From IMG/VR virus record IMGVR_UViG_3300042402_002841, positions 32,001 through 96,000 of that record: a stretch of DNA of 64,000 bases; one strand, given 5' to 3'. The position numbers and the translations under genes were made by a program. The notes under the pieces are model-generated. The model was not told the DNA's origin and made no database searches. It saw only the letters and a program-made list of their open reading frames with translations. This document shows positions 1-64,000 of the stretch, one piece after another. Positions within the stretch are counted from its first letter, which is position 1, and each line of letters starts with the position of its first letter. This stretch comes from a virus.

Positions 1-3000
1 CGAACTGCTTGGTTGGCTAGTTCTTCTGTTGGGTAGTCACCGAGATAGTCACGACCACGGTAAGCGCCCCATGACGGCTTGCCACCAACCGTGTAGCGAC
101 GGACATGGTGCTCGTCACCGCTCTTCATCAGGTTGCGAAGGTTTTGTATCGCTGTTCTGCGAGCAAACGCAGTACCCGCATCAACATCTCTGTTCAGGTG
201 CTCGTCTACTATTTGTGTGAATGCCTTGTAGACACCAACTAATTCCATGTGGTTCATCTTGACTGGTAGTTGCTTTGACCGCTCAAGGAAGTCGTCTATC
301 CACGGCAAATCAATTGTCTGACCGTAAACATCATCTCTGATTGGGTTAACGAGCAGGTAATCCCTACTCTCGTTAACCAACTTCATGAAATCGTCTCTAA
401 TTTCTAGGGGGATATCTATGTTTCTATCAAAACTAGAGGCACTCACAAGACCAGTGCGAATACCTTCTGTTGTTGTTCTGTATGGTTCTGACGGGTTTGG
501 CATTTCACCGAACTCTTTTGCGCCCATCTCTTTGCGCTTAGCGTCAATCTTCTTAATTAAGCGTTGATTGCGAACCCGTGATGCTTCTGCGAGCACAGCA
601 AAACGCGGACCCAATACTGGGTCGTCAGCAAACGACTCCGCAAGCCAAGATGCGTGCCCGAATGCTATTGGGTATTCACCCCTTGAGAGTTCCTCAACAT
701 CAATCCAGTTGAATTGGCTGGCGTCGTCGCCTGCCCGTACAACACTTGATTGTTCGTCACTTATGTCAAAACGAATACCCGCAACACGACCACCCTCTAC
801 GAAGCGAGGGTCCCAGTCTCTAGCGTCTATCTGTCCGAGTATTCTTCTGTCGGTTGCGTCTGTTGGTGAGATATTTACTTCTTCAAGCATCTCTCGTTCC
901 GCTGTGTCGTAGAGGTCTTCGTTTTCGTCTTGTAGACCGCCAGGTAATGATAGTGCGCCACGGAATGGTCCTCTTTTGCGCTCAATAGTGAGGATTTCTT
1001 TCTTTCCGTCATTGCGTGTGCGTACAACAACTACATCGCCAGCCATAACCTTGTCGGTTTTTGACAAAGACCACTCGTTTGTTGACCATTCAATGTCGTC
1101 ATTATCCATACTTTCATCATTAAATGCTTCCAATGAGACCTCGTGACGCTTTGCTCTATCTTCTATCCGTGAAGACGAAGCAAGACCACCAATTCTTGTC
1201 GGAATGTCAAACTTGTCTATTGCGTCATTGTCTGAACGAAGTTGGCGTGTGATTGATGAATATCTGTGTGTCTCAAAAGCAATATCGTCAATTGCTCTAG
1301 TCTTTTCGCCATATGTAGTGGCTTGCTCAAGGTTTTGACGGGCTTGTTTCACGCTGTTTAGCGACTCCGTCATATTGGCTGTTAGTACGGCGTTGCGTTT
1401 GTTCTTTCTCACCAGAGCGTCACTACCATCAAAACTTGAACCCAATGTTGGGTGGATAACCCGTGATTGTTCCAATTCAATAACTTCTAGACCGTTTTTG
1501 GTCTTGACGCTCTTGACGGTGAATTCACCCGCAGTCAATGCCTCAATCGGCATATCTACTATTCTTCCGTCTCTGTCTTTGGCTGGCTTGGTCACGGGTG
1601 CGTTTGCTACAGCAACACCTTCACGCAGTTTAAGTACGACATTTTTCTTGGTAGATGACAGACCTGATGAAATAGCGTCTGGTAAAGAAACTAAATCATC
1701 GGTTTTTGAGTATTTTACAATGTCGTCGTAGTTAGGACTAAATGAGGTTAACGGCATTGAGATTACAGAACCAATTTGTGGTTCAAATAAACCAGAACCC
1801 GTGTCAACATTTCTCACCGAACGATACAGTGGTGCGTCAGAGGAGTATCCGCCCTCTGCGATTTCCTTCATTGCGGAAATGGTGAACATAGTAGAGCGTT
1901 GTACTTCTTCTTTTGATTGTTCGTTTGCGCTGTTTACTGAACCCGAAAGCAGGTATTGGTTCGTATCCGACCCGTAAGAGTTGTCCCTATCTTCTCTGTC
2001 AATGCCATCAATGCCCATTATTTGACTTGAAATAAAACGCATTCTCCAGTTTTCTACCCCATCAACCCATTGTTCGTAAACCTTATCCATAGCCAAAGGT
2101 TTTTCGTTCATTGAGAATGTGTAGTCGCCAATTGTTGCTGTGGTTAGTCCGTCTCGTACATACACTGAATCTTTTTGCGAGTGAGCCCGCTGAGCCTTCG
2201 GGAATGAGTCTTTATGAGAAGAAACTCTCTTATCAACACTAGATATCGCTATTTGTTTCTTTGCGCTACTTGAAGCGAGTCCTTGTCTTGCTTCCCACGG
2301 CTTTTGGTACGGAGAAATATCAGGACTTGATTTCAACCCGAAAACATATGCCATTGCGTGTTCAAGTTCTGGTGTTAGATACTGCGCTCTTATGTTTTGA
2401 TTTGGTGTTGTAAAAAGTACATTTAGTTCCGCAAATTGTTCCTGACGGTTGAAGTTTCCGTACTGAACACGAAGCAAAGGCAATAGGTCGCTTGTTAAAA
2501 ACGGATAAAGAGTATTTATTTCTTCAAGAAGGTCATCACCGAAACTTGGTCTCCACCTATCACGACCACTGCTTCTATCTATAAGCGTAGCGGTGTAGGT
2601 ATTCATCATATCTTCAAAGTCTTGGGCTGCCTTATCACCTAGTGTGCGTTGAACTTGTTTTTTTGCGTTAGCAATGATGTAACCAGAACTTTTTGCTGAT
2701 GAGTAAGGAATAAAAGATGTTTTATCAAAGGAATCTTTAATAAACTTTCCAATATTCATTGCTTCTGGGTTACCAGGAAATAGATACGACATTCTGTCGG
2801 CTCTACTTCCAAGAACTCCACTTTTCTTTGCGTAAGAAAGTCCGACCACCCGACTCCAGAAAGAGTGAGCCCATTCGTGATGAATAATTCCTTCTGGTGA
2901 CAAATCAACATTGAGCAAATACGGAGTGCTACCTGGCTCTGGTACACCATAAGCAATGCGATTGTCAGCAGTTTCAAACATTGAAAGATATGGACTTACT

Positions 3001-5672
3001 TCTCCTGATTGTGAAGGACTCCTAAACGGGCTTGAATCAAAGTTTAAAAATATTCCGAAAGGACCCATTGACCACCCACCAGTTTCACCACTCCTAACAA
3101 GGGGTGACAAAACGGTAGGACCTAGTAATTTTTCTAACTCCCGTGCTTGCTCAATAGCATCAGGGTCTGTGCCAATGAAACCCGAAGAACCAAATGTTCT
3201 GATTTGCCAAGCGAATAATGGAGATGCGTCTAACGCTCTTTTCAAATACTCTCTTACCCTGTCAACACCTTTTGGTGAAAAATCAGGAAACAACATACCA
3301 TTAGGAGAACCATATCCAAGAAATTGTTCTTCAAAAATATCTTTCAATACAGCAAGTTGAGTAGGCGTGAATTGCGAAGCGTCTTGACCGTAAAGAAGGT
3401 TCATCAAGAAAAGATTGAAGGCATCAGTCTCGCTTCTTACGGAAAGAATGTCTGAAATCTCATCATTTGTTGCGTCTTTCAGATAATCACGACCACCTAT
3501 TGGGCTCAACTCTGATTCTGCGCTAAACAAGTTCGGTATTATTCTGTCGCCCGAACTGTCTCGTGGAATAGAGAATGACGCCAAGCCTGCCCGTGACTCG
3601 TCTATGCCACCTGCGATATCACGCTCATACGAGTACGGCTTACCGATAATGTCAAAAATGTCCTCCCGTAAGGCAGGGCTAACTTTGTCTCTGAAACTTG
3701 CGTCGTTAATAAGTATGCCCGAAACGCCCTCTGCGAACGCTTCTGCTGGCATTGTTTGACCGTATTGAGTCATTGCGTGTGGATAGCCGTTCCATCTTTG
3801 TTGTTTGCCGTCTGCGACTCTTTTGCCAAACTTTTTTGCGCCGATTAGGCGACTTGTGAACTTATCTTTTCCGACATCTACGCCTAAGTCGCCGAGAACT
3901 TTCCATACACCCGTGAGACCTGCGTCGTGTTCCCAAGTGTTTGAAAACCAGAATGTAGCAAGCCTTCTTACTTCTGGGTCTGGGTGATTGGTTATTGCGA
4001 GTCTATTTATGTAGTGCCCCCATTCGTGAGCAAGTAACGCATCTTCACGAGTGGACATCATAAACTGTTCGGTGTTTTTTAGTTTAGGAGAGTTAGGTTC
4101 TACGGCGTTTGTAATTCTGCCTGCGACAAGTTCTTGACGAACATCTTGGTTCACAATGATTGCTGGGAAGCCTTCTATCATTGACACTGCGTTAGTGTTG
4201 TCGCCGTCGTCCCATTCGGCACCACGCTTGGTAATCAGTAGCGGTGGAAATCCGTGACGCTCTACTGCTTCTCTAAATAGTCGGTTGTTTGCGAGAGCAC
4301 CCGTGAGTGCTTGGCGCATTTCTTCCACAATTACTGGAGAAAAGTCAAGCGCCTCAACGCCGTCTTTTATGACACTCTTTATTGCGTCTGGTCTAACGCT
4401 CTTGTCGTCATCATCAAATGCCATAAGTGCTTGGTGTTCTTCTAACGCAAGCATTGCTTCCGCTATGTTTGACGGCACAATAAGGCTCGCCATTTCTGCT
4501 GGCTCAAGCCCTCTCATACCACTACCCGTGGTGCTCTGGCGATTTCCACTAGACGACGCTAGACCGCCACTGCGAACGCCTAAGAATACGCTCTCCACCA
4601 TTTCAGCGCCTGCTGTATTCAGTAGTTCTCTAGTCTTTTTGTTTGGAGAGAAGTAGGCGGCGATTGACTCTCCTACAAACTCAACGGGTGAGGTCGTGCC
4701 ATAACCTGTCTTGACAAACGGTATGTCATCAGTTGGTGGGTCTATCTTGTCATCACTAATAGAAGCGTCTGCGAAGTATCTGTAAAAGTCTCGCAGACCA
4801 CCTGTACGAAGCGACTCCTCTGTTTGCCATTGTGGCGTAAGGTAAGACCACGAGTCGCCATACAGAAGGCTTGCTATCTGTCTTGTCTCTGCGTTGGGGT
4901 GATAGTCCGATGTGAGCCTATGTAGGTAGTGTCCCCATTCGTGCGTTACCGTATCCTCTGCGCTTTCACCTGTGACCCACCGCTTGACTCCCCTGATAGG
5001 CAGTGCGTTCATAGTGTTCATAAACCTATTGCCACCTACTGCGCCAATCAACTTTGACAGTTTCTTGTTTGTAGATTTTGAGTCAATAAGTATTGAGTCG
5101 GTCATAAAGATACCTGAGAAACTATTGTCACCTGTAACCATTGCTATTGGTGGCGCACCAAACCTGTCCCACGAAGCCCGTAAGGCAGGGCGGTCATCTA
5201 GCATTTTCTCAACTATCTGACGCAGTTCTTCAACATCATCAGCGTCAAACGATACGGCATCATAGAGGTCATCAATTCGCAGTTGTCCTCTACTGTGTTG
5301 TAGGCGTTGCTCTGTGAATGCGATTGGAGTATCAGGCACGACACGCTCTGCTACTTCTCTATTACTAAGACCTACTAGTTGTGACTTGCCATTAGAAAAG
5401 ATACCCGTGGCACCTCCTGCGCTTGCGAGTCCTCCTCTAATTGTTGAGGCAATGTTAGATAATACTGCTGGTCTCTCAAACGGAGTTGAGTCTTGTACGA
5501 GACCGTCACCGTCGCCGTCTTCAGCGTTCGGGTCATAAACCGCTGCGCCTCTTGCTAGTGAACCAATGTTTGCGCCTAGTGCTTTGTACTGTACGCCTTT
5601 GTCGTTATCTCTTGACGAACGACGACGCATACGACTTGATTCATCAGGATTGATTTCATACGAGAAAGGCAT
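1..5672 (-). CDS. Giant multidomain polyprotein (>1890 aa, C-terminus beyond the window edge): DGDGDG tag, three HExxH zincin metallopeptidase domains, an R-S-E ADP-ribosyltransferase-like domain and a Nudix hydrolase, separated by GLAS motifs
   Basis: Translated manually; absent from the ORF track because no in-frame stop occurs before the edge. ATG at 5672 (MPFSYEINPDESS..). HEWGH ~4929-4943, HEWGH ~4014-4028 and HEWAH ~2865-2879 are each followed by YG-x4-5-E-x3-E. ART-like LYR..TSFS..IEALTAGEF ~1520-1830. Nudix box GLQDENEDLYDTAEREMLEE ~877-936. Confidence 0.88.
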   Translation of the reverse strand, partial: MPFSYEINPDESSRMRRRSSRDNDKGVQYKALGANIGSLARGAAVYDPNAEDGDGDGLVQDSTPFERPAVLSNIASTIRGGLASAGGATGIFSNGKSQLVGLSNREVAERVVPDTPIAFTEQRLQHSRGQLRIDDLYDAVSFDADDVEELRQIVEKMLDDRPALRASWDRFGAPPIAMVTGDNSFSGIFMTDSILIDSKSTNKKLSKLIGAVGGNRFMNTMNALPIRGVKRWVTGESAEDTVTHEWGHYLHRLTSDYHPNAETRQIASLLYGDSWSYLTPQWQTEESLRTGGLRDFYRYFADASISDDKIDPPTDDIPFVKTGYGTTSPVEFVGESIAAYFSPNKKTRELLNTAGAEMVESVFLGVRSGGLASSSGNRQSTTGSGMRGLEPAEMASLIVPSNIAEAMLALEEHQALMAFDDDDKSVRPDAIKSVIKDGVEALDFSPVIVEEMRQALTGALANNRLFREAVERHGFPPLLITKRGAEWDDGDNTNAVSMIEGFPAIIVNQDVRQELVAGRITNAVEPNSPKLKNTEQFMMSTREDALLAHEWGHYINRLAITNHPDPEVRRLATFWFSNTWEHDAGLTGVWKVLGDLGVDVGKDKFTSRLIGAKKFGKRVADGKQQRWNGYPHAMTQYGQTMPAEAFAEGVSGILINDASFRDKVSPALREDIFDIIGKPYSYERDIAGGIDESRAGLASFSIPRDSSGDRIIPNLFSAESELSPIGGRDYLKDATNDEISDILSVRSETDAFNLFLMNLLYGQDASQFTPTQLAVLKDIFEEQFLGYGSPNGMLFPDFSPKGVDRVREYLKRALDASPLFAWQIRTFGSSGFIGTDPDAIEQARELEKLLGPTVLSPLVRSGETGGWSMGPFGIFLNFDSSPFRSPSQSGEVSPYLSMFETADNRIAYGVPEPGSTPYLLNVDLSPEGIIHHEWAHSFWSRVVGLSYAKKSGVLGSRADRMSYLFPGNPEAMNIGKFIKDSFDKTSFIPYSSAKSSGYIIANAKKQVQRTLGDKAAQDFEDMMNTYTATLIDRSSGRDRWRPSFGDDLLEEINTLYPFLTSDLLPLLRVQYGNFNRQEQFAELNVLFTTPNQNIRAQYLTPELEHAMAYVFGLKSSPDISPYQKPWEARQGLASSSAKKQIAISSVDKRVSSHKDSFPKAQRAHSQKDSVYVRDGLTTATIGDYTFSMNEKPLAMDKVYEQWVDGVENWRMRFISSQIMGIDGIDREDRDNSYGSDTNQYLLSGSVNSANEQSKEEVQRSTMFTISAMKEIAEGGYSSDAPLYRSVRNVDTGSGLFEPQIGSVISMPLTSFSPNYDDIVKYSKTDDLVSLPDAISSGLSSTKKNVVLKLREGVAVANAPVTKPAKDRDGRIVDMPIEALTAGEFTVKSVKTKNGLEVIELEQSRVIHPTLGSSFDGSDALVRKNKRNAVLTANMTESLNSVKQARQNLEQATTYGEKTRAIDDIAFETHRYSSITRQLRSDNDAIDKFDIPTRIGGLASSSRIEDRAKRHEVSLEAFNDESMDNDDIEWSTNEWSLSKTDKVMAGDVVVVRTRNDGKKEILTIERKRGPFRGALSLPGGLQDENEDLYDTAEREMLEEVNISPTDATDRRILGQIDARDWDPRFVEGGRVAGIRFDISDEQSSVVRAGDDASQFNWIDVEELSRGEYPIAFGHASWLAESFADDPVLGPRFAVLAEASRVRNQRLIKKIDAKRKEMGAKEFGEMPNPSEPYRTTTEGIRTGLVSASSFDRNIDIPLEIRDDFMKLVNESRDYLLVNPIRDDVYGQTIDLPWIDDFLERSKQLPVKMNHMELVGVYKAFTQIVDEHLNRDVDAGTAFARRTAIQNLRNLMKSGDEHHVRRYTVGGKPSWGAYRGRDYLGDYPTEELANQAV

Positions 5673-5678
5673 TGACTT

Positions 5679-5684
5679 ATTGTA
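5679..5684 (-). promoter_or_regulatory. -10 element (TACAAT) of a probable leaderless promoter for the polyprotein gene
   Basis: TACAAT lies 6 nt upstream of ATG 5672, with no Shine-Dalgarno sequence. Confidence 0.55.
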
Positions 5685-5912
5685 GAACACCTATCACGAT
5701 AGTGTATGAAGGTGTTACGAATGACTAGTGATTGTGTGTGTATTTGTTTGTGTGTGTGTTTTTGTTTGTGTCGTGAGCAGTGCCATACGAGCGTGTGCGG
5801 TTGCGATTACGAATCACTCTTAGCACATCTGTAATCGTTTGTCAAGTATTAGGTGAAACTATTTTTTGACCTCGTGAGCAGGTATCGTTATGCCACTGTC
5901 GTTGGCTTGACT

Positions 5913-5980
5913 TTATCCACAGACTTGTTCACAGCCTGTGGATAACTTTGTCCACACCCTTATACACAGCCTGTGGACAA
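5913..5980. promoter_or_regulatory. Cluster of six DnaA boxes (oriC/datA-like element)
   Basis: TTATCCACA 5913, TTGTTCACA 5925, TGTGGATAA 5937, TTGTCCACA 5948, TTATACACA 5960, TGTGGACAA 5972; 11-12 bp period in non-coding DNA. Confidence 0.8.
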
Positions 5981-6320
5981 CCACACTGAGTGGCTGGCGG
6001 TCACTGTCCGTAACCCACATCTCGGGGCTTTTTCTGGACACATAGGGCGCGCGTGGGGGGACCAGTACAGGTTTTTGAGGTTCCCTCATCATCAGAAAGA
6101 TTTATCTAAACCGCATGGGGTCTGGCGTGGTATTTAAGTCGTGTGTGCGGCGAGCGTGTATGACTCTCGTGTCGTAGTTGTTGTTCTCCACTACCGTATT
6201 CTTGCCGTTTTAGCGTACATGGTAGGGATTACAGGGCCGTTTATCCGTTTTCGCATTTTACAGGGACCCCCTAAAATACAAAATAGCGTTGTGTGGTGGT
6301 GGATAAATTTATCTAATGTG

Positions 6321-6349
6321 TTGTGAAAAAACATCATGAATGGTAGAGT
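6321..6349 (+). promoter_or_regulatory. Sigma70-type promoter, leaderless
   Basis: TTGTGA-17 nt-TAGAGT with a TG extension; ATG 6356 is 6 nt downstream. Confidence 0.55.
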
Positions 6350-6355
6350 ATGTGA

Positions 6356-6868
6356 ATGGCTATTAGAACTTTTGTTATTGCAGATACCCACTGGAGCCAA
6401 GAGAGCGTGTGCGAGTATTCAAAGAAGCACGACAACAAGATGCGTCCGTGGGATTCCGCCGAAGAGATGGACGAGGCGATGATTGAGTTGTGGAACGAAA
6501 CTGTGCGCCCCAAGGATAAGGTGATTCATCTTGGTGATGTGTCGCCCTATGAGAGCGGTGTGCGGATTACTGGCTATTTACATGGTAGGCACACTCTAAT
6601 AAAGGGCAACTACGACAGACTTTCTCTTTCACTGTATGCCGAGTACTTTGATGACATATTTGGCTGCTTGTCTCTGGATAGATTTATCTTAAGTCACATA
6701 CCAGTATCCGACCATCAGAAGTACAGGTATAGAGGGAACATCCATGGACATCTTCACTGCGAGTCCTTAGAAGACCCTTGGTATCAGTGTGTAAGCGTTG
6801 AGCAGACAGAATTTAAACCAATCTTGCTTGATGAGGTAAAAGCACGATACGATGTCCGCAATGCCTGA
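6356..6868 (+). CDS. Calcineurin-like metallophosphoesterase
   Basis: Motifs ADTHW, HLGD, GNYD (GNHD variant), SHIP, HGHLH. Confidence 0.85.
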   Translation: MAIRTFVIADTHWSQESVCEYSKKHDNKMRPWDSAEEMDEAMIELWNETVRPKDKVIHLGDVSPYESGVRITGYLHGRHTLIKGNYDRLSLSLYAEYFDDIFGCLSLDRFILSHIPVSDHQKYRYRGNIHGHLHCESLEDPWYQCVSVEQTEFKPILLDEVKARYDVRNA

Positions 6869-7505
6869 ATTAAACGCTAACACGCCACCCATTCACTGTT
6901 ATGTGAGAGGGAACTTCCTGACAAACCAAAAACATAGTCACGACCTAAAGTTTCCTGTTGTTATCTTTGGTGTTGCGTCTATAACCGACAGGGCACCAGT
7001 TTTCCACTTCTTGATGGAAGATGGGGGGATTTGGTGGAGAGCGCCAATTAATGCTTTCTGCATGTACGAGGACAGCCCTATTGTGGACATTCATGACTTA
7101 GTAATGTGGAACTGCTTCTCTCCGTACATCACCGTTACAACATTTGAACATATGCGAGGTAGGTCAATGACTTATGTTGACCGCCACAGAAAAGATGTGA
7201 ATGGTAAGTACATGTTCACTCTTGACTGGCACCACCCAGATAACAACATTGTTGACTCTAATTACTCAATAAATTCAGCCAACCACAAGTGCGGTCATGT
7301 TATTGAGCGTGAAGATGGCAACTTTGCTATCCAACCAAACAATCGTGTCCACCTTTGGGACCCCTCCCACACAACCAAGAAGGGCGTTCATCTAATTGAC
7401 CGTGAAGTAAGTGACTATATTTGGGGCGTAGAAGACGGCTCTAAATGGCTCACCTCTGACGATAATTTGTATCACTACGACATTCAGGATGTGGAAAATG
7501 GCTGA
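6852..7505 (+). CDS. Hypothetical phage protein
   Basis: 217-aa ORF overlapping both neighbours; no motif recognised. Confidence 0.7.
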   Translation: MSAMPELNANTPPIHCYVRGNFLTNQKHSHDLKFPVVIFGVASITDRAPVFHFLMEDGGIWWRAPINAFCMYEDSPIVDIHDLVMWNCFSPYITVTTFEHMRGRSMTYVDRHRKDVNGKYMFTLDWHHPDNNIVDSNYSINSANHKCGHVIEREDGNFAIQPNNRVHLWDPSHTTKKGVHLIDREVSDYIWGVEDGSKWLTSDDNLYHYDIQDVENG

Positions 7506-7701
7506 TTACGATTTTGGCTCCACTGGAATCCAAATTAAAGGCGGAGATTCCTACCATGTTGTTAAAGTCTTCAACAAAGATGAGTGGCTTCTTCTTCGTA
7601 AGCGAGATGGGCAGTTCTATCAGGCTGCATCCTTTGTTTCCCCAGATGAGGCTCGTGCATTTATAAATGCATGCGATTTGACTCTGGATAAAATTAAATG
7701 A
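7489..7701 (+). CDS. Small hypothetical protein (likely start ATG 7498)
   Basis: Overlaps the upstream stop; coherent with the operon. Confidence 0.55.
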   Translation: MWKMADYDFGSTGIQIKGGDSYHVVKVFNKDEWLLLRKRDGQFYQAASFVSPDEARAFINACDLTLDKIK

Positions 7702-7761
7702 AATACGCTGTTTATGTGTATTCAAAAAAAAAAATCTTACAATAGATAAGGAAAATAAAAA

Positions 7762-8154
7762 ATGAAAAAATTACTTGCAGTTGCTCTTATTACATTAAGT
7801 GTTTCCGCTTGTGGAACCAGAACGGTTGTCGTTGAAAAGGAGCCAGAAATTACTACGGCACCTGTTCAGGATGTGCCGCAAAGCAGTTCAGAGAGAGAGC
7901 AAAACTTTCTTAATGGATTAACCTCTAGCCACCCAACACAGGTGTCACGACTTGGTAAAGCAGGTGTGCTGAATCTCGGTCTCTTGACATGCGAGACAAT
8001 TGATGAAGGCTCTACGCTCGCAGATTTTGTTCAAATGGCTGAGGACACTGGTGTTGATGCTGGATTTATTGGTGCACTAATTCGTGAAGCGGTTGAAAAC
8101 TTTTGCCCCCAAAACCAATGGTTTATTGATTCCGCACTAAATAGCGGAGCCTAA
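7762..8154 (+). CDS. Lipoprotein with DUF732-like C-terminal domain
   Basis: Signal peptide with lipobox LSVSAC; EQNFL..G..TC...A..NFCP pattern resembling actinobacterial DUF732. Confidence 0.7.
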   Translation: MKKLLAVALITLSVSACGTRTVVVEKEPEITTAPVQDVPQSSSEREQNFLNGLTSSHPTQVSRLGKAGVLNLGLLTCETIDEGSTLADFVQMAEDTGVDAGFIGALIREAVENFCPQNQWFIDSALNSGA

Positions 8155-8160
8155 AAACTG

Positions 8161-8247
8161 GGAGAGGTGACCGAGTGGCCGAAGGTACTTGTCTTGAAAA
8201 CAAGCGTAGGTTTACGCCTACCGTGGGTTCAAATCCCACTCTCTCCG
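8161..8247 (+). tRNA. tRNA-Ser(TGA)
   Basis: Acceptor GGAGAGG/TCTCTCC, anticodon arm CTTGT-CTTGAAA-ACAAG, long variable arm, GGTTCAAATCC; CCA not encoded. Confidence 0.92.
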
Positions 8248-8251
8248 CATT

Positions 8252-8422
8252 ATGAACAAAGAATACGAACAAGCATTAAAAATGATTGCAGACGCAATCA
8301 CCAATAAAGAATTAACTCCTAAGCAACACAAGATGATGGACGACAAACTTAGGTCTGGATGGCCAGAGTTGTGGCGTGCAGTTCACTATGCTGCTGATGT
8401 TTATAAGGAAAACAATGATTAG
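8252..8422 (+). CDS. Small hypothetical protein (56 aa)
   Basis: Manual translation MNKEYEQALKMIADAI..KENND; below the ORF-track cutoff. Confidence 0.5.
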   Translation: MNKEYEQALKMIADAITNKELTPKQHKMMDDKLRSGWPELWRAVHYAADVYKENND

Positions 8423-8496
8423 TATTCTTGTAGACCTTGAGCCCGTAATCCAAATTTGGGTTTTGGGTACTTTAATATTCTATAAATACATGAAAT

Positions 8497-9021
8497 TTAC
8501 TGGCATTTTTTCAACTGCAAACCAAGCAAATAGGTAACGAGTTCATCCATGCTACGCAAATCAGACTTACTGACAATATAAAAATTGTCGGTCAGTTTCT
8601 GTTTTTTATCATACAGACTTTTTTTAGCCCATCTATTTTTTGATGATGGTCCAACTGCAAGCATCGCTCCAGTCGGTTTGCTTCTGAGTATGTAGGCAAC
8701 TGGCTTAGTTATCTTGTCTTCATAACTACTAACTGTGTCAACAATTGTTGTTGGAAACGGAAACTCTTTTGGTTCCCAGGAAAAATTAATGCTGACATTT
8801 TTTACTTCAAGAACATGTGGGATAAGGTTCAAGATTATGTCCTGCTCCTCAAGTGTCAATTTTCTACGCTCTTCTGCTGTTTTTGCAATTTGAAGTTCTG
8901 GAACCGTACATGGAATACCTCTATCGGTTAAGTATTTGGCAACAATTTTATTGTAAGAGTGACCTTCCGTAAAGGCTTTTATATAGTCGTAAGTCATGTT
9001 TCTGTCCTTGATTCCTGACAC
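8497..9021 (-). CDS. Putative PD-(D/E)XK-type nuclease (likely start ATG 8997)
   Basis: QDII...LEVK motif. Confidence 0.5.
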   Translation of the reverse strand: MSGIKDRNMTYDYIKAFTEGHSYNKIVAKYLTDRGIPCTVPELQIAKTAEERRKLTLEEQDIILNLIPHVLEVKNVSINFSWEPKEFPFPTTIVDTVSSYEDKITKPVAYILRSKPTGAMLAVGPSSKNRWAKKSLYDKKQKLTDNFYIVSKSDLRSMDELVTYLLGLQLKKCQ

Positions 9022-9046
9022 AGTTTATGTGTATTGTTTCATACAT

Positions 9047-9119
9047 GCCCTCGTGGCGCAATGGATAGCGCAACGGACTTCTAATCCGCAGGTTGTAGGT
9101 TCAAATCCTGCCGAGGGCG
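9047..9119 (+). tRNA. tRNA-Arg(TCT)
   Basis: GCCCTCG/CGAGGGC acceptor, CGGA-CTTCTAA-TCCG anticodon arm, GGTTCAAATCC. Confidence 0.92.
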
Positions 9120-9125
9120 CGAATA

Positions 9126-9356
9126 TCACTTAGAAAGAAGTTTCTTGCCTATTGGTGTAACCTTTATACCTCTAGAGATACCTTCGGTAATAACTATGAT
9201 TCCATCGTCATGATATTTACGAAGAATCTTATAAATGGTTGAAGATGAAGAAACACCAACAAAAGAACCTATTTCCCGCATAGTGGGAGGATATCCATTT
9301 TCTTTTGTGTATTTACCAATGAATTCAACTACCTGTTTTTGCCGATTGTTTTGCAC
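9126..9356 (-). CDS. LexA-like DNA-binding domain only (no peptidase domain)
   Basis: RQKQVVEFI...GYPPTMREIG..VGVSSSSTI...RGIKV matches the LexA N-terminal wHTH. Confidence 0.8.
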   Translation of the reverse strand: MQNNRQKQVVEFIGKYTKENGYPPTMREIGSFVGVSSSSTIYKILRKYHDDGIIVITEGISRGIKVTPIGKKLLSK

Positions 9357-9723
9357 TTTGTAATTCCTTTCTAAGGTTTTCTCGTTTTATTGTTCTACGA
9401 ATAGATGCTCTTTTTGAGCGTAGATTGTCAACAAACTTTTCACGATGTTCATTCATGTAAACGGCAATATGGTATTCAGGTCCCCATATGTATGCTGGAT
9501 GAAGACCAAGTTTTGCTGAAAGATTTTCGGCATGATAGAGAGTTATTCCCTCTTGCATCCATCTATATATTGACTTTCTGGGTACGGAAATAGTTAGGGC
9601 TAAATGCGCTATTGCATGCTCAGTGTCTTGTAGTTGTTCTTCTCTCAGAAGTCTAAACATAGGTTCAATAGATAAAAGTATTTGTGGGGGGACTGGGGGT
9701 AGATGTTTGTATATGTCTTTCAC
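9325..9723 (-). CDS. HTH DNA-binding protein
   Basis: LALTISVPRKSIYRW...AENLSAKLGLHPAYIW, XRE/Ner-like pattern. Confidence 0.55.
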   Translation of the reverse strand: MKDIYKHLPPVPPQILLSIEPMFRLLREEQLQDTEHAIAHLALTISVPRKSIYRWMQEGITLYHAENLSAKLGLHPAYIWGPEYHIAVYMNEHREKFVDNLRSKRASIRRTIKRENLRKELQSAKQSAKTGS

Positions 9724-9983
9724 TATTTTCCTAAATCTATGCCATATATTTTGCGAAAATCAGACTTGATTGGTTTGATTGCTTTTGGAGTTCCGTGCGT
9801 GGTATAGATGCGCCCACCTATATTGGAAGGTGGATAAATTCGGTAAACATTAGATTTTGTAACTTCAACACGAAATCCAATGCTTTCAATCTCTTTTAGA
9901 AGGGCTTTAAATTCTTTATTCCCGTGAGTTCTTGCCATTTTCTTTCCTTTACGCAGTAAAAAGAAGGGTACAAACGGGGGCAA
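9723..9983 (-). CDS. HicA-like small protein (likely start ATG 9938)
   Basis: EFKALLKEIESIGFRVEVTK..YRIYPP...THGTP resembles the HicA fold; the usual GSH His is absent. Confidence 0.45.
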   Translation of the reverse strand: MPPFVPFFLLRKGKKMARTHGNKEFKALLKEIESIGFRVEVTKSNVYRIYPPSNIGGRIYTTHGTPKAIKPIKSDFRKIYGIDLGK

Positions 9984-9984
9984 T

Positions 9985-10031
9985 AAAAAACAACCCTCAA
10001 GCGAACAAATTTTCGCCTAAGGGTTGTTTTT
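9985..10031. terminator. Hairpin, probable intrinsic terminator
   Basis: AAAAACAACCCT...GCGAA...TTCGC...AGGGTTGTTTTT inverted repeat just downstream of 10042..10383. Confidence 0.65.
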
Positions 10032-10041
10032 GTTGAGATAT

Positions 10042-10383
10042 TTACTTTTTAAGCCAAGAAAACAGTTTCTTGAGAAGTCCCTTTTTGTTCTTTGCAATCT
10101 CTTTTGAAATTTTTTCTGCAATTTCGTTCACGACTTCTTCGGCCTTGTCTGCAGCATCTTCAATGATTTCAATAGCCTTATCTTCGTAGGCGTCAACATC
10201 AATACCGTGCTCTTCGGCAATCGCTTCCACTTTCGCATAAGCCTTCTTGACTGCATCCTTTTTAGGTGCAGTCTTCTTTGCTGTTGGCTTCTTCTTGGGG
10301 GCAGCCTTCTTTGCTGAAGTCTTCTTCTTCGCTGGAGCCTTCTTGGCTGCCTTCTTCTTTTCGGTTGGTTTTTGTACTGCCAT
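10042..10383 (-). CDS. Histone-H1-like Lys/Ala-rich protein with an acidic C-terminal half
   Basis: AKKAPAKKK/AKKAAPKKK repeats followed by an E/D-rich helix. Confidence 0.7.
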   Translation of the reverse strand: MAVQKPTEKKKAAKKAPAKKKTSAKKAAPKKKPTAKKTAPKKDAVKKAYAKVEAIAEEHGIDVDAYEDKAIEIIEDAADKAEEVVNEIAEKISKEIAKNKKGLLKKLFSWLKK

Positions 10384-10454
10384 TTTCCTGTCCTGTGATG
10401 TTGAAATTTTTACACTTATGTATCACAAACTATAGCATGTTCATGAACTAGTGT

Positions 10455-11090
10455 ATGTACATGGACGACACCTATCCAGATGAATTTTCAAAAATTGCAC
10501 TAGCATTGACATCCGCTCAATTAGCCAAACAAGACTTTGTTGGCGAATCGGGAATCGGTGAAGATTTGGCATTTAATTTCATAGGCTGGAAAAGCGGAAA
10601 AATATTAACTATCGCTCAATTGGGTAAAGACCACATGAAAGAACCGCCAATTGACAGACTTCAAAGATGCGCTGGCATGTTAAGAGTTATGAAAGGTTTT
10701 TGGGAGATAGATAGCATCTCAATGGTGGCCGAAGGTTACTGTTCGCCAGATATTGAGAAAACAAGAGGTTTAGATTTGCAGAAAGCATATCTTGATGATT
10801 CAACTGGTGTTGCGGAATGCATAACCATAACCCATGCTGAACCAGATGATTTTGGTGATGTTGAACTCACTCTTGTGTCAACAAGTTATGAGTACAGGGC
10901 TAATAGTAAAATGCACTTTAAGCCAATAACGGTTTATCCAAATGGAGCAGTAAAAACACTTCGTGACAAGAGTTATCCAGCATTACTGTACAAAACAGTA
11001 CTAGAGGATTATGTGGTTAACGAAAAAGACGAAGATGAAGCAGCGGAATCAATAAATAAAATGGGATTTCATCTTCAAGTGTTTTATTAG
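10455..11090 (+). CDS. Hypothetical protein (likely leaderless start ATG 10461)
   Basis: 211-aa ORF; TAGTGT 6 nt upstream of ATG 10461. Confidence 0.7.
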   Translation: MYMDDTYPDEFSKIALALTSAQLAKQDFVGESGIGEDLAFNFIGWKSGKILTIAQLGKDHMKEPPIDRLQRCAGMLRVMKGFWEIDSISMVAEGYCSPDIEKTRGLDLQKAYLDDSTGVAECITITHAEPDDFGDVELTLVSTSYEYRANSKMHFKPITVYPNGAVKTLRDKSYPALLYKTVLEDYVVNEKDEDEAAESINKMGFHLQVFY

Positions 11091-11162
11091 TACCCCTGGG
11101 TGGAATTGAACCACCTTAACGACCTTATAAGAGTCGCGTCTTAACCAGTAGACGACAGGGGC
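11091..11162 (-). tRNA. tRNA-Ile(TAT)
   Basis: Reverse strand GCCCCTG/CAGGGGT acceptor, CGACT-CTTATAA-GGTCG anticodon arm, GGTTCAATTCC. Confidence 0.85.
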
Positions 11163-11480
11163 GTGTTAAAATTGGCTATGTTTAGAGATTCATCTGTGGA
11201 AAAACTTGGGGATAACATTTCCATTTTAAGAGCAACTCGTGAGGCTTGTCCAGTGTGTGGACATCCTACTGGTGATTGCGATGGAGACAGTGGGCCACCA
11301 CAGAAAATTGTTGGTCTTGGAAATGTTATTGAATCATTAAAAGAGTCACAGACAGTTCTTGTTGAAGAAAATATTTATGAAGACCGCCAAATTACACCGT
11401 TTACAAAAGCAAAAGTAATAATTCATCACAAGGGTTCCTACATAACCCTTGAGCAAGCAAAAAATTTGGGCATTGCTTAG
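11163..11480 (+). CDS. Small Zn-finger-like protein (likely start ATG 11178)
   Basis: CPVCGHPTGDC motif; TAAAAT 5 nt upstream of ATG 11178. Confidence 0.65.
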   Translation: MLKLAMFRDSSVEKLGDNISILRATREACPVCGHPTGDCDGDSGPPQKIVGLGNVIESLKESQTVLVEENIYEDRQITPFTKAKVIIHHKGSYITLEQAKNLGIA

Positions 11481-13599
11481 ACAGGGGCAATTGCTCATCT
11501 ACCTGTATCATATACTTCTCGCAAGTTTAAAAAACAGAAAGTGGAGTATCAAGGTGTCTTCCTTTTTTTCATTCCGTCTATCAGAAGATTTCATAAACAG
11601 TTACAAAGATAAGAAATCTCCATTTGGTTATGTTGATGCGGGTGGAAATTCCGTTGGGGAAATTACTTTTCTTCGCACATACTCACGCTTAAAAGAAGAT
11701 GGCACAAAAGAAACATGGGTTGATGTTTGTGAGCGTGTTATTAACGGCATGTACTCACTTCAAAAAGACCATTGCAAATCAAATCGTCTTCCGTGGAATG
11801 ATTCAAAAGCGCAAGCCAGCGCAAAAGAAGCCTTTGAACGCCTCTTTCAGTTGAAGTGGACTCCACCAGGTCGTGGTCTTTGGGTTATGGGAACACCTTT
11901 GGTGAATGTTCAAAAGAACTCCGCTGCTCTTCAGAACTGTGCGTTTGTTTCAACTACCGAAATGACAAAGAACAACCCTGCAAAACCTTTTGCTTTTCTC
12001 ATGGAAGCATCAATGCTTGGTGTTGGCGTTGGGTTTGACAATAAGGGCGCAGACAAAGACTTCACCATCTACGAACCAACAAAGCCAGCAGTTACCGAGG
12101 TGATTGAAGATAGCCGTGAAGGATGGGTTGCTTCACTTGTATCCATCATTAACTCATATTTAAAGGCCGACCAGAGTCCTGTTGAATTTGATTACTCTCT
12201 TATCCGTCCTGCTGGAACACCAATCAAAACATTTGGTGGAACAGCCGCAGGGCATGCGTCTCTTGAGCGCTTACATAACCACATTCGTTCAATGTTTAAG
12301 GGTCGCAACGGAGAAAAGTTAACACGAGTAGATATTGCTGATATCGGAAACATGATTGGTGTTTGTGTTGTTTCTGGAAATGTTCGTCGCTCTGCTGAAT
12401 TACTAATTGGAAGTCTTGACGATAAAGATTTCTTAAACCTCAAAAACTCTGCAGTATTTCCTGAACGCAATTCATATGACGCAGATGCTCCAGGCTGGGG
12501 ATGGATGTCAAACAACTCTGTAGAAACATCTGTCGGGAAAGACCTTTCTGGAATTGTTGAAGGGATTGCACTTAATGGAGAGCCTGGAGTTATTTGGCTT
12601 GACATGTCTCGCAAGTACGGTCGTTTGGTTGACCCAGTAAACAACAAGGACTGGCGTGTTGCTGGTTACAATCCATGTGCAGAGCAGTCTCTTGAGTCTT
12701 ACGAATGTTGCACTCTTGTTGAAACATATCTGAACCGACATGAATCTTTGGACGACTACAAGCGCACACTCAAGTTTGCTTACTTGTACGCAAAGACCGT
12801 GACTCTTCTTCCTACACACTGGGAGGAGACAAACGCAATCATGCAGCGCAACCGTCGCATCGGTGCGTCAATGTCTGGTGTTGCAAACTTTGCTGACCGT
12901 GTAGGTATGCCAGTTCTTCGTGAATGGATGGATACTGGATACAACACGGTGAAAGCATACGATGTTTCTTACTCTGAGTGGCTTGGGATTCGTGAGTCAA
13001 TCAAGATGACGACAGTAAAGCCTTCAGGGACTGTTTCAATCCTTGCTGGTGAGTCTCCTGGAGTTCACTGGACACCAGGCGGAAAGTTCTTCAACCGAGC
13101 AATCCGCTTCGCAAATGATGACCCAATGCTTCCTTTGTTCAAGATGGCTAACTACCGTGTTGAGCCAGCATCAGAGTCTCCAGATACAACCTCTGTCGTA
13201 TTTTTTCCAATCAAGTCAGATGCGGAACGAGCAGAGAACGATGTAACTATCTTTGAGAAGATGTCTCTTGCTGCAGTTGCTCAGCGTTACTGGTCAGATA
13301 ATTCGGTGTCGGTTACTATTTCTTTTGATGCAGAAAAAGAAAAAGAACATATAGGCACTGTTCTTCATATGTATGACGGTCAACTTAAGACTGTTTCATT
13401 TTTACCTCAAGGTAATTTCACTTATCCGCAAATGCCTTATACGCAGATAACTGAAGAGGAATATCTTGAAGAAACCAATAATCTTTTCCCTATTGACTTT
13501 ACAGGTGTATACGCTGGAATGGCTGCCGATGCAATTGGGGAGTCTTATTGCACTACGGACTCCTGTGAGATAAAATTAATCAAGGACAATCAGGGGTAA
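11449..13599 (+). CDS. nrdJ: Class II (adenosylcobalamin-dependent) ribonucleotide reductase, monomeric RTPR type (likely start GTG 11554)
   Basis: PPGRGLW, LQNC, GVGVG, GNVRRSAE, NPCAEQ, TTVKPSGT, C-terminal CTTDSC; GGAG before GTG 11554. Confidence 0.93.
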   Translation: MSKQKIWALLRQGQLLIYLYHILLASLKNRKWSIKVSSFFSFRLSEDFINSYKDKKSPFGYVDAGGNSVGEITFLRTYSRLKEDGTKETWVDVCERVINGMYSLQKDHCKSNRLPWNDSKAQASAKEAFERLFQLKWTPPGRGLWVMGTPLVNVQKNSAALQNCAFVSTTEMTKNNPAKPFAFLMEASMLGVGVGFDNKGADKDFTIYEPTKPAVTEVIEDSREGWVASLVSIINSYLKADQSPVEFDYSLIRPAGTPIKTFGGTAAGHASLERLHNHIRSMFKGRNGEKLTRVDIADIGNMIGVCVVSGNVRRSAELLIGSLDDKDFLNLKNSAVFPERNSYDADAPGWGWMSNNSVETSVGKDLSGIVEGIALNGEPGVIWLDMSRKYGRLVDPVNNKDWRVAGYNPCAEQSLESYECCTLVETYLNRHESLDDYKRTLKFAYLYAKTVTLLPTHWEETNAIMQRNRRIGASMSGVANFADRVGMPVLREWMDTGYNTVKAYDVSYSEWLGIRESIKMTTVKPSGTVSILAGESPGVHWTPGGKFFNRAIRFANDDPMLPLFKMANYRVEPASESPDTTSVVFFPIKSDAERAENDVTIFEKMSLAAVAQRYWSDNSVSVTISFDAEKEKEHIGTVLHMYDGQLKTVSFLPQGNFTYPQMPYTQITEEEYLEETNNLFPIDFTGVYAGMAADAIGESYCTTDSCEIKLIKDNQG

Positions 13600-13677
13600 T
13601 TACGCATCCTGACCCCGTGTTGATGTATTATTTACAGAGAGCGCCGAAAGGCTAAAAAGAGAACATTAGGAGTTCAA

Positions 13678-14064
13678 ATGTCAGCAATTATTGCACCACA
13701 AACCATTACCCTTACCATCCCAGGAACGCTTAGCACCAGCAGCATCGTTTCAGCAGTAATGCCTTTTAAGGGTGTTATTCTTGACGCTTATGTGGCTGTT
13801 ACTACTGCTCCAGTAGGTTCCGCCTTGACTGCAGACCTCAAGGTTGGCAACGATGTGGCAGCAGCGTTTTCAATCGCAGCCGCTGGAACATCTGACCAAG
13901 GAACGCTTACTGCAGCAAATGTTGACTTCGCAAAGGGCGATATTGTGAGCCTTGATGTGTCAGCGGTTGGCTCAAGCACCGCAGGCGCAAACATGACTGT
14001 CACATTTACTGTTACCGAGGCTTCAGAGGCAACAAAGACCGCTGACCCTTCATACAACGACTAA
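13678..14064 (+). CDS. Small beta-rich protein, possibly a capsid decoration or minor structural protein
   Basis: Ala/Thr/Val-rich, strong AGGAG RBS, own terminator, leader shared with the head protease gene. Confidence 0.55.
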   Translation: MSAIIAPQTITLTIPGTLSTSSIVSAVMPFKGVILDAYVAVTTAPVGSALTADLKVGNDVAAAFSIAAAGTSDQGTLTAANVDFAKGDIVSLDVSAVGSSTAGANMTVTFTVTEASEATKTADPSYND

Positions 14065-14079
14065 TAATCAAAACTAAAG

Positions 14080-14119
14080 AAAAACCCCGCCCTCTTAATT
14101 GAGTGGCGGGTTTTTTTTT
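14080..14119. terminator. Bidirectional intrinsic terminator
   Basis: AAAAACCCCGCC-CTCTTAATTGAGT-GGCGGG-T-tract between convergent genes. Confidence 0.85.
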
Positions 14120-14120
14120 A

Positions 14121-14816
14121 TTATTTCTTTTTCTTAGAGTTTTCGTATCTCTCTAAAAGTCTTCTTCCTTTAGCGGCTAACGCTGCTGCGTCCGACCTGT
14201 CCTGAGGCACTGGTTCGCCCCATGCTGCGGCTGAAAGTGCAAGGCGCGTAGGACGACCCTTTTCGTCTTTCATGGGCCCAGAAGGGTTTGTGAAGAATCT
14301 GGTGAGGAATGAGCCTTTTCTGCGCAACTTCTCTGGCGTATCCGCTCTTCCTTTTACCCCAGGCTTAAGGTTTGCACCTTCTTTTCTCTTGAAGTATCTT
14401 CTACCAGCGGCAGTAAGGCCACCCTTGGGATTTTTTAATTTTGCCGATTTTGTCCCTAGTCCCATTTTTTGTCTTGCGTGCAGTTTGGAGACCTCATTAT
14501 TAATGCTCTTTTTTTGAAATGCTTCACCATCAAATGACTCAACCAACCATTTGACTTGAGCAATATTTCCTATTGCTGTTCTGTCTTCAAAATGTCTATT
14601 AGCCCAAGACTCGCGAAGATTCAATACTTCAACCTGTTCTGGCGTTAATGCATAACCATCATTTCCTAGAATTTCCATTAAAATCTCATGGGCTTCGTCA
14701 GATTTTTGTCCGCCAGACATTGACCAAACTTCTGGATATTGATGCTTTAAGTCAAGGGAATAGTTAATGTCAAAAAAGGCCCACTTGCTTTCCGATACAT
14801 GGTAGATGTCTTGCAT
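14121..14816 (-). CDS. Phage protein with a basic DUF6321-like C-terminal domain
   Basis: KNPKGGLTAAGR..NLKPGV..RRKGSF..RF..RLALSAAAW. Confidence 0.65.
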   Translation of the reverse strand: MQDIYHVSESKWAFFDINYSLDLKHQYPEVWSMSGGQKSDEAHEILMEILGNDGYALTPEQVEVLNLRESWANRHFEDRTAIGNIAQVKWLVESFDGEAFQKKSINNEVSKLHARQKMGLGTKSAKLKNPKGGLTAAGRRYFKRKEGANLKPGVKGRADTPEKLRRKGSFLTRFFTNPSGPMKDEKGRPTRLALSAAAWGEPVPQDRSDAAALAAKGRRLLERYENSKKKK

Positions 14817-14980
14817 TATTTACCTTCTCCATAAACGGCTTTTTTGGCTTCTTCAAAAGAATTTTCTGAATCCGAATTAAGAGCAATAGTCATAAAGTCG
14901 TGAAAGTCTTGTTGCCTTTTTCTGTCTGCTTGTATTGCTTTTTCAAACTCTTCAGGGCTTGCGTTAGGCGAAATCTTCAT
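14816..14980 (-). CDS. Small hypothetical protein (54 aa)
   Basis: Manual translation MKISPNASPEEFEK..EGK; TAATG coupling to the next gene. Confidence 0.5.
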   Translation of the reverse strand: MKISPNASPEEFEKAIQADRKRQQDFHDFMTIALNSDSENSFEEAKKAVYGEGK

Positions 14981-15176
14981 TACCCGACTCCCTGTCTTCC
15001 TGCTCTTTTTTTAGTTGATTCCACGGGTTATTGGGCGATTCGTGAAATGGCTTTGAAGGGCGTTTCAGGGATTCCATCATCTGTTCCCGACTAAACCCTA
15101 TTGAGTTCTTTTTTACAAACTTAGCAAAACTATCTTTGTCTTTGAATGCGTCTCTATTCGGAGTCGTCATATCCAT
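14964..15176 (-). CDS. Small hypothetical protein
   Basis: 70-aa ORF overlapping both neighbours in the operon. Confidence 0.5.
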   Translation of the reverse strand: MDMTTPNRDAFKDKDSFAKFVKKNSIGFSREQMMESLKRPSKPFHESPNNPWNQLKKEQEDRESGNEDFA

Positions 15177-15321
15177 CCTCGTGTTTTATCGTTTTTCTTT
15201 TTGTCGGCAATTTTATATTATTGTCAACAGCCCAATCTTCAAAATCTTCAGGCGTTCCTCTTAGTTTACTAGCGTACTTAATGTACTCGTCAAGAGGCTC
15301 TTCTTCGTCTTTTCTAGGCAT
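15154..15321 (-). CDS. Small hypothetical protein (55 aa)
   Basis: Manual translation MPRKDEEEPLDEYIKY..DDSE; AGGA RBS and TACAAT upstream. Confidence 0.5.
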   Translation of the reverse strand: MPRKDEEEPLDEYIKYASKLRGTPEDFEDWAVDNNIKLPTKRKTIKHEDGYDDSE

Positions 15322-15361
15322 AACAATTCCTATTTGTCATAAACAAATTGTAGTCCATAAA

Positions 15362-15406
15362 TGCGAAAGGCTCGGGTACTACTCTTTTCAGAGTTTCCCC
15401 GAGCCC
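15362..15406 (-). terminator. Stem-loop downstream of the major capsid gene
   Basis: GGCTCGGG...CCCGAGCC followed by TTT on the minus strand. Confidence 0.55.
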
Positions 15407-15439
15407 ACGCCTAAGGTAGCGTTAGGTCGCTGTTATTGA

Positions 15440-16798
15440 TTATGCCGATGGGGCAGCGTCAAAGTCAACTTTCACGAACGACTCTGGACGCTTCACTGCA
15501 AGTGCCAAGCGCTGCTCTGCGAGCACCACGATGGCGTTGCGTACGAAGAAGTCTGAGTGCTGTTCCGAAATGCGGATTGAAGCCTGCTCGCGGTCGTACA
15601 ACTGGGCACCTGTACCGAATGCGCCGACAAGTGCGGTGCCTTCTGGGATTGCAGGGGTCTCAACGACTGGCAAACGCCAAACCTTTGGCTCGCCACCCAT
15701 TGCAACTGAAACTGCAACGAGGTACTGGCCATTGCCATCCTTGGTCAACTCAATGTCTTCCCAGTCGTTCGGGTGCAACACGACGCCTGATGGCTCGTAG
15801 TAAGCAAGGAATGAAAGGGTTGCTGCACGGCGGATTGCGTCTGCCTTGGTGTCTGACATGCCTGCTGTTGGTGAGTAGAAACCATCTGACCATGCGTATT
15901 CCTGGATACCAGTGGTCTGAAGAACACCAGTCAAGTTTTCGCCTGTGCCGTCGCCGTTAAGGATTTGAGCATCTTCCTGAAGACGGAGACCGTACATCAG
16001 TTCGTTGTCAATGATTGAACGCAACTGTGGCTCGTCTGCGAGCACATTGCGGTGTGCTGCTTCCCAGTGAGCGATGGTGCGAACTGGAGCCTGGTGGCCT
16101 TCAAACACCATTGACGACTGTGGCTTAGCAGCGAATGCTGTATTGCCAGAGTTACGCTCAGCAACGGTACCTGCGTTGTTCGTGCCACCACCAGCAGTGG
16201 TGAAGCCGAGCATGCGGAAGTATTCAATAACTGCAGCGGTTGTCGTACGGGTTGGGAAAAGGTCACGGACTCGCTTCACACGCTGTGGTGGGATAACGAT
16301 TGGGTCACGCTGGATTGTTCCGAATTGTGCGTCTGCACCACGGCCCATTGTGCCTGATGGAAGGGCTGAGTAAACATCCTTCACATTAAATGCACCGTGT
16401 GTGGTGAGTGATGAGCCCAATTGGAATGGCGATGGCATGTTTGCACCATTGCGTCCACCTGCGAGGGCCTTGAATTCTGCTGAATCAAGGAACAATTGGC
16501 CGATTGAGTTTGAAGAACCAAGGCTCTTCACTGAGTATCCAGCGGCTGCTGCTGCTGCGATTGACTCTGCTGGTGCCTGTGAGCCCCAGTTGTCAACGGT
16601 GTTCATTGCCTCAAGACCCTCAATGAGGCCCTTGATTTCCTTGATGTCTTGCATGTTCTTGTCAAATGCGCTCTTTTGCTGAGCGTTGACAACAACAGTT
16701 CCATCTTCAATACGGAATGAGTCTGCAATTGCCTTGTTGTCGGCCATCTTGGCACGAAGGGCGGATTGCAATTCTGTAAGTCTTGCTTGGTCTGACAT
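15440..16798 (-). CDS. Major capsid protein, HK97 fold, with N-terminal delta/scaffold region
   Basis: Coiled-coil N-terminus; VRTIAHW..LADEPQLRSII..EDAQILNGDGTG; LHPNDW; FVRNAIVVLAEQRLALAVKRPESF. Confidence 0.95.
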   Translation of the reverse strand: MSDQARLTELQSALRAKMADNKAIADSFRIEDGTVVVNAQQKSAFDKNMQDIKEIKGLIEGLEAMNTVDNWGSQAPAESIAAAAAAGYSVKSLGSSNSIGQLFLDSAEFKALAGGRNGANMPSPFQLGSSLTTHGAFNVKDVYSALPSGTMGRGADAQFGTIQRDPIVIPPQRVKRVRDLFPTRTTTAAVIEYFRMLGFTTAGGGTNNAGTVAERNSGNTAFAAKPQSSMVFEGHQAPVRTIAHWEAAHRNVLADEPQLRSIIDNELMYGLRLQEDAQILNGDGTGENLTGVLQTTGIQEYAWSDGFYSPTAGMSDTKADAIRRAATLSFLAYYEPSGVVLHPNDWEDIELTKDGNGQYLVAVSVAMGGEPKVWRLPVVETPAIPEGTALVGAFGTGAQLYDREQASIRISEQHSDFFVRNAIVVLAEQRLALAVKRPESFVKVDFDAAPSA

Positions 16799-17000
16799 TA
16801 TATTTTTTTCTCCTGGTAAAGGTTGTTTTTTTGGATATAGGAACGGCCCAGGTAAGCACCAAGCCCTGTATTAAAAATGATAACGCTAATTATGGTTGAG
16901 TAGTGGAAGTATGGTGTCTTTATTGTTGTTTTTTACTATTATGACATTAAGGGTAAAAATATAGTTTTGCTATACTTTTGTTAAAGAATTGTGTTAATTT

Positions 17001-19385
17001 TTATTCTTCATCTTCAATTGCATCTAGTAATTCTTTTATTTCTTCCTCTGACATTTTTGCAATTTCTTCTAGAGTAAACCCCTCGTTTGTTAGTTTTGAA
17101 ATTTCCATTTCTGAAAATCCAATTTTTTTAGCAATTTCTTCTATTGTTACTTTGTCAGTTTCAATGCTAAATCTTCCAGATGTTAACTCTTCAAATCTTG
17201 ATTCACCATTTGGTCCGTCAATCGGCGCTTTGGCAAACAATTTTTCTAAAACTTTAGGGTCGCTTGACAAAACCAGTTGTCTTAAATTTTTTGTATATCT
17301 TTTATCTGTTATTTTCTTTTTGTCAACATCTACGCCAAGAATCCATAATATGTCACCAACAATAGGGATGCCAGGCTTTCCTAGCCTTGATTGATGTGTA
17401 TTTGTTCTACCAGATTTATACTTCATAAATGGCAAAACTTTTTCCTTAAAGAACTTTTGTATTTCGCTTCCTTCTGGAAAAGAAACCTTTATAACAGGAC
17501 CGTATTCAACTGTGAACCCAGCGTTTTCTAGTCCCTTATATGCTTCGGCACCTGTGTAGGTGGAGGCGAGACCGCTACGACTATTTCCGTTTGCTGTTTC
17601 AACCCATCTATCTGCCCATTTTTTACCACCAGCAAACTCTTCAAACTTTCTGCTGTCAAATACCTCAAAATCTTCATCTCTTACTTTTTTGGCAATAAGT
17701 TTTGGTGAAGAGCCTTCTGGTATATCGTTATCCCAGAGATAAAATTCATCAAGTAAATCTTCTTCAAAAGCAGAACTTATAATTCTTGGAAGTGTGGCAG
17801 CCATATGGGATGTGTTATCTGGTATGTATCTACCTGTTTCTTCTGTTCTTTTTCTTATTCTTTGTGAGGCAACTCTTTGTGGAACATGAACCCAATGACC
17901 TCTTACCGACTCGCCTCGCGACCTGGCTTCTCTCATATGTTGAATTTGACGACGCGCTCCAGCACCCATGATTACCATGTTTAAATTATCGGCTGCTGAG
18001 TCGGATATAACTTTGTCTGTAACTACCTGAGACTCCCTGTGTACGGCACCTGCGCCAGCACCATCGTTGTATCCAACAAGTCCTTTTTTAATAAAATCAG
18101 GGTCAATAACCGCCGCTTCTTCGGAAGAAGGAACTAAACCTTTAGGAACCAGGTGTCCATCAAAGACAGTGCTTTTACCAGAACCTGTGTTTCCACCAAT
18201 AATGTAGGTCACTCTCTGTTCGCTGCCATCATTCTTGGATTTAACCATGCTTCTGATAATTTTACCCATTGCTCTTCCACCTAGATTTCTAAATGGATTT
18301 GTTGGGCTTGCTTCTGGATTGTTTAGCCCATCAATGGTTACAGATTTTTGCGGTTTCGTCATTCGTTGTGGGCCTCTTCTTTGGCCTGCAACAGTTGTTC
18401 CAGTTCTTGATGCTAAGCCAGAAGCATTCCCAGGACCATCATATGCCCCAATTGGTTCTGCCCTAAAGTCATCAATTTCCGAAGGAGACATTGATGACAT
18501 CCACTTTCTAATGGCGGAAATTTCTGAATTATCAAATTCTCTGTCTTGCACTTTCGGTTGACCAGAGGGGGGCTTTGGCGCGCCAGGAACATTAGGTCTT
18601 TCAAATGGCGTTCCATCTTGCAGTAAGCCGTCTTCATCTCCGTCAAAAGCATTAGGGTCAAATCGTGCAGAAACAAATCTTGCGGTATTACGCAGTTTGG
18701 GGCCTAGAGATTTTCCAAGCAGTTCTTCTGGAATGCTTTTTTTTCTTCTTTTTAATTCTTCGCGAACAACAGTTCTTACAACAGTGTTTCTTTTTTTTCC
18801 TTGATTTAATCTGCCAAGTGCAGTCATTCCCGTAAGATTGTTGTAATCACTCAAGTTTGTGCATGGCATCCAAACGGTTTTGCCACCTTTTGACATCCTT
18901 CTGCTAACACCAATACATCCAAGTTGTCGTGACCTTTTGCGAGCAGATTCAATATCAACAAAAACATCTGGGTCATTGTCTCTAGGCATATAAGCAGGCT
19001 GAATGCTCTTTGTTGACATATTGGGAGGAGTAGTGTTCCCGTATGTCATTGGTGGAATACTTCCTCCGCTTATTGCGTTTGCAGATGTCCTTGAGTTCCC
19101 AGAAACAAGCCCACCGCCTTCAAGAGTGTCAATACCGAGAATTCTTCGTTCTCTTAATTTTTCCCATCTTTTTTTGCGCTTCTTGCCTTTTGCTTTTCTT
19201 GCCGAAGACCATTTTTGAACATCGTCAAGAGACATTCTTGACTTTATTTCATTTGTCAGAATTAAAAATTGCTTAGTTGAAGAGCATGGCATCCATTCTC
19301 CAGTAGGCAATCTATGGGCACCAAAACATCCAAGTTCAGCAGATGCTCTTACTGCTGCAATCTGTTTAGAAAGTTCGCTTTCCAT
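17001..19385 (-). CDS. Multidomain head-cluster protein: two LGCxG..WMPC motifs, DGDEDG tag, GLAS-flanked zeta-toxin-like P-loop kinase
   Basis: GGNTGSGKS Walker A, IDPDFIK, VHRES, RIRKRTEETGRYIP, LWDN. Confidence 0.8.
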   Translation of the reverse strand: MESELSKQIAAVRASAELGCFGAHRLPTGEWMPCSSTKQFLILTNEIKSRMSLDDVQKWSSARKAKGKKRKKRWEKLRERRILGIDTLEGGGLVSGNSRTSANAISGGSIPPMTYGNTTPPNMSTKSIQPAYMPRDNDPDVFVDIESARKRSRQLGCIGVSRRMSKGGKTVWMPCTNLSDYNNLTGMTALGRLNQGKKRNTVVRTVVREELKRRKKSIPEELLGKSLGPKLRNTARFVSARFDPNAFDGDEDGLLQDGTPFERPNVPGAPKPPSGQPKVQDREFDNSEISAIRKWMSSMSPSEIDDFRAEPIGAYDGPGNASGLASRTGTTVAGQRRGPQRMTKPQKSVTIDGLNNPEASPTNPFRNLGGRAMGKIIRSMVKSKNDGSEQRVTYIIGGNTGSGKSTVFDGHLVPKGLVPSSEEAAVIDPDFIKKGLVGYNDGAGAGAVHRESQVVTDKVISDSAADNLNMVIMGAGARRQIQHMREARSRGESVRGHWVHVPQRVASQRIRKRTEETGRYIPDNTSHMAATLPRIISSAFEEDLLDEFYLWDNDIPEGSSPKLIAKKVRDEDFEVFDSRKFEEFAGGKKWADRWVETANGNSRSGLASTYTGAEAYKGLENAGFTVEYGPVIKVSFPEGSEIQKFFKEKVLPFMKYKSGRTNTHQSRLGKPGIPIVGDILWILGVDVDKKKITDKRYTKNLRQLVLSSDPKVLEKLFAKAPIDGPNGESRFEELTSGRFSIETDKVTIEEIAKKIGFSEMEISKLTNEGFTLEEIAKMSEEEIKELLDAIEDEE

Positions 19386-19744
19386 TACAGGACACCAAAT
19401 GGGACTCCAGGAGAATCTTCGTCAAGTCCTTCTAACTCAAGAGCCTTTTCAAATGCTTCTACTTTTCCCTCATAGTCTTTTCCGTATCTTTTTTGATACA
19501 AACGAGCCTCTTCTATGTCATCTTCCCATTTGACATTAACAGTAGAAAACATTCTTTCAAATGCGTCTTCGTCTCCAGAACGCATCTTTGAAATGATTCT
19601 TTGTTCTTCTTTTAAAACATCATCCATAAACCCGTCACGCTTTTTGCGCGAGATGGTAAAAGGAGGAAAATCCATATATGAACTGTATTCTTCATGCTTT
19701 GTTTTCCACAAATCAAGTTGTTCTTTTGAGTATTTATTTTCCAT
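19385..19744 (-). CDS. Acidic hypothetical protein
   Basis: 119 aa, translationally coupled (TAATG) to the zeta-domain gene. Confidence 0.7.
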   Translation of the reverse strand: MENKYSKEQLDLWKTKHEEYSSYMDFPPFTISRKKRDGFMDDVLKEEQRIISKMRSGDEDAFERMFSTVNVKWEDDIEEARLYQKRYGKDYEGKVEAFEKALELEGLDEDSPGVPFGVL

Positions 19745-19749
19745 TTTAA

Positions 19750-22700
19750 CTACTTCTTAACTCCAGTTCCCCATGTTTGGACCAGATAGTCTCTTCTTGC
19801 TATAAGAGTATCTGCCAAATTCTTTGCTTCCGCACTGTCTGTTACGACATCGTTAACCATTTTTCTAATATCTGCGTCAGAAAGTGCTCCAATTGATGCT
19901 ACTTGTCTAGCGATTTCTTGCGCTGGAATATCGCTAAAGTACATGGCACCCAAAGAATTAATGCCTGGAGCACGCAATGACTCCATTTCTCCAACTATTG
20001 GTCCAAACGCTGAGCCCTTTGAATCACCTCTTGCTCGGAAAAGACCAGCACCACCAGTATCAATGATGTACGCCTCCCCATCTGCGCCCATCTTAATATT
20101 GTCGCCATTGCCAGTACCGTCCCAGTTAGCCAACCATGCGCTTGCTACAAAAGTATCTTGAACAGACTTCTTCCACTTAGGATTTCTAACCTCGGCGCTA
20201 TGATTAACGCTCCTTGAACCATCAAGCCATTCACTAAATACGCCTGGTCCAGATGATTGACCCGAAATGTGTGCAGTTCCTCCGCTATTTTTCGCAGCGC
20301 GGACACCTAGTCTTTCGTAAAGTTTTGACATCAGAACCTCGTTTTCAGCATGAAGTTGTGATTTTTGTTTCTTTACATAGAATTTTTTTCCATTTGGGTC
20401 TTCAAATTCTGCCCCAGGCTGAGAACCGCCTTGAGGCCCTACCTGTTTCCATGACTTGTTGTCAAGACTGCCAGAAGAACCGCCACCTTTGCGACTAGAT
20501 TTTTTCACCTTGGTCTTTTTATCAGTTGCTTTAACACGCTCGCCCTTGCCAACCTTCTTGATATCAGCAAGAATCATTGGCTGATTTACTGCAACCATTG
20601 CGCCTCTGTTGTGCATAACAATTCTTCCATCTCCAAACCCAAAGTCAATTCCATCGTATCCCAGAAATCCAGCATGAACAGTTGCGTCAGCATCGGCCAT
20701 TCTGTTTAAAAATTTCAAAGTCTCAATCGCTTGGTCTTTTTTAGCCGTTTCCTTGGGGCCAACTGTTTTCATCCAACTGAATACGCCTTGGTAAAGTTTG
20801 CCCCATTCCGTATTCCACACATCACTATCTGCTGGAATCATTTTACTAAGCGTCTCTTCAATTTCTTGAGCAAGTTCTTGAGCGTTGAGTTCTTTGTCCC
20901 ATCTTCCGCCGCTTCCAGGCCCAGTTATATATGCATCAACAGCATTGTTTAAGATTCTATGGTGCTCTCTGAAAGAATTTGCTTGAGCGCTTGTTGCTAT
21001 TCTGTCTTTTTTAACCATTCCTATAACGCCGTCAGCCTGTTTTCCGTCTTTACCACCGAAGTATGATTCCCATCCGCCGTCTTGATATGACCAGTATTCT
21101 CCAGCGCCAACAACTGCCATTCCTTGCCCTGGAACATGTCTTTTAGGACTGTTTAGCCAAATATCTGCGTAGGCTTCTTTTTCAAAGCCTCTTTTAATTG
21201 GAATCCATCCTTGTTCAATTAAGTCTGGAATTTCATCTTCTCTAATCCATGTTGGCAGCGCATTGTATGCGTTTCCGTTCCATAAACCCTTAAGTACTTT
21301 TTTGGCTCCCTCGTTTGTTACTACTGCTTCGCCTTTTGCACCCTTTCTCTTGGAAACTTTAAATTTTCCTGACATTCCAGCAAGAATTGAAACTGCTTTA
21401 TCATCAATAACAATAGAACCATCTGGTTTTCTAAATGCGTGAAAATTCTTATTAAGCGTTGAGTTTACTTTTGACTCAATTGCTTCAGCATCTCGTCTTT
21501 TCTTAACATTGAGAAGGAATTGGTTTTTGGCTCTTCTTATTCTTCTCTTTAATGGAGAAGCCTTATCTGATGCCTCTTCAATGTCTTCAACAGCAACACC
21601 TCTACCAGTCTTGCGAAGTCTTCTTCTTTCGGCTCTTTCTGGATTTGGTCGGGTAATTCTTCTTGCAAAGTCGGCAAGTTTAGTATCGGCTTTTTTTCCG
21701 AGTCTTGCTTTTTGTCTTTTTGCTCCGCCAACTTCTTCAAAAATTGTTGAAGGTTCACCAGTTGGCAATGCTTGCTTTACCTCTTCATAATTGCCTTTTT
21801 TGGCTGTTGGTATCTTTTTGCCAAAAGATTTTTGTCTAGTTTCTGGATGCAAGTGCTCAAGCAATGACCAGTCATCACTTTTTTGCATTTGGTCAAATGT
21901 TCTTAAATCATCAAGAGCCTTTTGTTCTCTTTCAAAATCTTTTTTAAGTTTATCTATTTTTTTCTGAATCTTTGGTGCTTCTTCAGGGCTTGCGCTTGAA
22001 AGAGTACCTTCAAGTCTTGATACTTCAAGACGCACATCATCTGAGGCATCTTCAATTGCTAAAGTTAAAGAAGTAAGAGCCTCTCCAGCGATTCTTGAAT
22101 CTTGTGACCATTCTTTTCCATCAGCATCTATTGCCGCAGTTTTCTTTTGTTTAGTGTTTTGCGAAAGAAAAGAAGACCACCAATCACCGTTTCTCTTCTT
22201 GATATCTTCCATCAGGTCTTGATATGCCTGTTTTGTGTTTTTTTCTACAACATCTTTTTGTTCTGGTGTCAAAGATTCCCACAACTGGCCATCTTTGTCA
22301 TCAACTCTGTCACGACCAGGAGTGCCTTTTAATTTTGACTTCTTCTTTGCTTTTGAACTTCTTGAAGCAAGACCGTCTACTTGTCTTTGTGTTCTTGCGG
22401 TTGAAACACGGGAACGCATACCAGACTGACCAGGCTTTTTTGCGCCAGAAGGTCTATTCTGAAGAACATTGACAACATCCGACATGAAATCTTCCATGTT
22501 TTCGTATTCACCATTATCAAAATCGTCAATATGTTCGTTGATTCTATCTTTCTGGTTTTTAGTTAATTTTGTTGACCCATCAGAACCACGGGAATTAACT
22601 AGAGAACGCAAGTCATCTGATGTTGATTTTTTGGACAGGACATCCCTGACCATATCTGTAATTTCTTTATTTGCTTGTGTTCTTGATGCAAGACCAGACC

Positions 22701-23646
22701 TGTTGGCATCAGAAGGGCTAGATGTTACGGTTCTTTGGGCGTTCTGTCCTCTGGTTCTTTTCGCAGCACCTGCACCAGCCTCCCTCAGTACACTGCGAAC
22801 ATCAACACGACCACCAGTAGAGCGGTCATTTACGCCAGGAATAGCGGGTCTTTGGTATGGGGTTCCTTCTTGAACTAGGCCGTCACCGTCTCCGTCCCAT
22901 GCTTTGGGGTCAAAATTACCTGCCCTTCTTGCAAGCCTTGCAGCGCCACCAATTCTTTGGCCAATACCTTTTTGCTCAAGGGATTCTCCAAGGCTCTTCG
23001 TTTCAAGACCGTAGATAACTCCAATGTTTTTTCTTTCATCAGTTTGAATAATTGCGTTCTTTAACTTAATGCCCAATCTTCTTTCTGTTGAGCGACCTAA
23101 GTTGTTGTCAATTCTTTGTCTAAGTGATTTAATTTCCGCTTTTGAAGGCATTGAGTTATACATTGATTTTTCAAAGTTGAATGCGTAATTATTCGCTCTT
23201 GCCTCAAAAAGAAAACTACCTTCTTTGATTTGAGTTCTCATAGTAAGCGCCTTGTAATCAACTGCGCTTGAGTATTGAGTTGTTGTAAAATGACTTATCG
23301 GTGTGTCCATTACTGCTGGAACACGAGCACTATTATCTACTGAAAAAAAACCTTTATACAAATATGACTTTGATGAAAAAATGTCATTAGATGTAGATTC
23401 TTGATAACCAAGGGAATTAATTAAAGATTTTAATGAAATTTCGTTAATATTTTTAAATGGTCCTTGAATAACTCCAGCAGGAATTTGTGATGATTCAAGA
23501 CTTTTTGTATCAACAGAGTTTGCCCACTGTGCCCATTCTCTTCCAGCACCTTCAACTCCGTAGTGCCTAATGGACATACCATCTTTGACAACGATGGCAA
23601 ATTTTTCATTACGCAGAGCGTCAAATAGTATAGATACTTGTTTCAT
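19750..23646 (-). CDS. Multidomain protein: DGDGDG tag, GLAS motifs, ART-like region, C-terminal HipA/PI3-4K-like kinase domain
   Basis: GGSQPG..FYVK..ENEVL..LYERLGV..WLANWD..DNI..IIDTG kinase pattern; KRG..GAGEYWS..GYDGI ART-like pattern. Confidence 0.75.
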   Translation of the reverse strand: MKQVSILFDALRNEKFAIVVKDGMSIRHYGVEGAGREWAQWANSVDTKSLESSQIPAGVIQGPFKNINEISLKSLINSLGYQESTSNDIFSSKSYLYKGFFSVDNSARVPAVMDTPISHFTTTQYSSAVDYKALTMRTQIKEGSFLFEARANNYAFNFEKSMYNSMPSKAEIKSLRQRIDNNLGRSTERRLGIKLKNAIIQTDERKNIGVIYGLETKSLGESLEQKGIGQRIGGAARLARRAGNFDPKAWDGDGDGLVQEGTPYQRPAIPGVNDRSTGGRVDVRSVLREAGAGAAKRTRGQNAQRTVTSSPSDANRSGLASRTQANKEITDMVRDVLSKKSTSDDLRSLVNSRGSDGSTKLTKNQKDRINEHIDDFDNGEYENMEDFMSDVVNVLQNRPSGAKKPGQSGMRSRVSTARTQRQVDGLASRSSKAKKKSKLKGTPGRDRVDDKDGQLWESLTPEQKDVVEKNTKQAYQDLMEDIKKRNGDWWSSFLSQNTKQKKTAAIDADGKEWSQDSRIAGEALTSLTLAIEDASDDVRLEVSRLEGTLSSASPEEAPKIQKKIDKLKKDFEREQKALDDLRTFDQMQKSDDWSLLEHLHPETRQKSFGKKIPTAKKGNYEEVKQALPTGEPSTIFEEVGGAKRQKARLGKKADTKLADFARRITRPNPERAERRRLRKTGRGVAVEDIEEASDKASPLKRRIRRAKNQFLLNVKKRRDAEAIESKVNSTLNKNFHAFRKPDGSIVIDDKAVSILAGMSGKFKVSKRKGAKGEAVVTNEGAKKVLKGLWNGNAYNALPTWIREDEIPDLIEQGWIPIKRGFEKEAYADIWLNSPKRHVPGQGMAVVGAGEYWSYQDGGWESYFGGKDGKQADGVIGMVKKDRIATSAQANSFREHHRILNNAVDAYITGPGSGGRWDKELNAQELAQEIEETLSKMIPADSDVWNTEWGKLYQGVFSWMKTVGPKETAKKDQAIETLKFLNRMADADATVHAGFLGYDGIDFGFGDGRIVMHNRGAMVAVNQPMILADIKKVGKGERVKATDKKTKVKKSSRKGGGSSGSLDNKSWKQVGPQGGSQPGAEFEDPNGKKFYVKKQKSQLHAENEVLMSKLYERLGVRAAKNSGGTAHISGQSSGPGVFSEWLDGSRSVNHSAEVRNPKWKKSVQDTFVASAWLANWDGTGNGDNIKMGADGEAYIIDTGGAGLFRARGDSKGSAFGPIVGEMESLRAPGINSLGAMYFSDIPAQEIARQVASIGALSDADIRKMVNDVVTDSAEAKNLADTLIARRDYLVQTWGTGVKK

Positions 23647-25652
23647 TTTTTGGCTCCAAGAATGTCCATGAGTGTGTCTCTGCTGTCTGCGTATTTACGA
23701 ATTCTCATATCAAGAATTCTCCCAATAATATTTAAGTGGGCTTTTTCTGCGTCTGTTAATTTTCCATCGCTGTAAAGGCGATTTTTGAATTGTGTAAAAT
23801 TAAATTGTCTAGCCCTTAATAGTAGAGCGTCAATCTCTCTTCTAAAGGCAAATCTTTGCTCTTGTTTTAATTTTTGAAAATATGCGGCATATGTATCGCC
23901 GTTCGGTCCATCAAGAAATTCAGAAATTGCCAACTTTTGTCTCTCCACTATTTTTACATTGTCAAGGTCAGTAAGTCCAGATGTAAAGTTGTTGGTTACG
24001 ACTGGTTTTGTTTCCGAGCCATTAGAGAGTGAAATTATTGAACCTGGGTCTCTGACTCTTTGGTCCGTAAGCCAATCAGAAACAAGCATTTTTGCCACAT
24101 CTTGAGGTTTATAGTCTGACATGGTTTTTTTTCTATCAACATTAAAACCTCTAATAAGTGTTGACGGGTCCTCAACTAAATATTTTCTTTTTTCACCAGT
24201 TCCAACAAAAAAGACATCTGGAGAATCAAGACCAAGATGCTGCTGCATATCTGATGCAAACTTTTGTCCAATATGTTCATACTTCATGGCTGGTGTGTAA
24301 AGAGTAAAACGAGACTTTGAAGGTGTTTCAAGTATTTCTCTTCTATTGTCAAGTTTTTGTTTTTTAAATACATTTGCTTTAGTTATTGCCTGCTGGAGGA
24401 TTGCGGGGTCAATATCTGCCAACGAGCGACCAGCAGTAATGTGCTCAATTGCTTCCGCAATACTTGTAATTTCCTTGCCAATTGCAGAATCTGAATCTGT
24501 TTCTCTGTCTGCATTTGTTTTTGGCTTGGCTTTTCTTCCTTTCCCAAATAATTCATCAGCCCATTTTGGAATGGCTTTTCCGCCTGGTTTTGAAACAACA
24601 TCATTTGGATTTTTGATATTTGTAAAGTTTTCTGAGTACCCAATACCATCGCCAGTTTGAAGAACAACTTCTTTTAACCTTGCTGTTGGGTCTTTAGAAA
24701 TATCAATTTGTGCAGCAGAGTTTACTGTTCTTCCAAGTTTTCTTCTTTCACCAACTGTTAACTGTCTTTTTTTCTCAAGAGATAGCGTGGAGCCACCAGG
24801 TAAAACATATGTAAGTTTTGTTACTCCAGTATTTGAAAGAAGACCAAGTTCCTGACCTCCAAGTTGAGGTAAATCTTGAACAGTTAAGATAAAGTCGGCA
24901 CCTTCCATATCCCTGTTGTCTGGAATCGCTCTGAGAACTTGCGCTGGAACTACTGGTTCCAGAACAAAGCCGTCTCTTCTAACCATTCTTGTAATTGGTT
25001 CACTAACTTGACCCATTTGAGAAACAATATTTTTTGCTGCGCTTGCTTTCGCTGCTGGGTTTGGGTTTCCAACTCTTGGAATCTGCGGTCTTCTTGACTG
25101 CACTATTGACTCTGGCGCAGTTTCTCCCGTAATTGGCGTTGAAGCACCAGCAGTTACTGCACGAGCACCACGAGCAAGCCTTCTTAAAGCACCGATAGCG
25201 GCTCCGAGTGGCGAAGGAATGTCAAACAATTTTTGTCCACACGACGAATATCTACTATCAGTAAATCTTCCACCGTACTGATAACCCTCTGGACATCTGT
25301 GTGTTCTATTTGTCCCCCCAGTGCCGCCAGGAATTCTTGGTTTACCAGGAGTAATTGCGCCCCACAAACCAGAACGAATCGGACTTCTAATTGGACTCAG
25401 GTTTCCTGGTGTGGCAGCAGAAACAACAGATTGCGCCGCTTGTCCTATGGTGGAGTGGGTTCCAAGAAGACCAACTTTTACTTCATAATTTCTTGTTAAA
25501 CCTGAACGCTTTGCTAACGCTTTAAATTCAATAATGTTTTGATTTCCATTTAAGCGCATGCGGATTACAGGGTTTGCCCTTTGAGCACTTTTAGAAGATA
25601 GTAAAGTCACCCTTCTTCTAATAAAAGAAATTTCAGAACCGTTCAACAGCAT
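23643..25652 (-). CDS. Head-cluster protein with RCPxG..RFT..C tag and degenerate kinase-like C-terminus
   Basis: RCPEGYQYGGRFTDSRYSSC; LGLDSPDV..SDWLTDQRVRDPGSII resembles HipA-like DxxxxNxDR with altered catalytic residues. Confidence 0.65.
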   Translation of the reverse strand: MLLNGSEISFIRRRVTLLSSKSAQRANPVIRMRLNGNQNIIEFKALAKRSGLTRNYEVKVGLLGTHSTIGQAAQSVVSAATPGNLSPIRSPIRSGLWGAITPGKPRIPGGTGGTNRTHRCPEGYQYGGRFTDSRYSSCGQKLFDIPSPLGAAIGALRRLARGARAVTAGASTPITGETAPESIVQSRRPQIPRVGNPNPAAKASAAKNIVSQMGQVSEPITRMVRRDGFVLEPVVPAQVLRAIPDNRDMEGADFILTVQDLPQLGGQELGLLSNTGVTKLTYVLPGGSTLSLEKKRQLTVGERRKLGRTVNSAAQIDISKDPTARLKEVVLQTGDGIGYSENFTNIKNPNDVVSKPGGKAIPKWADELFGKGRKAKPKTNADRETDSDSAIGKEITSIAEAIEHITAGRSLADIDPAILQQAITKANVFKKQKLDNRREILETPSKSRFTLYTPAMKYEHIGQKFASDMQQHLGLDSPDVFFVGTGEKRKYLVEDPSTLIRGFNVDRKKTMSDYKPQDVAKMLVSDWLTDQRVRDPGSIISLSNGSETKPVVTNNFTSGLTDLDNVKIVERQKLAISEFLDGPNGDTYAAYFQKLKQEQRFAFRREIDALLLRARQFNFTQFKNRLYSDGKLTDAEKAHLNIIGRILDMRIRKYADSRDTLMDILGAKK

Positions 25653-26239
25653 TCTCCGTCATTGCTTGTGTAGGGAAGAGATTTTGTCTCGCCATTATTA
25701 TCTTCGCCAACTATTTCCCAGTTTGAATCTTCTGATATAACTTTACAAAAGTTTGGTTCCATGTCTGAGAAATCTCTCATAACAAGTATTGCATGCTTTT
25801 CGTCTTCGTTTGTGACTACAGAATTTTCGTATTGTTCAACTTCTTCGGCTAATGATTTCTTTTTTGAACCAGACATTTTGCGAACTCTTTTACCGAATTC
25901 AGCATCAGACCAAATAGAACCACCCTTTACTCCTTTTAACTTTTTCTTACAATTCTTCATACCAGGATGGTGACAGCCTTCGTTGGGCCACAAGCCAGTA
26001 GTTTCATGATGCAACCATGCGCAGATATTATTGAGTGGATAAAGTTCTGGGTGGTCCGCAAGAATGACTTTACATCTGCGAAATCCACCTGGTTTTTTCA
26101 TGATTGGACGCCAGTAGCGAAGAAGTCTTTCAAGATTTCCTCTTCTGGGGCCACGGCCTTTAAGAACATCGCCAGTGAATTTTTCTTGCGGTAGGTCAAG
26201 CAGGATATCCTGTGGCGCTTTGTATTCATATTCGCTCAC
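25643..26239 (-). CDS. Conserved-looking phage protein with Cys/His motif
   Basis: LLRYW..PGGFRRC..CAWLHHETTGLWP. Confidence 0.7.
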   Translation of the reverse strand: MSEYEYKAPQDILLDLPQEKFTGDVLKGRGPRRGNLERLLRYWRPIMKKPGGFRRCKVILADHPELYPLNNICAWLHHETTGLWPNEGCHHPGMKNCKKKLKGVKGGSIWSDAEFGKRVRKMSGSKKKSLAEEVEQYENSVVTNEDEKHAILVMRDFSDMEPNFCKVISEDSNWEIVGEDNNGETKSLPYTSNDGECC

Positions 26240-26646
26240 TGCCTACCAACCTTATTTCTAATAATGTTTAAATTCTGTGTATGTTTTAGAGTTTTGAATT
26301 CCATGGCTCTATGATTTATTGATTTTTCTTTTGCTTTAGATTTCATAACATCTCTTGAAATCGTTAAACCCGATGTCATTGACTTTTCTATTTCTTGATT
26401 TTTTCTCAAGAATATACGCTCCCATGTTTCTGGGTCTTCGCCAGAAGCCCCATCCCACAAGTAGTCATGAAATTTCCCTAAACGCAATGGTACTAGATTA
26501 TTGGCTTTCATGGCGGTTCGCCAAAAACTAACCACCCTTGGCTTAACTCCGTCGTCAAGAACTCCGTCTTTTTGTTCGTCTTTTGAATCAAGCAAATAGT
26601 AAAGATTTTTTTCACCGTCAATAGTTGCAACTAAAACAGCCTTCAT
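26236..26646 (-). CDS. Hypothetical protein
   Basis: 136-aa ORF coupled to both neighbours. Confidence 0.7.
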   Translation of the reverse strand: MKAVLVATIDGEKNLYYLLDSKDEQKDGVLDDGVKPRVVSFWRTAMKANNLVPLRLGKFHDYLWDGASGEDPETWERIFLRKNQEIEKSMTSGLTISRDVMKSKAKEKSINHRAMEFKTLKHTQNLNIIRNKVGRQ

Positions 26647-28496
26647 TATCCCTCCTTCTTTTTAGGAAGTTTTTTTAGAACTGGCTTGGGTGCGTATTTG
26701 TCAATAATTGACTCTATTTCTTTTCTTGCTATTTCTTTTAGCGCATCAAGTCCGTACTTTTTCTTTGGTCCTGGTGTTTGCCATGTGTTTTCAGTCATTA
26801 TGTCAATGCCTTCCCTGTTGGTAAACACGACATCTTGAACACCAAAAGAGACAAGTCTTTTCTTGAGTTCAATCGCTGCCTCATATTCAAGAAGATATGA
26901 CAAATACTTGGGCGTATGGCCACCGCCTATTGTTCCATCTTTTTCAAAAAAATCTCTTATTTTGTCTTCGCTAAGTTTTCTTGAACGCATCATTAGTGTC
27001 AGTCGTGACTGACCACCAATTCTATTCCCATCAGACACTTTCTTTTTTCTTATATTAAATATTGATAAAGGTATTTTTATATGCTCAATATCGTTGAGTG
27101 ATATTTCTCCAACAATAAACGCCTCAATAGAATCATCATCGTTTCTTACCAAAAGACTTGAAGGGTCTCCGCTTATGTAGGCATCCAATATCTCTATGAG
27201 GCCTGATTGACCAATATTTCCATCTCCACCAAATATTGCTAATTCAATTATTCTTTCGTCTTCTTCCGTTATGAACGAGAATACTCCACCATCTTCGTAT
27301 GAGTTTTTCTTTCCGTAACCTATTCGTGGTGCATTTTCTGCTCTTAAAACAATTTCAATACCGCGACCCGAATCCGTGAACTCTTCCGAACCGACTCTTG
27401 TTCCATAAGAGTAAAGCATTTCTTCTGTTTTTCTTACAAATGTTCCATGCATCAATTCAACTGGCACAAGAGAAAATCTAGATATTTCTCTTTTGTTACC
27501 CAATCTTCTATCTCTTTGTTTTTTTAACAATTCCAAAGACTGACTATTTACATTAATATTTAATATGGTGCCATTGTCCAAAAAATCTTCAAGAGAAGAC
27601 TTGGTCATGCTTACCCTGGCTCTCCTGTCAATATCTTGATGAATAAGTAGTGCAACGGCCTTAACTGCGAGTCTTATTTCATTTTCTGAACTAGAAGAAA
27701 TAAGTTTTCTGACCTTAGGGTTAATGTCTTCAAAAATTTTTGTTCTAATATCTGTTTTTATCTCTTTAATTGATTCTTTCAAATTAAATTCGTAATTACT
27801 GTAATACTCTTGAATTGGTATTCTTTTTTCGTTATATTTAACATATTCTGGTGTAAACATAGACAGGCCAGCATCTCTTGCTGCCTCAATTATTGACTCG
27901 GATTTTTCAAGAGTCATTTTTCCTATTTCGCTTTGTGAATTTGATGTACCAGAAGAAAGTAGTATGTTTTTTCTTTCTTTTCTTGCTTTGTCTGCTCTTT
28001 GTTTTGCAGCAAGTGAAATTTTCTTATCACCTGTAGTTTTTTCAATGCCTCTAGCAGTATCTTCTATTGCCTTCATGTAATCAGATGCGGACATTTGACT
28101 AACAAGTTCTGCTTCAAGTTGACCGTCTTCACTAACACCAGTAAATTTTATTTTTCCTGGTGGTATAACTAATTCGCTTGATGAAGATTTTCCATCTTTA
28201 AATTTTCCTTTAGAGCCAGCAGGAATAGCGACTCTAACTTTTGATTTTTTCTTAACCTCTGGCTTTTGGCCGCCCAATGTTTGACCTAATTGTTTTACAA
28301 AAACACCATCAGAAAGTCTGTTTATTGATTTTACTGCTGGTTCTTTGTTCTCTTTTTGTTCAGCATTTATTCTTGTAAGTTTTTTAATTAAAAGCAATAT
28401 TCTTTCAATCATTTCTTGGTCTTCAGTAGATGAAAGCATTGTTTTTAATTCGTTTATTTGAATTAAAATTTGGTCTTCTGGTGAATTGGGTATCAT
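26646..28496 (-). CDS. Hypothetical head-cluster protein, possibly with degenerate ART-like segments
   Basis: 616 aa; VKQLGQTLGG; VRVAIPAGSKG..ELVIPPG. Confidence 0.7.
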   Translation of the reverse strand: MIPNSPEDQILIQINELKTMLSSTEDQEMIERILLLIKKLTRINAEQKENKEPAVKSINRLSDGVFVKQLGQTLGGQKPEVKKKSKVRVAIPAGSKGKFKDGKSSSSELVIPPGKIKFTGVSEDGQLEAELVSQMSASDYMKAIEDTARGIEKTTGDKKISLAAKQRADKARKERKNILLSSGTSNSQSEIGKMTLEKSESIIEAARDAGLSMFTPEYVKYNEKRIPIQEYYSNYEFNLKESIKEIKTDIRTKIFEDINPKVRKLISSSSENEIRLAVKAVALLIHQDIDRRARVSMTKSSLEDFLDNGTILNINVNSQSLELLKKQRDRRLGNKREISRFSLVPVELMHGTFVRKTEEMLYSYGTRVGSEEFTDSGRGIEIVLRAENAPRIGYGKKNSYEDGGVFSFITEEDERIIELAIFGGDGNIGQSGLIEILDAYISGDPSSLLVRNDDDSIEAFIVGEISLNDIEHIKIPLSIFNIRKKKVSDGNRIGGQSRLTLMMRSRKLSEDKIRDFFEKDGTIGGGHTPKYLSYLLEYEAAIELKKRLVSFGVQDVVFTNREGIDIMTENTWQTPGPKKKYGLDALKEIARKEIESIIDKYAPKPVLKKLPKKKEG

Positions 28497-28505
28497 TTTG
28501 AAATC

Positions 28506-31500
28506 CTATAAAAACTTAATGTCTGATGACTTGTAGTGTAATTGTTTTAATTGCTCAATTGGAACATCAAGAAATTCTGAAAGCATTTTAAAGTGCTCCT
28601 CTTTAGGCATAAAAAACTTTGTTTTTTTGCCAGGAAACATATATGTCATCAGTTCTGCAATATATTCACTTTTCTTTGTCATTGCGTATCTGCTAATTTC
28701 TCCAGCCAATTCCTGGTCTTCTGCGCTTAGCGAATAATTAATCAAATCAATTTTTTCAATGCCATTTCTCTCTGCATAAGAAATTGCTTCTTCTAGCCTG
28801 TCAATTTGTTCAGCAGTATCTTGTTCATACTTTTTTCTTGCTTTTCGGTTTTTACCCATAGCCATTGCATGAATAGTGTGACTGAGTTCGTGTCTCAAGA
28901 TGTCATCTGTAGGGATGGGCCAGTCAACGGCTTTTGATACAACCTCTTCTTGGTTCACCACTCTTGGTGGAAAAGCCAAAAATCCATATTCTGGGAAATA
29001 CTCTCCTTCAATAGATTCCCACCTGTAAGGGTCTTGATACATTTGTTCCCTATTAAATCTTCCAGGTGCGGCTCCATTTTTTGTAACAATCATTGGAGGT
29101 ATGTCAAATTCTCCAAGAAGTTCTTCAAAACCTGGAGAATCATTTAATGTTTTGTCCAACTTGGCGTTCAATCTGGATTGAGCCTCCCAGTCAATTTCCA
29201 TAATATTTATTAAATCAAGTATCTCTTGTTCACTCTTTTTGCCTTGAGTAAATGGAGATTCCTTGAGAATACTGAGCAACTCTGAGGTGTTTGTTGGTAT
29301 TGCTCTTGAAATAAGTTCTTGCCTTGTTTTAGGTTTTTCGCGAGGCTTACTATCTACTCTAAATTTTTTTGTAATTTTTTTACCAGAGCGTCTTGCTGCC
29401 GAAGATGACGCAAGACCAGTTCTTCCTGATTCTTCAAACATGTCTTCAAACGGGTCGCTGTATGGAACAGATGGAACACTTGGCGCTTCTGGTGAATAAT
29501 CTTCAAATGGGTCAGAAATAGATGGACTAGAAAATGCGGCAGGTACTGTCTCTTCAGCAAATGGGTCATTGAGTGAACCCCCAGACCTTGACGCTAAAAG
29601 ACCAGTCTGATATTCGGACCACCCTGGCTGATTTGCTAAAGCAGGATTATTGTCAACCGACTGGTTGCCCGAAGAATCACTTACATGTTCAGTCCATACT
29701 TGACCGTTAAAGTACCTAAACTGACCTGGCTTAGATGGGTCTGGACTCCACCCTGCTGAAGCACCAGGTCCAACTGCATCTGGTTTTTCTCTTCCCTCTC
29801 TCCGACGCCTAAGGCGCTCTCTAGCGCTTCCAGCAATTTCAAAAGCCTGTCCTCTTGCCGATTCTGTTAGTTCTGATACTTTTTCTCTAGTTGCTTCCGC
29901 TAGTTCTAAAGAACGCTCCTGAAATGCGGAACCCATTTCAAGTGCTTTTCTTCTGTTTTCTTCTGTCAGTAGTCTGTCTCTGGTTGCTTCTGCTGCTTGA
30001 ATAATTTCATCTGGCAAACCTTCTGATGCAATCCTATTTAATCCATGCTTTATTATTTTGTCCGCAACAGATTGGTCAATCATTCCACGCTCAACCATTA
30101 CCTCTAGTGCTTTTTCTCCCGCATCTCTACCACCTCTTCTTGCGAGTGGGACTATTGCTCCAGCAGGTCCACCAGCGGAAAATCCAATTGCCATTTCTCC
30201 AATTAGTTGAACAACATCTGCTTGTTCTGGGTTGACCCCAACTCTTTCAATAAGTTTTCTTCCAGTCCTACTTCCAAGCATTCTGCCCACCGCAGTGGCG
30301 GTCATGCTTCCACTAGGTGTAAAACTCGCAAGACCACCTCTGTCGTCTTGTTCCTCACCCATGATTTTTGCAGACTGAATTGAAGGAATGGAATACATGG
30401 AGCCAGGTTCGGTGTCTGCGATTGAATCAATTTCAATTTCTACAACAATGTCTTCCTCTATAACCGTTTTTTCAAGCGCTTGCATTGCTGGGGATGCAGA
30501 ATCAATATCGCTATCAGTTACAGAATCAGGAGGGGTAATGCCATGCCTTCTAAATGCACTCAAAACTTCTGCATTTGATTCAAGTTCAAACTCTAAATCT
30601 GGAGCAGAACGAGAAGCCAGATAAGAAATGGGAGGATTATCGGAAACAAAATCAATTGCTTCTATTTCTTCTGCGCTTAATCTTGCTTCTTGAGAAGATT
30701 TTCTTAATGCATTTCTTCCTACTGAAGCACCAAGCCTGTCAGGATATGGCCCATTTTCTACAATCGTAAGAATGTCATGAACTGCTGGTGCAAAACCACG
30801 ACCTACTCTCTGAAAGAGTGATTCATACATTTCAATTTCTTCTTGGATTTGTTCAAGGTCTGCTCGGAATTCACTAATATCATCATATGTGTCTGTAGTG
30901 CTTGTGTTTCCTTGTTGTCTTCTTTCTTCGTATCTTCTTCTTGCTTCTTCTGACTTTATTTTAAACTCATTTGCCCCATTACGAAGATGAGTAATAGCAG
31001 ACATAAGTTTTCTTTTTTCTTCTGGGGTTATGTTTTCCCCTCTTTGTGCCTTTTGTCCAATTTCTTCAAGTTCCTCAAAAGACATACCCATTGTGTCTAC
31101 AAGGTTGTTTAAAAGTTCTTTTTTCTGCGTATCTCTAAGGCGGTGTCCTTTTCTGATGCGCATATTTCTCGCACTTCTAAACATTCCCCACAAGCCACCT
31201 TTGCCATCTTCTCCGTAAAGATGCTCCTCAATGTCTTGGTTGGTAAATCTTTCTTCCTTAATCATTCGTGGAACTTTGCCGTGTCTATCCTTTTCAAATG
31301 GGTCAACAGGACCACGGGGTGTTCTTCCTGTGGGTGCCGAAGGACGACGGGGTGTCTTTATTACTCCTGCGCCTTCGGGAAGCGTCGGCTCAACCAACAC
31401 TCCTGGAGTGATTGGTCTCTTAGGTTTAACTGGCTTAGGTGAATCAATCGGAGCATCTGGTCTTCTCCCAGGAATAATTAAATCACCATCTGGCACTGGT

Positions 31501-33740
31501 GGTGCTCCAGGAACTATTAATGGACCCCAGTGAGGAGATGTTGAGCCAGGAATAATAAGCCCACTTGGTGAGGGCGGTACAGAATCTATTATTTCTATTT
31601 CTTTTTCTGGCAAGAAAGCGTCAAGGACTTCATCAACTTCTGGATTATCTCCTATTAATCCAACTTCTCTGTTTGCAACAAGTTCTGCGTGCGTTTCAAA
31701 AAACGCCAAATTTCTAGCCTGATTAAACGCACGAGGGTTTCTTGTGTCCGCAAGTACACCGAGAGCCTCTTGTTGCTTGACTTGAGAATATTGGCCTGCA
31801 AGAGCATCAAGTCTTCTATCAATTAAATCATTAAAACTTATTCCAAAAACTTGAGCAATGTTTTCATCAGAAGCAGTGTCAATAAATTCTTGCACTACAG
31901 ACATGAGTTCACTGTTAGTTAATGCGTCAAAGTTTTCATCAGGATAAGAAAGTTTGAACCATTCAAATACTGCGTCGTATTGTTTTTTGTGGGTCATTTC
32001 GTGTGCGCCAACTTGGGCACCAAAGTCTTCCCATCCGTTCCCAGCCTCAGCCGCAAGGTCTGTTGAATATGTTTCAACCCACCTTCTTGATTTTTCGTCA
32101 CCACTCATGGCTTCCGTGATTGCTCTCCATTGGTCATCAATGTCGCCACCAGTAGCCTCATAAAGGTCCATGTATCCAGGACCTGGACCTTCTCTGTACC
32201 CCTGTATTGCTGGACCAGAACCTATGTAGATATCTGTCGGGCGAGCGACACCGCCTAACCCTTCAAAATCAAAGTTGCTCCTCCCTTTACTATCAACAAA
32301 GTAACCGAAGTCAACATATATTTCAAAAGGCTTACCGTTTTCAGTTTTAAAAGTTTCTGGATTTTTTGATGCTTCAACAAGTATTTGTTTAAAAGCACCA
32401 ATTCTGAATTTTTTTTCTCTTTCAATTGCTGCGTCAATAAAATTTGTTATGGTGTCGGGTATTCCATCTCTCTTTGCTTCTTCATATGCTGCAATAATTG
32501 CATCTTTGTCTAGCAAGCCAGTTTTTCTTCTTATGGCATCAAGATGCATTTCTACCGTTGTATCAATTACCCACTTTTCATGTTCTTCTGGGGACCCGCC
32601 CATAAATAATTTTTCAAATTGACCAGGAAGAGATGGCGCATCTGGGTCTTCGCTTTGACCAGAACTAAATGGCGCATCTGGGTCTTCGCTCATCGCTCTA
32701 AAAATTTCACCTAAAGCAAGGTATTCGTCTGGCTCCGTAATGCCGTATTTTGTTTTTAAGTCGTTGATGACTTTGTTTTTTTCATCCCTAACCCTGTTCA
32801 TTCTTGCTTCTGCGCCTCTTGTTGCATCCATGACATCTCTCACTCTTGCAACCACGCTTGAAACATAGGAAGGGTCATCTTCTCCTGCGTCGCCAACTAG
32901 TCCTTCCCCTATTCCAGCCCTTGATGCAAGACTCCTCAAGCCATCAATACCGTTCTCCTTGTAGGCTTTTCTAATCTCATAAGCAGACACACCTATATTC
33001 ATAAGCGATTCTGTGACACGAGACCTATTGCCTGGAGCGCTCATGATATTGCTTAAAGAACTGGCAATGTTTTGTATTTGGCTCGCAGAAATACCAAAGC
33101 AACCCTCTCCTCTTTCGTTGGTAAACCTGTTTGCGGCAGGCGTTCCTGGTGGACACCTAAACTTACCGAGTGAGTCAATAACTAACCCCATGGCTCTTGC
33201 CGCTCTTGCCGCAAGTTTTCCTGCAGGGTTTCTTTCACCAATAGTTTTTCCCAAAGATTTTATTTCTGGCTCAAAACCCTGAGACTTCATTGGTTCTCCA
33301 GTTTTTGGATTTACTGGATATCTAGTAACTTTTGCTACTGCTGTTTTTGGTTTTGGAAGACTATTTGTTGGTGCATTGCGGTCCATCCAACCCCAGTTTG
33401 GTACTGGGTCTGGAGAACGAAGCGCTTCAATTCTTTCTGACTCTGTTACATAGTGTTTAAAATACTGACCTTCTTTTTTAGTTGCGTCAGGGTCATAAAC
33501 AACGCCATTAATATTTTTGTAATTTGTTCCCTTTTCTAGTCCACGCTTTTTTCCGTCAGTATTGGGACTAGTAGGCATGGCGACCTTGACTGATACATCG
33601 GCAATTAATCTCTCTGATGTAGAGATAATTTTATTGCCAGCCTTGAATGTCAATGCAGCAGCGTCTGCGTCAAGGCGTGTTGTTCTGCTATTGAACCCAG
33701 GTGCGTAATGGCGAATTTTATTGATGTTCACCCCCGTCAT
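28506..33740 (-). CDS. Giant multidomain protein: RCPxG tag, two HExxH metallopeptidase domains, DUF2510-like motif, GLAS motifs
   Basis: AHEMTH; RHELSH..SRYAMTKKSEYIAE; AGWSPDPSKPGQFRYFNGQVWTEH. Confidence 0.8.
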   Translation of the reverse strand: MTGVNINKIRHYAPGFNSRTTRLDADAAALTFKAGNKIISTSERLIADVSVKVAMPTSPNTDGKKRGLEKGTNYKNINGVVYDPDATKKEGQYFKHYVTESERIEALRSPDPVPNWGWMDRNAPTNSLPKPKTAVAKVTRYPVNPKTGEPMKSQGFEPEIKSLGKTIGERNPAGKLAARAARAMGLVIDSLGKFRCPPGTPAANRFTNERGEGCFGISASQIQNIASSLSNIMSAPGNRSRVTESLMNIGVSAYEIRKAYKENGIDGLRSLASRAGIGEGLVGDAGEDDPSYVSSVVARVRDVMDATRGAEARMNRVRDEKNKVINDLKTKYGITEPDEYLALGEIFRAMSEDPDAPFSSGQSEDPDAPSLPGQFEKLFMGGSPEEHEKWVIDTTVEMHLDAIRRKTGLLDKDAIIAAYEEAKRDGIPDTITNFIDAAIEREKKFRIGAFKQILVEASKNPETFKTENGKPFEIYVDFGYFVDSKGRSNFDFEGLGGVARPTDIYIGSGPAIQGYREGPGPGYMDLYEATGGDIDDQWRAITEAMSGDEKSRRWVETYSTDLAAEAGNGWEDFGAQVGAHEMTHKKQYDAVFEWFKLSYPDENFDALTNSELMSVVQEFIDTASDENIAQVFGISFNDLIDRRLDALAGQYSQVKQQEALGVLADTRNPRAFNQARNLAFFETHAELVANREVGLIGDNPEVDEVLDAFLPEKEIEIIDSVPPSPSGLIIPGSTSPHWGPLIVPGAPPVPDGDLIIPGRRPDAPIDSPKPVKPKRPITPGVLVEPTLPEGAGVIKTPRRPSAPTGRTPRGPVDPFEKDRHGKVPRMIKEERFTNQDIEEHLYGEDGKGGLWGMFRSARNMRIRKGHRLRDTQKKELLNNLVDTMGMSFEELEEIGQKAQRGENITPEEKRKLMSAITHLRNGANEFKIKSEEARRRYEERRQQGNTSTTDTYDDISEFRADLEQIQEEIEMYESLFQRVGRGFAPAVHDILTIVENGPYPDRLGASVGRNALRKSSQEARLSAEEIEAIDFVSDNPPISYLASRSAPDLEFELESNAEVLSAFRRHGITPPDSVTDSDIDSASPAMQALEKTVIEEDIVVEIEIDSIADTEPGSMYSIPSIQSAKIMGEEQDDRGGLASFTPSGSMTATAVGRMLGSRTGRKLIERVGVNPEQADVVQLIGEMAIGFSAGGPAGAIVPLARRGGRDAGEKALEVMVERGMIDQSVADKIIKHGLNRIASEGLPDEIIQAAEATRDRLLTEENRRKALEMGSAFQERSLELAEATREKVSELTESARGQAFEIAGSARERLRRRREGREKPDAVGPGASAGWSPDPSKPGQFRYFNGQVWTEHVSDSSGNQSVDNNPALANQPGWSEYQTGLLASRSGGSLNDPFAEETVPAAFSSPSISDPFEDYSPEAPSVPSVPYSDPFEDMFEESGRTGLASSSAARRSGKKITKKFRVDSKPREKPKTRQELISRAIPTNTSELLSILKESPFTQGKKSEQEILDLINIMEIDWEAQSRLNAKLDKTLNDSPGFEELLGEFDIPPMIVTKNGAAPGRFNREQMYQDPYRWESIEGEYFPEYGFLAFPPRVVNQEEVVSKAVDWPIPTDDILRHELSHTIHAMAMGKNRKARKKYEQDTAEQIDRLEEAISYAERNGIEKIDLINYSLSAEDQELAGEISRYAMTKKSEYIAELMTYMFPGKKTKFFMPKEEHFKMLSEFLDVPIEQLKQLHYKSSDIKFL
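32633..32690. repeat. In-frame direct repeat, 36-nt period (SEDPDAP x2)
   Basis: ATGGCGCATCTGGGTCTTCGCT at 32633 and 32669. Confidence 0.85.
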
Positions 33741-33757
33741 AGCGGGCCACGCTTTCT

Positions 33758-35212
33758 CTAGATTGTTGGGTCTGTATCTTTGACCTCTGCCTCAAGAAGT
33801 TCAAACTCAATGAGTGATGCCATAAGGTCTGAATCTACTTCACCAGACTTTTCTTCAACTACTTTTGCTCCACCAGTAACCCAGTTGGCAGGAATCAACT
33901 TCTCTTGTCCAAGAGCCTTTGCTCTCTTCATGATGTGCTTTTTGGCTGCTTCTTTGTCTTTGGCGCGACCAAATGCGCTAATTGCATTCTTTAGGTCGTC
34001 AGTGTTGGAAATTGGATAAGAACCGTCTGGAAGAGCAGTTCCTTCTTTTGCCATCTGTGTACGAACATCCTCACTGAATGCTCTCTTAAGGGCGATTTCT
34101 GCGGCTTCTGCCTCAATTGCTTCTGCCTCTTCTGGCTCGTACTTGTCGTATCCAAGAACTTCGCCATCAAGTGAAACGAAAACATCGTAGGACTTTCCGT
34201 CAACGCCTTCAATTTCAACGGCGTATGAATCAAATCCTTCAAAAATGTCTGGCTCAACAGCGATTACTTCACCCTCAATTGACTTAACAGCAATTTCTGC
34301 TGCTTCATGGAAATCAATAACCATCATTGAGTCAAGAGCGGACTTTTGTTCAAAAGCGTTGTCATCAAGTTTATGGAAACCAAGAACTTCTGCAGTTGTT
34401 CCATCAATGTAAACCTCAACGGCTCTTCCGTCTTTTGCCTGAACATCAACAACAAACATGTCCGCATCAGACGAGTAGCCAGAGTCAAGAACCTTGCCCT
34501 TAAACATCTGCTCTGCAATACCCTCTACTGAAAGCAAGCCTGGCATTCCACGCTCTGGAACACATCCACCAGGACAATCGTCACAAACTCCCGAACCACC
34601 AGGGTAAACCTTGCGCTCAATTGCACACATGTAGGCGTTTCTTCCGAGTTCAGCAGACTTTTCCCCAAGGCTCATCAGACGCTTTTTTCTGGCTGCCTCA
34701 AGGTCTGTGCCACCCATGTCCGACATATCGTCGTCTTCTTCCTCTTCTTCGTCCTCTTCTTCCTCTTCGTCGTCATCTTCGTCGTCTGCATCCATATCAA
34801 CAGGCATTTTTTTCTTAGAGGTTGGCATTGAGGTCATTTCCTCATCGTCTTCATCTTCTTCTTCGTCGTCGCCAGGCATTCCCATTCCCATGCCCTTTTG
34901 GCGCTTTTTCATCTCTTCCATCATCATGCCGTCGTCCCAGTCTTTACCACCTTTTTCGTAGTAATCGTCGGACTCCGTGACGGGAACCATTTTCATTTGC
35001 ACTGGCATTGCACCGCACTTGCCGCAAACCTTTGCTCCTGGCGTATAACCGCAGTCGGCAGCGTTTGCGCCTTTTGCGCACTTGAGAACATTGCCGTCTG
35101 CATCAACGCTGACTTCAACTTTTTCGTCCATTATGAACTCCTGTTGTCGGTGAGTAAGGACACGAATGTCAATACCAAGTGTGAATCTGTTTGTAAAAGT
35201 ATAACTTAGCAC
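33758..35212 (-). CDS. Acidic protein with Cys clusters, PepSY-like repeats and a DUF6582-like C-terminus (likely start ATG 35131)
   Basis: CGKC, CDDC; D/E tract; EAAEIA..EGEVIAVE..YAVEI..GKSYDVFV..DGEVL; ALPDGSYPI..DLKNAI..GRA; AGGAG before ATG 35131. Confidence 0.75.
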   Translation of the reverse strand: MLSYTFTNRFTLGIDIRVLTHRQQEFIMDEKVEVSVDADGNVLKCAKGANAADCGYTPGAKVCGKCGAMPVQMKMVPVTESDDYYEKGGKDWDDGMMMEEMKKRQKGMGMGMPGDDEEEDEDDEEMTSMPTSKKKMPVDMDADDEDDDEEEEEDEEEEEDDDMSDMGGTDLEAARKKRLMSLGEKSAELGRNAYMCAIERKVYPGGSGVCDDCPGGCVPERGMPGLLSVEGIAEQMFKGKVLDSGYSSDADMFVVDVQAKDGRAVEVYIDGTTAEVLGFHKLDDNAFEQKSALDSMMVIDFHEAAEIAVKSIEGEVIAVEPDIFEGFDSYAVEIEGVDGKSYDVFVSLDGEVLGYDKYEPEEAEAIEAEAAEIALKRAFSEDVRTQMAKEGTALPDGSYPISNTDDLKNAISAFGRAKDKEAAKKHIMKRAKALGQEKLIPANWVTGGAKVVEEKSGEVDSDLMASLIEFELLEAEVKDTDPTI

Positions 35213-35281
35213 GCCGTTCCCCGAGAGGACGGCTACTAATTTGACTATAAAATGATGTTATTCCTGTTGTGTTCTATGTTT

Positions 35282-38200
35282 CTAATTTTTATTAATAAAT
35301 GTAGACATTGCGGCTTCGGAAACTTTTTCAAGCAGTTTTGAATACCAATCAATTCTCTTGTCTCCGCCTATTTCAATTTGGTTATCAAGAGCAAACATCA
35401 AACCTTCAAGAACAAGGTCTGCTTCATCGTCTGTCAAGTAGATACTTCCAACATTGGTTCTTCTGCTGCCAGTCTTTGATGCTTCATTTCTTCTAATAAC
35501 TTCTTGAAGTTTGCTTAGACCATCTTCAGCCTTTTTGTTCTTTGCTTTTTGTGCTGCTCTAATTTCTTTTTGTAAAGAAGTTTCAATATCTTTAAAGAAT
35601 GTGGCTTCATCGGTAATCATTGCTTTTGGTCTTGATGTGGAAGCAAGTCCAACTCTTGACCTCTTACCTTTGTCTGCCTCCTGCTTGCTTCTCATTTCTT
35701 CAATAACTTGACGAGCAACTTCGCTGATTTTCCTCATCTCGTTATCGCGTCTGGCGTTAGATTGAGGCATTTCTCTAGTTCCAGGTCTTGGTCTGTCAGC
35801 ATCTCTTGAGCGTGAGCGCGAGGCGAGACCACCAGAACGAGGTAAGTCATCAATAATCCATGGGTCCTCGGCATACTTGGCTTGCGTTTTGGAAAGTTGT
35901 CCAAGAAGTCTATTTGCTGAAGAAACACTAAGTTTTTCGTACTTATTTTCGCCAGGAGAGTTTGTCTCAATGTAATCCTCAAGTGCTTCAATTGCGTCAT
36001 TAATTGACTTCTTTGTCATATCCCTATCGCCAAGTAAGTCGTTAACTGTTTCCCAAATATCTTCAGAAACAATGTCAATTTCGCCATCAAAATCAAGTTC
36101 ATTAAGTTTATTTTTAATGTCTTGAATTTTTTCTTGGTAAGACTGTAACTCTTCTTCTCTTTGTTCTTTGCCTTCTTTGGCGCTTGCTTTTGGCTTGTAT
36201 GTTTTTTGTGAACCTTGAGTTTTTTCTTTTTCTTGTTGACGCTTTTTTCTTGCGTCACCTTGTCTTTCAATCTCTCTTGGGGAAATTTCTCTTGCCTGCT
36301 CTTCTCTTTCTTCGTTTCTCCGAGCACGACGCTGTTCTGGAGTCATAGAGCGTCTTTCTTCACGCTCCATGTCTTCCATAACTTTTTTAATTGCTCCCTG
36401 ATATGCGGCTTGAGACATCTTTTCGTTTTTGTCTTTAACTTTTTCTGGGTTACCTTCGTACATTAACCATTCAAATTTTTCATCATTTGTCAATTCATCC
36501 CAGTTATCTGGTTTTGCATCATCAAGGGAAAGTCCATCAAATTTAGTATTTTCTGCACCCCTAGTTGAGCCCCTGCCAGTGCCAAAATTGCCTCTTTCGT
36601 TGGCTGAAAGACCAACATCTCCGAGCCCTCTTGCACCAATTCCTCCTGGTCGCGCAGTTCTTCTCTCTTTATCGTTGTCACCAAATCCACCAGAAGATTC
36701 AAGACCAACTCTTCCCCTTCTTCCAGAACCACTGGCAGAACCAGGCCCAAAGTTTTGGTACATGGTGCGGAGTCGTTTCCACTTTGATGCTGCCAATTGA
36801 CCATCGTTTGCTTCAAAATCCCTAAGAGCATCTTGTACGAGTTGTAGATTGTTCGCTCTACCACTTCTTGCCCAGAAAATATAATCTTTCTGCATTGCTT
36901 CAGTTATGTCTGCTGGTGCACCGTTATTGGGTTTTCTTCCTTTATTGGTTGATGCAAGCCCTCCGCCCCTAATATTGAGGCTGGAGTATTCACCGTCATT
37001 GGATTCTGCTGCCTGTTCAAGAACACCAAGAAGGTCTGATGAAACCATTCCGCTTCTTGACTTTGATTGCTCAATTGCTTTAATCAAATCTTCGTACTCG
37101 TTATCATCAATTGAGAATTTGCCATTATTTGATTTTTCAAGTTTTTCAGAAACCGCTTTAAGAATATTTTTGTTTTCAGCAGTACGAGAAAGAAGTTCAA
37201 CCTCGTCCCTGAGTGAACCGATTTCGTCTTCCGTAAGTTCAATATCAAGTTTCTTGTGAGGATTTATTGTTCCACTTTGACTGGAGAATGCTCTTGTTTT
37301 TTTAATACGCCTTGCCCCTGCTTGTCCTGAAAGCCTTGTTCCAGACCTCTCAAGTGCTTCAGTGCTGTAATAACCATCTTTTGATTTCTTTGTTTTCTTC
37401 AAAGAATCAATCAGTTCGTCAATCGCTTTTTTATCGCCTTCATTATCAACTGCACCAAAGTTATTCATTCTGGTCAAAGTGTCAACATAATTATCAATTT
37501 CATCATCAGTCATTGGGATTGCATCATTTGCAACACTACTGTCATCAATTTTGTCAATTATATTTTTAAGGATTTCCATATCCTCATCTGAGCCAACACC
37601 GCCAACTTGCGAATCATCAAGATATTTTTCTAAAACATTTTGAAGTTCGCCATACTCTTCAAGAGTCATATCCATCTGTCGGTTTTCGGAAGCCAAACCT
37701 TCTCTTACCGCACGAGCATTTCTTCCTCTGTCTATGTTTTCGGATGCTGCATCGCCGACTGGGTCGTCAGCCATTCCTCTTCGTGCGCCTGGATTTCTTG
37801 GTCCAAATGCTTCGTCATAGTCTGTGTCGTCATCAAAATTTGAACTAGAGGCAAGACCTGAACGACCTTCTCTATCTTGTCGCTCTTGTCTTTTCTTTCT
37901 AGTAATTCCAATTTCACGCTGACGAAGTTTTGATGGCTCCATCTTGAGTAATTCTCCAGTTTGCTCAAGCGTTAGTCCACTTCTTAAATAAAGAAGGTCA
38001 TCTTCATCGTTTTCTTTTCTTAATTTTGCTGTCAATCTTCTCTCTGTTCTGCGAACTTCTCTCGGCGACATTCCAAATAGTTCAGCAGTATCACGAACAC
38101 TCAAGCCAGAGGCTCTGTACATGAGAAGGTCCATGTCTGAATTTGCCCCAGACTCAGAGTTTTGACTTAGTCTTCTAAATTCTCTATTTGCAGAAGATTT

Positions 38201-41200
38201 TGCAACCCTTGCACCACTCAGGTTGTACTTTTCAGCAATTTCTTTTGCTGACATTCCAGATAGAAAATCTCTAAAAATATCATTATCAGGAATTTGAGTA
38301 CCGTCTTCTGAAACGGTGCGAACTGGTCTTTGCAGGTTTCTTTCACCCCGTGTAGATGCTCTACTCTGTGAAGCCAATCCACCTCTACGGATATCATCTG
38401 GAACATATTGAGCAGGTTTTCCGCCTTCTCTAATAACACCACCGTCAGGAACGCCAGTTAGTTGTTCAATTTCATCATCGCTTAAACCAAGTTCTCTAAG
38501 TTTTTTGAAAACATTTTGGTCAAATTGCGCTCTTCTTTCGCGAGCCTCAGTTGGGTCAACATTTCCTCTTTCATCTCTCTGAATCTGACCATCTCGGCCA
38601 AGCATTGTGCCGTCTCCACGGCGAGATGTTGAAGCAAGACCTCCAGTAAGTGTCCGTTTTGCTCTTACTCTTTCTTGTAAGAATTCAGAATTTAGCCTTG
38701 CATCTTCAAGTTCATCCATAACCCCCTCATTTAGCCCGTTTTTAAAATAATCTTCCCAAAGCGAATTGATTTGTGGGTCGTTTGGATTTTCTTCAAATCC
38801 TTTTTTAGTTGCTCTTTGCAACTCTTTAGAAAAATCCTCTAAATCAATTGATGGGTCTAGTTCTATTATGTTTTCAACTTCAAACCAAAAATCCGCTTCG
38901 CTCATATCTGGCTCTCCGCTTTGAAGTGCCTGAATTAAATTTTCTTTTTTCTGAGACGATTCTTTTTTAGCGTCTTGAATTTCCTTATCAGTTGGTGGTT
39001 TGTTTGCCGACAGGCGACGAGCAGTTTTAAATACCGAATCTGACCATTCATCAACCGTTTCTTCAATCAGTTCATTAATTTTGTCTTCTTGTTTTCTAGA
39101 AGCGTTTTTAGGCATCATTCTTTCTGCAAGCATGCCTCTAACTGCGTCTGTTAAAGCCCTACCAACATCTTCGGATATATATCTATCAAAATTTCTTTCG
39201 CTGCTTTGCAGATTGAGATAATCATCAAAATCTCCGTTTTTTATTGCATCAAGGAAATTTTTTTTAGTTTCAGACAGCATTTCTTCGTCGTCATCAAGAT
39301 TTGAAATTATGTTTTTAAGTATGTCTGCATGTTTATCTGGGATACCGCTTCTATCAATAAATTTGTCCGACACGGGCTTTGAACCAGGACCGCTAACAAT
39401 TTCTCCCCTAAGAACTTCTGGTTTTTTTTCTACAGAAGTTGAAGCAAGTCCGCTTCTTCTCTTTTTTGCGAAGATGGATTCTGGATTCCATGAATCTGGG
39501 TTTTCCCAAGTTCTTTCGCTAAAAAAATCATAAACTTCGTCGTCAAATACTTTTTCTAAGCCCGCCTTACTGACAACCCCTTCATATTTTTCGTTAACCG
39601 CTACACCATATTGTTCTAGCAATCCAGCAAGAATATCTGAATCTTTTTCGGTGCCGTTTGCTAATTCAGTAAGTTTTTCTTTCATCTTTGTTTTGTCTTT
39701 AAGATTTAAGATGTCTAAAACTTCTTTTGAATTTTCTAAATCAAACTCTAAATCGTCTTGATAAAACTTACGAAGACCTTCAGCACTTTCAACGATGTCG
39801 TCAAGAAGTTTTTCATCAGAGCGAACAGCGTCAAGCATCGTTGTGCCCACTCTGCTTCCTGGTTCTCCCCCTGAATAATGAAAAAACGCTCTAGCCAACT
39901 CTTCGTTAGTTCTGTCTTCAAACCATTCTTCGTGGTCTTGTTCACGGGGGGTTAAACCTCTATATGAGGCTAGACCTTGTCTTTTTGGCTCTTTGGGAGT
40001 AGGGGTTTGTCTTCCTTGATTAAATGCACGAGTTGCTGCTTCAGCATCTACTCGGCCACCAGTGGACCTGTCGTTAACACCTGGGATTGCAGGGCGCTTA
40101 AATGGTGTTCCTTCTTGGACTACACCGTCTCCGTCACCATCCCATGCGTTTGGGTCAAACCTTGCCGCCCCTCTGGCGGCTCTGCCCAATTTTCCCAAGC
40201 CTCCGCTTAGCGTGCGCCCCAGGGCTTTTTCGGCCACGCTAATGGCCTCTATAAATTCGCTAGTGACACCAGATGTAACCACGATTCCGTCTTCTGTTAC
40301 ATGCGATTCAACTCTGTGGTAATCAAAAATTGGGTCAAGAAGTTGTTTTGTTTGAAAAGCGTTCTCAATAGGAACTGGGATTATATAGTCGCTCTTAACT
40401 TCAACATCTTTTTCTGCGGACGCAATTACTTCTTGCAGGTTTTCAAGAATGGCCTTGAGTCTTGACATGTTCTTACCACTAAGGGCACGCCCAACTTTTA
40501 CATCAAGTGAGTCAGAAATAATATTTGCTAGGTCTGCAAAATCTTCATCAAAAGACCATTTTTCGTCATTCTCGTAAGACTTTGGCATAATTATGCCATT
40601 CTCACCCATGTCGTCGCCCATATAGGCATTTCCTTGAGGTTTTACCTGCATTGGCATTGAAGGCATTTGTGAAGGAACAACGACTCGTGAGCCAGATTCT
40701 TCCGAAGATGGCATGTAAACGGTTTGCACAGAAACCTTTTCTGGCTTACCAAACATGAACTCTCTACCTGTGTAGTGGTACGCAACTCTGTAGGTTGTAG
40801 GCGCACCGTCTGGTGTCATTCTGTCAAAAATTACTGTATTTTCTTCTGCGAGACGAACTTTTACTGGAGCACCAGCACGGACAGCCAATTCAATCTCTAA
40901 TTGATTCTTGCGCTCATCTCCCACTCTTGGCTTATTTGCTTCAAGAATGTTAGGGGTTGGCCTTTGGTGTCTGTGCGGTATTCCACGGTTGCTTTGCAAC
41001 ATCAACATTCCGCCCTTGGAATCATCAATCATGGTTGAATCATCTGACTTTACTGAAATTGTTCCAGTCAACTGGTTGGCACCATGTAGAACTGGCGAAA
41101 CTTCGTAAAGTTCTACTTCTTTTAAGATGTTGGCCTGAAGATTGGGGTCAAAAATTGAATCAAGAGTCTTATAGCCGATTGACCATTCTTGTTCTTGTCC

Positions 41201-41551
41201 AAAAAAAGCCACATTGGCAAATGCTTCTCGTCCTTTTTCGGAACCTAAATTAAATTGAACTTTCGCATAAAGTCCACCAATTCCAGCCGTAAGCATTTTT
41301 GAAGGAAGTCTTCTGTCTCCAGGAGCAACTTCGTAGATTTCTAGCACCTTACCAATAGGGTCATTCCAGTTGTGCCCCCAAACAACACGAGGCTTTCTTC
41401 TTGTAAGGCTCTTTGTGAAGGCTCCAGAAACAAGAACATCTCCAACAGAATCTTTATTTCCAATACCAGCCACAAAGCATTCAACCATACCCTGTGCTTC
41501 GTCAATGTTGAACTGGCCTGGAATAGCCTTGAATTCAATGTTCTGGTTCAT
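35282..41551 (-). CDS. HK97-family prohead protease fused to a ~1900-aa GLAS-punctuated extension
   Basis: N-terminal DSVGD..GAF, WGHNW..PIG, WSIGY, LKEVELYEVSPV..GAN; then DGDGDG tag, 9 GLAS plus 1 GLES, and tandem sigma-region-4-like HTHs. Confidence 0.9.
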   Translation of the reverse strand: MNQNIEFKAIPGQFNIDEAQGMVECFVAGIGNKDSVGDVLVSGAFTKSLTRRKPRVVWGHNWNDPIGKVLEIYEVAPGDRRLPSKMLTAGIGGLYAKVQFNLGSEKGREAFANVAFFGQEQEWSIGYKTLDSIFDPNLQANILKEVELYEVSPVLHGANQLTGTISVKSDDSTMIDDSKGGMLMLQSNRGIPHRHQRPTPNILEANKPRVGDERKNQLEIELAVRAGAPVKVRLAEENTVIFDRMTPDGAPTTYRVAYHYTGREFMFGKPEKVSVQTVYMPSSEESGSRVVVPSQMPSMPMQVKPQGNAYMGDDMGENGIIMPKSYENDEKWSFDEDFADLANIISDSLDVKVGRALSGKNMSRLKAILENLQEVIASAEKDVEVKSDYIIPVPIENAFQTKQLLDPIFDYHRVESHVTEDGIVVTSGVTSEFIEAISVAEKALGRTLSGGLGKLGRAARGAARFDPNAWDGDGDGVVQEGTPFKRPAIPGVNDRSTGGRVDAEAATRAFNQGRQTPTPKEPKRQGLASYRGLTPREQDHEEWFEDRTNEELARAFFHYSGGEPGSRVGTTMLDAVRSDEKLLDDIVESAEGLRKFYQDDLEFDLENSKEVLDILNLKDKTKMKEKLTELANGTEKDSDILAGLLEQYGVAVNEKYEGVVSKAGLEKVFDDEVYDFFSERTWENPDSWNPESIFAKKRRSGLASTSVEKKPEVLRGEIVSGPGSKPVSDKFIDRSGIPDKHADILKNIISNLDDDEEMLSETKKNFLDAIKNGDFDDYLNLQSSERNFDRYISEDVGRALTDAVRGMLAERMMPKNASRKQEDKINELIEETVDEWSDSVFKTARRLSANKPPTDKEIQDAKKESSQKKENLIQALQSGEPDMSEADFWFEVENIIELDPSIDLEDFSKELQRATKKGFEENPNDPQINSLWEDYFKNGLNEGVMDELEDARLNSEFLQERVRAKRTLTGGLASTSRRGDGTMLGRDGQIQRDERGNVDPTEARERRAQFDQNVFKKLRELGLSDDEIEQLTGVPDGGVIREGGKPAQYVPDDIRRGGLASQSRASTRGERNLQRPVRTVSEDGTQIPDNDIFRDFLSGMSAKEIAEKYNLSGARVAKSSANREFRRLSQNSESGANSDMDLLMYRASGLSVRDTAELFGMSPREVRRTERRLTAKLRKENDEDDLLYLRSGLTLEQTGELLKMEPSKLRQREIGITRKKRQERQDREGRSGLASSSNFDDDTDYDEAFGPRNPGARRGMADDPVGDAASENIDRGRNARAVREGLASENRQMDMTLEEYGELQNVLEKYLDDSQVGGVGSDEDMEILKNIIDKIDDSSVANDAIPMTDDEIDNYVDTLTRMNNFGAVDNEGDKKAIDELIDSLKKTKKSKDGYYSTEALERSGTRLSGQAGARRIKKTRAFSSQSGTINPHKKLDIELTEDEIGSLRDEVELLSRTAENKNILKAVSEKLEKSNNGKFSIDDNEYEDLIKAIEQSKSRSGMVSSDLLGVLEQAAESNDGEYSSLNIRGGGLASTNKGRKPNNGAPADITEAMQKDYIFWARSGRANNLQLVQDALRDFEANDGQLAASKWKRLRTMYQNFGPGSASGSGRRGRVGLESSGGFGDNDKERRTARPGGIGARGLGDVGLSANERGNFGTGRGSTRGAENTKFDGLSLDDAKPDNWDELTNDEKFEWLMYEGNPEKVKDKNEKMSQAAYQGAIKKVMEDMEREERRSMTPEQRRARRNEEREEQAREISPREIERQGDARKKRQQEKEKTQGSQKTYKPKASAKEGKEQREEELQSYQEKIQDIKNKLNELDFDGEIDIVSEDIWETVNDLLGDRDMTKKSINDAIEALEDYIETNSPGENKYEKLSVSSANRLLGQLSKTQAKYAEDPWIIDDLPRSGGLASRSRSRDADRPRPGTREMPQSNARRDNEMRKISEVARQVIEEMRSKQEADKGKRSRVGLASTSRPKAMITDEATFFKDIETSLQKEIRAAQKAKNKKAEDGLSKLQEVIRRNEASKTGSRRTNVGSIYLTDDEADLVLEGLMFALDNQIEIGGDKRIDWYSKLLEKVSEAAMSTFINKN

Positions 41552-41662
41552 TATGCTCCTAATGTTCTTAGACGATAATAAAGCATCAAGGACTGATGTT
41601 TATGCAAGTATTAAATACAGATATTGAGTTTCTGTAAATTCAATGCAATTAGTTTAAAGAAA

Positions 41663-43708
41663 CTAAATTATATGAGACCCCATCGCCCATGCTCTCCTGG
41701 TCTCATCTTCTGCTATTTGTGATTTCTTTTTAGCAAGGAGGTTTGTAAATGTACCAACAAGCGATGTTCTCAAAGTCGTTGCTTTGTCTTCCTCGCCAAC
41801 GACGCCAAGTGTTGCAAAAATTGCGTTATTAATTTCTTGAGCAGTTTCTTCGTTTATTGACTTAATTCTTAACATTTGAGAGTTAATATGAGCAATAATG
41901 TCCTCTTTTTCAAGAGAGGTCTTAATAAGAGACTTTTCAGAATATGTACTTTGAGCATCATTGATAATTGCATTCAAGACTGGCCTGATGTCTTCATCCA
42001 TTTGTTTGGCCCAAATATCTGAACTAAATATAGATTCAACATCAAGTGCTCCAATAGCCAACTGCTTTCTTGCTTTTACGCCAGATGCTTTTTCAAGAAC
42101 AACACGCTGTTGTCTTTCAAAGATTCTTTCAAGACTTCTGTCAAGAATCTCAGTCCATCTATTAAATGTTGTTTCAACTCGCAATTCCCAATCCTTATTG
42201 GATTTTGTAGAAACAACCGAGTAGTTGGCGGAGGCCTGTGCTGGCGCTGTAGGCATGGCTGCTTGTTCTGGGGGCCCAACATTCGGCAACCCAGCACCTT
42301 GAGCCATTTCTTGCCCTTGCTGAGCCAAGGCCATTGCGCCTTCCATTGTGGTTGGGTCTGGGGGCATTGCTCCAGCATCTGCTCCTGGAGGCATTCCTGG
42401 GTCTCCTGGAGGCATTCCTGGCATCCCTGGTGCTCCGCCCATCACTCCAGCCTGAGGTGGTTCTTCCATCTTCTTCTTCGTGTTGGCAATAGGGGTTAGG
42501 TTTGGGTTCATCAAGAGAGAATCAGCAAGGTCGCTATCCACTTCTTTTCTTCCAGAGCCAATTCTGTATTCGTTTGTACTAATTAGACCTTGACTGAGTT
42601 CTTCTTTTAGATATCTTTGTCTTTCCTGTTCGTAAAGAATTAAAACAGGAACTTGCGAAGTATTAAAATCAATATAGTGGTCTTCATCAAGTTCATCTAA
42701 AGCACGAGCAATTGGTTCAAGATGAGGGAGCATTGTTTCGTTCCAAAAAACTCTAATCTCTTCTCCAGCGTTGGAAAATGTGCGACCAGCGGCATTTCCA
42801 ATAACTGATTCAGGTACACCGAAAGATGCAAGAATTTCTTCTTTTGTTATTTGTCGCATCTGAATGTAGGCAGCGTCTCTTGGGTTCGCTGATGTATCAA
42901 CAAAGTCTGCGCCATCATCGGAAGAAATAACCGTAGTTGCGCCAGCGCGAGCAATATTTCCTCTAAATCTGCTTTTCAACTCTTCTTTGTCGTCGTCATC
43001 AATTTCCCCACGAAGCACAAGAAGACCACCAGGTCTGCCGTCATTAAGAAGGTAATTACGATTATATACTTTTGCTAAATTCTCAATTTCAATAGCAATA
43101 CCAGCAGACTCAAGTGGAGTCATTGAAAGATAAGGGTCCAATGGATGAGGTCTGCGAATCCAAACCACATCTTTAGCCTTCATGTTTATAACACTGCCGT
43201 TGGGCATTCTCACTTCATATCCAGCAACAAAGTTTTTAGGGTCTGGAATCGGAGAGGTTGATTGTGGCGGTAATAGGTTGAGACCAATAACACCACCATC
43301 TCGCCCATAAATTTTTTCAATAAACACGCCTCTTGTGCTCATTAACAGTTGGGAAGACAACCTGTATCGGAATATAAAAGAATTTTCTCCGATGTTTGAC
43401 TTTGTGTTTAGTAATTTAAGTATTTCTGAATTTTTGGCTTTAGAGCCAGTAACAATCTCGCCGTCTGGTGAATTGTTTTTTCTTAAAACAATAGGCAAGC
43501 GTGCTTGATTTCCAGCGATTGCGTCAATACATCTAGCCACCCATGTGACCTTCTGCATGCCTTCTTTGTAGACACGCTCAATATCCCATGAATCATTATA
43601 TGCCTTACCAGCGAACCCAGGATTGTGGGCGATAGGCGCACCAGGACCAACGCTCTTGGAGGATTGATTACCGTTTAATGATTTATTTTGAAAATTATTC
43701 CAAGCCAT
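41663..43708 (-). CDS. Portal protein (HK97 family) with Pro/Gly linker and a MuF-like C-terminal extension
   Basis: VARCIDAIA, NDGRPGGLL, EILASFGVP, STNEYR; C-terminal RIKSINEET..SQIAEDETRRAWAMG. Confidence 0.92.
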   Translation of the reverse strand: MAWNNFQNKSLNGNQSSKSVGPGAPIAHNPGFAGKAYNDSWDIERVYKEGMQKVTWVARCIDAIAGNQARLPIVLRKNNSPDGEIVTGSKAKNSEILKLLNTKSNIGENSFIFRYRLSSQLLMSTRGVFIEKIYGRDGGVIGLNLLPPQSTSPIPDPKNFVAGYEVRMPNGSVINMKAKDVVWIRRPHPLDPYLSMTPLESAGIAIEIENLAKVYNRNYLLNDGRPGGLLVLRGEIDDDDKEELKSRFRGNIARAGATTVISSDDGADFVDTSANPRDAAYIQMRQITKEEILASFGVPESVIGNAAGRTFSNAGEEIRVFWNETMLPHLEPIARALDELDEDHYIDFNTSQVPVLILYEQERQRYLKEELSQGLISTNEYRIGSGRKEVDSDLADSLLMNPNLTPIANTKKKMEEPPQAGVMGGAPGMPGMPPGDPGMPPGADAGAMPPDPTTMEGAMALAQQGQEMAQGAGLPNVGPPEQAAMPTAPAQASANYSVVSTKSNKDWELRVETTFNRWTEILDRSLERIFERQQRVVLEKASGVKARKQLAIGALDVESIFSSDIWAKQMDEDIRPVLNAIINDAQSTYSEKSLIKTSLEKEDIIAHINSQMLRIKSINEETAQEINNAIFATLGVVGEEDKATTLRTSLVGTFTNLLAKKKSQIAEDETRRAWAMGSHII

Positions 43709-43710
43709 CT

Positions 43711-43935
43711 CTACTCAAGACCTAGTAAGAAACCGAAAATTCCACATGTAATACCCGCCGCAATAAAACCAAAAGCAGGGGAGATTAGACTCACCCCAAC
43801 GCTTGTGAATACAATAAATCCTACCATCAATAGGTTGGTAAAGAATGAGCGTGTTGCTAATTGTTTCAATGCTCTGAAAAAAATAGAGATACTCTTTACA
43901 ACAGAAGCCTTTGCTTTAATGATGAAATTATTCAT
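43711..43935 (-). CDS. Small membrane protein upstream of portal
   Basis: Two hydrophobic segments; start placed at ATG 43935 to avoid overlap with terminase. Confidence 0.65.
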   Translation of the reverse strand: MNNFIIKAKASVVKSISIFFRALKQLATRSFFTNLLMVGFIVFTSVGVSLISPAFGFIAAGITCGIFGFLLGLE

Positions 43936-43969
43936 ACGCACACACCGTAGCGCATAAAGTGCACTCAAT

Positions 43970-45304
43970 GTGCAATTACCTACGAGAGAGAAAAACATGA
44001 CTACAGACTGGATAAAGGTTCTTGAATATCTTGAACCCAAAAAACCTCCGTTTTGTCCAGAAGAGCCCTCAATGCCTCAAAAAGTGTTTTTGAGAACAAA
44101 TGCAATTGAGGCTTTATTCGGAGGAGCAGCAGGAGGTGGAAAGTCTTCTGCTTTGCTTATGGCTGCACTTCAGTATGTTGATATTCCTGGATATTCAGCA
44201 ATTCTTTTTCGTCGTACATTTGCTGACCTTTCTCTTCCAGGTGCTCTTATGGACAGATTTAAGGCGTGGGTTGATGAATATGAAGATGTTCACTGGAATG
44301 CAAACAGTTATGTGGCCACCTTCCCCTCTGGGGCAAGAATCTCATTCGGGTATCTAAATAACACTAATGACTATCTCCGATACAAGGGCTCTGAATTTCA
44401 GTTCATCGGCATGGATGAGGTTACTGAAATCCGTGAATCCGACTACAGATATCTCTTTTCCCGTCTTCGTCGTCCTGCTTCTGGTCCCTTATCTCAGGTT
44501 CCCCTCAGGATGAGGGCTGCTTCAAACCCTGCCCCCAACTGGGTTAGGCAGAGATTTATTGTAGAAGGCCTAGAAAAAAACAGAATATTTGTGCCATCAA
44601 AATTGACGGACAACCCTGGCATTGACGCTGATTCTTACCGTCAAGCGCTTCAGGCTCTTGACCCGATTGAACGAAGAAGGCTGGAAGAAGGAGATTGGTG
44701 GTCAACGACCTTAGGAACACTTTTTGAGAGAGAGTCTGTGGTCATTATTGACTCAGACGAAGTTCCTGTTGTTTCTTCAGCAGCCCGTGTGGTCAGATTT
44801 TGGGACCTTGCGGCGACGGAGCCTTCTGCGGTAACTCCAAACCCAGACTGGACCGTTGGTACATTAATGCTTTTTGATGGTGGTGTTTCTTATATTCTTG
44901 ACATCAAAAAGGCACGAGTTCGTGGAGAAAAGGTTGAGCAATTAATCGCACAGACCGCCTATGAAGATGGTCGTGGGGTAGCCATCAGGATGGAAATGGA
45001 GCCAGGCTCCTCTGGAAAGGCTTTGGTTGACCAGTACGCCAGGTATGTAGTTCCTGGTTATGACTTTCAAGGCATAAGGTCAACTGGAGATAAGGTCACC
45101 AGGGCTAGACCGTTTGCGGCAGCCGTAGCCAACGGTAATGTCAGGATTGTGCGAGGAACATGGCTTAGTGACTGGCTTGATGAACTTTCTTCATTCCCTG
45201 AAGCATGTGACCATGACGACCAAGTGGACTCCGCAGTCGGTGCCTTTACATATTTAACTGGCCTGGGGTTGCCACAACGAAAAATTGTCAGTATCATCGT
45301 CTAG
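43970..45304 (+). CDS. terL: Terminase large subunit (likely start ATG 43997)
   Basis: GGAAGGGKS Walker A, IGMDE Walker B, ASNP, WDLAA, HDDQVD nuclease motifs. Confidence 0.95.
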   Translation: MQLPTREKNMTTDWIKVLEYLEPKKPPFCPEEPSMPQKVFLRTNAIEALFGGAAGGGKSSALLMAALQYVDIPGYSAILFRRTFADLSLPGALMDRFKAWVDEYEDVHWNANSYVATFPSGARISFGYLNNTNDYLRYKGSEFQFIGMDEVTEIRESDYRYLFSRLRRPASGPLSQVPLRMRAASNPAPNWVRQRFIVEGLEKNRIFVPSKLTDNPGIDADSYRQALQALDPIERRRLEEGDWWSTTLGTLFERESVVIIDSDEVPVVSSAARVVRFWDLAATEPSAVTPNPDWTVGTLMLFDGGVSYILDIKKARVRGEKVEQLIAQTAYEDGRGVAIRMEMEPGSSGKALVDQYARYVVPGYDFQGIRSTGDKVTRARPFAAAVANGNVRIVRGTWLSDWLDELSSFPEACDHDDQVDSAVGAFTYLTGLGLPQRKIVSIIV

Positions 45305-45331
45305 GTACTTACTACTTTACAGGAGACAACC

Positions 45332-45829
45332 TTGTTAACACCTAAGGAAATTAGGGCACAACTAATTGGTCTTGATGACTTTTTAAACAACGAAAAAACA
45401 CTCAATTCTGAACTGGAAGAGGCTTTGGGGCATCTTGTTGAACTTAACAAGTTAAAAAAAGAAATTTCAGAACTTTACGATTCGTATTCTTCTAAAATGA
45501 TTGACAGAATGGAATCTGTTAACGAAAAAGAAGTAAAACTTCAATCTGGAGCCGAACTCAAGTGTAAATCAGGTGCGCCCAGAAAAGCGTGGGATAGCGA
45601 GAATCTCATGAAAACAGTCTATTCCAGACTTCGTCAATCTTCAGTTGACATGGATACAGGTGAGGTCGGGTTGTCGGATGAAGAAATTGTCATTAAACTA
45701 CTTGACTACTTACAGCCGTCATATTGGCGAGTTGGAGCACTAAATGACCTCGGCATCAACGCAGACCAATACTGCGAAGTTGGCGAACCAAAAACAAACA
45801 TTGCTATTTATACAAAGGATGAAAAATAA
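45332..45829 (+). CDS. Hypothetical protein in the recombination module
   Basis: AGGAG RBS, TTG start; VDMDTGEV motif. Confidence 0.7.
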   Translation: MLTPKEIRAQLIGLDDFLNNEKTLNSELEEALGHLVELNKLKKEISELYDSYSSKMIDRMESVNEKEVKLQSGAELKCKSGAPRKAWDSENLMKTVYSRLRQSSVDMDTGEVGLSDEEIVIKLLDYLQPSYWRVGALNDLGINADQYCEVGEPKTNIAIYTKDEK

Positions 45830-46569
45830 TGGCTACTAAGAAAATTGACCCCACTGAACAAGAAGTTGCTTACTCTCCAAGTGGAGTTAGTTGGGAAGAA
45901 GTGTATAAAAAAGAAACAAAGGAAAATCAAGAGCGCGTTTCAAAAATGCACCATGACCTTTCTGAACAATTCCCCAAAGAAGTTGAGCGTCAACTTAAAA
46001 AGGGTGGAACCAGCCTCACATACATCCCAGTTAGCGAAGTAATTAATCGCCTTAATAAGGTTCTTGGTTTTGACGCATGGTCATATGAAATTATCAAGTG
46101 CGAGCGAGATGCGCTTGACCCTGACTTCATCGTTGCTCATGTTCGCATGACTGTTTATCCTAGTTCTGATAAATTCGTCAGTGTTGTAAAAGACGGTTTC
46201 GGTGGTCAAAAGATTAAGCGAACCAAGAATGGCGACATCGTTGACCTTGGTGATGAATTTAAGGGTGCTGTTTCTGATGCCCTAAAAAAGGCGGCTCAGT
46301 CTCTTGGTGTTGGTCTTTATCTTGCTCGCACGGAAGAAGCGATAGGAATTGAACAAGAAGAATCAATTGACCCAGTTATTGAGTCAATGTGGGAACAGTT
46401 TGTGGACCTTTCTCGCAGTCTTGATTCTGAAAAGAAGGCTCAACTTGGAGAGTTTTGGAAGTCATACGCTGGAGAGCGACCAAAGCCAACAAAGGCAACC
46501 GCAACAAAGGTAGACCTAGAAGCGCTTATTAATCAGTGTGCAATTCTTCACTTGACAGAAGGTGAGTGA
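45829..46569 (+). CDS. Rad52/Rad22-family single-strand annealing protein (Sak-like)
   Basis: LTYIP..VINRLNKVLG..WS..KGAVSDALKKAA..LGVGLYL. Confidence 0.88.
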   Translation: MATKKIDPTEQEVAYSPSGVSWEEVYKKETKENQERVSKMHHDLSEQFPKEVERQLKKGGTSLTYIPVSEVINRLNKVLGFDAWSYEIIKCERDALDPDFIVAHVRMTVYPSSDKFVSVVKDGFGGQKIKRTKNGDIVDLGDEFKGAVSDALKKAAQSLGVGLYLARTEEAIGIEQEESIDPVIESMWEQFVDLSRSLDSEKKAQLGEFWKSYAGERPKPTKATATKVDLEALINQCAILHLTEGE

Positions 46570-47328
46570 GTGTTAATTCCACCGCCACACCTGTCCCCAT
46601 CTTCAATAGGCACATTTAATCAATGCCCGTTGAAATTTAAATATTCTAAAATTGATGGAAAACAAGAAAACCCTACAGAAGCAACTTTGATGGGTAATTT
46701 TGTCCACGATGTTATTGAAGAGTTCTATAAACACGACCCAGAGGCTAGAAGTATTCTTCTTGCTAAAAATCTTGCATCTCAATTGTGGGAAGAAAAATGG
46801 CAAATCCAGGCAGAACCATGGGTTAGAGGTCAAGACAATCTCAAGATGTTCCGATGGAAATCATGGTGGTGTATTGAAAATCTATGGAAGATAGAGAACC
46901 CTAAGGTTATTTCTCCAACTGGTTTAGAGCATGAACTAAATGGAGAAATAGGTGGCGTTAGAATCAAAGGTTTTATAGATAGATTCAGCGAAGCCAAGGG
47001 CGAAGGTTTTGTCATATCTGATTATAAAACTGGTAAAACTCCTAAAAAAACATGGATAGACGACAAGTTTTTTCAACTTCTTGTTTACTCTCATTTGCTT
47101 GAGTCAACGGGGGTTGGTAAGGCGGTTAAAGTTGAACTTCTTTATCTTAAAGATGGGGTCAAGTTCCACAAGAGCGTTACAGATGAAGAACTTCAATCTG
47201 TAGAAAAAACAATAGTAGAAACCAAAGCAGAGATTGACAAACGCTGTGAAACAGAAGAGTTTGAAGCAGTTAAATCAATTCTCTGTAACTGGTGTTCATT
47301 TAAAAAGGAATGTCCTGCATGGCGGTAA
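46570..47328 (+). CDS. RecB/AddB-like PD-(D/E)XK exonuclease with four-Cys Fe-S staple
   Basis: LSPSSI..QCP, GNFVH, GFIDR, SDYKTG, QLLVY, CNWC..C. Confidence 0.88.
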   Translation: MLIPPPHLSPSSIGTFNQCPLKFKYSKIDGKQENPTEATLMGNFVHDVIEEFYKHDPEARSILLAKNLASQLWEEKWQIQAEPWVRGQDNLKMFRWKSWWCIENLWKIENPKVISPTGLEHELNGEIGGVRIKGFIDRFSEAKGEGFVISDYKTGKTPKKTWIDDKFFQLLVYSHLLESTGVGKAVKVELLYLKDGVKFHKSVTDEELQSVEKTIVETKAEIDKRCETEEFEAVKSILCNWCSFKKECPAWR

Positions 47329-47834
47329 TGATGAATGATGATGTTTTTGCACGAATGGTTTCTGAAGAGGTGAAAAATAAACTTTCTACTTCTCAGAAAA
47401 AAATACTTCTTGAACCCGAAAACTGGGGTAGATGGAAAGATGCTCTTTTGTTTTTAGTTGAAAGCCTTGACAGGCAGATAGAAAACATCAAAGAGGACGC
47501 AGATGCTGATGCTGAGAAGTACTCAACAATGGGTTTGAGCGGTAAAAAACTGGCAGTAGAAGCAGCCCGTGAATATCAGCATAGAATTAAAAAAATTGAC
47601 AGATTTAAATTTCATGTAAATCGTCGGATTGACGAAGTAATGATGATGATTGAGACTGGAAATGTTGAATCATCAGACGGATGGGATAGAGTTGCTTTTT
47701 TGGAAAATGCAATTGTTAAGCATCGTGAATTATTGCGTGAATTTGATTTAGAAGATACTGCTGTTGATAGGGCTCTGTGGTCTGCGCTTGCGGGGAACTG
47801 GGATTTTGATTCAATTAATGAAGGGAATCTATAA
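47310..47834 (+). CDS. Hypothetical protein
   Basis: 174-aa ORF in the operon. Confidence 0.7.
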   Translation: MSCMAVMMNDDVFARMVSEEVKNKLSTSQKKILLEPENWGRWKDALLFLVESLDRQIENIKEDADADAEKYSTMGLSGKKLAVEAAREYQHRIKKIDRFKFHVNRRIDEVMMMIETGNVESSDGWDRVAFLENAIVKHRELLREFDLEDTAVDRALWSALAGNWDFDSINEGNL

Positions 47835-48013
47835 TGAATGTAGATATTGACAAAGTAATTTCTATGCTCTCCGACCAAATTGGAGTGCTTACTAAAGACA
47901 ACATTATTTTGCGTGTTCTTGTGCAACAGTTGGAAGATGAACTACAATCTGCTCGTGCGCCACAGGTCAAAGAAAAAGGAAGCAGAGTACAAACTCCGCC
48001 GTCCATTAGTTGA
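47834..48013 (+). CDS. Small coiled-coil protein (59 aa)
   Basis: Manual translation MNVDIDKVISMLSDQIG..; TAATG coupling. Confidence 0.55.
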   Translation: MNVDIDKVISMLSDQIGVLTKDNIILRVLVQQLEDELQSARAPQVKEKGSRVQTPPSIS

Positions 48014-48254
48014 AAAACTTTTAAACGAAAGACCCTTGTGTGAGGCTTGTCCTGTTTTTGCCGAATATGACGGCAAGGCAACATACTCTCGTAATCGTTC
48101 AGTAGATATTCATGAAGTAGTTAGACGCTCTCAGGGCGGTTCAATTCTTGATGAAGAAAACCTTATGGCGGTATGTCGCCCGTGTCATAACAGGATAGGA
48201 AACTACCCACAACTTGCATTTGATTTAGGCTTGGCAAAACACTCATGGGGGTAG
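47955..48254 (+). CDS. HNH-type endonuclease
   Basis: CEAC..DIHE..RSQGG..NL..CRPCHN; start placed at GTG 47955. Confidence 0.8.
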   Translation: MRHRSKKKEAEYKLRRPLVEKLLNERPLCEACPVFAEYDGKATYSRNRSVDIHEVVRRSQGGSILDEENLMAVCRPCHNRIGNYPQLAFDLGLAKHSWG

Positions 48255-48781
48255 TTTTTATGGGTGTTGACCTGTCTTTAACATCAACTGGATTGTCGGT
48301 AAATGGGGAGACAAGTGCATTTAAGTCAAAAAACAAGGGAGCGGCAAGGCTTTACGAGATTTCCAACCATGTACTAACAGACTTATCTGTAAAGGGTGCC
48401 AACTGTGTGATTATTGAGAGTTACTCCTATGCGTCTAGAAACTCTCAGGCTCACAGTATTGGAGAATTGGGAGGGTGTGTTCGGATGACCCTATGGCAAC
48501 ATGGAATACCTTTTATAGAAGTGCCACCAACATCCAGGGCAAAGTTTGCTACTGGAAAAGGGAATGCTGGAAAAACTGAAGTTATTTCTGCTGTCTCATC
48601 AAAGACTGGAAAACTGTTTTCTGGCTCTAGTGCAGATGACGAATGTGATGCCTGGGTTCTTGAACAAATGGGATTGGCAAAAATTAATAATTCTGATTAC
48701 TCATGGACAAAAGAGCAACTATCTGCTTTGGACAAGATAGATTGGTCGCCACTAGATACTTTAGTTATTGGAGAAAAATGA
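48245..48781 (+). CDS. RuvC-like Holliday junction resolvase
   Basis: GVDLSLTSTG, IIE, ATGKGNAGK, DDECDA. Confidence 0.85.
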   Translation: MGVVFMGVDLSLTSTGLSVNGETSAFKSKNKGAARLYEISNHVLTDLSVKGANCVIIESYSYASRNSQAHSIGELGGCVRMTLWQHGIPFIEVPPTSRAKFATGKGNAGKTEVISAVSSKTGKLFSGSSADDECDAWVLEQMGLAKINNSDYSWTKEQLSALDKIDWSPLDTLVIGEK

Positions 48782-49125
48782 TTTCACGCAATGCGCCGAT
48801 TAGTCAAGTAGATATTGAGCATGAATTACTCCGTCTTATGGAGATGCTTGAGACGGAGACTGAAGCATTTGAAACACTCGCTGAGGATTCTGCAAAGAAA
48901 GAAGCCTTGTATAAATCTAATTGGGCAAAAGAATACCTCTCTGCAAAAGGCTCAATCAAGGAGCGAGAGGCTTGGGCGGATTACAAGTTGGCTGATGAGA
49001 ACTTTGACTACAAAATTGCTGAGGCTCTACTAAAGTCAAAGCGTGAAAAATTGCTTTCGCTTCGTACATCAATTGACGCAATGCGAACGCTTAATGCAAA
49101 TGTCAGGGTTCAGGTAAACCAATGA
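48778..49125 (+). CDS. Helical hypothetical protein
   Basis: ATGA overlap with the resolvase stop, GGAG RBS. Confidence 0.7.
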   Translation: MISRNAPISQVDIEHELLRLMEMLETETEAFETLAEDSAKKEALYKSNWAKEYLSAKGSIKEREAWADYKLADENFDYKIAEALLKSKREKLLSLRTSIDAMRTLNANVRVQVNQ

Positions 49126-49904
49126 GAGAGAAAATATCCCAAGACTTAATGCCTTTAGCATTAAATGTTGACGACCTAATTCCGCTTGAAAAGAATCCTA
49201 GAAAAGGCAACATTGAAGCAATTATGTCTTCGTATGAAGAGTTCGGTCAGATGAAGCCGATTGTTGTTCGCCCAAACAATGATGGGACATTCACGGTGAT
49301 TGCTGGCAACCATCAACTGCAAGCGGCTAAAAAACTTGGATGGACACAGATTGCCGCTGTTCAGATGAATGCCGATGACGACCGTGCTGTTGCGTTTGCA
49401 TTGGCAGACAACAGAACGATGGAACTCGGACATACCGACCCAGCAATCCTGAATGAAATGGTCATAGACCTGTACGAAGATTTTCCAGAACTATTTGAGG
49501 GACTTGGGTGGGATGAATTTGAAATTGCTGCAATTGAAGAAACTCAGTATGTTTCAGAAATAGTTTCACCCATTGCTGAAGCGTACTTCACCCCAGTTAT
49601 TCAAAAACCTGTTGAGCCGAGCGCGCCAGTCAATATCAATGTTGAGGAATCCGAAGATGGTGTCAGACGGATTGTTGCTGGCAATGATATTGACCACAAC
49701 AGAGTAGCAGTCTCTGGAAGCACAATCGTATCTCCTGGCTCATCTCCGCAGGCAGTTGTCCAGTACACCATTGTTTTTGACAACCCAGAACAGCAACGAA
49801 AATGGTATGACTTTGTTCGTTACCTTCGTAATGACCCAGGTATTTCTGGGACAACAACAGCAGAAAAGTTGATGGATTTTATTGACATGCATACGGAGGT
49901 TTGA
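49122..49904 (+). CDS. ParB/Srx N-terminal domain protein
   Basis: NPRKG..FGQMKPIVV..VIAGNHQLQAAKKLG..LADNR. Confidence 0.85.
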   Translation: MREKISQDLMPLALNVDDLIPLEKNPRKGNIEAIMSSYEEFGQMKPIVVRPNNDGTFTVIAGNHQLQAAKKLGWTQIAAVQMNADDDRAVAFALADNRTMELGHTDPAILNEMVIDLYEDFPELFEGLGWDEFEIAAIEETQYVSEIVSPIAEAYFTPVIQKPVEPSAPVNINVEESEDGVRRIVAGNDIDHNRVAVSGSTIVSPGSSPQAVVQYTIVFDNPEQQRKWYDFVRYLRNDPGISGTTTAEKLMDFIDMHTEV

Positions 49905-50098
49905 TAATGAACATTCATTCACCTGAAAATATTGAGTCATATCTTTCTTTAGTTAGCAAACTAAATAAAAAATACAAAGGTAGAGATTGGTCGGATAGGC
50001 ATTCAATTATTTTAACAAGTGCTTTATTTTATGAAGTTGCTTCCAAAATTGTTGAACTTCAGAATCGCATTGAAGAACTAGAAGCAGATAATGACTAA
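49901..50098 (+). CDS. Small hypothetical protein
   Basis: Coupled ORF between the ParB and PAPS-reductase-like genes. Confidence 0.55.
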   Translation: MIMNIHSPENIESYLSLVSKLNKKYKGRDWSDRHSIILTSALFYEVASKIVELQNRIEELEADND

Positions 50099-51233
50099 GC
50101 AGAGAATGTTTCTAGATATATCCTGTGTTGATGCTGCTCGGCAAAGGATAAGACATGTCTATGATACTTTTGATACTGTTTGCGTTCAGTTTTCTGGAGG
50201 AAAAGACAGCACAGCAGTTCTTTACTTGGCTAAAGAAATTCATGAAGAGCGAGGACTAGGTCCAGTAAAAGTAATCTTCAGAGACCAGGAAATGGTAAGC
50301 CCTCTTGTTTATGACTATGTAGAAAAAGTTATGAATTATGACTGGGTGGATATGGAGTGGTACTGCCTTCCGTATGCTCAAGAAATTTGGGTGCTTGGGG
50401 TTAGGGAAAACATATTGGCTTGGGACCCATACAGGGAAAAGGCTGGCATGCTTGCACGCCCCATGCCTCCGTGGGCTATTAATGCATCTCATTTTGGGAT
50501 GCCTATGGACCAAACTCTTCCAGAAGGAATTGATTACTACACAATGCAGGGAAAAACGGGAAGCGTGGCTTTTATAACTGGAGTTCGTGCAAACGAATCT
50601 ATGGTTCGCTATCGCTCCTTGGTTCAAAAGGTGCACGAAAATTATATTGTTAGTCCGTACAAAATGAAAAAGTCAATACCTTTAAAGTTTGCAAAAGTTA
50701 TCTATGACTGGCAAATGGATGATGTATTAAAATTTATTTCAGAAGAACATGATGCTGAATATTGTGAGTACTACGACCTTGCATCAATGACTGGCTCAAA
50801 TACCAGGGTTGGTGTTCCTCTTCATGCTGTTGCAATTAGACGCATTGGAGACCTTGTCGCAACTGAGCCAGATTTTTACGACACACTATGGTCAGTATGG
50901 CCAAATATTGATGCTCAGAGACGCTGGTGGCCAGAGTTTGATATTGAAAAATTTATTGAAAATTATGCTGCTGATGGATTTAGGGGCGCAAAGCGATGCA
51001 TAGAGGAAAACATGCTTGACGATTTTGACAAGCGTCGCGCTCGTGCTTATGTTGCTGATTTTAGAAAAAAACATTTAAAAGACCCATATTCATATCCAAT
51101 GAATTGGCTTATAAGAAACTTGTTGTTAAATGAAATAACTATTTCTGCAGCAGCGCCAGTTGGTCCCAAAACCAAAGCAGACACTCTTAGAAAAAAACTT
51201 GCAGAACAGGAATTAAATAATGCAGAAAATTGA
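50091..51233 (+). CDS. PAPS-reductase-family PP-loop protein, IbrA/DUF3440-like
   Basis: AARQRI..FD..FSGGKDS..FRDQE..GVRANES..R..IYDW..D. Confidence 0.85.
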   Translation: MTKQRMFLDISCVDAARQRIRHVYDTFDTVCVQFSGGKDSTAVLYLAKEIHEERGLGPVKVIFRDQEMVSPLVYDYVEKVMNYDWVDMEWYCLPYAQEIWVLGVRENILAWDPYREKAGMLARPMPPWAINASHFGMPMDQTLPEGIDYYTMQGKTGSVAFITGVRANESMVRYRSLVQKVHENYIVSPYKMKKSIPLKFAKVIYDWQMDDVLKFISEEHDAEYCEYYDLASMTGSNTRVGVPLHAVAIRRIGDLVATEPDFYDTLWSVWPNIDAQRRWWPEFDIEKFIENYAADGFRGAKRCIEENMLDDFDKRRARAYVADFRKKHLKDPYSYPMNWLIRNLLLNEITISAAAPVGPKTKADTLRKKLAEQELNNAEN

Positions 51234-51771
51234 TTATGTACCTTTTGCCGAATTAAATATTGCTCCATTTAAGGCAACATACATACTTAGACCAGACCTG
51301 TTGACCCTCTCCAAGTCGCTTATTGATTTTGGTTTCATGCTTCCAATAGTTGTTCAAAAAGAAACAAACATTGTTATTGACGGTAATGAGCGAGTGTCTC
51401 TTGCAAAAATCAATAAATATGTCAAAAAAGCCGTAGGGGATTTGTGTCCTGTCGTTTATGTTGAATGCGATACTCTTGAAGCACAAATGATGCATCTGAG
51501 ACTAAATCGTTCCAGAGGAAATCTTTTAGCAAAACCAACATCAGGTATTATTAGAAATCTTGTCAAATCAAAAAAGTATTCAAAAGAAGACCTTGAAGAA
51601 TTTTTGCAAATGAAGCATGACGAGTTTTATCTTCTTCTTGATGGTTCTTTGCTTAAACATAGAAAAATTTCAGAACATAGTTACTCCCGTGCATGGGTGC
51701 CAGTTGAGGCCGACCCGAAGGCTACTGATTCCTCAATATCAATTGAGAGACCGCCTAATTCCGATAGATAA
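51220..51771 (+). CDS. ParB/Srx-like protein, IbrB-like
   Basis: GFMLPIVV..VIDGNER..RLNRSRG, adjacent to the IbrA-like gene. Confidence 0.75.
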   Translation: MQKIDYVPFAELNIAPFKATYILRPDLLTLSKSLIDFGFMLPIVVQKETNIVIDGNERVSLAKINKYVKKAVGDLCPVVYVECDTLEAQMMHLRLNRSRGNLLAKPTSGIIRNLVKSKKYSKEDLEEFLQMKHDEFYLLLDGSLLKHRKISEHSYSRAWVPVEADPKATDSSISIERPPNSDR

Positions 51772-51829
51772 GTAACCAATAGTCCTGTAATGATACAATT
51801 TTTTAAACGCTCAATTAAGGAGTAAAACA

Positions 51830-52021
51830 ATGGACATACCAAGACGAGGGTTTCTCAGAGGTGGTAGAGATGCGGTCAGAACTAACAGGTTCCGCCGAAC
51901 GGCTCGTTCACTAGCACAGCAAGCCCGCAGAGCAGTGGGTTTTGGTGGTGTGCCAGATGAAAGAGTGCGAGACATCATCGGTGAAGGTCGCAGGGCTCGC
52001 CGTTTCGCTCGCGAGCGCTAA
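51830..52021 (+). CDS. Small, very Arg-rich basic protein
   Basis: AAGGAG RBS, TGATACAAT upstream; protamine-like composition. Confidence 0.65.
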   Translation: MDIPRRGFLRGGRDAVRTNRFRRTARSLAQQARRAVGFGGVPDERVRDIIGEGRRARRFARER

Positions 52022-52040
52022 TTAACCCTTAAGGGCAATA

Positions 52041-52928
52041 ATGCTCGTCACAGTACAAGACCTCGTAACCTACATGGACATTTCTTTGTCTTTAAGGCAG
52101 CAAGATGCTGCCGATATTGTGCTGTCTGGTCTTCAAAGCGAACTTGATGCGTACCTGGGGAGACCTGTTGAAATAACGGAGTTTACCGAGGAGTACAAAG
52201 TTCCAAGCAATCACTTAGCCACTCCGATGTCGTCATTCTTTTATCAAAACAGCCTTGAGTCTTCTTTTTATACGGCTAATGGTAATTCCAATCAATCTTC
52301 AATGAACTATGCGCTTCCTCCAGAGACGGTCTATTTAAGAAACTCTCCAGTAGTAAAAGTTCATAGCGTACAAATTCAAAATCAGTGGACAACGCCCACT
52401 TACTTAGGTGAAGCAATAACCAGAACAGCGGTAGTAACAGGTGCTACAAAATCTGGAATTAGGATTACTTTTACTGCCAATAATCACGGATTCACGGTCG
52501 GACAGTATGTGACAGTGACTGGAATTACTCCAACTGTATACAATGTTTCAAATAAAAAAATAGTTGAGGTTACAACCAATTCTTTTATCGTTGAGGTTGA
52601 ACCTGGCGCATTGAGTGCGTATGTTTCTGGTGGCGAAGCAGAGGCTATTGGGACCAACTATTCTGTCCGCCGATACGGGATTGACATCTTCAATATTGTT
52701 GCTGATGACACTATCACGGTGAACTATGAGGCTGGATTAGATGGTCAATCAATTCCCATTTTTAAACTTTTAATTCTTCGTGCAGCGACAAGAGAAATGC
52801 AAAATATGCACGACGATGTTGTTGGTATTAAAGACCTTGAATCAAGGAATGTTGCTCCTCTTGAGACTGGCTTTTCAGACAGAGAACTGGCTTCCGTTAA
52901 GCAGTACAAGCGCCAAAGGATTGCGTAA
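52041..52928 (+). CDS. Head-tail adaptor with an inserted beta domain
   Basis: LVTVQDL..Y..YLGR..LRNSPV..V..VNYEAG; insert NHGFTVGQYVTVTG. Confidence 0.75.
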   Translation: MLVTVQDLVTYMDISLSLRQQDAADIVLSGLQSELDAYLGRPVEITEFTEEYKVPSNHLATPMSSFFYQNSLESSFYTANGNSNQSSMNYALPPETVYLRNSPVVKVHSVQIQNQWTTPTYLGEAITRTAVVTGATKSGIRITFTANNHGFTVGQYVTVTGITPTVYNVSNKKIVEVTTNSFIVEVEPGALSAYVSGGEAEAIGTNYSVRRYGIDIFNIVADDTITVNYEAGLDGQSIPIFKLLILRAATREMQNMHDDVVGIKDLESRNVAPLETGFSDRELASVKQYKRQRIA

Positions 52929-53364
52929 AATGCGCATTCAAATACATGTTGATAAAAATAAAGTTGAAGATGCTTTAGAAAACATGCAGGACGCAGTAAA
53001 AGACCTTCGTCCTGTTTTTAGAAAAGCAGAAAAAGACCTTTCAGATATTTATACAAAACACTTTACATCTAATGGTAGTGGAAGATGGAAACCACTTGAT
53101 GCCGAGTATGGTGCATGGAAGTCAGCAAATTACCCTGGAAGACCGACTCTTGTTCAGAGCGGAGCGCTTTTTAGAACCATTAGAAAATTCAGCGTTAGGG
53201 AAATAAATAAAACATCAGCATCATTTGGTACGGATGCGAAAGTAGCCAAATTTCATCAGTACGGTACATGGAGCATGCCTAAGCGAGAAATAATATTTGA
53301 GCCACCGATGTTTGCTAAGAAACTTGCAGAAGACATTGCTGACCATATTGAGGATGCTGCCTAA
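52929..53364 (+). CDS. Virion morphogenesis (neck / tail-completion) protein
   Basis: WKPL..Y..K..LVQSGAL..FGT..AKFHQYGT..MPKR; start placed at MRIQIH. Confidence 0.8.
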
Positions 53365-53948
53365 TGGAACTCATGTTTGGTGCTCACTATGCAAAGCAAT
53401 ATGTAAATAATTATTTAAGAAATGATATTCCAGTAAGAATTGTGGATTACAGAAATGGCTGGAATCTTGACGATGCAACCCTCCCTACTCCTGTATCTTT
53501 TTTTACATACGAACCAATTGCCTTAGATACATGGCCCACAATCATTACGGTCGCCATGTCAACAAACAGGATGGAAAGAATTGGTTATGCAGGAATTAAC
53601 CCTCTGTATAGGGTCAATTATTCAATGAGGACATATGTTTGGGTGCGTGATATTGGTTCCGAAGAAGCAACTCTAATGAGGGACAGATTAACCACTGTCG
53701 TTCGTTCTGCCCTTCTTGACTATCCATGCATGAAAGCAACAGACCCTCAGGACTCATTTAAAGCAATGATTGATGAGTCAACGATGCAAGAGCAATTTTC
53801 AGACTTAACTCTTTTAAAAGGTGACAGAGTTATGGCTGGCGCATATTTATCTTATGACTTGTCAATTGATGAAGTCGTGGACAGACGACCACTGGGAACG
53901 GTGAGCAATGTTGAACTTGAATATACCAATCTAGACAGAACCCCATAA
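53364..53948 (+). CDS. Putative tail terminator / completion protein
   Basis: Position between neck and sheath genes; size. Confidence 0.55.
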   Translation: MELMFGAHYAKQYVNNYLRNDIPVRIVDYRNGWNLDDATLPTPVSFFTYEPIALDTWPTIITVAMSTNRMERIGYAGINPLYRVNYSMRTYVWVRDIGSEEATLMRDRLTTVVRSALLDYPCMKATDPQDSFKAMIDESTMQEQFSDLTLLKGDRVMAGAYLSYDLSIDEVVDRRPLGTVSNVELEYTNLDRTP

Positions 53949-53987
53949 GGGGATGATGTAAACTAAATGTGATTTACAGGAGAAAAA

Positions 53988-54353
53988 ATGACTCATATTC
54001 ATAAAATTGAAAAAATCAAAGACGAAAAAGAGTTTGATTCAAACGGCTCTGGGTATGTAATTGTGTCAAATGTTGCTGGAAGACCAATAGTTATTGGTTC
54101 GCCAGCGGTCACTCTTTATCCAGGAGATAAAGCATTTTCATGTGAAGACAACGATTCCGTACTTCGGGCAGTAAAAGCCAAAAAACTTGCAATCGTTGAA
54201 ATCTTTGAATCAAAACCGAAAACAAAGAAGCAAAAGCCAGAAGAACCAAAACAAGAAGAAACTTTAGCAACAGTTGCAGATATAGAAGAAGAAGTTTCTG
54301 TACAATTGGGGTTGTCCGATGAAGGCGATTCTCCGCTGAGCGACAAACTGTAA
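53988..54353 (+). CDS. Hypothetical protein upstream of sheath
   Basis: AGGAG RBS; 121 aa. Confidence 0.65.
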   Translation: MTHIHKIEKIKDEKEFDSNGSGYVIVSNVAGRPIVIGSPAVTLYPGDKAFSCEDNDSVLRAVKAKKLAIVEIFESKPKTKKQKPEEPKQEETLATVADIEEEVSVQLGLSDEGDSPLSDKL

Positions 54354-54371
54354 GACACTAAGAGAGGTCCA

Positions 54372-55847
54372 ATGCCAGGCGTAACAATTACCACAGCAGT
54401 AAGAACAGGCCCAACAAGCGCTACTGTTCGTGAATCATCACAGGCTTTTTTTATTGGTCTTGCTCAGCGAGGACCAGTTGATGAGGCAGTTCTCGTAAGA
54501 AGCCTTGCCGAGTTTGAGGAGACATTTGGTACATATGTTACCTATGCCTACCTGCATCCAACTGTTCAAACTTTCTTTGAAGAGGGTGGCACGCAGTGTT
54601 ACATCGCCAGAGTCGTTGGACCAGGAGCAACCACTGCAAATGTAATCTTGGATGACGGTGGCCCAAGCGCGGATGAACTTATTGAATTGACAGCAAATGG
54701 CCCTGGAAACTGGGCGCACAGCATGCAAATTCAAGTAACCGCATCAGGTTCTCTTCGTAATATTAAATTGACCTACAATGGTGACCTTGTTTACCAAACA
54801 GGAAACAGAGCAAGCGCATCAGCCCTGGTAAGCGCAATCAACAACAGCGCAATTGCATCACAATACATGACTGCAACTCTATTGATTGACGAACTTCCAG
54901 GTGCTTCTGCAGCAGTAGCCTTTGGAGCAGGTACTTATACTGACGGCAATGACGACATTGGAGATTCCACAGTTGACACAACATTTACAGCATATGTTTC
55001 TGCTCTTGATTTGTTTCTTGACTCGTATGGAACTGGTGCAGTTGTTTGTCCAGAAACACACCAAATCAATACGCAATTGATTGCTCATGCAAATTCTTAT
55101 AACAGAATTGCACTATTGCATCTTGAAGAAGGCACGAGTGACCCTGCTGATGATGCAGCAACACTGAGTGCAGAAGACCACTCGGAGCATGCAGCAGTTT
55201 ATTACCCATGGGTTTTTATTCCAACCGATGTTAATGGAGTTAATAAGTTAATTCCGCCAACAGGATTTGTTGCTGGTAAGCGTGCTCTTGCGCACAACCA
55301 GACAGGCCCTCATCAGCCATATGCTGGTCTTGTATCTAGTGCAAGATTCGTAAATGGAGTTGAAGTTGATGTTAATAGAACACTCGGTGACTCACTTGAT
55401 GCTGAGTATGTAAACGCAATTCGTTTTATTGCTAACTCTATTAGAATCTATGGAGCACGCTCGTTGTCAACTGACACCGATAATTTCAGATTCATTACAA
55501 TTCAAGACACTGTCAATGGAGTTGTTATTGAAGCAAATGCTTCAATGGAAGACTTAGTCTTCTCTGTAATTGATGGTCGTGGTGGATTGTTTGCTTCAAT
55601 TGAAGGAAGATTGACCGCCATTTGTGAAAGAATGAAGGCAATCGGAGCGCTTTACGAGGCATACGATGCTAATGGAAAATTGCTTGACCCTGGCTACTCG
55701 GTTAAGTGCGACACTTCAATCAACACAACAGCACAACTTGCAGAAGGAACAATCAAGGCTCAACTTGGTGTCCGAGTGAGTTCAGTTGGCGACAAGATTG
55801 AAGTGACAATCATTAAGTCAAACCTAACATCCTCAATTACAGTCTAA
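54372..55847 (+). CDS. Contractile tail sheath protein
   Basis: MPGVTI, FIGLAQRGP, FFEEGG..YIARV, AVYYPW, PPTGFVAG, IYGARSL. Confidence 0.93.
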   Translation: MPGVTITTAVRTGPTSATVRESSQAFFIGLAQRGPVDEAVLVRSLAEFEETFGTYVTYAYLHPTVQTFFEEGGTQCYIARVVGPGATTANVILDDGGPSADELIELTANGPGNWAHSMQIQVTASGSLRNIKLTYNGDLVYQTGNRASASALVSAINNSAIASQYMTATLLIDELPGASAAVAFGAGTYTDGNDDIGDSTVDTTFTAYVSALDLFLDSYGTGAVVCPETHQINTQLIAHANSYNRIALLHLEEGTSDPADDAATLSAEDHSEHAAVYYPWVFIPTDVNGVNKLIPPTGFVAGKRALAHNQTGPHQPYAGLVSSARFVNGVEVDVNRTLGDSLDAEYVNAIRFIANSIRIYGARSLSTDTDNFRFITIQDTVNGVVIEANASMEDLVFSVIDGRGGLFASIEGRLTAICERMKAIGALYEAYDANGKLLDPGYSVKCDTSINTTAQLAEGTIKAQLGVRVSSVGDKIEVTIIKSNLTSSITV

Positions 55848-55860
55848 GTAGGAGCAAAAA

Positions 55861-56316
55861 ATGGCAAAACTATCTCAGAGGCAAATCCTTGCGGAAATTG
55901 TTCCGATTAGCGCTTCATCGCCTAAGTGGAACCTTTTCCAGTTTGCTCAAGTTTCTGGTGGCGAAATTACCGCTTCTGTTGAAAAGATTTACCCTGGTGG
56001 CGCAAAATTTCCAGAAGTTCTTTGTGCTCCAGCGGAAATTGGTGACATTACGCTAACTGCTCATTACGACGATGACAGAACTGCCGCAGAAGACGGAAAC
56101 GGAATTGCTGCAAAAATTAAAGCCCTCAGACCGCTTGTTGGTCGTGCTTACTACGACATTGTAGTAAAGACATATGACTGCGACATTGAGGTTAAGGGTC
56201 TTGACCGCACATATTCAAAGTGTCTTTTGGTTGGAATTACAGAGCCAGACGGTGACTCATCTTCGGGTGCCCCAGCAACATTTGCACTGACATTCTCAGT
56301 GCAAGGCGTGGTCTGA
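55861..56316 (+). CDS. Tail tube protein
   Basis: Follows sheath; 151 aa; F..VSGG..ITL pattern. Confidence 0.8.
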   Translation: MAKLSQRQILAEIVPISASSPKWNLFQFAQVSGGEITASVEKIYPGGAKFPEVLCAPAEIGDITLTAHYDDDRTAAEDGNGIAAKIKALRPLVGRAYYDIVVKTYDCDIEVKGLDRTYSKCLLVGITEPDGDSSSGAPATFALTFSVQGVV

Positions 56317-56378
56317 TTTAAAATAACATTTTACTAGTTACTTGCACTGCAAACCAATTGCTGTGCTAGTGTTCTGGC

Positions 56379-56918
56379 ATGACAGAAAATAACTCTCTCT
56401 ATTCAGAATCAGAACAACCTAAAAAGGCAGAGCCAAAACAGGCTTCTTTGCCGAAGGTTGAAGAACAAAATGTCCTTAACAAACTTAAAGAAGTAATTCA
56501 AAAAAAGGTTGAGCGTCCAGTTGTTCGTCTTGATGTCCCAGAACGCCCAGGCGTTTCTTTGCGAATCAGCCCAAATATTACCCAAAATCAACTTCGCAAT
56601 TGGCGAAAGAATTCTGGCGAGGACACAAAGGCTGGCATGGACTCCATTAAGTTTTCTTGCTATGTAATTGGTTCAACAACAGTTGGTGTATGCATTGACG
56701 AAGAAGAAGTGTTTGACGAGAGTGGTTACTCTCTTAACTTCGCATCATCGCACATCCTTGAGATGACAGAGGCTTCACGCCCTATCCCAGAGGCTGTTCG
56801 TGCGTTTTTTGGAGTTGACCCACACCTTGAGGCTGCCGCTTTGGCAATCCTTGATGCTTCTGGATACTCCGACACGATTGACACATCGGACCCTACGACG
56901 GAGTCTTCAACGAACTAG
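56379..56918 (+). CDS. Tail assembly chaperone
   Basis: Between tube and tape measure; ends in DPT.. Confidence 0.75.
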   Translation: MTENNSLYSESEQPKKAEPKQASLPKVEEQNVLNKLKEVIQKKVERPVVRLDVPERPGVSLRISPNITQNQLRNWRKNSGEDTKAGMDSIKFSCYVIGSTTVGVCIDEEEVFDESGYSLNFASSHILEMTEASRPIPEAVRAFFGVDPHLEAAALAILDASGYSDTIDTSDPTTESSTN

Positions 56919-57100
56919 TTGATGACTCCTTAGTTGTATCCGCTGCTCGGCTAGGAGAGTTGTTTGGGACTGACCCAATACAACTTTTAAACTGCAGTGA
57001 AGACGAATGGTTGATACGCCTTGCCTGTGCTAAAGTTATTAGTAACGACCGTGAAGACCAGGAAAAACAACGCCAAAAAGCGCAAAACTCTGGCCGTTAG
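56882..57100 (+). CDS. Probable -1 frameshift extension of the tail assembly chaperone
   Basis: 73-codon open -1 frame overlapping the chaperone end, with no ATG: ..YDGVFNELVDDSLVVSAARLGELFGTDP..NSGR. Confidence 0.65.
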   Translation, partial: HIGPYDGVFNELVDDSLVVSAARLGELFGTDPIQLLNCSEDEWLIRLACAKVISNDREDQEKQRQKAQNSGR

Positions 57101-57118
57101 CGAATTACTGGAGCATCA

Positions 57119-60100
57119 ATGGCTGAAGCGAAACTTACAATTGACATTGATGTTGATGGTGTAGCAAAAGCAGTAACAGGCCTAGCCAGTGTTAATAGGG
57201 CTGTAAGAAACATTGACAGCAGAACAAATGGTCTTGCTACAACCGCTCGTGGGGCTGGACAAACAATACAGACCAGCGTTAATAAGTGGAAAAAGTCTTT
57301 TGACCAGTTTGACAAAATGGTCAAGATGGTGGGAACCGTAGGCTTAAAAGGCCTTTCAATGGCGCTCAAATTTGCAACTTTTGAAATGGCCGCTATGGGT
57401 GCAGCCATGCTTGCCGTGCATGGTGCCTTTATCTTGGGTAATGCAGCAATGAAGGCTATGAAGGCCACCTTGGGGCCTCTTGCTGCTGGTATGACTGGGA
57501 TTGTCGCAGCAGCAGCCGCAGCATCTGCGGCAATCAGGGAGCAGCAAGCCGCAATGTGGGCTTACAAAAATAACTCCGCCCCCCAGTTTGGTTCTGGTTT
57601 AAATCAAGCAAGAATGGTGATGCGTGCCCTTCATACTGATGTTGAATTGTCAACAGTCGGCATTGAGAATTTAAACAAAGCCTATGGGACCATTTCAAAA
57701 TCTTCAACCTTTACAGCACAGAGTCAAAACCTTCTTAAAGGATTAATGGACTTTGCTTCAGCGGGTCAACCAATTGAAGAAGGAATAACAAAAGCAGCAG
57801 AATTGGTTGCTTTGCTCCAAGATTCAAAAAAGTCTTTTTCTGAAGCAAAATCATCAGCAGAACAACTTTTTCCAGATAAAAAAGCCGTTCAAAAAGCGAT
57901 GAAAGACTTAAAAATAAATACAAAAGAAGGTCTTCAAAAAGCAATCACAAGCGGTGAATTGGCAAAGGCTGCTGGTGTTGAAGGTCAGTTTGATGCAGTT
58001 TCTGGAACCTTGATGAACAGAGTAAAAGGCTATTTTACTATTTTGAGAAATCAATTAGGAGACCTTGGTCAACCACTTCTTGAACCAATAAAAGAAGCAG
58101 CAAATTCAATATTTAATATTCTTCGTCGTGGGTTTGTAAAAATTTCTGGTAACACACAAAAATTTGGCATGGGCTCAATGCTTGAAGGTTTAGTCAATAT
58201 GGTTGACAAACTCACTACATGGTCCACTGATTTGATTAATGAAAATATTTCATCAGTTGAAGGCATGTTTGAGAAAATGGCTGGATGGTGGAAGGATTTT
58301 AGATACGGCTGGAATGAAACGCTTGACAAATTAAGACCGTTTATTGATGGTGCTCGCGTAATTGAAAAAGCATTTGGTGAAGTGTGGCGACATGTAAAAG
58401 ATATTGTTGGTTCAGGTTTTGGTCAATTCAATGAATGGCTTCAACAAAATGAAGAAACGGTAGTTGAATTTGGTGGAAAAATCGGAGACCTTTTTACTTC
58501 AATTATGAAGTTTCAAATGGAAATGAAAAAAATCATTCAAGACCTAATGCCCTTTATCAACAATGTTATTGGTGGCGTGTCGCAAATGGTTGACCAGATG
58601 ACCAGTTTTATAAAAGCGCTTCGGTCAATTACTGGCGGTGGCGTTATTGGAGCGCTTGCTAGTCTTCTTGCAATTAGGGGCGCGTTTGGTGCAATGAAAA
58701 ACACCAAAGGCGGATGGATGGCAAAACAAACAATAACAACTCAACCAATAAACGCTCAGCAAGTTGTTATTAACACTCCATCTGTGGTCCCTGGCGGTGG
58801 AAGACTTGGAACCACTGGCGCTGCAATGCGTAATGGGGTACCAGCAGGACCTGGCGGTTTAGCAAGCGCTACTCCCCGATATGGCCTAGCCAGTAGTGGG
58901 TTTGGGCCAACAAATTATCCACAATATTATGCGCATGGAGGTCCTGGGGGCTTAGGTGGTACTCGTGGAGCGCCCCTTCCTGGACCCGCTATACCAATGG
59001 TTGGCCAACCAGGTTATCAACCAAGCCTTATTCATGGTCCGCAAAGAACCCGAGGAAGAAGAGCAGCCGTAGGCGCTTACAACAGGTTTAGAAACTTTTC
59101 TTACAACACATTTACGATGCCTGCCGAATCAGACGAAATGTATCAACAGAGACGGGCTACAGAAACAAGAATTGATAGACACGGAAACGAAGTTTATACT
59201 CGTTCAGCAAAGTTTAGACAAAGACAAGCAGCCCAAAGAGCGGCTCGTTCTGGACCGTTCATGTCTAAGGGGTATAAGGCTTTAGGGCAGTTTCAAGGTT
59301 CTCAAGGTGTGAAGATGGGAACTGGTCTTGCTCTTGGAGCAATGTCTCAATTTGCACCAGCAGAAGCACAGGGCGCGCTTGCTCTTGGTGGAATGGTTGG
59401 CATGATGAACCCGCTCGCTGGTATTGGTGTTGCTGGTCTTGGTACTGCTATGAAATCCAAAACAACAACAGGAGGAATGCTTTCTGGTGCTGCTGGTGGA
59501 GCAGCGATGGGTGCGATGGTTGGAAGTATTATCCCAGGACTTGGGACAGCGGCAGGTGCAGCGGCAGGCGCATTGATTGGTGCCGTAGGTGGCGGAATCA
59601 TGGGGTCTATTAATAAAAATAAAGAACAAGTAAAGGCCGCAAGGGAAGCAGCATCAAACGCTGGACAAAGCATTATTAATGGAGTTCTTTCTGGTGTTCT
59701 TGATGGAGTAAGGAAAGAAAGCGGCACTAAAGGTAGAACCGTTCTAAGAGATGCACTTCCAAATATTAGAGCAAAACAAGAATCAGCCCTCAGCATCATT
59801 AATCAAGCACCAGAAAAAAGAGGAAATTACTTCGGAATAATGCCAGACGCATTGGACCGTGGTGCAACTGGTGGTCAAATTGGTCTTGTTATGGAAAACT
59901 ACACCAAAAAAAGAATGCCAGGAATATTGAGAAAAGCAATTGGCGCAGCAACGATGAGTATGGATATTGCTGGAAATCTTGCTTATGGAACAGTTAGCAA
60001 ACTGGGTATGAAAAGCCTTACTGACAACCGTGTTCTCAACCCCCTTGGATACTCAACCAATAACCTTAAAGATGTTGATAAGAGAAAACAAGAAGAGGCT

Positions 60101-61672
60101 TTGAGAACCTTATATAGAAAACAAGATTCTTTAGGAATGAAAATTTCTGAAAAAGAACTCCAAGAAATGATGAAAAAACCTGGAGACGCACTTAAAAAAA
60201 TGCGCAAAGACATGGAGAATAACGAAAAAGCCATGGGACCAATTCAGGATTCCTACAACGCAAGAATGGATAAGTTAGGAAAAATTACTGGCAAGTCTGA
60301 CAGGGAGATTAATGATTTAGCAAAATCAATGGGCGTCAACCTCATGGATAATACTAAAGAATTTACAGAGGTATTAAAAGACCTTGGATTGGCAACAGTA
60401 AAAACAGTACAACAACTGCAGAGTGCCTTAACTAATGTCTATGTTGATGCTTTGTCAGAATTTGACAAAGCAATTAAAGCGCTCCAAACGCCACAAATCC
60501 TTGATGAATCAGCAGAGGCTTTCAGAAGACTTTATGATGCTCAGGGCGGAAGCGTAACAAAAGAGCAAGAACTTCAATATGTAAGTGATTTTTTTGAACA
60601 AACACTCACATACTTTGAAGGCGACCCAATGAAAGCGTACGCGCAAACTATTGAGTCTTTGCAGAAAAACGGAACTGCTTTTACTGACCCAAGAAGCCCG
60701 CTCTATGGAATGCAGAACATGGACTTGCTCGGCAGTGATGTTACTAAGGGTGTTTTGGAGAGAATGACTTCTGGATTTGGTGCCGAATATGGTGGGCGAC
60801 TGAACTCAATGCTCATGCAGTCAGGCGTATCTGTTAATCAAGAAGATTTTAACGCAAGATGGCAAGCCATGACCATGGACCAAAGAATGACTGCTGCTTC
60901 GGCTATTACTGGAGGAATTGGAACTGGAAAAGATAGGCAGATGGCTATCAATAAGTATGGTTCTGAATCGGCGGCACTGTTAGCGGTGGCAGGCTTGACT
61001 GATTTGACAACTAGCGCAGTTGAAACACCAGGAACAGAGGCAAAAGACCTTGCTGAAGTTTCAGAAGAAATAGCAACAGCAACAACTAGGTTGATTGACC
61101 AAATGTCTGAGTATTTTAAAGTAGCAGATAATGCAGTTCCTTCTTGGTACAACACTCCTCCATCTTGGTGGGACCCTAAAGATACTTCAACCCCTCGCGG
61201 TCAGGCTTTTGGTGACACAACCTCAAGTCGTCTCTCGCAGACAATGGCTCGCCACGCCTCTATGAATAGCATGTTGACGGGAACACGCACTGTCACTTCT
61301 GGCTATAGAAACTACGGTCTTGGTTCAATAAATTCCGACCATGTAACTGGAAGAGCATATGACCTTGTTGGTCAAAACCTGGGACAGTACCAATCCTTAG
61401 TCAGGGGAACTGGTGGTTTTGCAGAATTCCACGGAGTTAATGGAGCAAGACATCTTCATGTAGTTCCTGGTTCTGGGGCTATTGGAGATAGCCGTGTACC
61501 TGTATCTTCCTCTACTACACCAGGGCCGATAGTAATGTCTGGCGGTGGAGGTGGTGGAAATAACTACAACTTCTATGTGAGTGGAAATCAAAATGCCTCT
61601 GCTGGTGAAATAGCAGAAATAGTTATGCAAAAAGTTAAAGAAGTAGAACGCTCAAATAGGGAGAGAAGATAA
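57119..61672 (+). CDS. Tape measure protein with C-terminal M15-like peptidoglycan peptidase domain
   Basis: 1517 aa, helical and Gly/Ala-rich; VTSGYR..SDHVTGRAYD..HLHV. Confidence 0.88.
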   Translation: MAEAKLTIDIDVDGVAKAVTGLASVNRAVRNIDSRTNGLATTARGAGQTIQTSVNKWKKSFDQFDKMVKMVGTVGLKGLSMALKFATFEMAAMGAAMLAVHGAFILGNAAMKAMKATLGPLAAGMTGIVAAAAAASAAIREQQAAMWAYKNNSAPQFGSGLNQARMVMRALHTDVELSTVGIENLNKAYGTISKSSTFTAQSQNLLKGLMDFASAGQPIEEGITKAAELVALLQDSKKSFSEAKSSAEQLFPDKKAVQKAMKDLKINTKEGLQKAITSGELAKAAGVEGQFDAVSGTLMNRVKGYFTILRNQLGDLGQPLLEPIKEAANSIFNILRRGFVKISGNTQKFGMGSMLEGLVNMVDKLTTWSTDLINENISSVEGMFEKMAGWWKDFRYGWNETLDKLRPFIDGARVIEKAFGEVWRHVKDIVGSGFGQFNEWLQQNEETVVEFGGKIGDLFTSIMKFQMEMKKIIQDLMPFINNVIGGVSQMVDQMTSFIKALRSITGGGVIGALASLLAIRGAFGAMKNTKGGWMAKQTITTQPINAQQVVINTPSVVPGGGRLGTTGAAMRNGVPAGPGGLASATPRYGLASSGFGPTNYPQYYAHGGPGGLGGTRGAPLPGPAIPMVGQPGYQPSLIHGPQRTRGRRAAVGAYNRFRNFSYNTFTMPAESDEMYQQRRATETRIDRHGNEVYTRSAKFRQRQAAQRAARSGPFMSKGYKALGQFQGSQGVKMGTGLALGAMSQFAPAEAQGALALGGMVGMMNPLAGIGVAGLGTAMKSKTTTGGMLSGAAGGAAMGAMVGSIIPGLGTAAGAAAGALIGAVGGGIMGSINKNKEQVKAAREAASNAGQSIINGVLSGVLDGVRKESGTKGRTVLRDALPNIRAKQESALSIINQAPEKRGNYFGIMPDALDRGATGGQIGLVMENYTKKRMPGILRKAIGAATMSMDIAGNLAYGTVSKLGMKSLTDNRVLNPLGYSTNNLKDVDKRKQEEALRTLYRKQDSLGMKISEKELQEMMKKPGDALKKMRKDMENNEKAMGPIQDSYNARMDKLGKITGKSDREINDLAKSMGVNLMDNTKEFTEVLKDLGLATVKTVQQLQSALTNVYVDALSEFDKAIKALQTPQILDESAEAFRRLYDAQGGSVTKEQELQYVSDFFEQTLTYFEGDPMKAYAQTIESLQKNGTAFTDPRSPLYGMQNMDLLGSDVTKGVLERMTSGFGAEYGGRLNSMLMQSGVSVNQEDFNARWQAMTMDQRMTAASAITGGIGTGKDRQMAINKYGSESAALLAVAGLTDLTTSAVETPGTEAKDLAEVSEEIATATTRLIDQMSEYFKVADNAVPSWYNTPPSWWDPKDTSTPRGQAFGDTTSSRLSQTMARHASMNSMLTGTRTVTSGYRNYGLGSINSDHVTGRAYDLVGQNLGQYQSLVRGTGGFAEFHGVNGARHLHVVPGSGAIGDSRVPVSSSTTPGPIVMSGGGGGGNNYNFYVSGNQNASAGEIAEIVMQKVKEVERSNRERR

Positions 61673-63216
61673 TGACTAAAGAAGGAATTTCATATCAAAA
61701 TCCTATTAGGTTTCGGAATGCTTCAACGAATGCTGAAAACTACGAAAAAGCAAGTAAAATTTTTCAATCCCAAGTTCCTGGAAGATTTGTTCAAGATGCA
61801 CTTAATGTTTATTTTTGCACTACATACAAATCTACCAGAGGTGAACCTATCTGGAACAGAATAAATCAAGCAGACGGAAAACCTCTTAACGGTAAATATA
61901 TTTTAATAAATTTCGGAAAATCTGGAGAAACACCAGAATCCAAAACTTTAAATGGTCAAAAAATTTCTTACACAATTTCGTCAGTAAGGCTTCGTTTAAA
62001 TGCAAACAGAGCATACGACAAGAAAGCGCTTGGTAGTTTTGTTTTTGTCCTCTTGCCAAGCAACGACGCAGTAGCCCCAACATCCCCAACAGGAACAGTT
62101 GCAAATCCATTAGTTCAAACTGGTGATAGTTCAACATATGCATTAACGGCAAATATTCTTGAAGGAAAAGATAGAAATGCGCAAGCATACGCATATCTTT
62201 CTAAAGACACGAATGGAAGAAGTGGTTCTGGAACTGTAAGAAGAGGAACTACACCTGCAACAACAAGTTCAACTCCGAGCATCGCGTCTATTGTTGGACG
62301 ACAGGAGTCTGCAGCAATAACTGCTTCAACAGGAAGAACAAGTTCTACACCCCCAAGGCCAAATCCAAGCGGTTCAAGCCCATCTTCACGCAGAACTTCT
62401 GGGGGCAGGTCAAATACTCCTCCGAATGTCAGTAATTCTCCCAGTCTCTCTACGGTTGTCGTGAGGTTGCAACCAGATAGGAATATATTTAACGGCAGAG
62501 GACTCTACAACGGATATGTAGATAAGCCATATATTCAGCAAACAATTTCAGTTTTTAGCAATACCCGTGATGAAAGAAATCAAGAACAGCCAACACGGGA
62601 AAGAATTGTAAGAAGACATGTATTTGAAATAATTCCAAATACTTTTGAATTTTCTCAACTTTCTTCTACATGGAACGAAGTTGAAAGAAGTGGAAATTAT
62701 CCGCTAGTTGATTGGGCTAAATATAACTTGACAAAATGCAGTTTTAGATTTCTTGTTGCAAGCAGAAGAATAGATGAAATAGAACAGCAAAGAACTCTAG
62801 TAAATGATGGAATGGATGTTTCTATTGAACAAGAAATTGAAAACATCAGAATAATGGCTGGCTCACCCTCTCCAGTCACATTTTACAATTTTAATAAACT
62901 TCTCAGCACTTCCTATAGGTTCCCCTACCTTGAAAATACTAGAGGAATTCAGTGGGTAATTGCCGATTTATCTGTTACAGCCACAAGACTTACACCAAAT
63001 GGCCGAGGTATTGCTGCTGCTGAAGTTTCAATTACATTAAACGAATATCCAGAGATAGCACGAGATATTGTATTACTCCCACCTCTTGCGCCAGATAGAC
63101 CAATTCCTCAAATATGTAGACCTAATCCATGCCCACCGCCCACCCCTAGGGCAAGAGGGTTGTTGACCGATACATTTACTATTGATAGAAGTATCTACAC
63201 TCCAGAGAGCAAGTAA
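61672..63216 (+). CDS. Putative baseplate / tube-initiator protein with Ser/Thr/Pro linker
   Basis: Directly follows tape measure; C-terminal W.I..LSV...AEVSITLNEY. Confidence 0.55.
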   Translation: MTKEGISYQNPIRFRNASTNAENYEKASKIFQSQVPGRFVQDALNVYFCTTYKSTRGEPIWNRINQADGKPLNGKYILINFGKSGETPESKTLNGQKISYTISSVRLRLNANRAYDKKALGSFVFVLLPSNDAVAPTSPTGTVANPLVQTGDSSTYALTANILEGKDRNAQAYAYLSKDTNGRSGSGTVRRGTTPATTSSTPSIASIVGRQESAAITASTGRTSSTPPRPNPSGSSPSSRRTSGGRSNTPPNVSNSPSLSTVVVRLQPDRNIFNGRGLYNGYVDKPYIQQTISVFSNTRDERNQEQPTRERIVRRHVFEIIPNTFEFSQLSSTWNEVERSGNYPLVDWAKYNLTKCSFRFLVASRRIDEIEQQRTLVNDGMDVSIEQEIENIRIMAGSPSPVTFYNFNKLLSTSYRFPYLENTRGIQWVIADLSVTATRLTPNGRGIAAAEVSITLNEYPEIARDIVLLPPLAPDRPIPQICRPNPCPPPTPRARGLLTDTFTIDRSIYTPESK

Positions 63217-63222
63217 TTACAA

Positions 63223-64000
63223 ATGTTTAGTAAATCATCTTTGCAAATAGGGGACCTAACCCAACAAACAATGGCAATTATTGCCGAAAATTTATTAACA
63301 ATAAATGTTAATTACACAATGGATATGTCTTCTCAGTTGTCTTTTACAGTTATTGACCCTGGATTTGAAATGGCGTCCAATAATTATTTTCAAGTTGGAA
63401 GAGATGTTGTTTATGAGTCGTCAGTTTTTTTTCAATCAAGAATACCAACAACCAACACAGATACAGCCGTACCCGTCCGTGGAAGAATGCGCTACACATA
63501 CGAGATATCAAGCGCTTCTGTTCAGCAAAACGGAACAGCCTCTCCGCAGTGGACTATAGAAGCATTGCCAAAAGCAGTAATGCAAATGAAGAGAGATAAA
63601 AAACCAGGGAACATTGGGGGTTCTGGTTATGAGTTTGTGAGAAAAGCCGCCAACAAATATGGTCTTGCTTTTGTTGGTGAAAAAAGTTCACGAATTAAAA
63701 ACGCATCAAAAAACTCTGGAGACAATCAAGCCGATTCTGTATGGACTGTAATAACAAATATTGCTCAAAATTCTCAATATGTTGTTTTTGTTGCAGACGG
63801 AACACTTTATTTTGCATCAGAAAAATGGCTTTTATACAAATGGGGTTCAGAAAAAATAATTGGTAAACCAAAATTAGACAAAAATGGAAAACCAATAAGA
63901 AACAAGGATGGAACGCCACAAAAAAATCCAGACAAATTTTTTGTACCTCTTGATTATCCTGCAAAAAGTGAAGCAAATGCTCGTAAATTTGAAGTTTTAC
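63223..64000 (+). CDS. Putative baseplate hub protein (runs off the right edge)
   Basis: Manual translation MFSKSSLQIGD..SQLSFTVIDP..DSVWTVI..FVADGTLYF, open to the window end. Confidence 0.65.
   Translation, partial: MFSKSSLQIGDLTQQTMAIIAENLLTINVNYTMDMSSQLSFTVIDPGFEMASNNYFQVGRDVVYESSVFFQSRIPTTNTDTAVPVRGRMRYTYEISSASVQQNGTASPQWTIEALPKAVMQMKRDKKPGNIGGSGYEFVRKAANKYGLAFVGEKSSRIKNASKNSGDNQADSVWTVITNIAQNSQYVVFVADGTLYFASEKWLLYKWGSEKIIGKPKLDKNGKPIRNKDGTPQKNPDKFFVPLDYPAKSEANARKFEVL

Follow-up and report, generated by a model that had tools for sequence, protein, structure and literature searches.

The window analysed here comprises 64,000 nucleotides (positions 32,001 to 96,000) of the 132,392 bp genome of an uncultured phage, and its first open reading frame (ORF) extends past the window edge. 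Five genes encoding giant proteins, here called polyproteins A to E, are all found on one strand; B, C, D and E are located between the portal and capsid genes, and A lies beyond the capsid gene. The order TerL, portal, protease fusion, protein of about 480 aa and D-like protein recurs in related loci, and relatives of the N-terminal part of D are present in five of five related records. The features of the window are as follows.

3..5690, minus strand: polyprotein A, first 1896 aa in the window (whole protein 3112 aa with 10 GLAS; genome 28352..37690)
5451..5585, minus: K-A-L-G of A (residue 36) and shared tag (about residues 36-80)
5421-5432, 4554-4565, 3576-3587, 2271-2282, 1176-1187, minus: GLAS sites of A in the window (other 5 outside)
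4575..5384, minus: A module 1 (about residues 103-372), HEWGH at 250, putative zincin-like fold unit, flanked by GLAS 87 and 376
3639..4538, minus: A module 2 (about residues 385-684), HEWGH at 555, flanked by GLAS 376 and 702
2289..3491, minus: A module 3 (about residues 734-1134), HEWAH at 938, flanked by GLAS 702 and 1137
15440..16798, minus: major capsid protein, HK97-fold, candidate maturation sites VK/SLGS (residues 91-96) or about S144/A145
17001..19385, minus: polyprotein B, 794 aa, with DUF3721, K-S-L-G at 225 and tag
18408-18419, 17562-17573, minus: GLAS sites of B, with a Zeta-toxin-like P-loop kinase module (386-530) between them
19750..23646, minus: polyprotein C, 1298 aa, with K-S-L-G at 217 and tag; GLAS at 22684-22695 and 22363-22374
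28506..33740, minus: polyprotein D, 1744 aa, with K-S-L-G at 161 (33249-33260), then the diverged tag
30324-30335, 29406-29417, minus: GLAS sites of D, which also has HExxH at 580 and 1617
33758..35212, minus: 484-aa acidic protein, candidate scaffold, between E and D; K-A-L-G at 432
35282..41551, minus: polyprotein E, protease fusion, 2089 aa, 9 GLAS
39965-39976, 39440-39451, 38630-38641, 38369-38380, 37847-37858, minus: GLAS sites 1-5 of E
37688-37699, 36950-36961, 35819-35830, 35639-35650, minus: GLAS sites 6-9 of E
41027..41551, minus: HK97-family (S78) prohead protease domain, E residues 1-175, with H60, S124 and H156
40067..40228, minus: K-A-L-G of E (residue 442) and shared tag, FDPNAWDGDGDGVVQEGTPFKRPAIPG
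41663..43708, minus: portal protein, encoded next to the protease fusion on its upstream side
57119..61672, plus: tape measure protein, tandem GLAS at 58856-58867 and 58883-58894, further GLAS at 57179-57190

Profile matches in A were also obtained for NUDIX (residues 1553-1682) and DUF3626 (residues 2915-3006) domains, and the C-terminus of the 484-aa acidic protein is similar to the C-terminus of protease-scaffold fusions.

The giant proteins are built on one plan, in which a variable head piece is followed by K-[SA]-L-G, the tag, the first GLAS and a string of modules. K-[SA]-L-G occurs exactly once per polyprotein (5/5), just ahead of the tag, with an expected total of 0.53, and none of 5000 shuffles placed it in all five proteins. 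The tag itself, about 50 residues long with an acidic DGDGDG loop, is common to A, B, C and E and diverged in D. It was detected in 464 proteins of a representative library (E<=0.001), and a tblastn search of 50,697 GenBank phage records returned no match to it. Leucine is retained at the K-[SA]-L-G site in lineages that spell GLAS as GFAS or GMRS (see below).

The GLAS tetrapeptide and its position between modules

The copies of exact GLAS reported in the earlier note were all recovered in place, namely 5, 2, 2, 2, 9 and 3 in the ORFs 3..5690(-), 17001..19385(-), 19750..23646(-), 28506..33740(-), 35282..41551(-) and 57119..61672(+), giving 23 where about 0.4 would be expected (0.026 to 0.10 copies per protein from composition). 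More than two copies were found in 0 of 2000 shuffles of any protein, the shuffled control having been proposed in that note. GLAS is the most frequent tetrapeptide in the six proteins, the runner-up unrelated tetrapeptide being present in 6 copies, and across the whole genome the five polyproteins contain 25 GLAS versus about 0.3 expected. The variants GLVS, GLES and GLLAS are likewise present where they had been placed. Two extra GLAS in short antisense frames are noise, and one in a 230-codon ORF outside the window is without the usual flanks. The protease protein had been thought to carry the most copies; E does bear the HK97-type protease at its N-terminus, but its 9 GLAS are exceeded by the 10 of the whole first ORF.

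That the codons differ between copies is borne out by 22 distinct 12-mers among the 25 polyprotein copies. At these 25 sites arginine is found at -2 in 16, G/S at -1 in 15 and S/T at +2 in 19, and the tendency for S, T or R to follow the motif is seen in 19 as well. Hydrophobic residues are rarer in the flanks than in the rest of the proteins (0.187 vs 0.275) and R/K are commoner (0.195 vs 0.137).

AlphaFold models agreed with the proposed location in flexible linkers at domain borders, as 11 of 11 tested sites fell in inter-domain segments with pLDDT<50. These were 4/4 sites in A 1-1190 and 7/7 in E 440-1600, all between confident domains, such segments making up 26% and 33% of residues, respectively; the underlying alignments were shallow (13 and 14 rows), from which low pLDDT could partly stem. 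When Pfam domain hits were overlaid on the sites, as had been suggested, 0 of 7 contained a GLAS. Furthermore, comparison of sequences shows that modules are exchanged at the marks. In the 83%-identical relative L002 the segment from the first to the third GLAS is swapped with the marks retained, and of 2170 ends of BLAST homology blocks, 19.8% lie within 10 aa of a mark, versus 7.5% (sd 0.7) with shifted marks.

Lineage-specific spellings of the mark

Across the family the mark takes the form G-[LMF]-[ARS]-S, of which GLAS is the dialect of this phage, and more distant relatives write it R-[LF]-S-S-G; its core consists of a hydrophobic residue, a variable one and Ser. Counting of the G-[LMF]-[ARS]-S class in 150 tag-bearing relatives gave 402 copies vs 36 expected, with 30 to 45 for three control classes of permuted order. 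The expectation that GLAS positions would be conserved in homologues holds for the orthologous columns, the spelling being lineage-specific: in A-like proteins these columns read GLAS, GFAS, GFSS, GLSS, GLRS or GMRS by lineage. Of the protease fusions, 20 of 27 have a mark ahead of the NNGAP module and 17 of 19 have one ahead of the conserved C-terminal module, six spellings being used. The dominant spelling within one protein accounts for 0.737 of copies vs 0.393 when shuffled, and GM[AR]S is used by four different proteins of one record (G001). Concerted spelling of this kind speaks for a trans-acting reader; counting against it, some records are mixed, G002 combining F and L spellings and G005 GLRS and GLAS. 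The serine at the fourth position is the sole residue common to GLAS, GFAS, GMRS, GLRS, GLSS, GFSS and RLSS.

The tape measure protein follows the same usage. Its tandem GLAS pair (residues 580 and 589) corresponds to two GFAS and to GMSS in relatives, and at one orthologous site the lineage's own spelling was found in 3/3 genomes compared. The GLAS at residue 21 had no counterpart in the relatives compared.

Predicted processing and comparison with known systems

Since relatives keep the mark in the same places with different spelling, it is probably a cutting signal, and we infer that GLAS is best read as a proteolytic "cut-here" mark. The marks separate independently folding modules; putative zincin-like peptidases, a Nudix hydrolase, a Zeta-like kinase and an HTH are among them, and many others are without assignment. 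In the reading we prefer, to which somewhat better than even credence may be given, the shared tag would address the polyprotein chain to the procapsid, a phage-encoded sequence-specific protease would cut at the marks, either within the capsid or only after ejection, and the resulting single modules would be delivered to the host. A similar proposal in the earlier note agrees with the linkers, the conservation, the module exchange and the head-gene setting; its choice of the fused protease as reader fares less well.

The fused protease belongs to the HK97 family (MEROPS S78), as E residues 22-165 match PF04586 with 40.8 bits vs a cut-off of 21 and a match to phrog_80 has E = 1.4e-26; with the stricter equivalog TIGR01543 it scores 48, under the cut-off of 59. 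Residues H60, S124 and H156, which by analogy we take to be catalytic, are invariant in 24 fusions. The S78 core (residues ~12-168) is nearly invariant across these fusions, whose marks are spelled GLAS, GFAS, GMRS, GLRS, GLSS and RLSSG, and no core column in the 24 separates the L, F and M classes. The best column, position 41, sorts them with an accuracy of 0.82 vs a baseline of 0.46, I41 being present also in two L-class fusions. A core so little changed despite respelling counts against this protease as the reader, and so does a tape measure carrying the lineage's spelling, since the tail tape measure would be out of reach of a protease restricted to the prohead; the marked tape measure favours a reader free of such restriction. 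The zincin-like modules are the other candidates. HExxH shows little or no variation in 13 A-like proteins, and A has three such modules, for which no Pfam or NCBIfam peptidase match was found; Foldseek with the A model returned lethal factor (E about 1, prob 0.72 and 0.57) and PPEP-3 as weak matches only. Speaking against them, A-type modules were found in only two of five related records, four of the five being fragments and the complete one giving only E = 0.003, and, although HEYGH accompanies pure GFAS, two F-class proteins retain HEWGH. Within the preferred reading, the fused HK97-type protease is put forward tentatively as the cutter, the A and D zincin-like modules appear rather less probable, and little is left for any other phage enzyme.

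If K-[SA]-L-G, with its Leu kept in GFAS and GMRS lineages, is the HK97-type site, the variable mark may have a separate reader. A more speculative version, which we regard as possible, is a two-part code in which the tag would load multi-enzyme chains into the head and the spelling of the mark would co-evolve with a dedicated reader other than the capsid protease. The tape measure being written in the same dialect, cutting may then occur in the infected cell after ejection. Such a system would parallel, in a DNA phage, the polyprotein processing of RNA viruses, and its effector cassettes would be swappable.

The mark may instead never be cut and serve as a linker or hinge, as a signal for threading, pausing or unfolding that the portal, the tail channel or a chaperone would recognize, or simply as a favoured flexible joint. 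Head cargo and tape measure, which carry the marks, are the proteins for which passage through the tail channel is expected, and the marks lie in disordered basic linkers at which cleavage is a prediction. A generic joint, however, needs neither an exact tetrapeptide, kept in 25/25 copies with varied codons, nor concerted respelling over orthologous sites, and the capsid protein, the one candidate structural reader compared, is highly conserved among relatives, so that it accounts for the dialects no better than a conserved protease does; we consider an uncut mark unlikely. Less probable still is a host protease or other host factor that reads the mark after ejection, with dialects tracking the hosts of the phage lineages. 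It would account for spelling that changes alongside an unchanged S78 core and for the presence of the mark in a tail protein which likewise enters the cell, but we are not aware of any bacterial endoprotease that follows a tetrapeptide rule of this kind, and GMRS and GLRS conflict with signal peptidase I, which requires a small residue at -1. Finally, it is very improbable that a phage enzyme modifies the invariant serine (for example by phosphorylation, glycosylation or ADP-ribosylation) without a cut, for although this serine is in every spelling found, usually with S/T after it and Arg upstream, and the cargo includes a Zeta-like kinase module, the placement between modules and at recombination borders is left unexplained and no candidate enzyme is tied to the mark.

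Were the marks indeed cut, a single phage would deliver about two dozen individual proteins from five genes, and a new effector could be added by inserting a module between two marks, swaps of that kind being seen in relatives. Through the mark, module boundaries and thereby candidate anti-host effectors could also be read off the sequences of hundreds of uncultured phage genomes. The dialects would offer a natural experiment on the joint change of a protease and its many sites, and an address tag combined with a cut site would provide laboratory strains with an existing design for the loading and release of foreign proteins from phage capsids.

Prohead proteases of the HK97 family cut the N-terminal delta domain of the capsid protein. 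In HK97, gp4 cuts gp5 between K103 and S104; the uncut PDB chain reads TFNK SLGS there, and the mature chain is 103 residues shorter. The present capsid protein has VK SLGS at residues 91-96, and each polyprotein has one K-[SA]-L-G. However, HMMER aligns the HK97 site to capsid residues 144-148 (S ALPS) and not to VK SLGS, the capsid proteins of relatives read VK SV or VK GL at the latter, and GLAS is without Lys at the equivalent place.

The T4 prohead protease gp21 processes head proteins (internal proteins, Alt). It cuts after Glu, whereas the fused protease here is of S78 type and the mark contains no Glu; the likeness to the T4 type is at most one of function, not of family. In the phiKZ-like phage SPN3US, the prohead protease gp245 cuts head and ejection proteins after AXE, as described in the available part of PMC10052503. 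As predicted here, a short sequence rule marks head-protease cuts in packed and ejected proteins in those phages, where N-terminal propeptides serve targeting and several cuts per protein are possible. Their proteases are of other families and cut after Glu, and where the chains here join up to ten modules of enzyme size, the substrates there are mostly single proteins that lose a propeptide; the same part of PMC10052503 reports neither a lineage-specific dialect nor a marked tape measure.

The closest concept is that of polyvalent proteins (Iyer, Burroughs, Anand, de Souza, Aravind 2017, PMC5512222), giant multi-domain proteins of phages and conjugative elements encoded among virion genes, which in the accessible portion of that article are predicted to travel with the DNA, to be cut into units by embedded peptidases, chiefly zincin-like and lethal-factor-related, and are likened to RNA-virus polyproteins. 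The concept is already known. Similarly, several unrelated domains share one polypeptide here (three HExxH modules, NUDIX and DUF3626 in A; DUF3721 and a Zeta-like kinase in B; the S78 protease and an HTH in E), and the five proteins lie in or beside the head-gene block. The three conserved HExxH modules of A resemble lethal-factor-type peptidases only in weak Foldseek rows. In contrast, assemblin-like peptidases are always C-terminal in polyvalent proteins according to that portion of PMC5512222, and the S78 protease is N-terminal here. A term search of the accessible text found no cleavage motif, "linker", "interdomain" and "low-complexity" occurring 0 times and "cleavage site" only in the title of a reference; nor were K-[SA]-L-G with the DGDGDG tag, lineage dialects or a marked tape measure found in it. 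In agreement with the earlier note, which knew of no described GLAS system, such a punctuation code was not found in print as far as the literature was searched.

For the assemblin group, the rule (V/L)-x-A/S is not in register with G-L-A-S. Herpesvirus pUL26 consists of an N-terminal Ser-His-His protease fused to the assembly protein, with release and maturational sites, as given in the available part of PMC4498786. Like pUL26, E begins with a protease having invariant H60, S124 and H156 and ends in a C-terminal module of ~110 aa, the one preceded by a mark in most fusions; here, however, the two are separated by ~1,500 residues of exchangeable cargo modules.

Gene order and the GLAS copies

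The window covers bases 32001–96000 of one 132,392-bp virus record, with five giant polyproteins, A to E, encoded among the head genes in the following order.

Head genes and their neighbours (window coordinates, strand, feature)
41663..43708, minus: portal, in the head block
35282..41551, minus: E, a 2089-aa ORF starting with an HK97-family prohead protease (S78)
33758..35212, minus: 484-aa acidic protein, after E in gene order
minus: D, a 1744-aa ORF, after the 484-aa protein
minus: three ORFs of 616, 198 and 669 aa, between D and C
minus: C, a 1298-aa ORF
minus: B, a 794-aa ORF
15440..16798, minus: HK97-fold major capsid protein, after B
minus: A, an ORF leaving the window, beyond the capsid gene
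plus: TerL and tail genes, including a 1517-aa tape measure

Judged by portal and protease, the closest isolates infect Gordonia, Brevibacterium and Streptomyces, and their identity of about 40% gives a weak hint of an actinobacterial host. A gene for class II (B12-dependent) ribonucleotide reductase (11449–13599, plus strand) lies between the capsid gene and A. The 484-aa protein, found at the same position in related loci, is a scaffold candidate with a long Asp/Glu run and a conserved C-terminus matching phrog_80 (protease-scaffold fusions) in its C-terminal part. The protease core (41027–41551, minus) and the capsid protein are almost invariant across the family (loci L015, L060, L009, L101, L103 and L104), while the cargo regions of the same members are less than 50% identical, in a library holding one representative per 50% cluster; judged by these identities, core and capsid protein are under unusually strong constraint beside hypervariable genes.

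Exact GLAS occurs 5, 2, 2, 2, 9 and 3 times (23 in total) in the part of A inside the window (<1..5672), B (17001..19385), C (19750..23646), D (28506..33740), E and the tape measure, respectively, as counted in the earlier note. Its statement that the protease fusion carries the most copies does not hold, because the window cuts A, and the whole of A (3112 aa) has 10. The five whole polyproteins together contain 25 copies; outside them, a 230-codon ORF has one copy, which lacks the typical flanks, and antisense frames have copies due to chance. From composition, 0.026 to 0.10 copies are expected per protein, 2000 shuffles of each protein never gave more than two, and GLAS is the most frequent tetrapeptide of the six-protein set. 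Arg is found at position −2 in 16 of the 25 copies and Gly or Ser at −1 in 15; downstream, Thr, Ser or Arg comes next in 19 and is followed by Ser or Thr in 19, the flanks being poor in hydrophobic residues and rich in Arg/Lys. Since the 25 copies lie in 22 different 12-mers, conservation is at the protein level, as had been claimed. A DNA-level repeat or recent duplication is ruled out by these distinct 12-mers (22/25) and by the absence of any A-to-A blastp self match at E ≤ 1e-3.

Tandem copies were seen in A (GLASRT GLASRT, residues 2364–2380, genome 30571–30600, outside the window), in the tape measure (GLAS-x5-GLAS, 58856–58894, plus strand) and, as pairs, in the relatives P0041, P0043 and P0020. 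If cut, they would set free peptides of 6–12 residues.

Shared tag and spelling of the mark among relatives

The motif K-[SA]-L-G is found once each in A (residue 36), B (225), C (217), D (161) and E (442), and also in the capsid protein (91), the 484-aa protein (as K-A-L-G, 432) and the tape measure (720). Its expected total in the five polyproteins is 0.53, and one copy in all five was obtained in 0 of 5000 shuffles. Behind it, A, B, C and E have a shared tag, A-R-x-A-x-x-F-D-P-N-A-x-D-G-D-G-D-G-L-V-Q-E-G-T-P-F-x-R-P-A-I-P-G, of which D has a diverged version; 51 to 101 residues separate the Lys from the first GLAS in these four proteins. A tag profile run against 1.84 billion representatives found 464 proteins at E ≤ 0.001 (117 at E ≤ 1e-10), many of 2000–3700 aa, with the tag near residue 30 (A-like), 220 (B- or C-like) or 430–570 (protease fusions). 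No match was obtained by tblastn in 50,697 GenBank phage records, so that the family is seen here from uncultured material only.

Upstream of the tag, residues 1–224 of B (18713–19385, minus strand) comprise DUF3721 twice, with one W-M-P-C motif per copy, and W-M-P-C is again present twice in many B-like family members. Six short tag proteins of 680–990 aa (P0075, P0080, P0090, P0093, P0115 and P0123) have a single HEWGH zincin-like module and no marks, indicating that the zincin is also carried as stand-alone tagged cargo.

In many giants of the 150 best tag proteins, the most frequent tetrapeptide is GLAS, GFAS, GMRS, GLRS, GLSS, GFSS or RLSS(G), and these lineage spellings (dialects) of the mark reach 13 copies per protein for GLAS, 12 for GFAS, 7 for GMRS, 8 for GLRS, 9 for GLSS and 13 for RLSS(G); more distant IMG/VR protease fusions contain 15–22 copies of R-[LF]-S-S-G. 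In the same 150 proteins G[LMF][ARS]S occurs 402 times against 36 expected, and each of three control classes, made of these letters in permuted order, 30–45 times; of the 82 proteins with 1000 aa or more, 37 have at least five copies. A chance origin of the GLAS copies is ruled out by these class counts together with the shuffles. The dominant spelling has a share of 0.737 per protein, compared with 0.393 (sd 0.014) after spellings were shuffled among proteins.

Conservation in homologues was borne out when A was aligned with 15 A-like proteins: most of its marks match a mark in most of them, each in its own spelling. In 10 rows, the column of A702 has GLAS, GFAS or a GFAS-like spelling; the others read as follows: that of A1137 GLAS, GFAS, GLSS or GLRS, that of A2338 GLAS, GMRS, ALRS or GFAS, and that of A2733 GLAS, GFAS, GMRS or GVRS. 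Of 66 distinct protease fusions, moreover, 27 have the NNGAP module, which stands behind a mark in 20 of them; for the conserved C-terminal module this is so in 17 of 19. Six spellings are seen at each of the two places. The C-terminal module, the last ~110 residues (E ~1970–2089; 35282–35650, minus strand), reads DEATxF ... RRTNVG ... AAMSTFI and may form a scaffold-like end by which the fusion binds the capsid.

Dialects were also compared within the records behind L060, L015 and L009. In G001 the fusion has GMAS nine times and GMRS three times, the C-like protein GMAS once and the B-like protein GMAS twice. In G002, mostly GF[AS]S is found in the fusion and in the A-like protein, and GLAS twice in the C-like protein, and in G005 the fusion has GLRS five times and the D-like protein GLAS twice. 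Unrelated proteins of one record thus tend to share one dialect, strongly, but not absolutely in view of the mixed spellings in G002 and G005. A-like and E-like proteins of one dialect were not found on one contig when P0043 (three loci, on other contigs) and P0117 (no locus) were traced.

Position of the mark and candidate readers

An AlphaFold2 model of A 1–1190 (13-row alignment) has three confident domains and 26% of residues with pLDDT below 50; all four GLAS sites (87, 376, 702 and 1137) lie in segments of such low pLDDT (63–102, 373–384, 685–707 and 1135–1146, respectively). In the model of E 440–1600 (14 rows), where such segments make up 33% of residues, all seven sites fall within them (model numbering 87, 262, 532, 619, 793, 846 and 1092). 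The location of GLAS in linkers at domain boundaries, as proposed earlier, is thus supported at 11 of 11 modelled sites, in models from shallow alignments that may have deepened the pLDDT dips. None of seven Pfam domain matches contains GLAS.

On the IMG/VR contig L002, the encoded fusion matches E at about 90% identity in its first ~510 residues and from the third GLAS onward; the stretch from the first to the third GLAS is unrelated in sequence, with the marks kept. An all-against-all BLAST of the family gave 2170 block ends in 39 proteins, of which 19.8% are no more than 10 residues away from a mark, compared with 7.5% (sd 0.7, maximum 9.3) for circularly shifted marks, an excess to which low-complexity masking of linkers may contribute.

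Because the mark is exact per genome, orthologous and respelled in concert, a sequence-specific reader that differs between lineages is indicated. A protease is the most economical candidate. Cutting of such multi-domain proteins by embedded peptidases is predicted in PMC5512222, and for prohead proteases, short motifs are described as the places where they cut proteins of the head and ejection proteins (PMC10052503). The S78 domain heads one polyprotein in 105 collected fusion ORFs (66 distinct), with H60, S124 and H156 invariant, and both VK/SLGS of the capsid protein and K/[SA]LG of the polyproteins are similar to the HK97 site ...NK/SLGS. The capsid cleavage site is uncertain, however, since HMMER places the HK97 site at residues 144–148 instead and relatives have VK/SV or VK/GL in place of VK/SLGS. 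This uncertainty counts against S78 as reader, as do its nearly identical core across fusions of different dialects and the retention of the Leu of K-[SA]-L-G in the F and M lineages. No core column sorts the L, F and M dialects; sorting columns are located in the variable stretch 172–346 and may reflect phylogeny only. Searching the protease domain against PDB sequences with phmmer gave no match, and co-folding of E 1–175 (24-row alignment) with E 683–722 scored 0.00, which speaks neither for nor against. As to cut register, a mark near the protein end was present in three family proteins only, probably through truncation.

The tandem GLAS of the tape measure (residues 580 and 589) aligns with two GFAS in G002 and with GMSS in G001. 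The tape measure follows the dialect, which points to a reader that would be active elsewhere than in the prohead, or once ejection has taken place.

Further candidates encoded by the phage are the zincin-like modules of A, which have a conserved HExxH; Foldseek matches of the A model to lethal-factor-type peptidases were weak, and the 1190-residue model had no PDB match at E ≤ 0.001. HEYGH is found in the four pure-GFAS A-like proteins and HEWGH in the five GLAS ones, but two F-class proteins retain HEWGH. A-type modules were detected in only two of five related records, a count that is not decisive because four of the five are fragments.

The earlier reading as a whole is supported in part: the mark lies in linkers, is orthologous and stands at exchange borders, and the role of S78 as reader is weakened by its nearly invariant core. 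A function of the mark is very probable, and cutting at it the likeliest one, with enzyme, scissile bond, timing, packaging and delivery all being inferred.

Comparison with known systems

In agreement with the earlier note, which knew of no GLAS system, no description of the punctuation motif, the dialects, the shared tag or the marked tape measure was found in the literature searched, mostly titles and abstract openings, nor by term look-up within PMC5512222, whose supplementary architecture files could include members of the tag family. The present system can be placed within polyvalent proteins, a published concept, and would work like ejection proteins processed by a head protease. With the conserved C-terminal module behind the last mark, the E-like fusions furthermore recall the herpesvirus protease-scaffold precursor, described as having an N-terminal Ser-His-His protease followed by release and maturational sites (PMC4498786).

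Follow-up and report, generated by a model that had tools for sequence, protein, structure and literature searches.

A giant protein of an uncultured phage joins predicted effector enzymes through a short peptide shared with its head protease fusion

An uncultured phage with a contractile tail, nearest in its capsid protein to Gordonia and Brevibacterium phages, encodes a 3112-aa protein in which a leader is followed by three predicted zincins, an ADP-ribosyltransferase (ART) fold, a Nudix hydrolase, three family-less modules and a DUF3626 module, with a GLAS-type peptide at nearly every joint. Because this peptide is common to the module joints and to the protein that combines head protease and scaffold, the 3112-aa chain is probably cut into separate enzymes. 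The gene may encode a virion-targeted polyvalent effector polyprotein cut at this shared site, most likely by the S78 prohead protease, an explanation to which we give about an even chance.

The stretch of DNA analysed (64,000 nucleotides, hereafter the window) corresponds to positions 32001-96000 of a single 132,392-bp contig (G000:C1). A single open minus-strand frame, window 3..5690 (1896 aa), runs off the window start in the ORF listing, and its extension in the contig to the stop codon gives 3112 aa (genome 28352..37690). Homologues start with MPFSY, and none of 22 aligned sequences departs from M7 and P8, which places the start of the polyprotein at the ATG at window 5672. An earlier, sequence-only reading had claimed a hidden ORF of more than 1890 aa from this position; the frame is indeed open from the ATG to the window edge, with no in-frame stop, and an assembly chimera is contradicted by 40 relatives (1745-4885 aa) on independent contigs. 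About 10 kb separates the gene from the head operon, much as had been noted, whereas the promoter of its own that had been claimed was not found: a sigma-70-type scan of 5500-6500 returned two plus-strand and no minus-strand sites (shuffle mean 1.8). A blastn search of window 1-8000 against 50,697 phage records gave one 190-base match only, to a purine-synthesis gene. The parts of the gene within the window are the following:

3..5672, minus strand: polyprotein gene, in-window part (aa 7-1896), continuing 3,648 bases past the window start, to genome 28352
5433..5672, minus strand: leader (aa 7-86), from the homologue alignment
5421..5432, minus strand: GLAS 1 (aa 87-90), in model segment 1-10 with pLDDT <50
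4566..5420, minus strand: module A, predicted zincin; HEWGH (aa 250), invariant E337/E341; fold match
4554..4565, minus strand: GLAS 2 (aa 376-379), within segment aa 373-384 with pLDDT <50
3588..4553, minus strand: module B, predicted zincin, paralogous to A; HEWGH (aa 555), invariant E650/E654; blastp and fold match
3576..3587, minus strand: GLAS 3 (aa 702-705), within segment aa 686-705 with pLDDT <50
2283..3575, minus strand: module C, predicted zincin, a third and enlarged paralogue; HEWAH (aa 938), invariant E1084/E1088
2271..2282, minus strand: GLAS 4 (aa 1137-1140), from the motif search
1188..2270, minus strand: module DE, ART fold (C3/VIP2/Vis/Tre1-like), from the model and structure matches
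1176..1187, minus strand: GLAS 5 (aa 1502-1505), directly after segment aa 1490-1501 with pLDDT <50
453..1175, minus strand: module F, Nudix hydrolase, with Pfam domain aa 1553-1682 and Nudix box at aa 1585
441..452, minus strand: GLVS (aa 1747-1750), with GLAS at the same place in relatives
3..440, minus strand: module G (aa 1751-1906), truncated at the window edge, without a family match

The motif positions given by the sequence-only reading (GLAS at about 5421, 4554, 3576, 2271 and 1176, GLVS at about 441) are identical to the low coordinates found here, and five further GLAS lie outside the window (aa 1907, 2338, 2367, 2373 and 2733). The polyprotein carries 10 GLAS against 0.12 expected, with a maximum of 3 in 20,000 residue shuffles; proteome-wide (133 non-nested ORFs, 40,448 aa) there are 29 against 1.44 expected, 28 of them confined to six large proteins. 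An Arg stands two residues ahead of the motif Gly in 17 of the 29, and the linker peptide at nearly every joint can be written R-x-G-L-A-S-[ST]. The 33 GL[AV]S sites use all six Leu codons and both Ser codon families, which indicates selection on the peptide and not on the DNA. At the position of GLAS 1, G[LFM][AS]S is present in all 33 aligned rows having residues there, and at 7 of 9 joints the motif is better conserved than its flanks among 17 relatives. In the model, the GLAS sites at aa 87, 376 and 702 fall in segments of pLDDT <50 that separate confident domains. The motif is absent between modules A and B in the relatives P0007 and P0008, so not all joints bear it. A GLSS also occurs at aa 1343, inside the ART-fold module, where there is no joint.

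A search for related loci with an alignment as query returned 31, where a single-protein query returned none. ORFs of up to at least 5998 aa occur among the relatives. The 36 closest relatives retain the tag-A-B-C order, and in them the later modules (Nudix, G, H, K, L and others) are missing, duplicated or reordered, with motif-bounded ends; P0007 has an extra module with GLAS on both flanks. The proposal that GLAS acts as a module separator is therefore upheld by its conservation at aligned joints, by the low-pLDDT linkers, by the gain, loss and reordering of whole modules, and by the co-variation with the protease fusion described below.

The HEWGH, HEWGH and HEWAH motifs that had been read as peptidases were confirmed at aa 250, 555 and 938, and modules A, B and C are predicted to be three paralogous lethal-factor/PPEP-like zincins with HExxH. 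H250/E251/H254 with E337/E341, H555/E556/H559 with E650/E654, and H938/E939/H942 with E1084/E1088 are invariant in 34 aligned sequences and are candidate metal ligands. In the AF2 model of the zincin region (mean pLDDT 80.9), module A matches the catalytic domain of anthrax lethal factor (4dv8; VIA Z 10.6, rmsd 3.8 over 164 residues) and module B matches PPEP-1 (VIA Z 7.4, a middling value), with Peptidase_M90/ATLF as the nearest Atlas clusters of module B (score 0.94). Anthrax lethal factor and PPEP-1 are zincins of MEROPS family M34. Modules A and B align end to end in blastp (1e-16), and the profile of module C matches that of A/B (hhalign probability 98.5%, E 3.7e-15). Module C (model residues 620-1050) is barely covered by the VIA matches, so its fold is assigned by profile homology, whereas the peptidase folds proposed for A and B are backed by the structural matches. 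Foldseek with the 1050-aa three-module model gave no match at E<=0.001, only ones at E>=0.2. Pfam ATLF (PF07737) and Peptidase_M90 (PF06167) had no match at E<=1 on aa 1-1896; in the same Pfam test a distant relative, P0041, scored 26.3 bits against a cut-off of 27.4, with the module at third position. Module K was considered as a fourth zincin and rejected (profile probability against A/B 0.14%; only three HExxH in the protein).

For module DE (model pLDDT 83), the ART-like character that had been proposed is borne out at the level of fold. Foldseek gave a best match of 5.5e-5 (prob 1.0) to Vis toxin, with ADP-ribosyltransferases in nearly all listed ranks, and VIA gave Z 9.6 (6drh), 9.1 (4xzk) and 9.0 (6gn8) over model residues about 45-275. 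The module also matched the viral library at 9.9e-12 and 2.4e-9. Judged from the alignment, E1383 is invariant, conservation reaches at least 90% at R1290 (in PLYR) and at E1389, P1313, L1314 and F1317 flank a T-S-F-S stretch, and candidate R...S...E residues are conserved in order; the context of the second Glu appears to be A-G-E, which differs from E/Q-x-E. Pfam PF03496 (ADPrib_exo_Tox) gave no match at E<=1 on aa 1-1896.

The Nudix assignment made earlier was confirmed by a Pfam score of 48.5 bits (cut-off 21.1) and an intact box GX5EX7REUXEE; the nearest solved sequences are 2fml and the NadM-Nudix 2qjt. Module G, the sixth in-window segment, had been described as a further module of no recognised kind and indeed gave no Pfam, PHROG or PDB-sequence match. 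Besides Nudix, nothing was found by Pfam at E<=1 on aa 1-1896 or by a PHROG sequence search of the polyprotein modules, and a profile of 22 relatives against all PDB sequences at E<=1 gave 10 matches, nine of them Nudix and one a chance lectin. Standalone forms of module H were found in three proteins, on short contigs. Outside the window, at about aa 2915-3006, lies the DUF3626 module (PF12294; 33.8 bits, cut-off 27). The Salmonella protein SopF has transferase activity. Its residues 178-338 are a DUF3626 domain (PMC6682159).

The leader holds an invariant K36-A-L38-G39 site (window 5574-5585), which precedes a Ca-loop-like tag with the core DPNAxDGDGDGxVQ (aa 48-75, window 5466-5549). KALG occurs in both this genome (G000) and the related genome G001; as it is unchanged between them, it was rejected as a site co-varying with the separator. 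The tag was found in 174 library representatives at E<=0.001, and a literature search for DGDGDG gave nothing relevant among the titles listed. The sharing of the tag with the head region, claimed from the letters, holds: phrog_7924 matches it in three giant proteins of the phage, and the same tag is present in the S78 fusion. The proteins considered elsewhere in the phage are the following:

35282..41551, minus strand: S78 prohead-protease fusion, 2089 aa, with the same tag at aa 462-488 and nine GLAS
17001-19385, minus strand: head-region giant, 794 aa, motif-bearing (motif and profile search)
19750-23646, minus strand: head-region giant, 1298 aa, motif-bearing (motif and profile search)
28506-33740, minus strand: head-region giant, 1744 aa, motif-bearing (motif and profile search)
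57119..61672, plus strand: tape-measure-like protein, 1517 aa, with GLAS at aa 21, 580 and 589
15440..16798, minus strand: major capsid protein of HK97 fold, in which a motif-like K-SLGS-S (aa 91-96) follows an N-terminal helical part

The S78 domain was identified by Pfam PF04586 (40.8 bits, cut-off 21) and phrog_80 (1.4e-26). Its H60 and S124, which we take to be the catalytic residues, are invariant in 8 of 8 sequences, and the domain is fused to about 1900 aa punctuated by the nine motif copies. The motif varies between lineages in the polyprotein and the protease fusion together, as judged from seven paired records. This genome has Leu at the motif in 11/11 sites of the polyprotein and 9/9 of the fusion, G001 has Phe in 8/10 and 5/8, G002 has Phe in 7/8 and 6/7, G003 has Phe in 4/6 and 4/6, and G008 and G009 use GLSSG in both. 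Among tag-bearing proteins, GLAS, GFAS, GLSS, GMRS and GLRS are the top 4-mers in S78 fusions and HExxH giants alike. The tape measure also co-varies, having GLAS at 21, 580 and 589 in G000, and GLAS at 43 with GFAS at 608 and 619 in G001. In Gordonia phage DalanDe, the closest cultured capsid relative, the 1633-aa 'capsid maturation protease' has no GLAS-like repeat, so the motif is not common to the cultured relatives.

The capsid protein follows this pattern less clearly. Its fold is assigned at E 6e-51 to 3qpr/1ohg, its SLGS fits a small-Leu-small-Ser pattern, and the mature HK97 chain (PDB 1ohg) begins at SLGS; phmmer, however, aligns the HK97 cut site to another, conserved capsid peptide, S144-ALPS. 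Among relatives, the patch reads SVYGS, GLGAS, QLSS or QLTS within otherwise 77-92% identical proteins, and it tracks Leu/Phe imperfectly, since G003 has GLGAS despite mostly Phe separators and G007 is without the patch. A complex prediction of the S78 domain with a 36-aa GLAS linker scored 0.00 against a mark of 0.32; made without controls, it weighs neither way.

Packaging, cutting, the choice of protease and injection are what we infer from these observations. The tag would carry the polyprotein into the procapsid alongside the protease-scaffold fusion bearing the same tag; a phage protease, for which the HK97-type S78 prohead protease is the likeliest candidate, would cut the linkers inside the procapsid; and the freed enzymes would exit along with the DNA and, soon after entering the next host, target proteins and NAD/ADP-ribose chemistry. 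The recurrence of the motif in several head proteins, with nine of the 28 GLAS of the six proteins in the S78 fusion itself, argues for this sequence of events. Tails normally assemble apart from the prohead protease, which, together with the motif in the tape measure, counts against S78 as the enzyme. The distance of the gene from the head operon was also counted against this explanation. Cutting of many substrates at a consensus by prohead proteases is established for giant phages (PMC5694885, PMC10052503).

Tape-measure sites would also be accounted for by a soluble or co-ejected protease, and it is conceivable, if rather unlikely, that the polyprotein cuts itself and the other motif-bearing proteins via its own three zincins, with S78 serving capsid maturation only. 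Such cutting could take place inside the capsid, within the infected cell or once the protein has been injected, and might fall between the motif Gly and [LFM]; in many zincins, the residue following the scissile bond is typically hydrophobic. The HExxH and downstream Glu are invariant in all three zincins in the 34 sequences. The S78 domain of the GLAS genome shares 89-90% identity with those of GF[AS]S genomes and 78-81% with those of the GLSSG and R[LF]SSG lineages, whereas the zincin modules are far more divergent across lineages with different motif variants (about 22-50% identity), so that specificity could as easily reside in the zincins. Autoproteolysis by metallopeptidases has been proposed for polyvalent proteins (PMC5512222). 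Against this, no protein carries more motif copies than the S78 fusion (9 to about 21 sites), which is without HExxH in G000, G008 and G009, three conserved paralogues exceed the needs of self-processing, and the literature searched, as far as its accessible text goes, has no autoprocessing at a defined motif on record.

That the motif stays uncut, as a conserved hinge, docking peptide or modification site in a protein that acts or travels as one 3112-aa chain, is unlikely. The motif is rich in small residues, like flexible linkers, P0007 and P0008 do without it at one joint, and the N4 virion RNA polymerase is reported to be packaged unprocessed (PMC5512222); but a fixed hydrophobic residue between invariant Gly and Ser, the lineage-specific uniformity and the occurrence in a protease fusion of scaffold-like character are more readily understood if the motif is a recognition site than if it is a passive hinge. 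Module exchange takes place at the motif, as it would if the repeats were DNA-level recombination junctions for cassette exchange. This reading, or that of an assembly artefact, is highly improbable, since the motif codons vary freely, the forty long relatives are independent, and the modelled folds appear confident across joints.

Cutting by the S78 protease, the explanation we prefer, has counterparts in other phages. As for the substrates of T4 gp21, phiKZ gp175 and SPN3US gp245, numerous head proteins, scaffold and cargo among them, have one short motif in common; in those phages the cargo loses a targeting peptide and is then ejected into the host, as is proposed here. The three proteases are of a different family, with cleavage after Glu. 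Their cargo proteins are encoded by individual genes and are for the most part trimmed at one or a few sites, unlike the chain of 9-10 enzymes here. The maturation of HK97 gp5 by gp4 involves the same protease family (Pfam S78) and capsid fold as in this phage, and the mature HK97 chain starts with S-L-G-S, of the small-Leu-small-Ser pattern; HK97 has one site per capsid protein and a small protease, in place of a ~1900-aa fusion and a motif present 28 times in six proteins. RNA-virus polyproteins are cut at a 3C/3CL-type consensus and likewise form an enzyme chain parted by a short virus-specific peptide; here the virus is a DNA phage, the protease (if S78) would lie outside the chain, and the likely purpose is the delivery of pre-made enzymes, not expression economy. 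The modules resemble lethal factor/PPEP-1 and C3/VIP2/Vis/Tre1 in fold-level matches, HExxH plus Glu, and candidate R...S...E residues in order, and differ in their identity of 7-19%, the absence of a Pfam match at E<=1 and their presumably bacterial targets.

The closest class is that of polyvalent proteins, giant phage proteins that join many effector-type domains: Iyer et al. 2017 (PMC5512222) describe several (2-15) unrelated effector-type domains per phage or plasmid polypeptide, and three zincins, an ART fold, Nudix and DUF3626 stand here in one ORF. The same text treats zincin metallopeptidases as the hub of the class, at times present more than once and accompanied by ART and Nudix-type domains, in agreement with the sequence-only reading, which had called zincin and ART domains typical of phage polyvalent proteins; it also predicts virion delivery and possible proteolytic release for the class. 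The passages considered name no conserved joint peptide (the word 'linker' occurs 0 times), and the supplementary lists of the paper may include the family. In this phage, by contrast, the joints bear one lineage-dependent motif, which the S78 fusion, the head giants and the tape measure also have. Supplementary files aside, no description of a GLAS-type separator was found in the literature on polyvalent proteins, prohead proteases and phage polyproteins.

Polyvalent proteins have been known since 2017, and whether and how they are taken apart has been a guess so far. Here, the joints are marked by a peptide readable in the sequence, which is shared with the fusion partner of the head protease and shifts together with it between lineages. 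With the motif as a guide, putative injected enzymes of no known family can be marked off in metagenomic phages; modules G, H and K are examples. The two or three NAD/ADP-ribose modules (ART, Nudix and DUF3626) suggest a pre-packed kit against NAD-based defences or targets of the host. A wider reading, which we hold only tentatively, is that a private, lineage-specific cutting code (G-[LFM]-[ASR]-S; GLSSG, R[LF]SSG), read by one HK97-type head protease, processes all ejected proteins, namely the scaffold, several cargo polyproteins and the tape measure, so that any enzyme between two code peptides would be a plug-in cassette that is packaged, released and injected. If true, DNA phages would have their own equivalent of the polyprotein strategy of RNA viruses, and anti-host enzymes that uncultured phages inject could readily be found by the code peptides.

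The window lies (bases 32001-96000) on a single virus contig of 132,392 bp, and an open minus-strand frame of 1896 aa runs from window position 5690 to the window start; in the contig the frame closes at genome position 28352, and the full polyprotein has 3112 aa. Because its relatives begin with MPFSY, with M7 and P8 invariant, the ATG at 5672, already chosen in a sequence-only reading, is taken as the start codon. That reading also proposed that short GLAS or GLVS peptides delimit the segments, and its coordinates match those found here exactly.

Separator motifs in the polyprotein
GLAS at aa 87, 376, 702, 1137 and 1502: minus strand, low window coordinates 5421, 4554, 3576, 2271 and 1176
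GLVS at aa 1747: minus strand, low window coordinate 441
GLAS at aa 1907, 2338, 2367, 2373 and 2733: outside the window

The ORF and the motif positions are thus confirmed, and the interpretation as a separator-delimited polyprotein is supported, with processing and packaging putative. About 10 kb separate the gene from the head operon, and a 665-bp gap precedes it; in this gap a sigma-70-type scan found no minus-strand site, so that a promoter of its own, as earlier suggested, was not recovered. This gap (window 5691-6355) is gene-free with divergent genes on either side, and an AC-rich low-complexity tract adjoins the polyprotein start.

No other 4-mer occurs as often in the polyprotein as GLAS (10 copies against 0.12 expected; maximum 3 in 20,000 shuffles). 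The 133 non-nested ORFs of the contig hold 29 copies against 1.44 expected, and 28 of these are confined to six proteins: the polyprotein (10), a 2089-aa head-region protein with an S78 prohead protease at its N-terminus (protease fusion, 9), a tape-measure-like protein (3), and proteins of 1744, 1298 and 794 aa (2 each). The motif stands in the context R-x-G-L-A-S-[STR]-[ST]; 17/29 copies have Arg at -2. Codon choice within it is free, Leu being encoded by six codons and Ser by both of its families; therefore the constraint is on the peptide, not on the DNA.

Modules of the polyprotein
aa 87-375, module A: zincin; alignment to the anthrax lethal factor catalytic domain (Z 10.6, rmsd 3.8, 164 residues)
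aa 376-701, module B: end-to-end paralogue of A (blastp 1e-16); PPEP-1 alignment, Z 7.4
aa 702-1136, module C: match to the A/B profile (98.5%, E 3.7e-15), with HEWxH and the YG..E.FAE helix aligned
aa 1137-1501, module DE: ADP-ribosyltransferase fold
aa 1502-1746, module F: Nudix
aa 1747-1906, module G: no family match
aa 1907-2337, module H (locus L001:10680-11972, minus strand): no family match
aa 2373-2732, module K (L001:9495-10574, minus strand, just outside the window): no family match
aa 2733-3112, module L: Pfam DUF3626

The HExxH and two downstream Glu residues are invariant in modules A, B and C (34 sequences), and a protein-atlas lead for B points to Peptidase_M90/ATLF (score 0.94); no Pfam peptidase model matched aa 1-1896 at E<=1. 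In Foldseek the large AlphaFold2 model of A-C (1050 aa, mean pLDDT 80.9) matched only weakly (E>=0.2), lethal factor and PPEP being once more the proteins found. The DE model (pLDDT 83, pTM 0.81) matched in the PDB, among the best Foldseek matches listed, nearly all ADP-ribosyltransferases (Vis 5.5e-5, prob 1.0; Tre1, ExoS, CDTa, iota), and in VIA its residues from about 45 to 275 (model numbering) aligned with Z of 9.6, 9.1 and 9.0. Against the viral library DE reached 9.9e-12, with a Gordonia phage ADP-ribosyltransferase at 2.4e-9 and head-morphogenesis fusions also among the matches. Candidate active-site residues of DE, namely an Arg (in PLYR), a T-S-F-S stretch and a Glu (in A-G-E), are conserved in the alignment and succeed one another as in known ADP-ribosyltransferases. 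Module F has an intact Nudix box at aa 1585 (Pfam, 48.5 bits), its closest solved sequences being a MutT/Nudix protein and NadM-Nudix. SopF of Salmonella has transferase activity. Module L scores 33.8 bits against a Pfam cut-off of 27 for DUF3626, a domain of this protein (PMC6682159). Module K carries the signature H-D-x-x-G-H-x-G-x-G-R-G-x-D-R-H-G-E-W-A-N, invariant in 4/4 sequences; as a zincin it was ruled out (hhalign probability 0.14%). Module H has a coiled-coil-like start and conserved blocks YVVHWGA, YGGRY and GETHLVGKH, which may resemble an H-Y-E type NAD-binding signature. Of the six in-window segments, five agree with the proposal of one enzyme per segment; the sixth, G, has no family match.

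Among the model segments with pLDDT <50, those at aa 87-96, 373-384 and 686-705 each hold a GLAS, and another (aa 1490-1501) immediately precedes the next one. Identity of the four motif residues across 17 relatives is 0.53-1.0, and at 7/9 joints their conservation exceeds that of either flank; G[LFM][AS]S occupies the first joint in 33/33 aligned rows with residues and the joint at aa 702 in 31/34 aligned rows. The order tag-A-B-C is kept in the 36 closest relatives (P0002-P0037), while later modules are lost, duplicated or reordered with motif-bounded ends, as with K before H (P0016, P0021, P0029), Nudix after H (P0031) or H twice (P0003). The motif between A and B is absent in P0007 and P0008, and a GLSS at aa 1343 falls inside the ADP-ribosyltransferase domain. 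The tag, ...RGAxxFDPNAxDGDGDGxVQ[ED]xTP[FY]xRPA with K-[AS]-L-G preceding it, precedes the first GLAS of three proteins: the polyprotein, the 1298-aa protein and, at its aa 462-488, the protease fusion. A search among 1.84 billion representatives returned 174 tag proteins at E<=0.001; the 145 newly listed have a median length of 994 aa, and 12 contain an S78 domain.

Phage features (PHROG and Pfam matches)
41663-43708: portal
35282-41551, minus strand: S78 prohead protease, N-terminal in the 2089-aa protein
window 38048-38128, minus strand: protease-fusion segment aa 1142-1168, borderline Sigma70_r4_2/HTH matches (25.2 bits against a cut-off of 25.7)
window 15440-16798, minus strand: major capsid protein
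window 17001-19385, minus strand: 794-aa head-region protein, DUF3721, Zeta-toxin/AAA_33 kinase-like domain (aa 386-530, E 1e-9), three GL[AV]S
window 28506-33740, minus strand: 1744-aa protein, two GLAS, DUF2510 repeat (aa 1329-1356), no other family
window 57119-61672, plus strand: tape-measure-like protein, separator at aa 21 and tandem pair at aa 580/589
also matched: terminase and tail sheath

Myophages of Gordonia and Brevibacterium have capsid proteins that share 46-48% identity with that of this phage; in their protease gene no GLAS-like repeat was found. The 794-aa protein is probably another packaged effector chain, and the motif-bounded segment with the below-cut-off Sigma70_r4_2/HTH matches is a possible small cargo, either DNA-binding or sigma-like. 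The tandem pair of the tape measure adjoins a lysin-like stretch (phrog_1047, aa 495-832).

With IMG/VR records the separator was also compared, genome by genome, between polyprotein and protease fusion.

Separator residues in paired proteins (polyprotein; protease fusion)
G000, this contig: 11/11 Leu; 9/9 Leu
G001: 8/10 Phe; 5/8 Phe (+1 Met)
G002: 7/8 Phe; 6/7 Phe
G003: 4/6 Phe; 4/6 Phe
G008: GLSSG twice plus SLSSG; GLSSG 11 times
G009: [GS]LSSG three times; GLSSG 8 times

G001, G002 and G003 are mutually close and are therefore treated as a single event. The tape measure shifts likewise, with GLAS at aa 21, 580 and 589 in G000, and GLAS at 43 and GFAS at 608 and 619 in G001. Among the 145 tag-bearing library proteins, GLAS, GFAS, GLSS, GMRS and GLRS are top 4-mers in both S78 fusions and HExxH giants. 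Two further records are unpaired: G010 (L057:161-14380, plus strand) encodes a 4740-aa S78 fusion with R[LFM]SSG about 20 times and one HExxH near its end, and in G006 (L024:2-17995, plus strand) an ORF already open at the first base reaches at least 5998 aa, with five HExxH and 13 RL[AS]SG spaced 200-1200 aa apart. The S78 ORF of G007 (L058) has only 508 aa, against 4740 in G010.

For putative cleavage at the motif, the S78 prohead protease is the leading candidate, its cutting there being given roughly an even chance. The protein with the most copies of the motif is its fusion partner, and in HK97 the S78 family cuts gp5 just before S-L-G-S (full-length 3qpr has ...FNKSLGSDADS, and mature 1ohg, of 282 aa, starts at SLGS); the phage's own capsid protein likewise has K-SLGS-S after a helical N-terminal part, a patch replaced by SVYGS, GLGAS, QLSS or QLTS in otherwise 77-92% identical relatives. 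Against this, the motif occurs in the tape measure, which a head-confined protease is not expected to reach, and GLAS and GF[AS]S genomes share 89-90% identity in the S78 domain, against a far greater divergence of their zincins. Moreover, phmmer places the HK97 cut site at another capsid peptide, S144-ALPS (S-A-L-P-S-G, aa 144-149), conserved in 6/6 lineages compared, and the SLGS patch does not track Leu/Phe exactly. Cleavage by the polyprotein's own zincins would fit the hydrophobic second motif residue, which zincin specificity accommodates, and is judged unlikely; that nothing is cut at the motif is likewise given a low probability.

Putative S78 cleavage has a parallel in giant phages, whose prohead proteases cut many substrates at a consensus (PMC5694885, PMC10052503). 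The polyprotein belongs to the polyvalent-protein class (PMC5512222), for which the accessible part of the original paper proposes metallopeptidase autoproteolysis; that part describes no joint motif, and the word "linker" is absent from it. No description of the present combination was found in the main texts of the literature searched. It appears to be new: an enzyme chain with one lineage-specific separator, the occurrence of that separator in a protease-scaffold fusion of HK97 type as well as in the tape measure, and cassette-like modules.

Follow-up and report, generated by a model that had tools for sequence, protein, structure and literature searches.

A portable sequence module with a calcium-loop-like core in giant proteins of a phage head-gene block, a candidate label for virion cargo

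The window considered here is a stretch of 64,000 nt of the phage genome IMGVR_UViG_3300042402_002841 (record positions 32,001 to 96,000; whole genome 132,392 bp). It includes a block of head genes in the order portal, P4, scaffold-like protein, products of 1744, 616, 198, and 669 aa, P3, P2, and capsid protein. Four giant proteins, P1 to P4, each contain one copy of a short tag with an acidic loop, and all four genes lie inside or adjoin the portal-to-capsid block (Table 1). The gene order is the same, wherever the contig extends, in all 80 related IMG/VR loci kept from a search with alignment A1, in which 208 of 313 candidate stretches were confirmed; the position of the tag is likewise the same in the P4, P3, P2, and P1 orthologues of these loci.

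P1 contains a NUDIX domain and DUF3626, together with three HEW[GA]H motifs and 10 strict GLAS sites; since orthologues begin MPFSY, its translation probably starts at the ATG at 5672. The C-terminal domain of P3 (about residues 1062-1298) is also found in several cultured phages. In P4, the Peptidase_S78 prohead protease domain covers residues 22-165 (window 41057-41488; Pfam E 3.3e-10), and the cargo region has nine strict GLAS sites, GLES and GMVS variants, and weak helix-turn-helix (HTH) matches of the sigma-70 region-4 type. A six-frame regex scan finds no tag in the 1744-aa polyprotein, which has an RCPPG...C motif in its place.

Table 1. Genes, modules, and tag copies of the window (positions in nt of the window; residues in aa of the protein).
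Feature	Position	Strand	Description
P1	3..5690	-	Runs off the window; full gene 3112 aa, C-terminal part outside the window
P2	17001..19385	-	794 aa; two DUF3721 domains, tag, then Zeta_toxin-like P-loop kinase domain (Pfam)
P3	19750..23646	-	1298 aa; no Pfam family
P4	35282..41551	-	2089 aa; N-terminal Peptidase_S78, tag at 465-487, then cargo region
Major capsid protein, HK97-fold	15440..16798	-	K91-SLG (window 16517-16528) after Ala-rich end of N-terminal region
Portal protein	41663..43708	-	First gene of head block
1744-aa polyprotein	28506..33740	-	K161-SLG, Arg-rich stretch, two GLAS sites, two HExxH motifs
Whole module of P1	5421..5585	-	K36-ALG, Gly/Arg-rich stretch, tag, to first GLAS (87-90)
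Whole module of P2	18408..18713	-	K225-SLG to first GLAS (323-326)
Whole module of P3	22684..22998	-	K217-SLG (plus K226-GIG) to first GLAS (318-321)
Whole module of P4	39965..40228	-	K442-ALG to first GLAS (526-529)
Tag copy 1, YDPNAEDGDGDGLVQDSTPFERP	5469..5537	-	P1 residues 52-74; regex and phrog_7924 match
Tag copy 2, FDPNAFDGDEDGLLQDGTPFERP	18594..18662	-	P2 residues 242-264; regex and phrog_7924 match
Tag copy 3, FDPKAWDGDGDGLVQEGTPYQRP	22846..22914	-	P3 residues 245-267, then AIPGVNDRSTGGRVD; regex and phrog_7924 match
Tag copy 4, FDPNAWDGDGDGVVQEGTPFKRP	40091..40159	-	P4 residues 465-487, then AIPGVNDRSTGGRVD; regex and phrog_7924 match

The tag is matched by the regular expression DP.A.DG[DE].DG..Q..TP...P at window positions 5469-5534, 18594-18659, 22846-22911, and 40091-40156, all on the minus strand; a six-frame scan of the whole genome yields no others. 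The full pattern has no occurrence in 100 trinucleotide-block shuffles of the window, and its loose core, D.D.DG..[QE], is present four times against a mean of 0.02 per shuffle. Only in P3 and P4 is the tag followed by AIPGVNDRSTGGRVD. Judged by their nucleotide sequences, the four copies are not recent DNA duplicates, because paralogue pairs have 65-75% nucleotide identity in the 24-aa core (62-83% at the amino acid level) and about half of the identical residues have different codons (the same codon for only 7-9 of 15-20 per pair). Conservation of the core despite differing codons suggests selection on the tag.

The tag forms the conserved centre of a portable module roughly 50-100 residues in length, which in the window runs from a K-[SA]-L-G site through a Gly/Arg-rich basic stretch to a single loop resembling the TSP3/DxDxDG type, [FY]DPxAxDGDGDG[LIV][VIL]Q[ED], and the fixed extension xTP[FY]xRP. 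All-against-all BLASTP of P1-P4 confines their similarity to this module (P1 33-102, P2 197-275, P3 194-321, P4 438-529), with no mutual similarity outside it at E<=0.01. Across 47 aligned tags D, D, D, G, and Q are invariant, as is, in the tag family, the non-loop extension Q-[ED]-x-T-x-x-x-R-P. AlphaFold2 models the module alone as nearly all coil, at low confidence (mean pLDDT 55.3).

The K-[SA]-L-G sites of the window lie 17-29 residues before the tag, and the first strict GLAS is downstream of every tag (Table 1); a GLVS occurs at residue 92 of P2, upstream of the P2 tag. A preliminary description of this DNA had reported the tag in four otherwise unrelated giant proteins, an additional common sequence in the last two copies, and the placement of each copy after K-[SAG]-[LI]-G and before the first GLAS; all of this is borne out, the P2 GLVS being a caveat to the last point. 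In the wider family, the module is associated with K-[SAG]-[LIM]-G sites or with natural N-termini. A K[SAG][LIM]G is found within 40 residues upstream of 150 of 251 internal tags versus 140 of 5020 positions drawn at random from these proteins, a 20-fold enrichment, at distances of 14-31 residues (modes 18, 21-22, and 25); the other 101 internal tags (40%) have no such site within 40 residues upstream. About a fifth of tag instances (62/313) are at a natural N-terminus, with the first Asp no more than 40 residues from the protein start. The five polyproteins (9037 aa together) contain GLAS 25 times and the other ORFs (23,149 aa) four times, with a shuffle mean of 0.34.

Cleavage at K-SLG and at GLAS is predicted here from these motifs. 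HK97 gp5, the delta domain of which is cleaved by gp4, a protease of the same family (Peptidase_S78), has the same K-S-L-G as residues 103-106; it reads K-SLGSD with S as residue 104, which we take to be the mature N-terminus, the cut falling between K103 and S104. The window differs from HK97 in that K-SLG precedes cargo modules too, not the capsid protein alone. MAFFT does not place K91-SLG of the window capsid protein in the same column as HK97 K103-S104, and the site is loosely conserved in orthologues (KSLG, KGLG, KSVY, KGLD) and absent in more distant ones.

The first two-thirds of the tag resemble one bacterial TSP3 calcium-binding repeat: hhalign of tag profile A3 against 15 TSP3_bac repeats of one protein (L093) gives a probability of 86% and an E of 4.8e-6, over only 16 columns. 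TSP3 (PF18884, repeat DPxxxDTDGDGLxDxxE) and the tag have D-P-x3-D-x-D-x-D-G-hydrophobic in common, but TSP3 continues with D-x-x-E where the tag has the extension Q-[ED]-x-T-P-[FY]-x-R-P, and TSP3 forms tandem arrays in large cellular surface proteins, whereas the tag is present as one copy per window protein and on viral contigs. Among the other DxDxDG calcium loops, which include the EF-hand, the Excalibur motif (PF05901) is DxDxDGxxCE; the tag also has an acidic residue at loop position 10 but differs by the lack of a conserved Cys, with Q where the repeats of P0124 have C. P0124, a true Excalibur protein with eight repeats reading RDGDxDGVVCEE, is among the weaker matches of an exhaustive search. 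Pfam hmmscan of the four window proteins returns no TSP3_bac at E<=0.01 and no Excalibur match, and because no Pfam family covers the tag at E<=0.01, calcium binding is proposed from motif and profile resemblance. The profile similarity agrees with the preliminary assignment of DxDxDG to a calcium-loop type.

A profile search finds the tag in 839 representative protein clusters at E<=1e-3 and in 187 at E<=1e-10; 45 of 122 listed new representatives have nothing in common with the window proteins outside the tag. Domains fused to the tag include ART-PolyVal (four of them in one tag-bearing protein, P0239), PI3_PI4_kinase with HipA_2, PG_binding_1, DUF7178, Zeta_toxin, NUDIX-like, and S78, and the portability proposed in the preliminary description is supported. 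The tag is single in 182 of 242 family proteins and present twice or more in 60. Other lineages carry it at the C-terminus of a 122-aa protein encoded between Neck1/adaptor genes and the tail sheath. Small head- and neck-module proteins have it at their N- or C-termini, joined by long acidic linkers, and orthologues of one such protein carry zero, one, or two copies. It is fused to PG_binding_1 in P0208 and in L135, in the latter beside an SLT_3/SLT lysozyme-like gene and a small membrane protein.

Among cellular genomes, a search of one genome per species for 185,579 prokaryote species gave 66 pattern matches, of which four were confirmed; the full tag is present in only one of the four, a P2-like gene carried by a MAG contig of 7 kb. 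The tag is thus virus-restricted as far as sampled. No published description of the tag was found in the literature. Positions about 80-108 of phrog_7924, an unannotated PHROG family of 112 positions, correspond to the tag; within the genome it matches the four window copies alone, with weak scores (E 1.4e-4 to 4.9e-3 per protein), and it also matches tag-bearing proteins of other lineages. It is a family of small proteins, unlike the giant window hosts, and 2 of 14 control genomes also give some match to it at E<=1.

Polyvalent proteins are described as giant multi-domain effectors whose genes lie among the late or virion genes and for which packaging and processing are predicted; Zeta-toxin-like kinase and metallopeptidase-type HExxH modules are typical of them (PMC5512222; Iyer, Burroughs, Anand, de Souza, Aravind 2017). 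As elements for packaging and processing the paper gives MuF, portal fusions, and MPTase domains, and its main text does not contain the terms "EF-hand," "Ca2+," or "calcium" (PMC5512222). P1, P2, and P4 are similar in having several effector-type domains per polypeptide (NUDIX, DUF3626, and HExxH in P1; Zeta_toxin and DUF3721 in P2; S78 and HTH matches in P4) and genes between or beside the portal and capsid genes; the polyvalent-specific Pfam domains MPTase-PolyVal, ART-PolyVal, and the LPD families have no match on P1-P4 at E<=0.01.

The internal proteins of T4 are reported to be highly diverse defence proteins in which only the capsid targeting sequence (CTS) is conserved, encapsidating them into the scaffolding core (PMC3012670). 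The tag is comparable as a short conserved element common to otherwise diverse proteins that would be carried in the head, and as one located at or near the N-terminus beside a head-protease site, a predicted one in the case of the tag. The CTS is about 10 residues long and is not known to have a metal-binding motif; the tag differs in having a DxDxDG loop within a module at least 23 aa long, in belonging to HK97/S78-type rather than T4-type heads, and, unlike the CTS, in its ability to occur several-fold in one polyprotein and at the C-termini of small proteins. CTS function has been shown experimentally, whereas a role for the tag is proposed, and the comparison is an analogy of position and context only.

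Because of its context, conservation, portability, N-terminal logic, K-SLG and GLAS sites, selection, virus restriction, and loop, the module is best read, with a probability of roughly 45%, as a label for packaging or anchoring proteins carried in the phage particle. The giant proteins would be polyproteins of effector-like domains (polyvalent proteins) that join the procapsid during its construction, as does the S78 protease, itself the N-terminus of one of them (P4), and the module would be the common address or anchor that keeps them in the assembling head. A cut before the SLG of K-SLG would put the module at a new N-terminus, and cuts at RxGLAS sites would release the cargo domains; the acidic loop would carry Ca2+ outside the cell but not in the cytoplasm, where Ca is scarce. 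Against the label reading, the 1744-aa polyprotein of the same block has GLAS, K-SLG, and an Arg-rich stretch yet no tag; should that protein be packaged, packaging does not depend on the tag. Further points against it are the low-confidence coil model, the 40% of internal tags that lack a nearby K-SLG, and the poor conservation of the capsid K-SLG. The capsid-targeting or docking role given in the preliminary description therefore stands in part: the tag is portable, virus-restricted as sampled, located in virion-morphogenesis blocks, and adjacent to an HK97-maturation-like site, while the untagged polyprotein and the neck and PG_binding_1 cases count against it, and a purely capsid-interior address leaves those cases unexplained.

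The neck-module and PG_binding_1 cases are accounted for no less well by a general calcium-binding element that works outside the cytoplasm than by a capsid address. Such a clamp, a single TSP3/Excalibur-type loop with no addressing role, would bind Ca2+ only outside the cytoplasm (either in free virions or, once ejection or lysis has occurred, in the periplasm) and would stiffen a flexible segment or switch its conformation; it would recur because it is of use to phage proteins working outside the cytoplasm, not because of docking to a common receptor. This explanation is somewhat unlikely, although it draws on the similarity of the tag to TSP3_bac repeats, the eight-fold Excalibur protein among the weaker search matches, the PG_binding_1 fusions beside SLT_3/SLT and small membrane protein genes, the terminal tags of small head- and neck-module proteins with acidic linkers and 0-2 copies among orthologues of one, and a module modelled as coil without an ion. 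It leaves unexplained the one copy per giant protein near the front, right after K-SLG, across 80 related loci, the 20-fold enrichment upstream of internal tags, and the invariant Q-[ED]-x-T-x-x-x-R-P, and a structural clamp is expected in folded domains or arrays, not alone in a disordered basic segment. Clearly less probable is a calcium-switched N-terminal address for cargo of HK97-fold heads, an S78/HK97-lineage counterpart of the T4 CTS and of encapsulin cargo-loading peptides. Polyvalent effectors and small wall-binding proteins would here dock at a common procapsid-interior or portal/neck site, latched in Ca-rich water and released in the Ca-poor cytoplasm or on passing the neck at infection.

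The K-SLG enrichment, with its limited range of 14-31 residues, the fusion of the protease upstream of the tag in P4, and the resemblance of K-SLG to the start of mature HK97 gp5 (the cleavage position being the one we assumed above) would also suit an exosite for the S78 prohead protease: the enzyme would bind the tag and cut at the upstream K-SLG, and the tag would set where the polyproteins open, not where they go. The chance of this is slim: the 62 of 313 tags at natural N-termini have nothing upstream to cut, 101 of 251 internal tags lack the site, the capsid and 1744-aa proteins have K-SLG without a tag, the tag-bearing small neck-module and PG_binding_1 proteins are not obvious protease substrates, and the spacing from K-SLG to tag is variable, not fixed. 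Least credible, at very long odds, is a calcium-triggered Asp-Pro self-cleavage (clip-and-link) site, in which the Ca2+-loaded loop would break the D-P bond and the freed Asp could cross-link to a nearby lysine. As described for FrpC, the scissile D414-P415 is followed by D419, D421, D423, and G424, a D-P-x3-D-x-D-x-D-G spacing identical to that of the tag, within a self-processing module of 177 residues and four Ca sites (PMC7078468). Such cleavage is argued against because Asp-Pro is not conserved: it varies in the wider family (FNP, FDA, FDQ, YKAD, KALPR) while DGDGDG..Q.GT..ER[PV] persists. Conservation of the tag also stops 25-50 residues after D-P with no fold predicted (AlphaFold2 coil, pLDDT 55), a profile search of all PDB sequences (E<=10) returned two designed repeat proteins only and no FrpC, and D-P-x3-DxDxDG spacing is ordinary in TSP3_bac repeats.

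Apart from T4, P22, and the phiKZ group, little is understood, to our knowledge, of how tailed phages with HK97-type heads select the proteins that accompany their DNA. The module described here is a short, sharply conserved putative label that marks hundreds of different cargo-like proteins, a protease polyprotein included; as such it defines proteins to look for in virions and gives a peptide for reporter fusion, and the two predicted cleavage motifs, K-SLG and RxGLAS, are open to proteomics. For the annotation of metagenomic phages it also supplies a family-level mark of polyvalent effector proteins that Pfam lacks. Should the calcium loop be an inside/outside switch, virions would have a new means of sensing where they are; should the module be a calcium-switched address, one peptide of 25-40 residues would serve generally to load foreign proteins into a large group of uncultured phages.

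The tag, a segment of about 23-24 residues with the form [FY]DPxAxDGDGDGxxQ[ED]xTPxxRP, lies on a linear 132,392-bp IMG/VR viral record (CheckV completeness estimate 88%, GC 42%; the window covers its bases 32001-96000) in four giant proteins, here called P1 to P4 (Table). A regular expression for the tag recovers the four peptides listed in the preliminary description and none elsewhere in six frames of the whole genome; 100 trinucleotide-block shuffles of the window give no match. P1 to P4 are otherwise unrelated, as had been claimed: BLASTP comparisons among them (E ≤ 0.01) match only around the tag. The copies are old; where two of them have the same residue, the codons differ in about half of the cases. 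P1 probably starts not at the listed GTG but at the ATG at 5672, six codons downstream; orthologues begin MPFSY..., which corresponds to that ATG.

Table. Window positions of the tag copies, the proteins that carry them and neighbouring features
Feature	Length	Positions	Strand	Remarks
P1	3112 aa	3-5690	minus	GLAS-bearing; only first 1896 aa inside window
Start of P1		5672-5690	minus	
Tag in P1		5469-5534	minus	
P2	794 aa	17001-19385	minus	GLAS-bearing
Tag in P2		18594-18659	minus	
P3	1298 aa	19750-23646	minus	GLAS-bearing
C-terminal domain of P3		19750-20450	minus	residues ~1062-1298
Tag in P3		22846-22911	minus	
P4	2089 aa	35282-41551	minus	GLAS-bearing
Tag in P4		40091-40156	minus	
Tagless polyprotein	1744 aa	28506-33740	minus	GLAS-bearing
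RCPxG motif, 1744-aa protein		33144-33158	minus	
RCPxG motif, 669-aa protein		25284-25298	minus	
Scaffold-like protein	484 aa	33758-35212	minus	
Capsid protein		15440-16798	minus	

A shared unit of about 24 residues had been proposed; it is present in all four proteins, but the shared part is longer. This module consists of K-[SA]-L-G, a Gly/Arg-rich basic stretch (e.g., GKLGRAARGAARF) and then the tag, and in P3 and P4 it is extended after the tag by AIPGVNDRSTGGRVD. Between the tag and the first strict GLAS lie 13 to 58 residues. In one sub-clade of relatives IPGxNTNLPG follows the tags of P2, P3, and P4, and in the sub-clade of the window IPGVNDRSTGG follows those of P3 and P4; beyond these shared stretches each paralogue stays recognisably distinct from one genome to the next. 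For the region after the core, identity of P3 to P4 is 57% within genomes versus 47% between genomes, and the other pairs show no difference. The signal for concerted evolution of the paralogous tags within a genome, which would argue for a common partner, is thus weak. The AlphaFold2 model of the module is a low-confidence coil (mean pLDDT 55.3). Complex prediction pairing the module (alignment A4) with the capsid protein (alignment A5) gave no answer (score 0.00 in two runs without controls), an outcome that weighs neither way on binding. Two tagless proteins of the head block, of 1744 and 669 aa, have in common an RCPxG...(G)RFT...C(G/F) motif and an Arg-rich stretch (LAARAARA / LRRLARGARA) resembling the one that precedes the tag; together they might represent a variant form of such a module.

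The head gene block runs portal (PF04860), P4, a scaffold-like 484-aa protein, the 1744-aa polyprotein, ORFs of 616, 198, and 669 aa, P3, P2, and a capsid protein of the HK97 fold (PF05065); a divergent large terminase adjoins the portal gene, and P1 lies about 10 kb past the capsid gene. Residues 22-165 of P4 are a Peptidase_S78 prohead protease. Cargo-type domains include NUDIX and DUF3626 in P1 and two DUF3721 plus a Zeta_toxin-like kinase in P2; the cargo region of P4 gives weak HTH matches. This domain set fits the polyvalent proteins, for which packaging and processing are predicted by Iyer et al. (2017; PMC5512222). The two DUF3721 of P2, small Cys/Trp motif domains at residues 10-36 and ~160-190, lie upstream of K-SLG, in the part that cleavage there would remove. 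In 20 deposited phage records (Pseudomonas, Aeromonas, Escherichia, Yersinia, Morganella, and Gordonia phages and Actinomycetia phage DSL-LC01) there is a domain with 31-38% identity to the C-terminal domain of P3; some depositors label it an ADP-ribosyltransferase. The scaffold-like protein has a Cys-rich N-terminal stretch, long poly-Asp/Glu tracts and K-A-L-G; the motif at its C-terminus, ..GRAKDKEAAKKHI.KRAKALG..LIPA.W, recurs nearly unchanged in Orf19 of Gordonia phage GMA6 and also matches the C-terminus of phrog_80 (head maturation protease).

The tag tends to sit about 5-35 residues from an N-terminus, either the natural one or one that K|SLG cleavage would make. Its first Asp is within 40 residues of the protein start in 62 of 313 instances, and about 50 distinct N-termini among the matches listed begin with Met. 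For internal tags, K[SAG][LIM]G is found within 40 residues upstream in 150 of 251, at distances of 14-31, as against 140 of 5020 random positions in the same proteins. HK97 gp5 reads K-SLGSD with Ser at position 104, the residue with which the mature protein begins after cleavage by its S78 protease. In the window, the capsid protein has K91-SLG preceded by an Ala-rich stretch; in a MAFFT alignment this site and that of HK97 fall in different columns, and it is variable among orthologues.

Strict GLAS sites, of the form R-x-G-L-A-S-[STR], number 25 in the five polyproteins (9037 aa in total) and 4 in the 23,149 aa of the remaining ORFs; residue shuffles average 0.34. They split the giant proteins into segments of ~30-430 residues, a spacing like that expected of polyprotein cleavage sites, and related sub-clades have GMAS or GFAS at the same positions. 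Three HEW[GA]H motifs in P1, each inside a GLAS-bounded segment, and two HExxH motifs in the 1744-aa protein suggest repeated zincin-like peptidase domains; no Pfam family matches these regions at E ≤ 0.01.

A profile of the four modules identifies 221 related proteins among 8000 scored candidates, and 208 of 313 candidate stretches in IMG/VR are confirmed. All 80 loci kept belong to one phage lineage with identical gene order as far as the contigs extend, and the position of the tag is constant in orthologues of P4, P3, P2, and P1. Representative clusters matched by an exhaustive HMMER search with 47 aligned tags number 839 at E ≤ 1e-3, falling to 187 at E ≤ 1e-10. Among the matches listed, 45 of 122 new representatives resemble the window proteins nowhere but in the tag; others share a single cargo domain with window proteins, arranged differently. 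Domains fused to the tag include ART-PolyVal (four copies), PI3_PI4_kinase with HipA_2, PG_binding_1, and DUF7178. A single tag is present in 182 proteins; 55 have two, 3 have three, one has four and one has eight. The eight-copy protein is a genuine Excalibur protein, related only marginally. One double-tag protein, P0139, matches only unnamed viral clusters in the ESM Atlas (scores < 0.9), and two IMG/VR scans did not find a locus for the 1110-1168-aa family with tags at residues 25 and ~300. A LysM-like domain, seen by eye on four small tag proteins (L145, L146, L154, and L155), was dropped for lack of a Pfam match at E ≤ 0.01.

In three further lineages tag proteins are in or near virion gene blocks, not all of them obviously inside the capsid. 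In the second lineage a ~150-170-aa protein is encoded directly after the capsid gene; its orthologues (loci L095-L130 and L004) bear zero, one or two N-terminal tags, joined by an acidic linker, so the tag is gained, lost and duplicated as a unit. A third has a 122-aa protein with a C-terminal tag between adaptor/Neck1 genes and tail sheath/tube genes. The fourth lineage encodes, between terminase and portal, a PG_binding_1 protein that has two tags at its N-terminus; its neighbours are a lysozyme-like gene (SLT_3/SLT) and a small membrane protein.

In the genomes sampled the full tag is nearly confined to viruses; frequent occurrence in cellular proteins would have told against a targeting tag. 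In one genome from each of 185,579 prokaryote species, 66 stretches match the search patterns and 4 pass tblastn; these patterns are exact and may have missed divergent copies. Only one of the 4 is a full tag, in a P2-like gene; the 7-kb contig that bears it belongs to an Acidimicrobiia MAG. The window's capsid protein shares 46-48% identity with its counterparts in Gordonia and Brevibacterium phages of ~83-93 kb (GMA6, Cantare, DalanDe), and this, together with that contig, hints that the host is an actinobacterium. In a tblastn search of 50,697 deposited phage records neither the 85-aa module nor P0139 has a match; this weakly suggests that the tag is missing from cultured phages, because the low-complexity filter of BLAST possibly masks DGDGDG and near-identical entries may be lacking from the record set. 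Among phages with a related capsid protein or P3 C-terminal domain, the tag is absent from the examined stretches of GMA6 and DSL-LC01 and from the inspected records sharing the P3 C-terminal domain.

The widest tag family retains DGDGDG-h-h-[QYH]-[DE]-G-T-x-x-E-R-[PV], and the FDP part is variable (FNP, FDA, YKAD, and KALPR occur). Pfam lists no family over the tag in P1-P4; in PHROGs it is the tail of phrog_7924, a family of unknown function, which matches exactly the four window copies. The tag is best described as one TSP3-like DxDxDG loop with an invariant extension of its own, since its D-P-x3-DxDxDG spacing is ordinary in bacterial TSP3 repeats and hhalign aligns its profile with 15 such repeats over 16 columns (probability 86%, E 4.8e-6). 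The pattern scan also picked up two giant proteins of cellular origin, both of them TSP3_bac arrays. By this resemblance the tag may bind calcium. The same spacing is found in the self-processing module of FrpC, in which scissile D414-P415 is followed by D419, D421, D423, and G424 (PMC7078468). FrpC-like self-cleavage is nevertheless very improbable as the general mechanism: Asp-Pro is not conserved across the family, no 177-residue module comes after it, and a profile search of PDB sequences did not match FrpC.

The reading we prefer, at a probability just under one half (about 0.45), is that the tag serves proteins carried in the virion as a portable address or anchor: the prohead protease would place it at an N-terminus, and cuts at RxGLAS sites would release the cargo. 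Context, portability, the N-terminal logic, the flanking protease sites and strong purifying selection favour it. It is weakened because no partner was found, because the module is modelled as a low-confidence coil, because the 1744-aa polyprotein is tagless, and because neck-module and peptidoglycan-binding proteins bear the tag as well. An alternative of lower probability is a general extracytoplasmic calcium clamp, which the TSP3 likeness favours, and a protease exosite is still less probable; part of the probability is given to none of these readings.

No description of the tag was found in the literature on DGDGDG/DxDxDG phage proteins, polyvalent proteins or prohead protease cleavage; 'EF-hand', 'Ca2+', and 'calcium' are absent from the main text of the polyvalent-protein paper (PMC5512222). 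A short address shared by diverse packaged proteins is a known concept in T4 (PMC3012670); the tag would differ from the T4 address in being a sequence of an unrelated class, in belonging to another head lineage and in having a metal loop.
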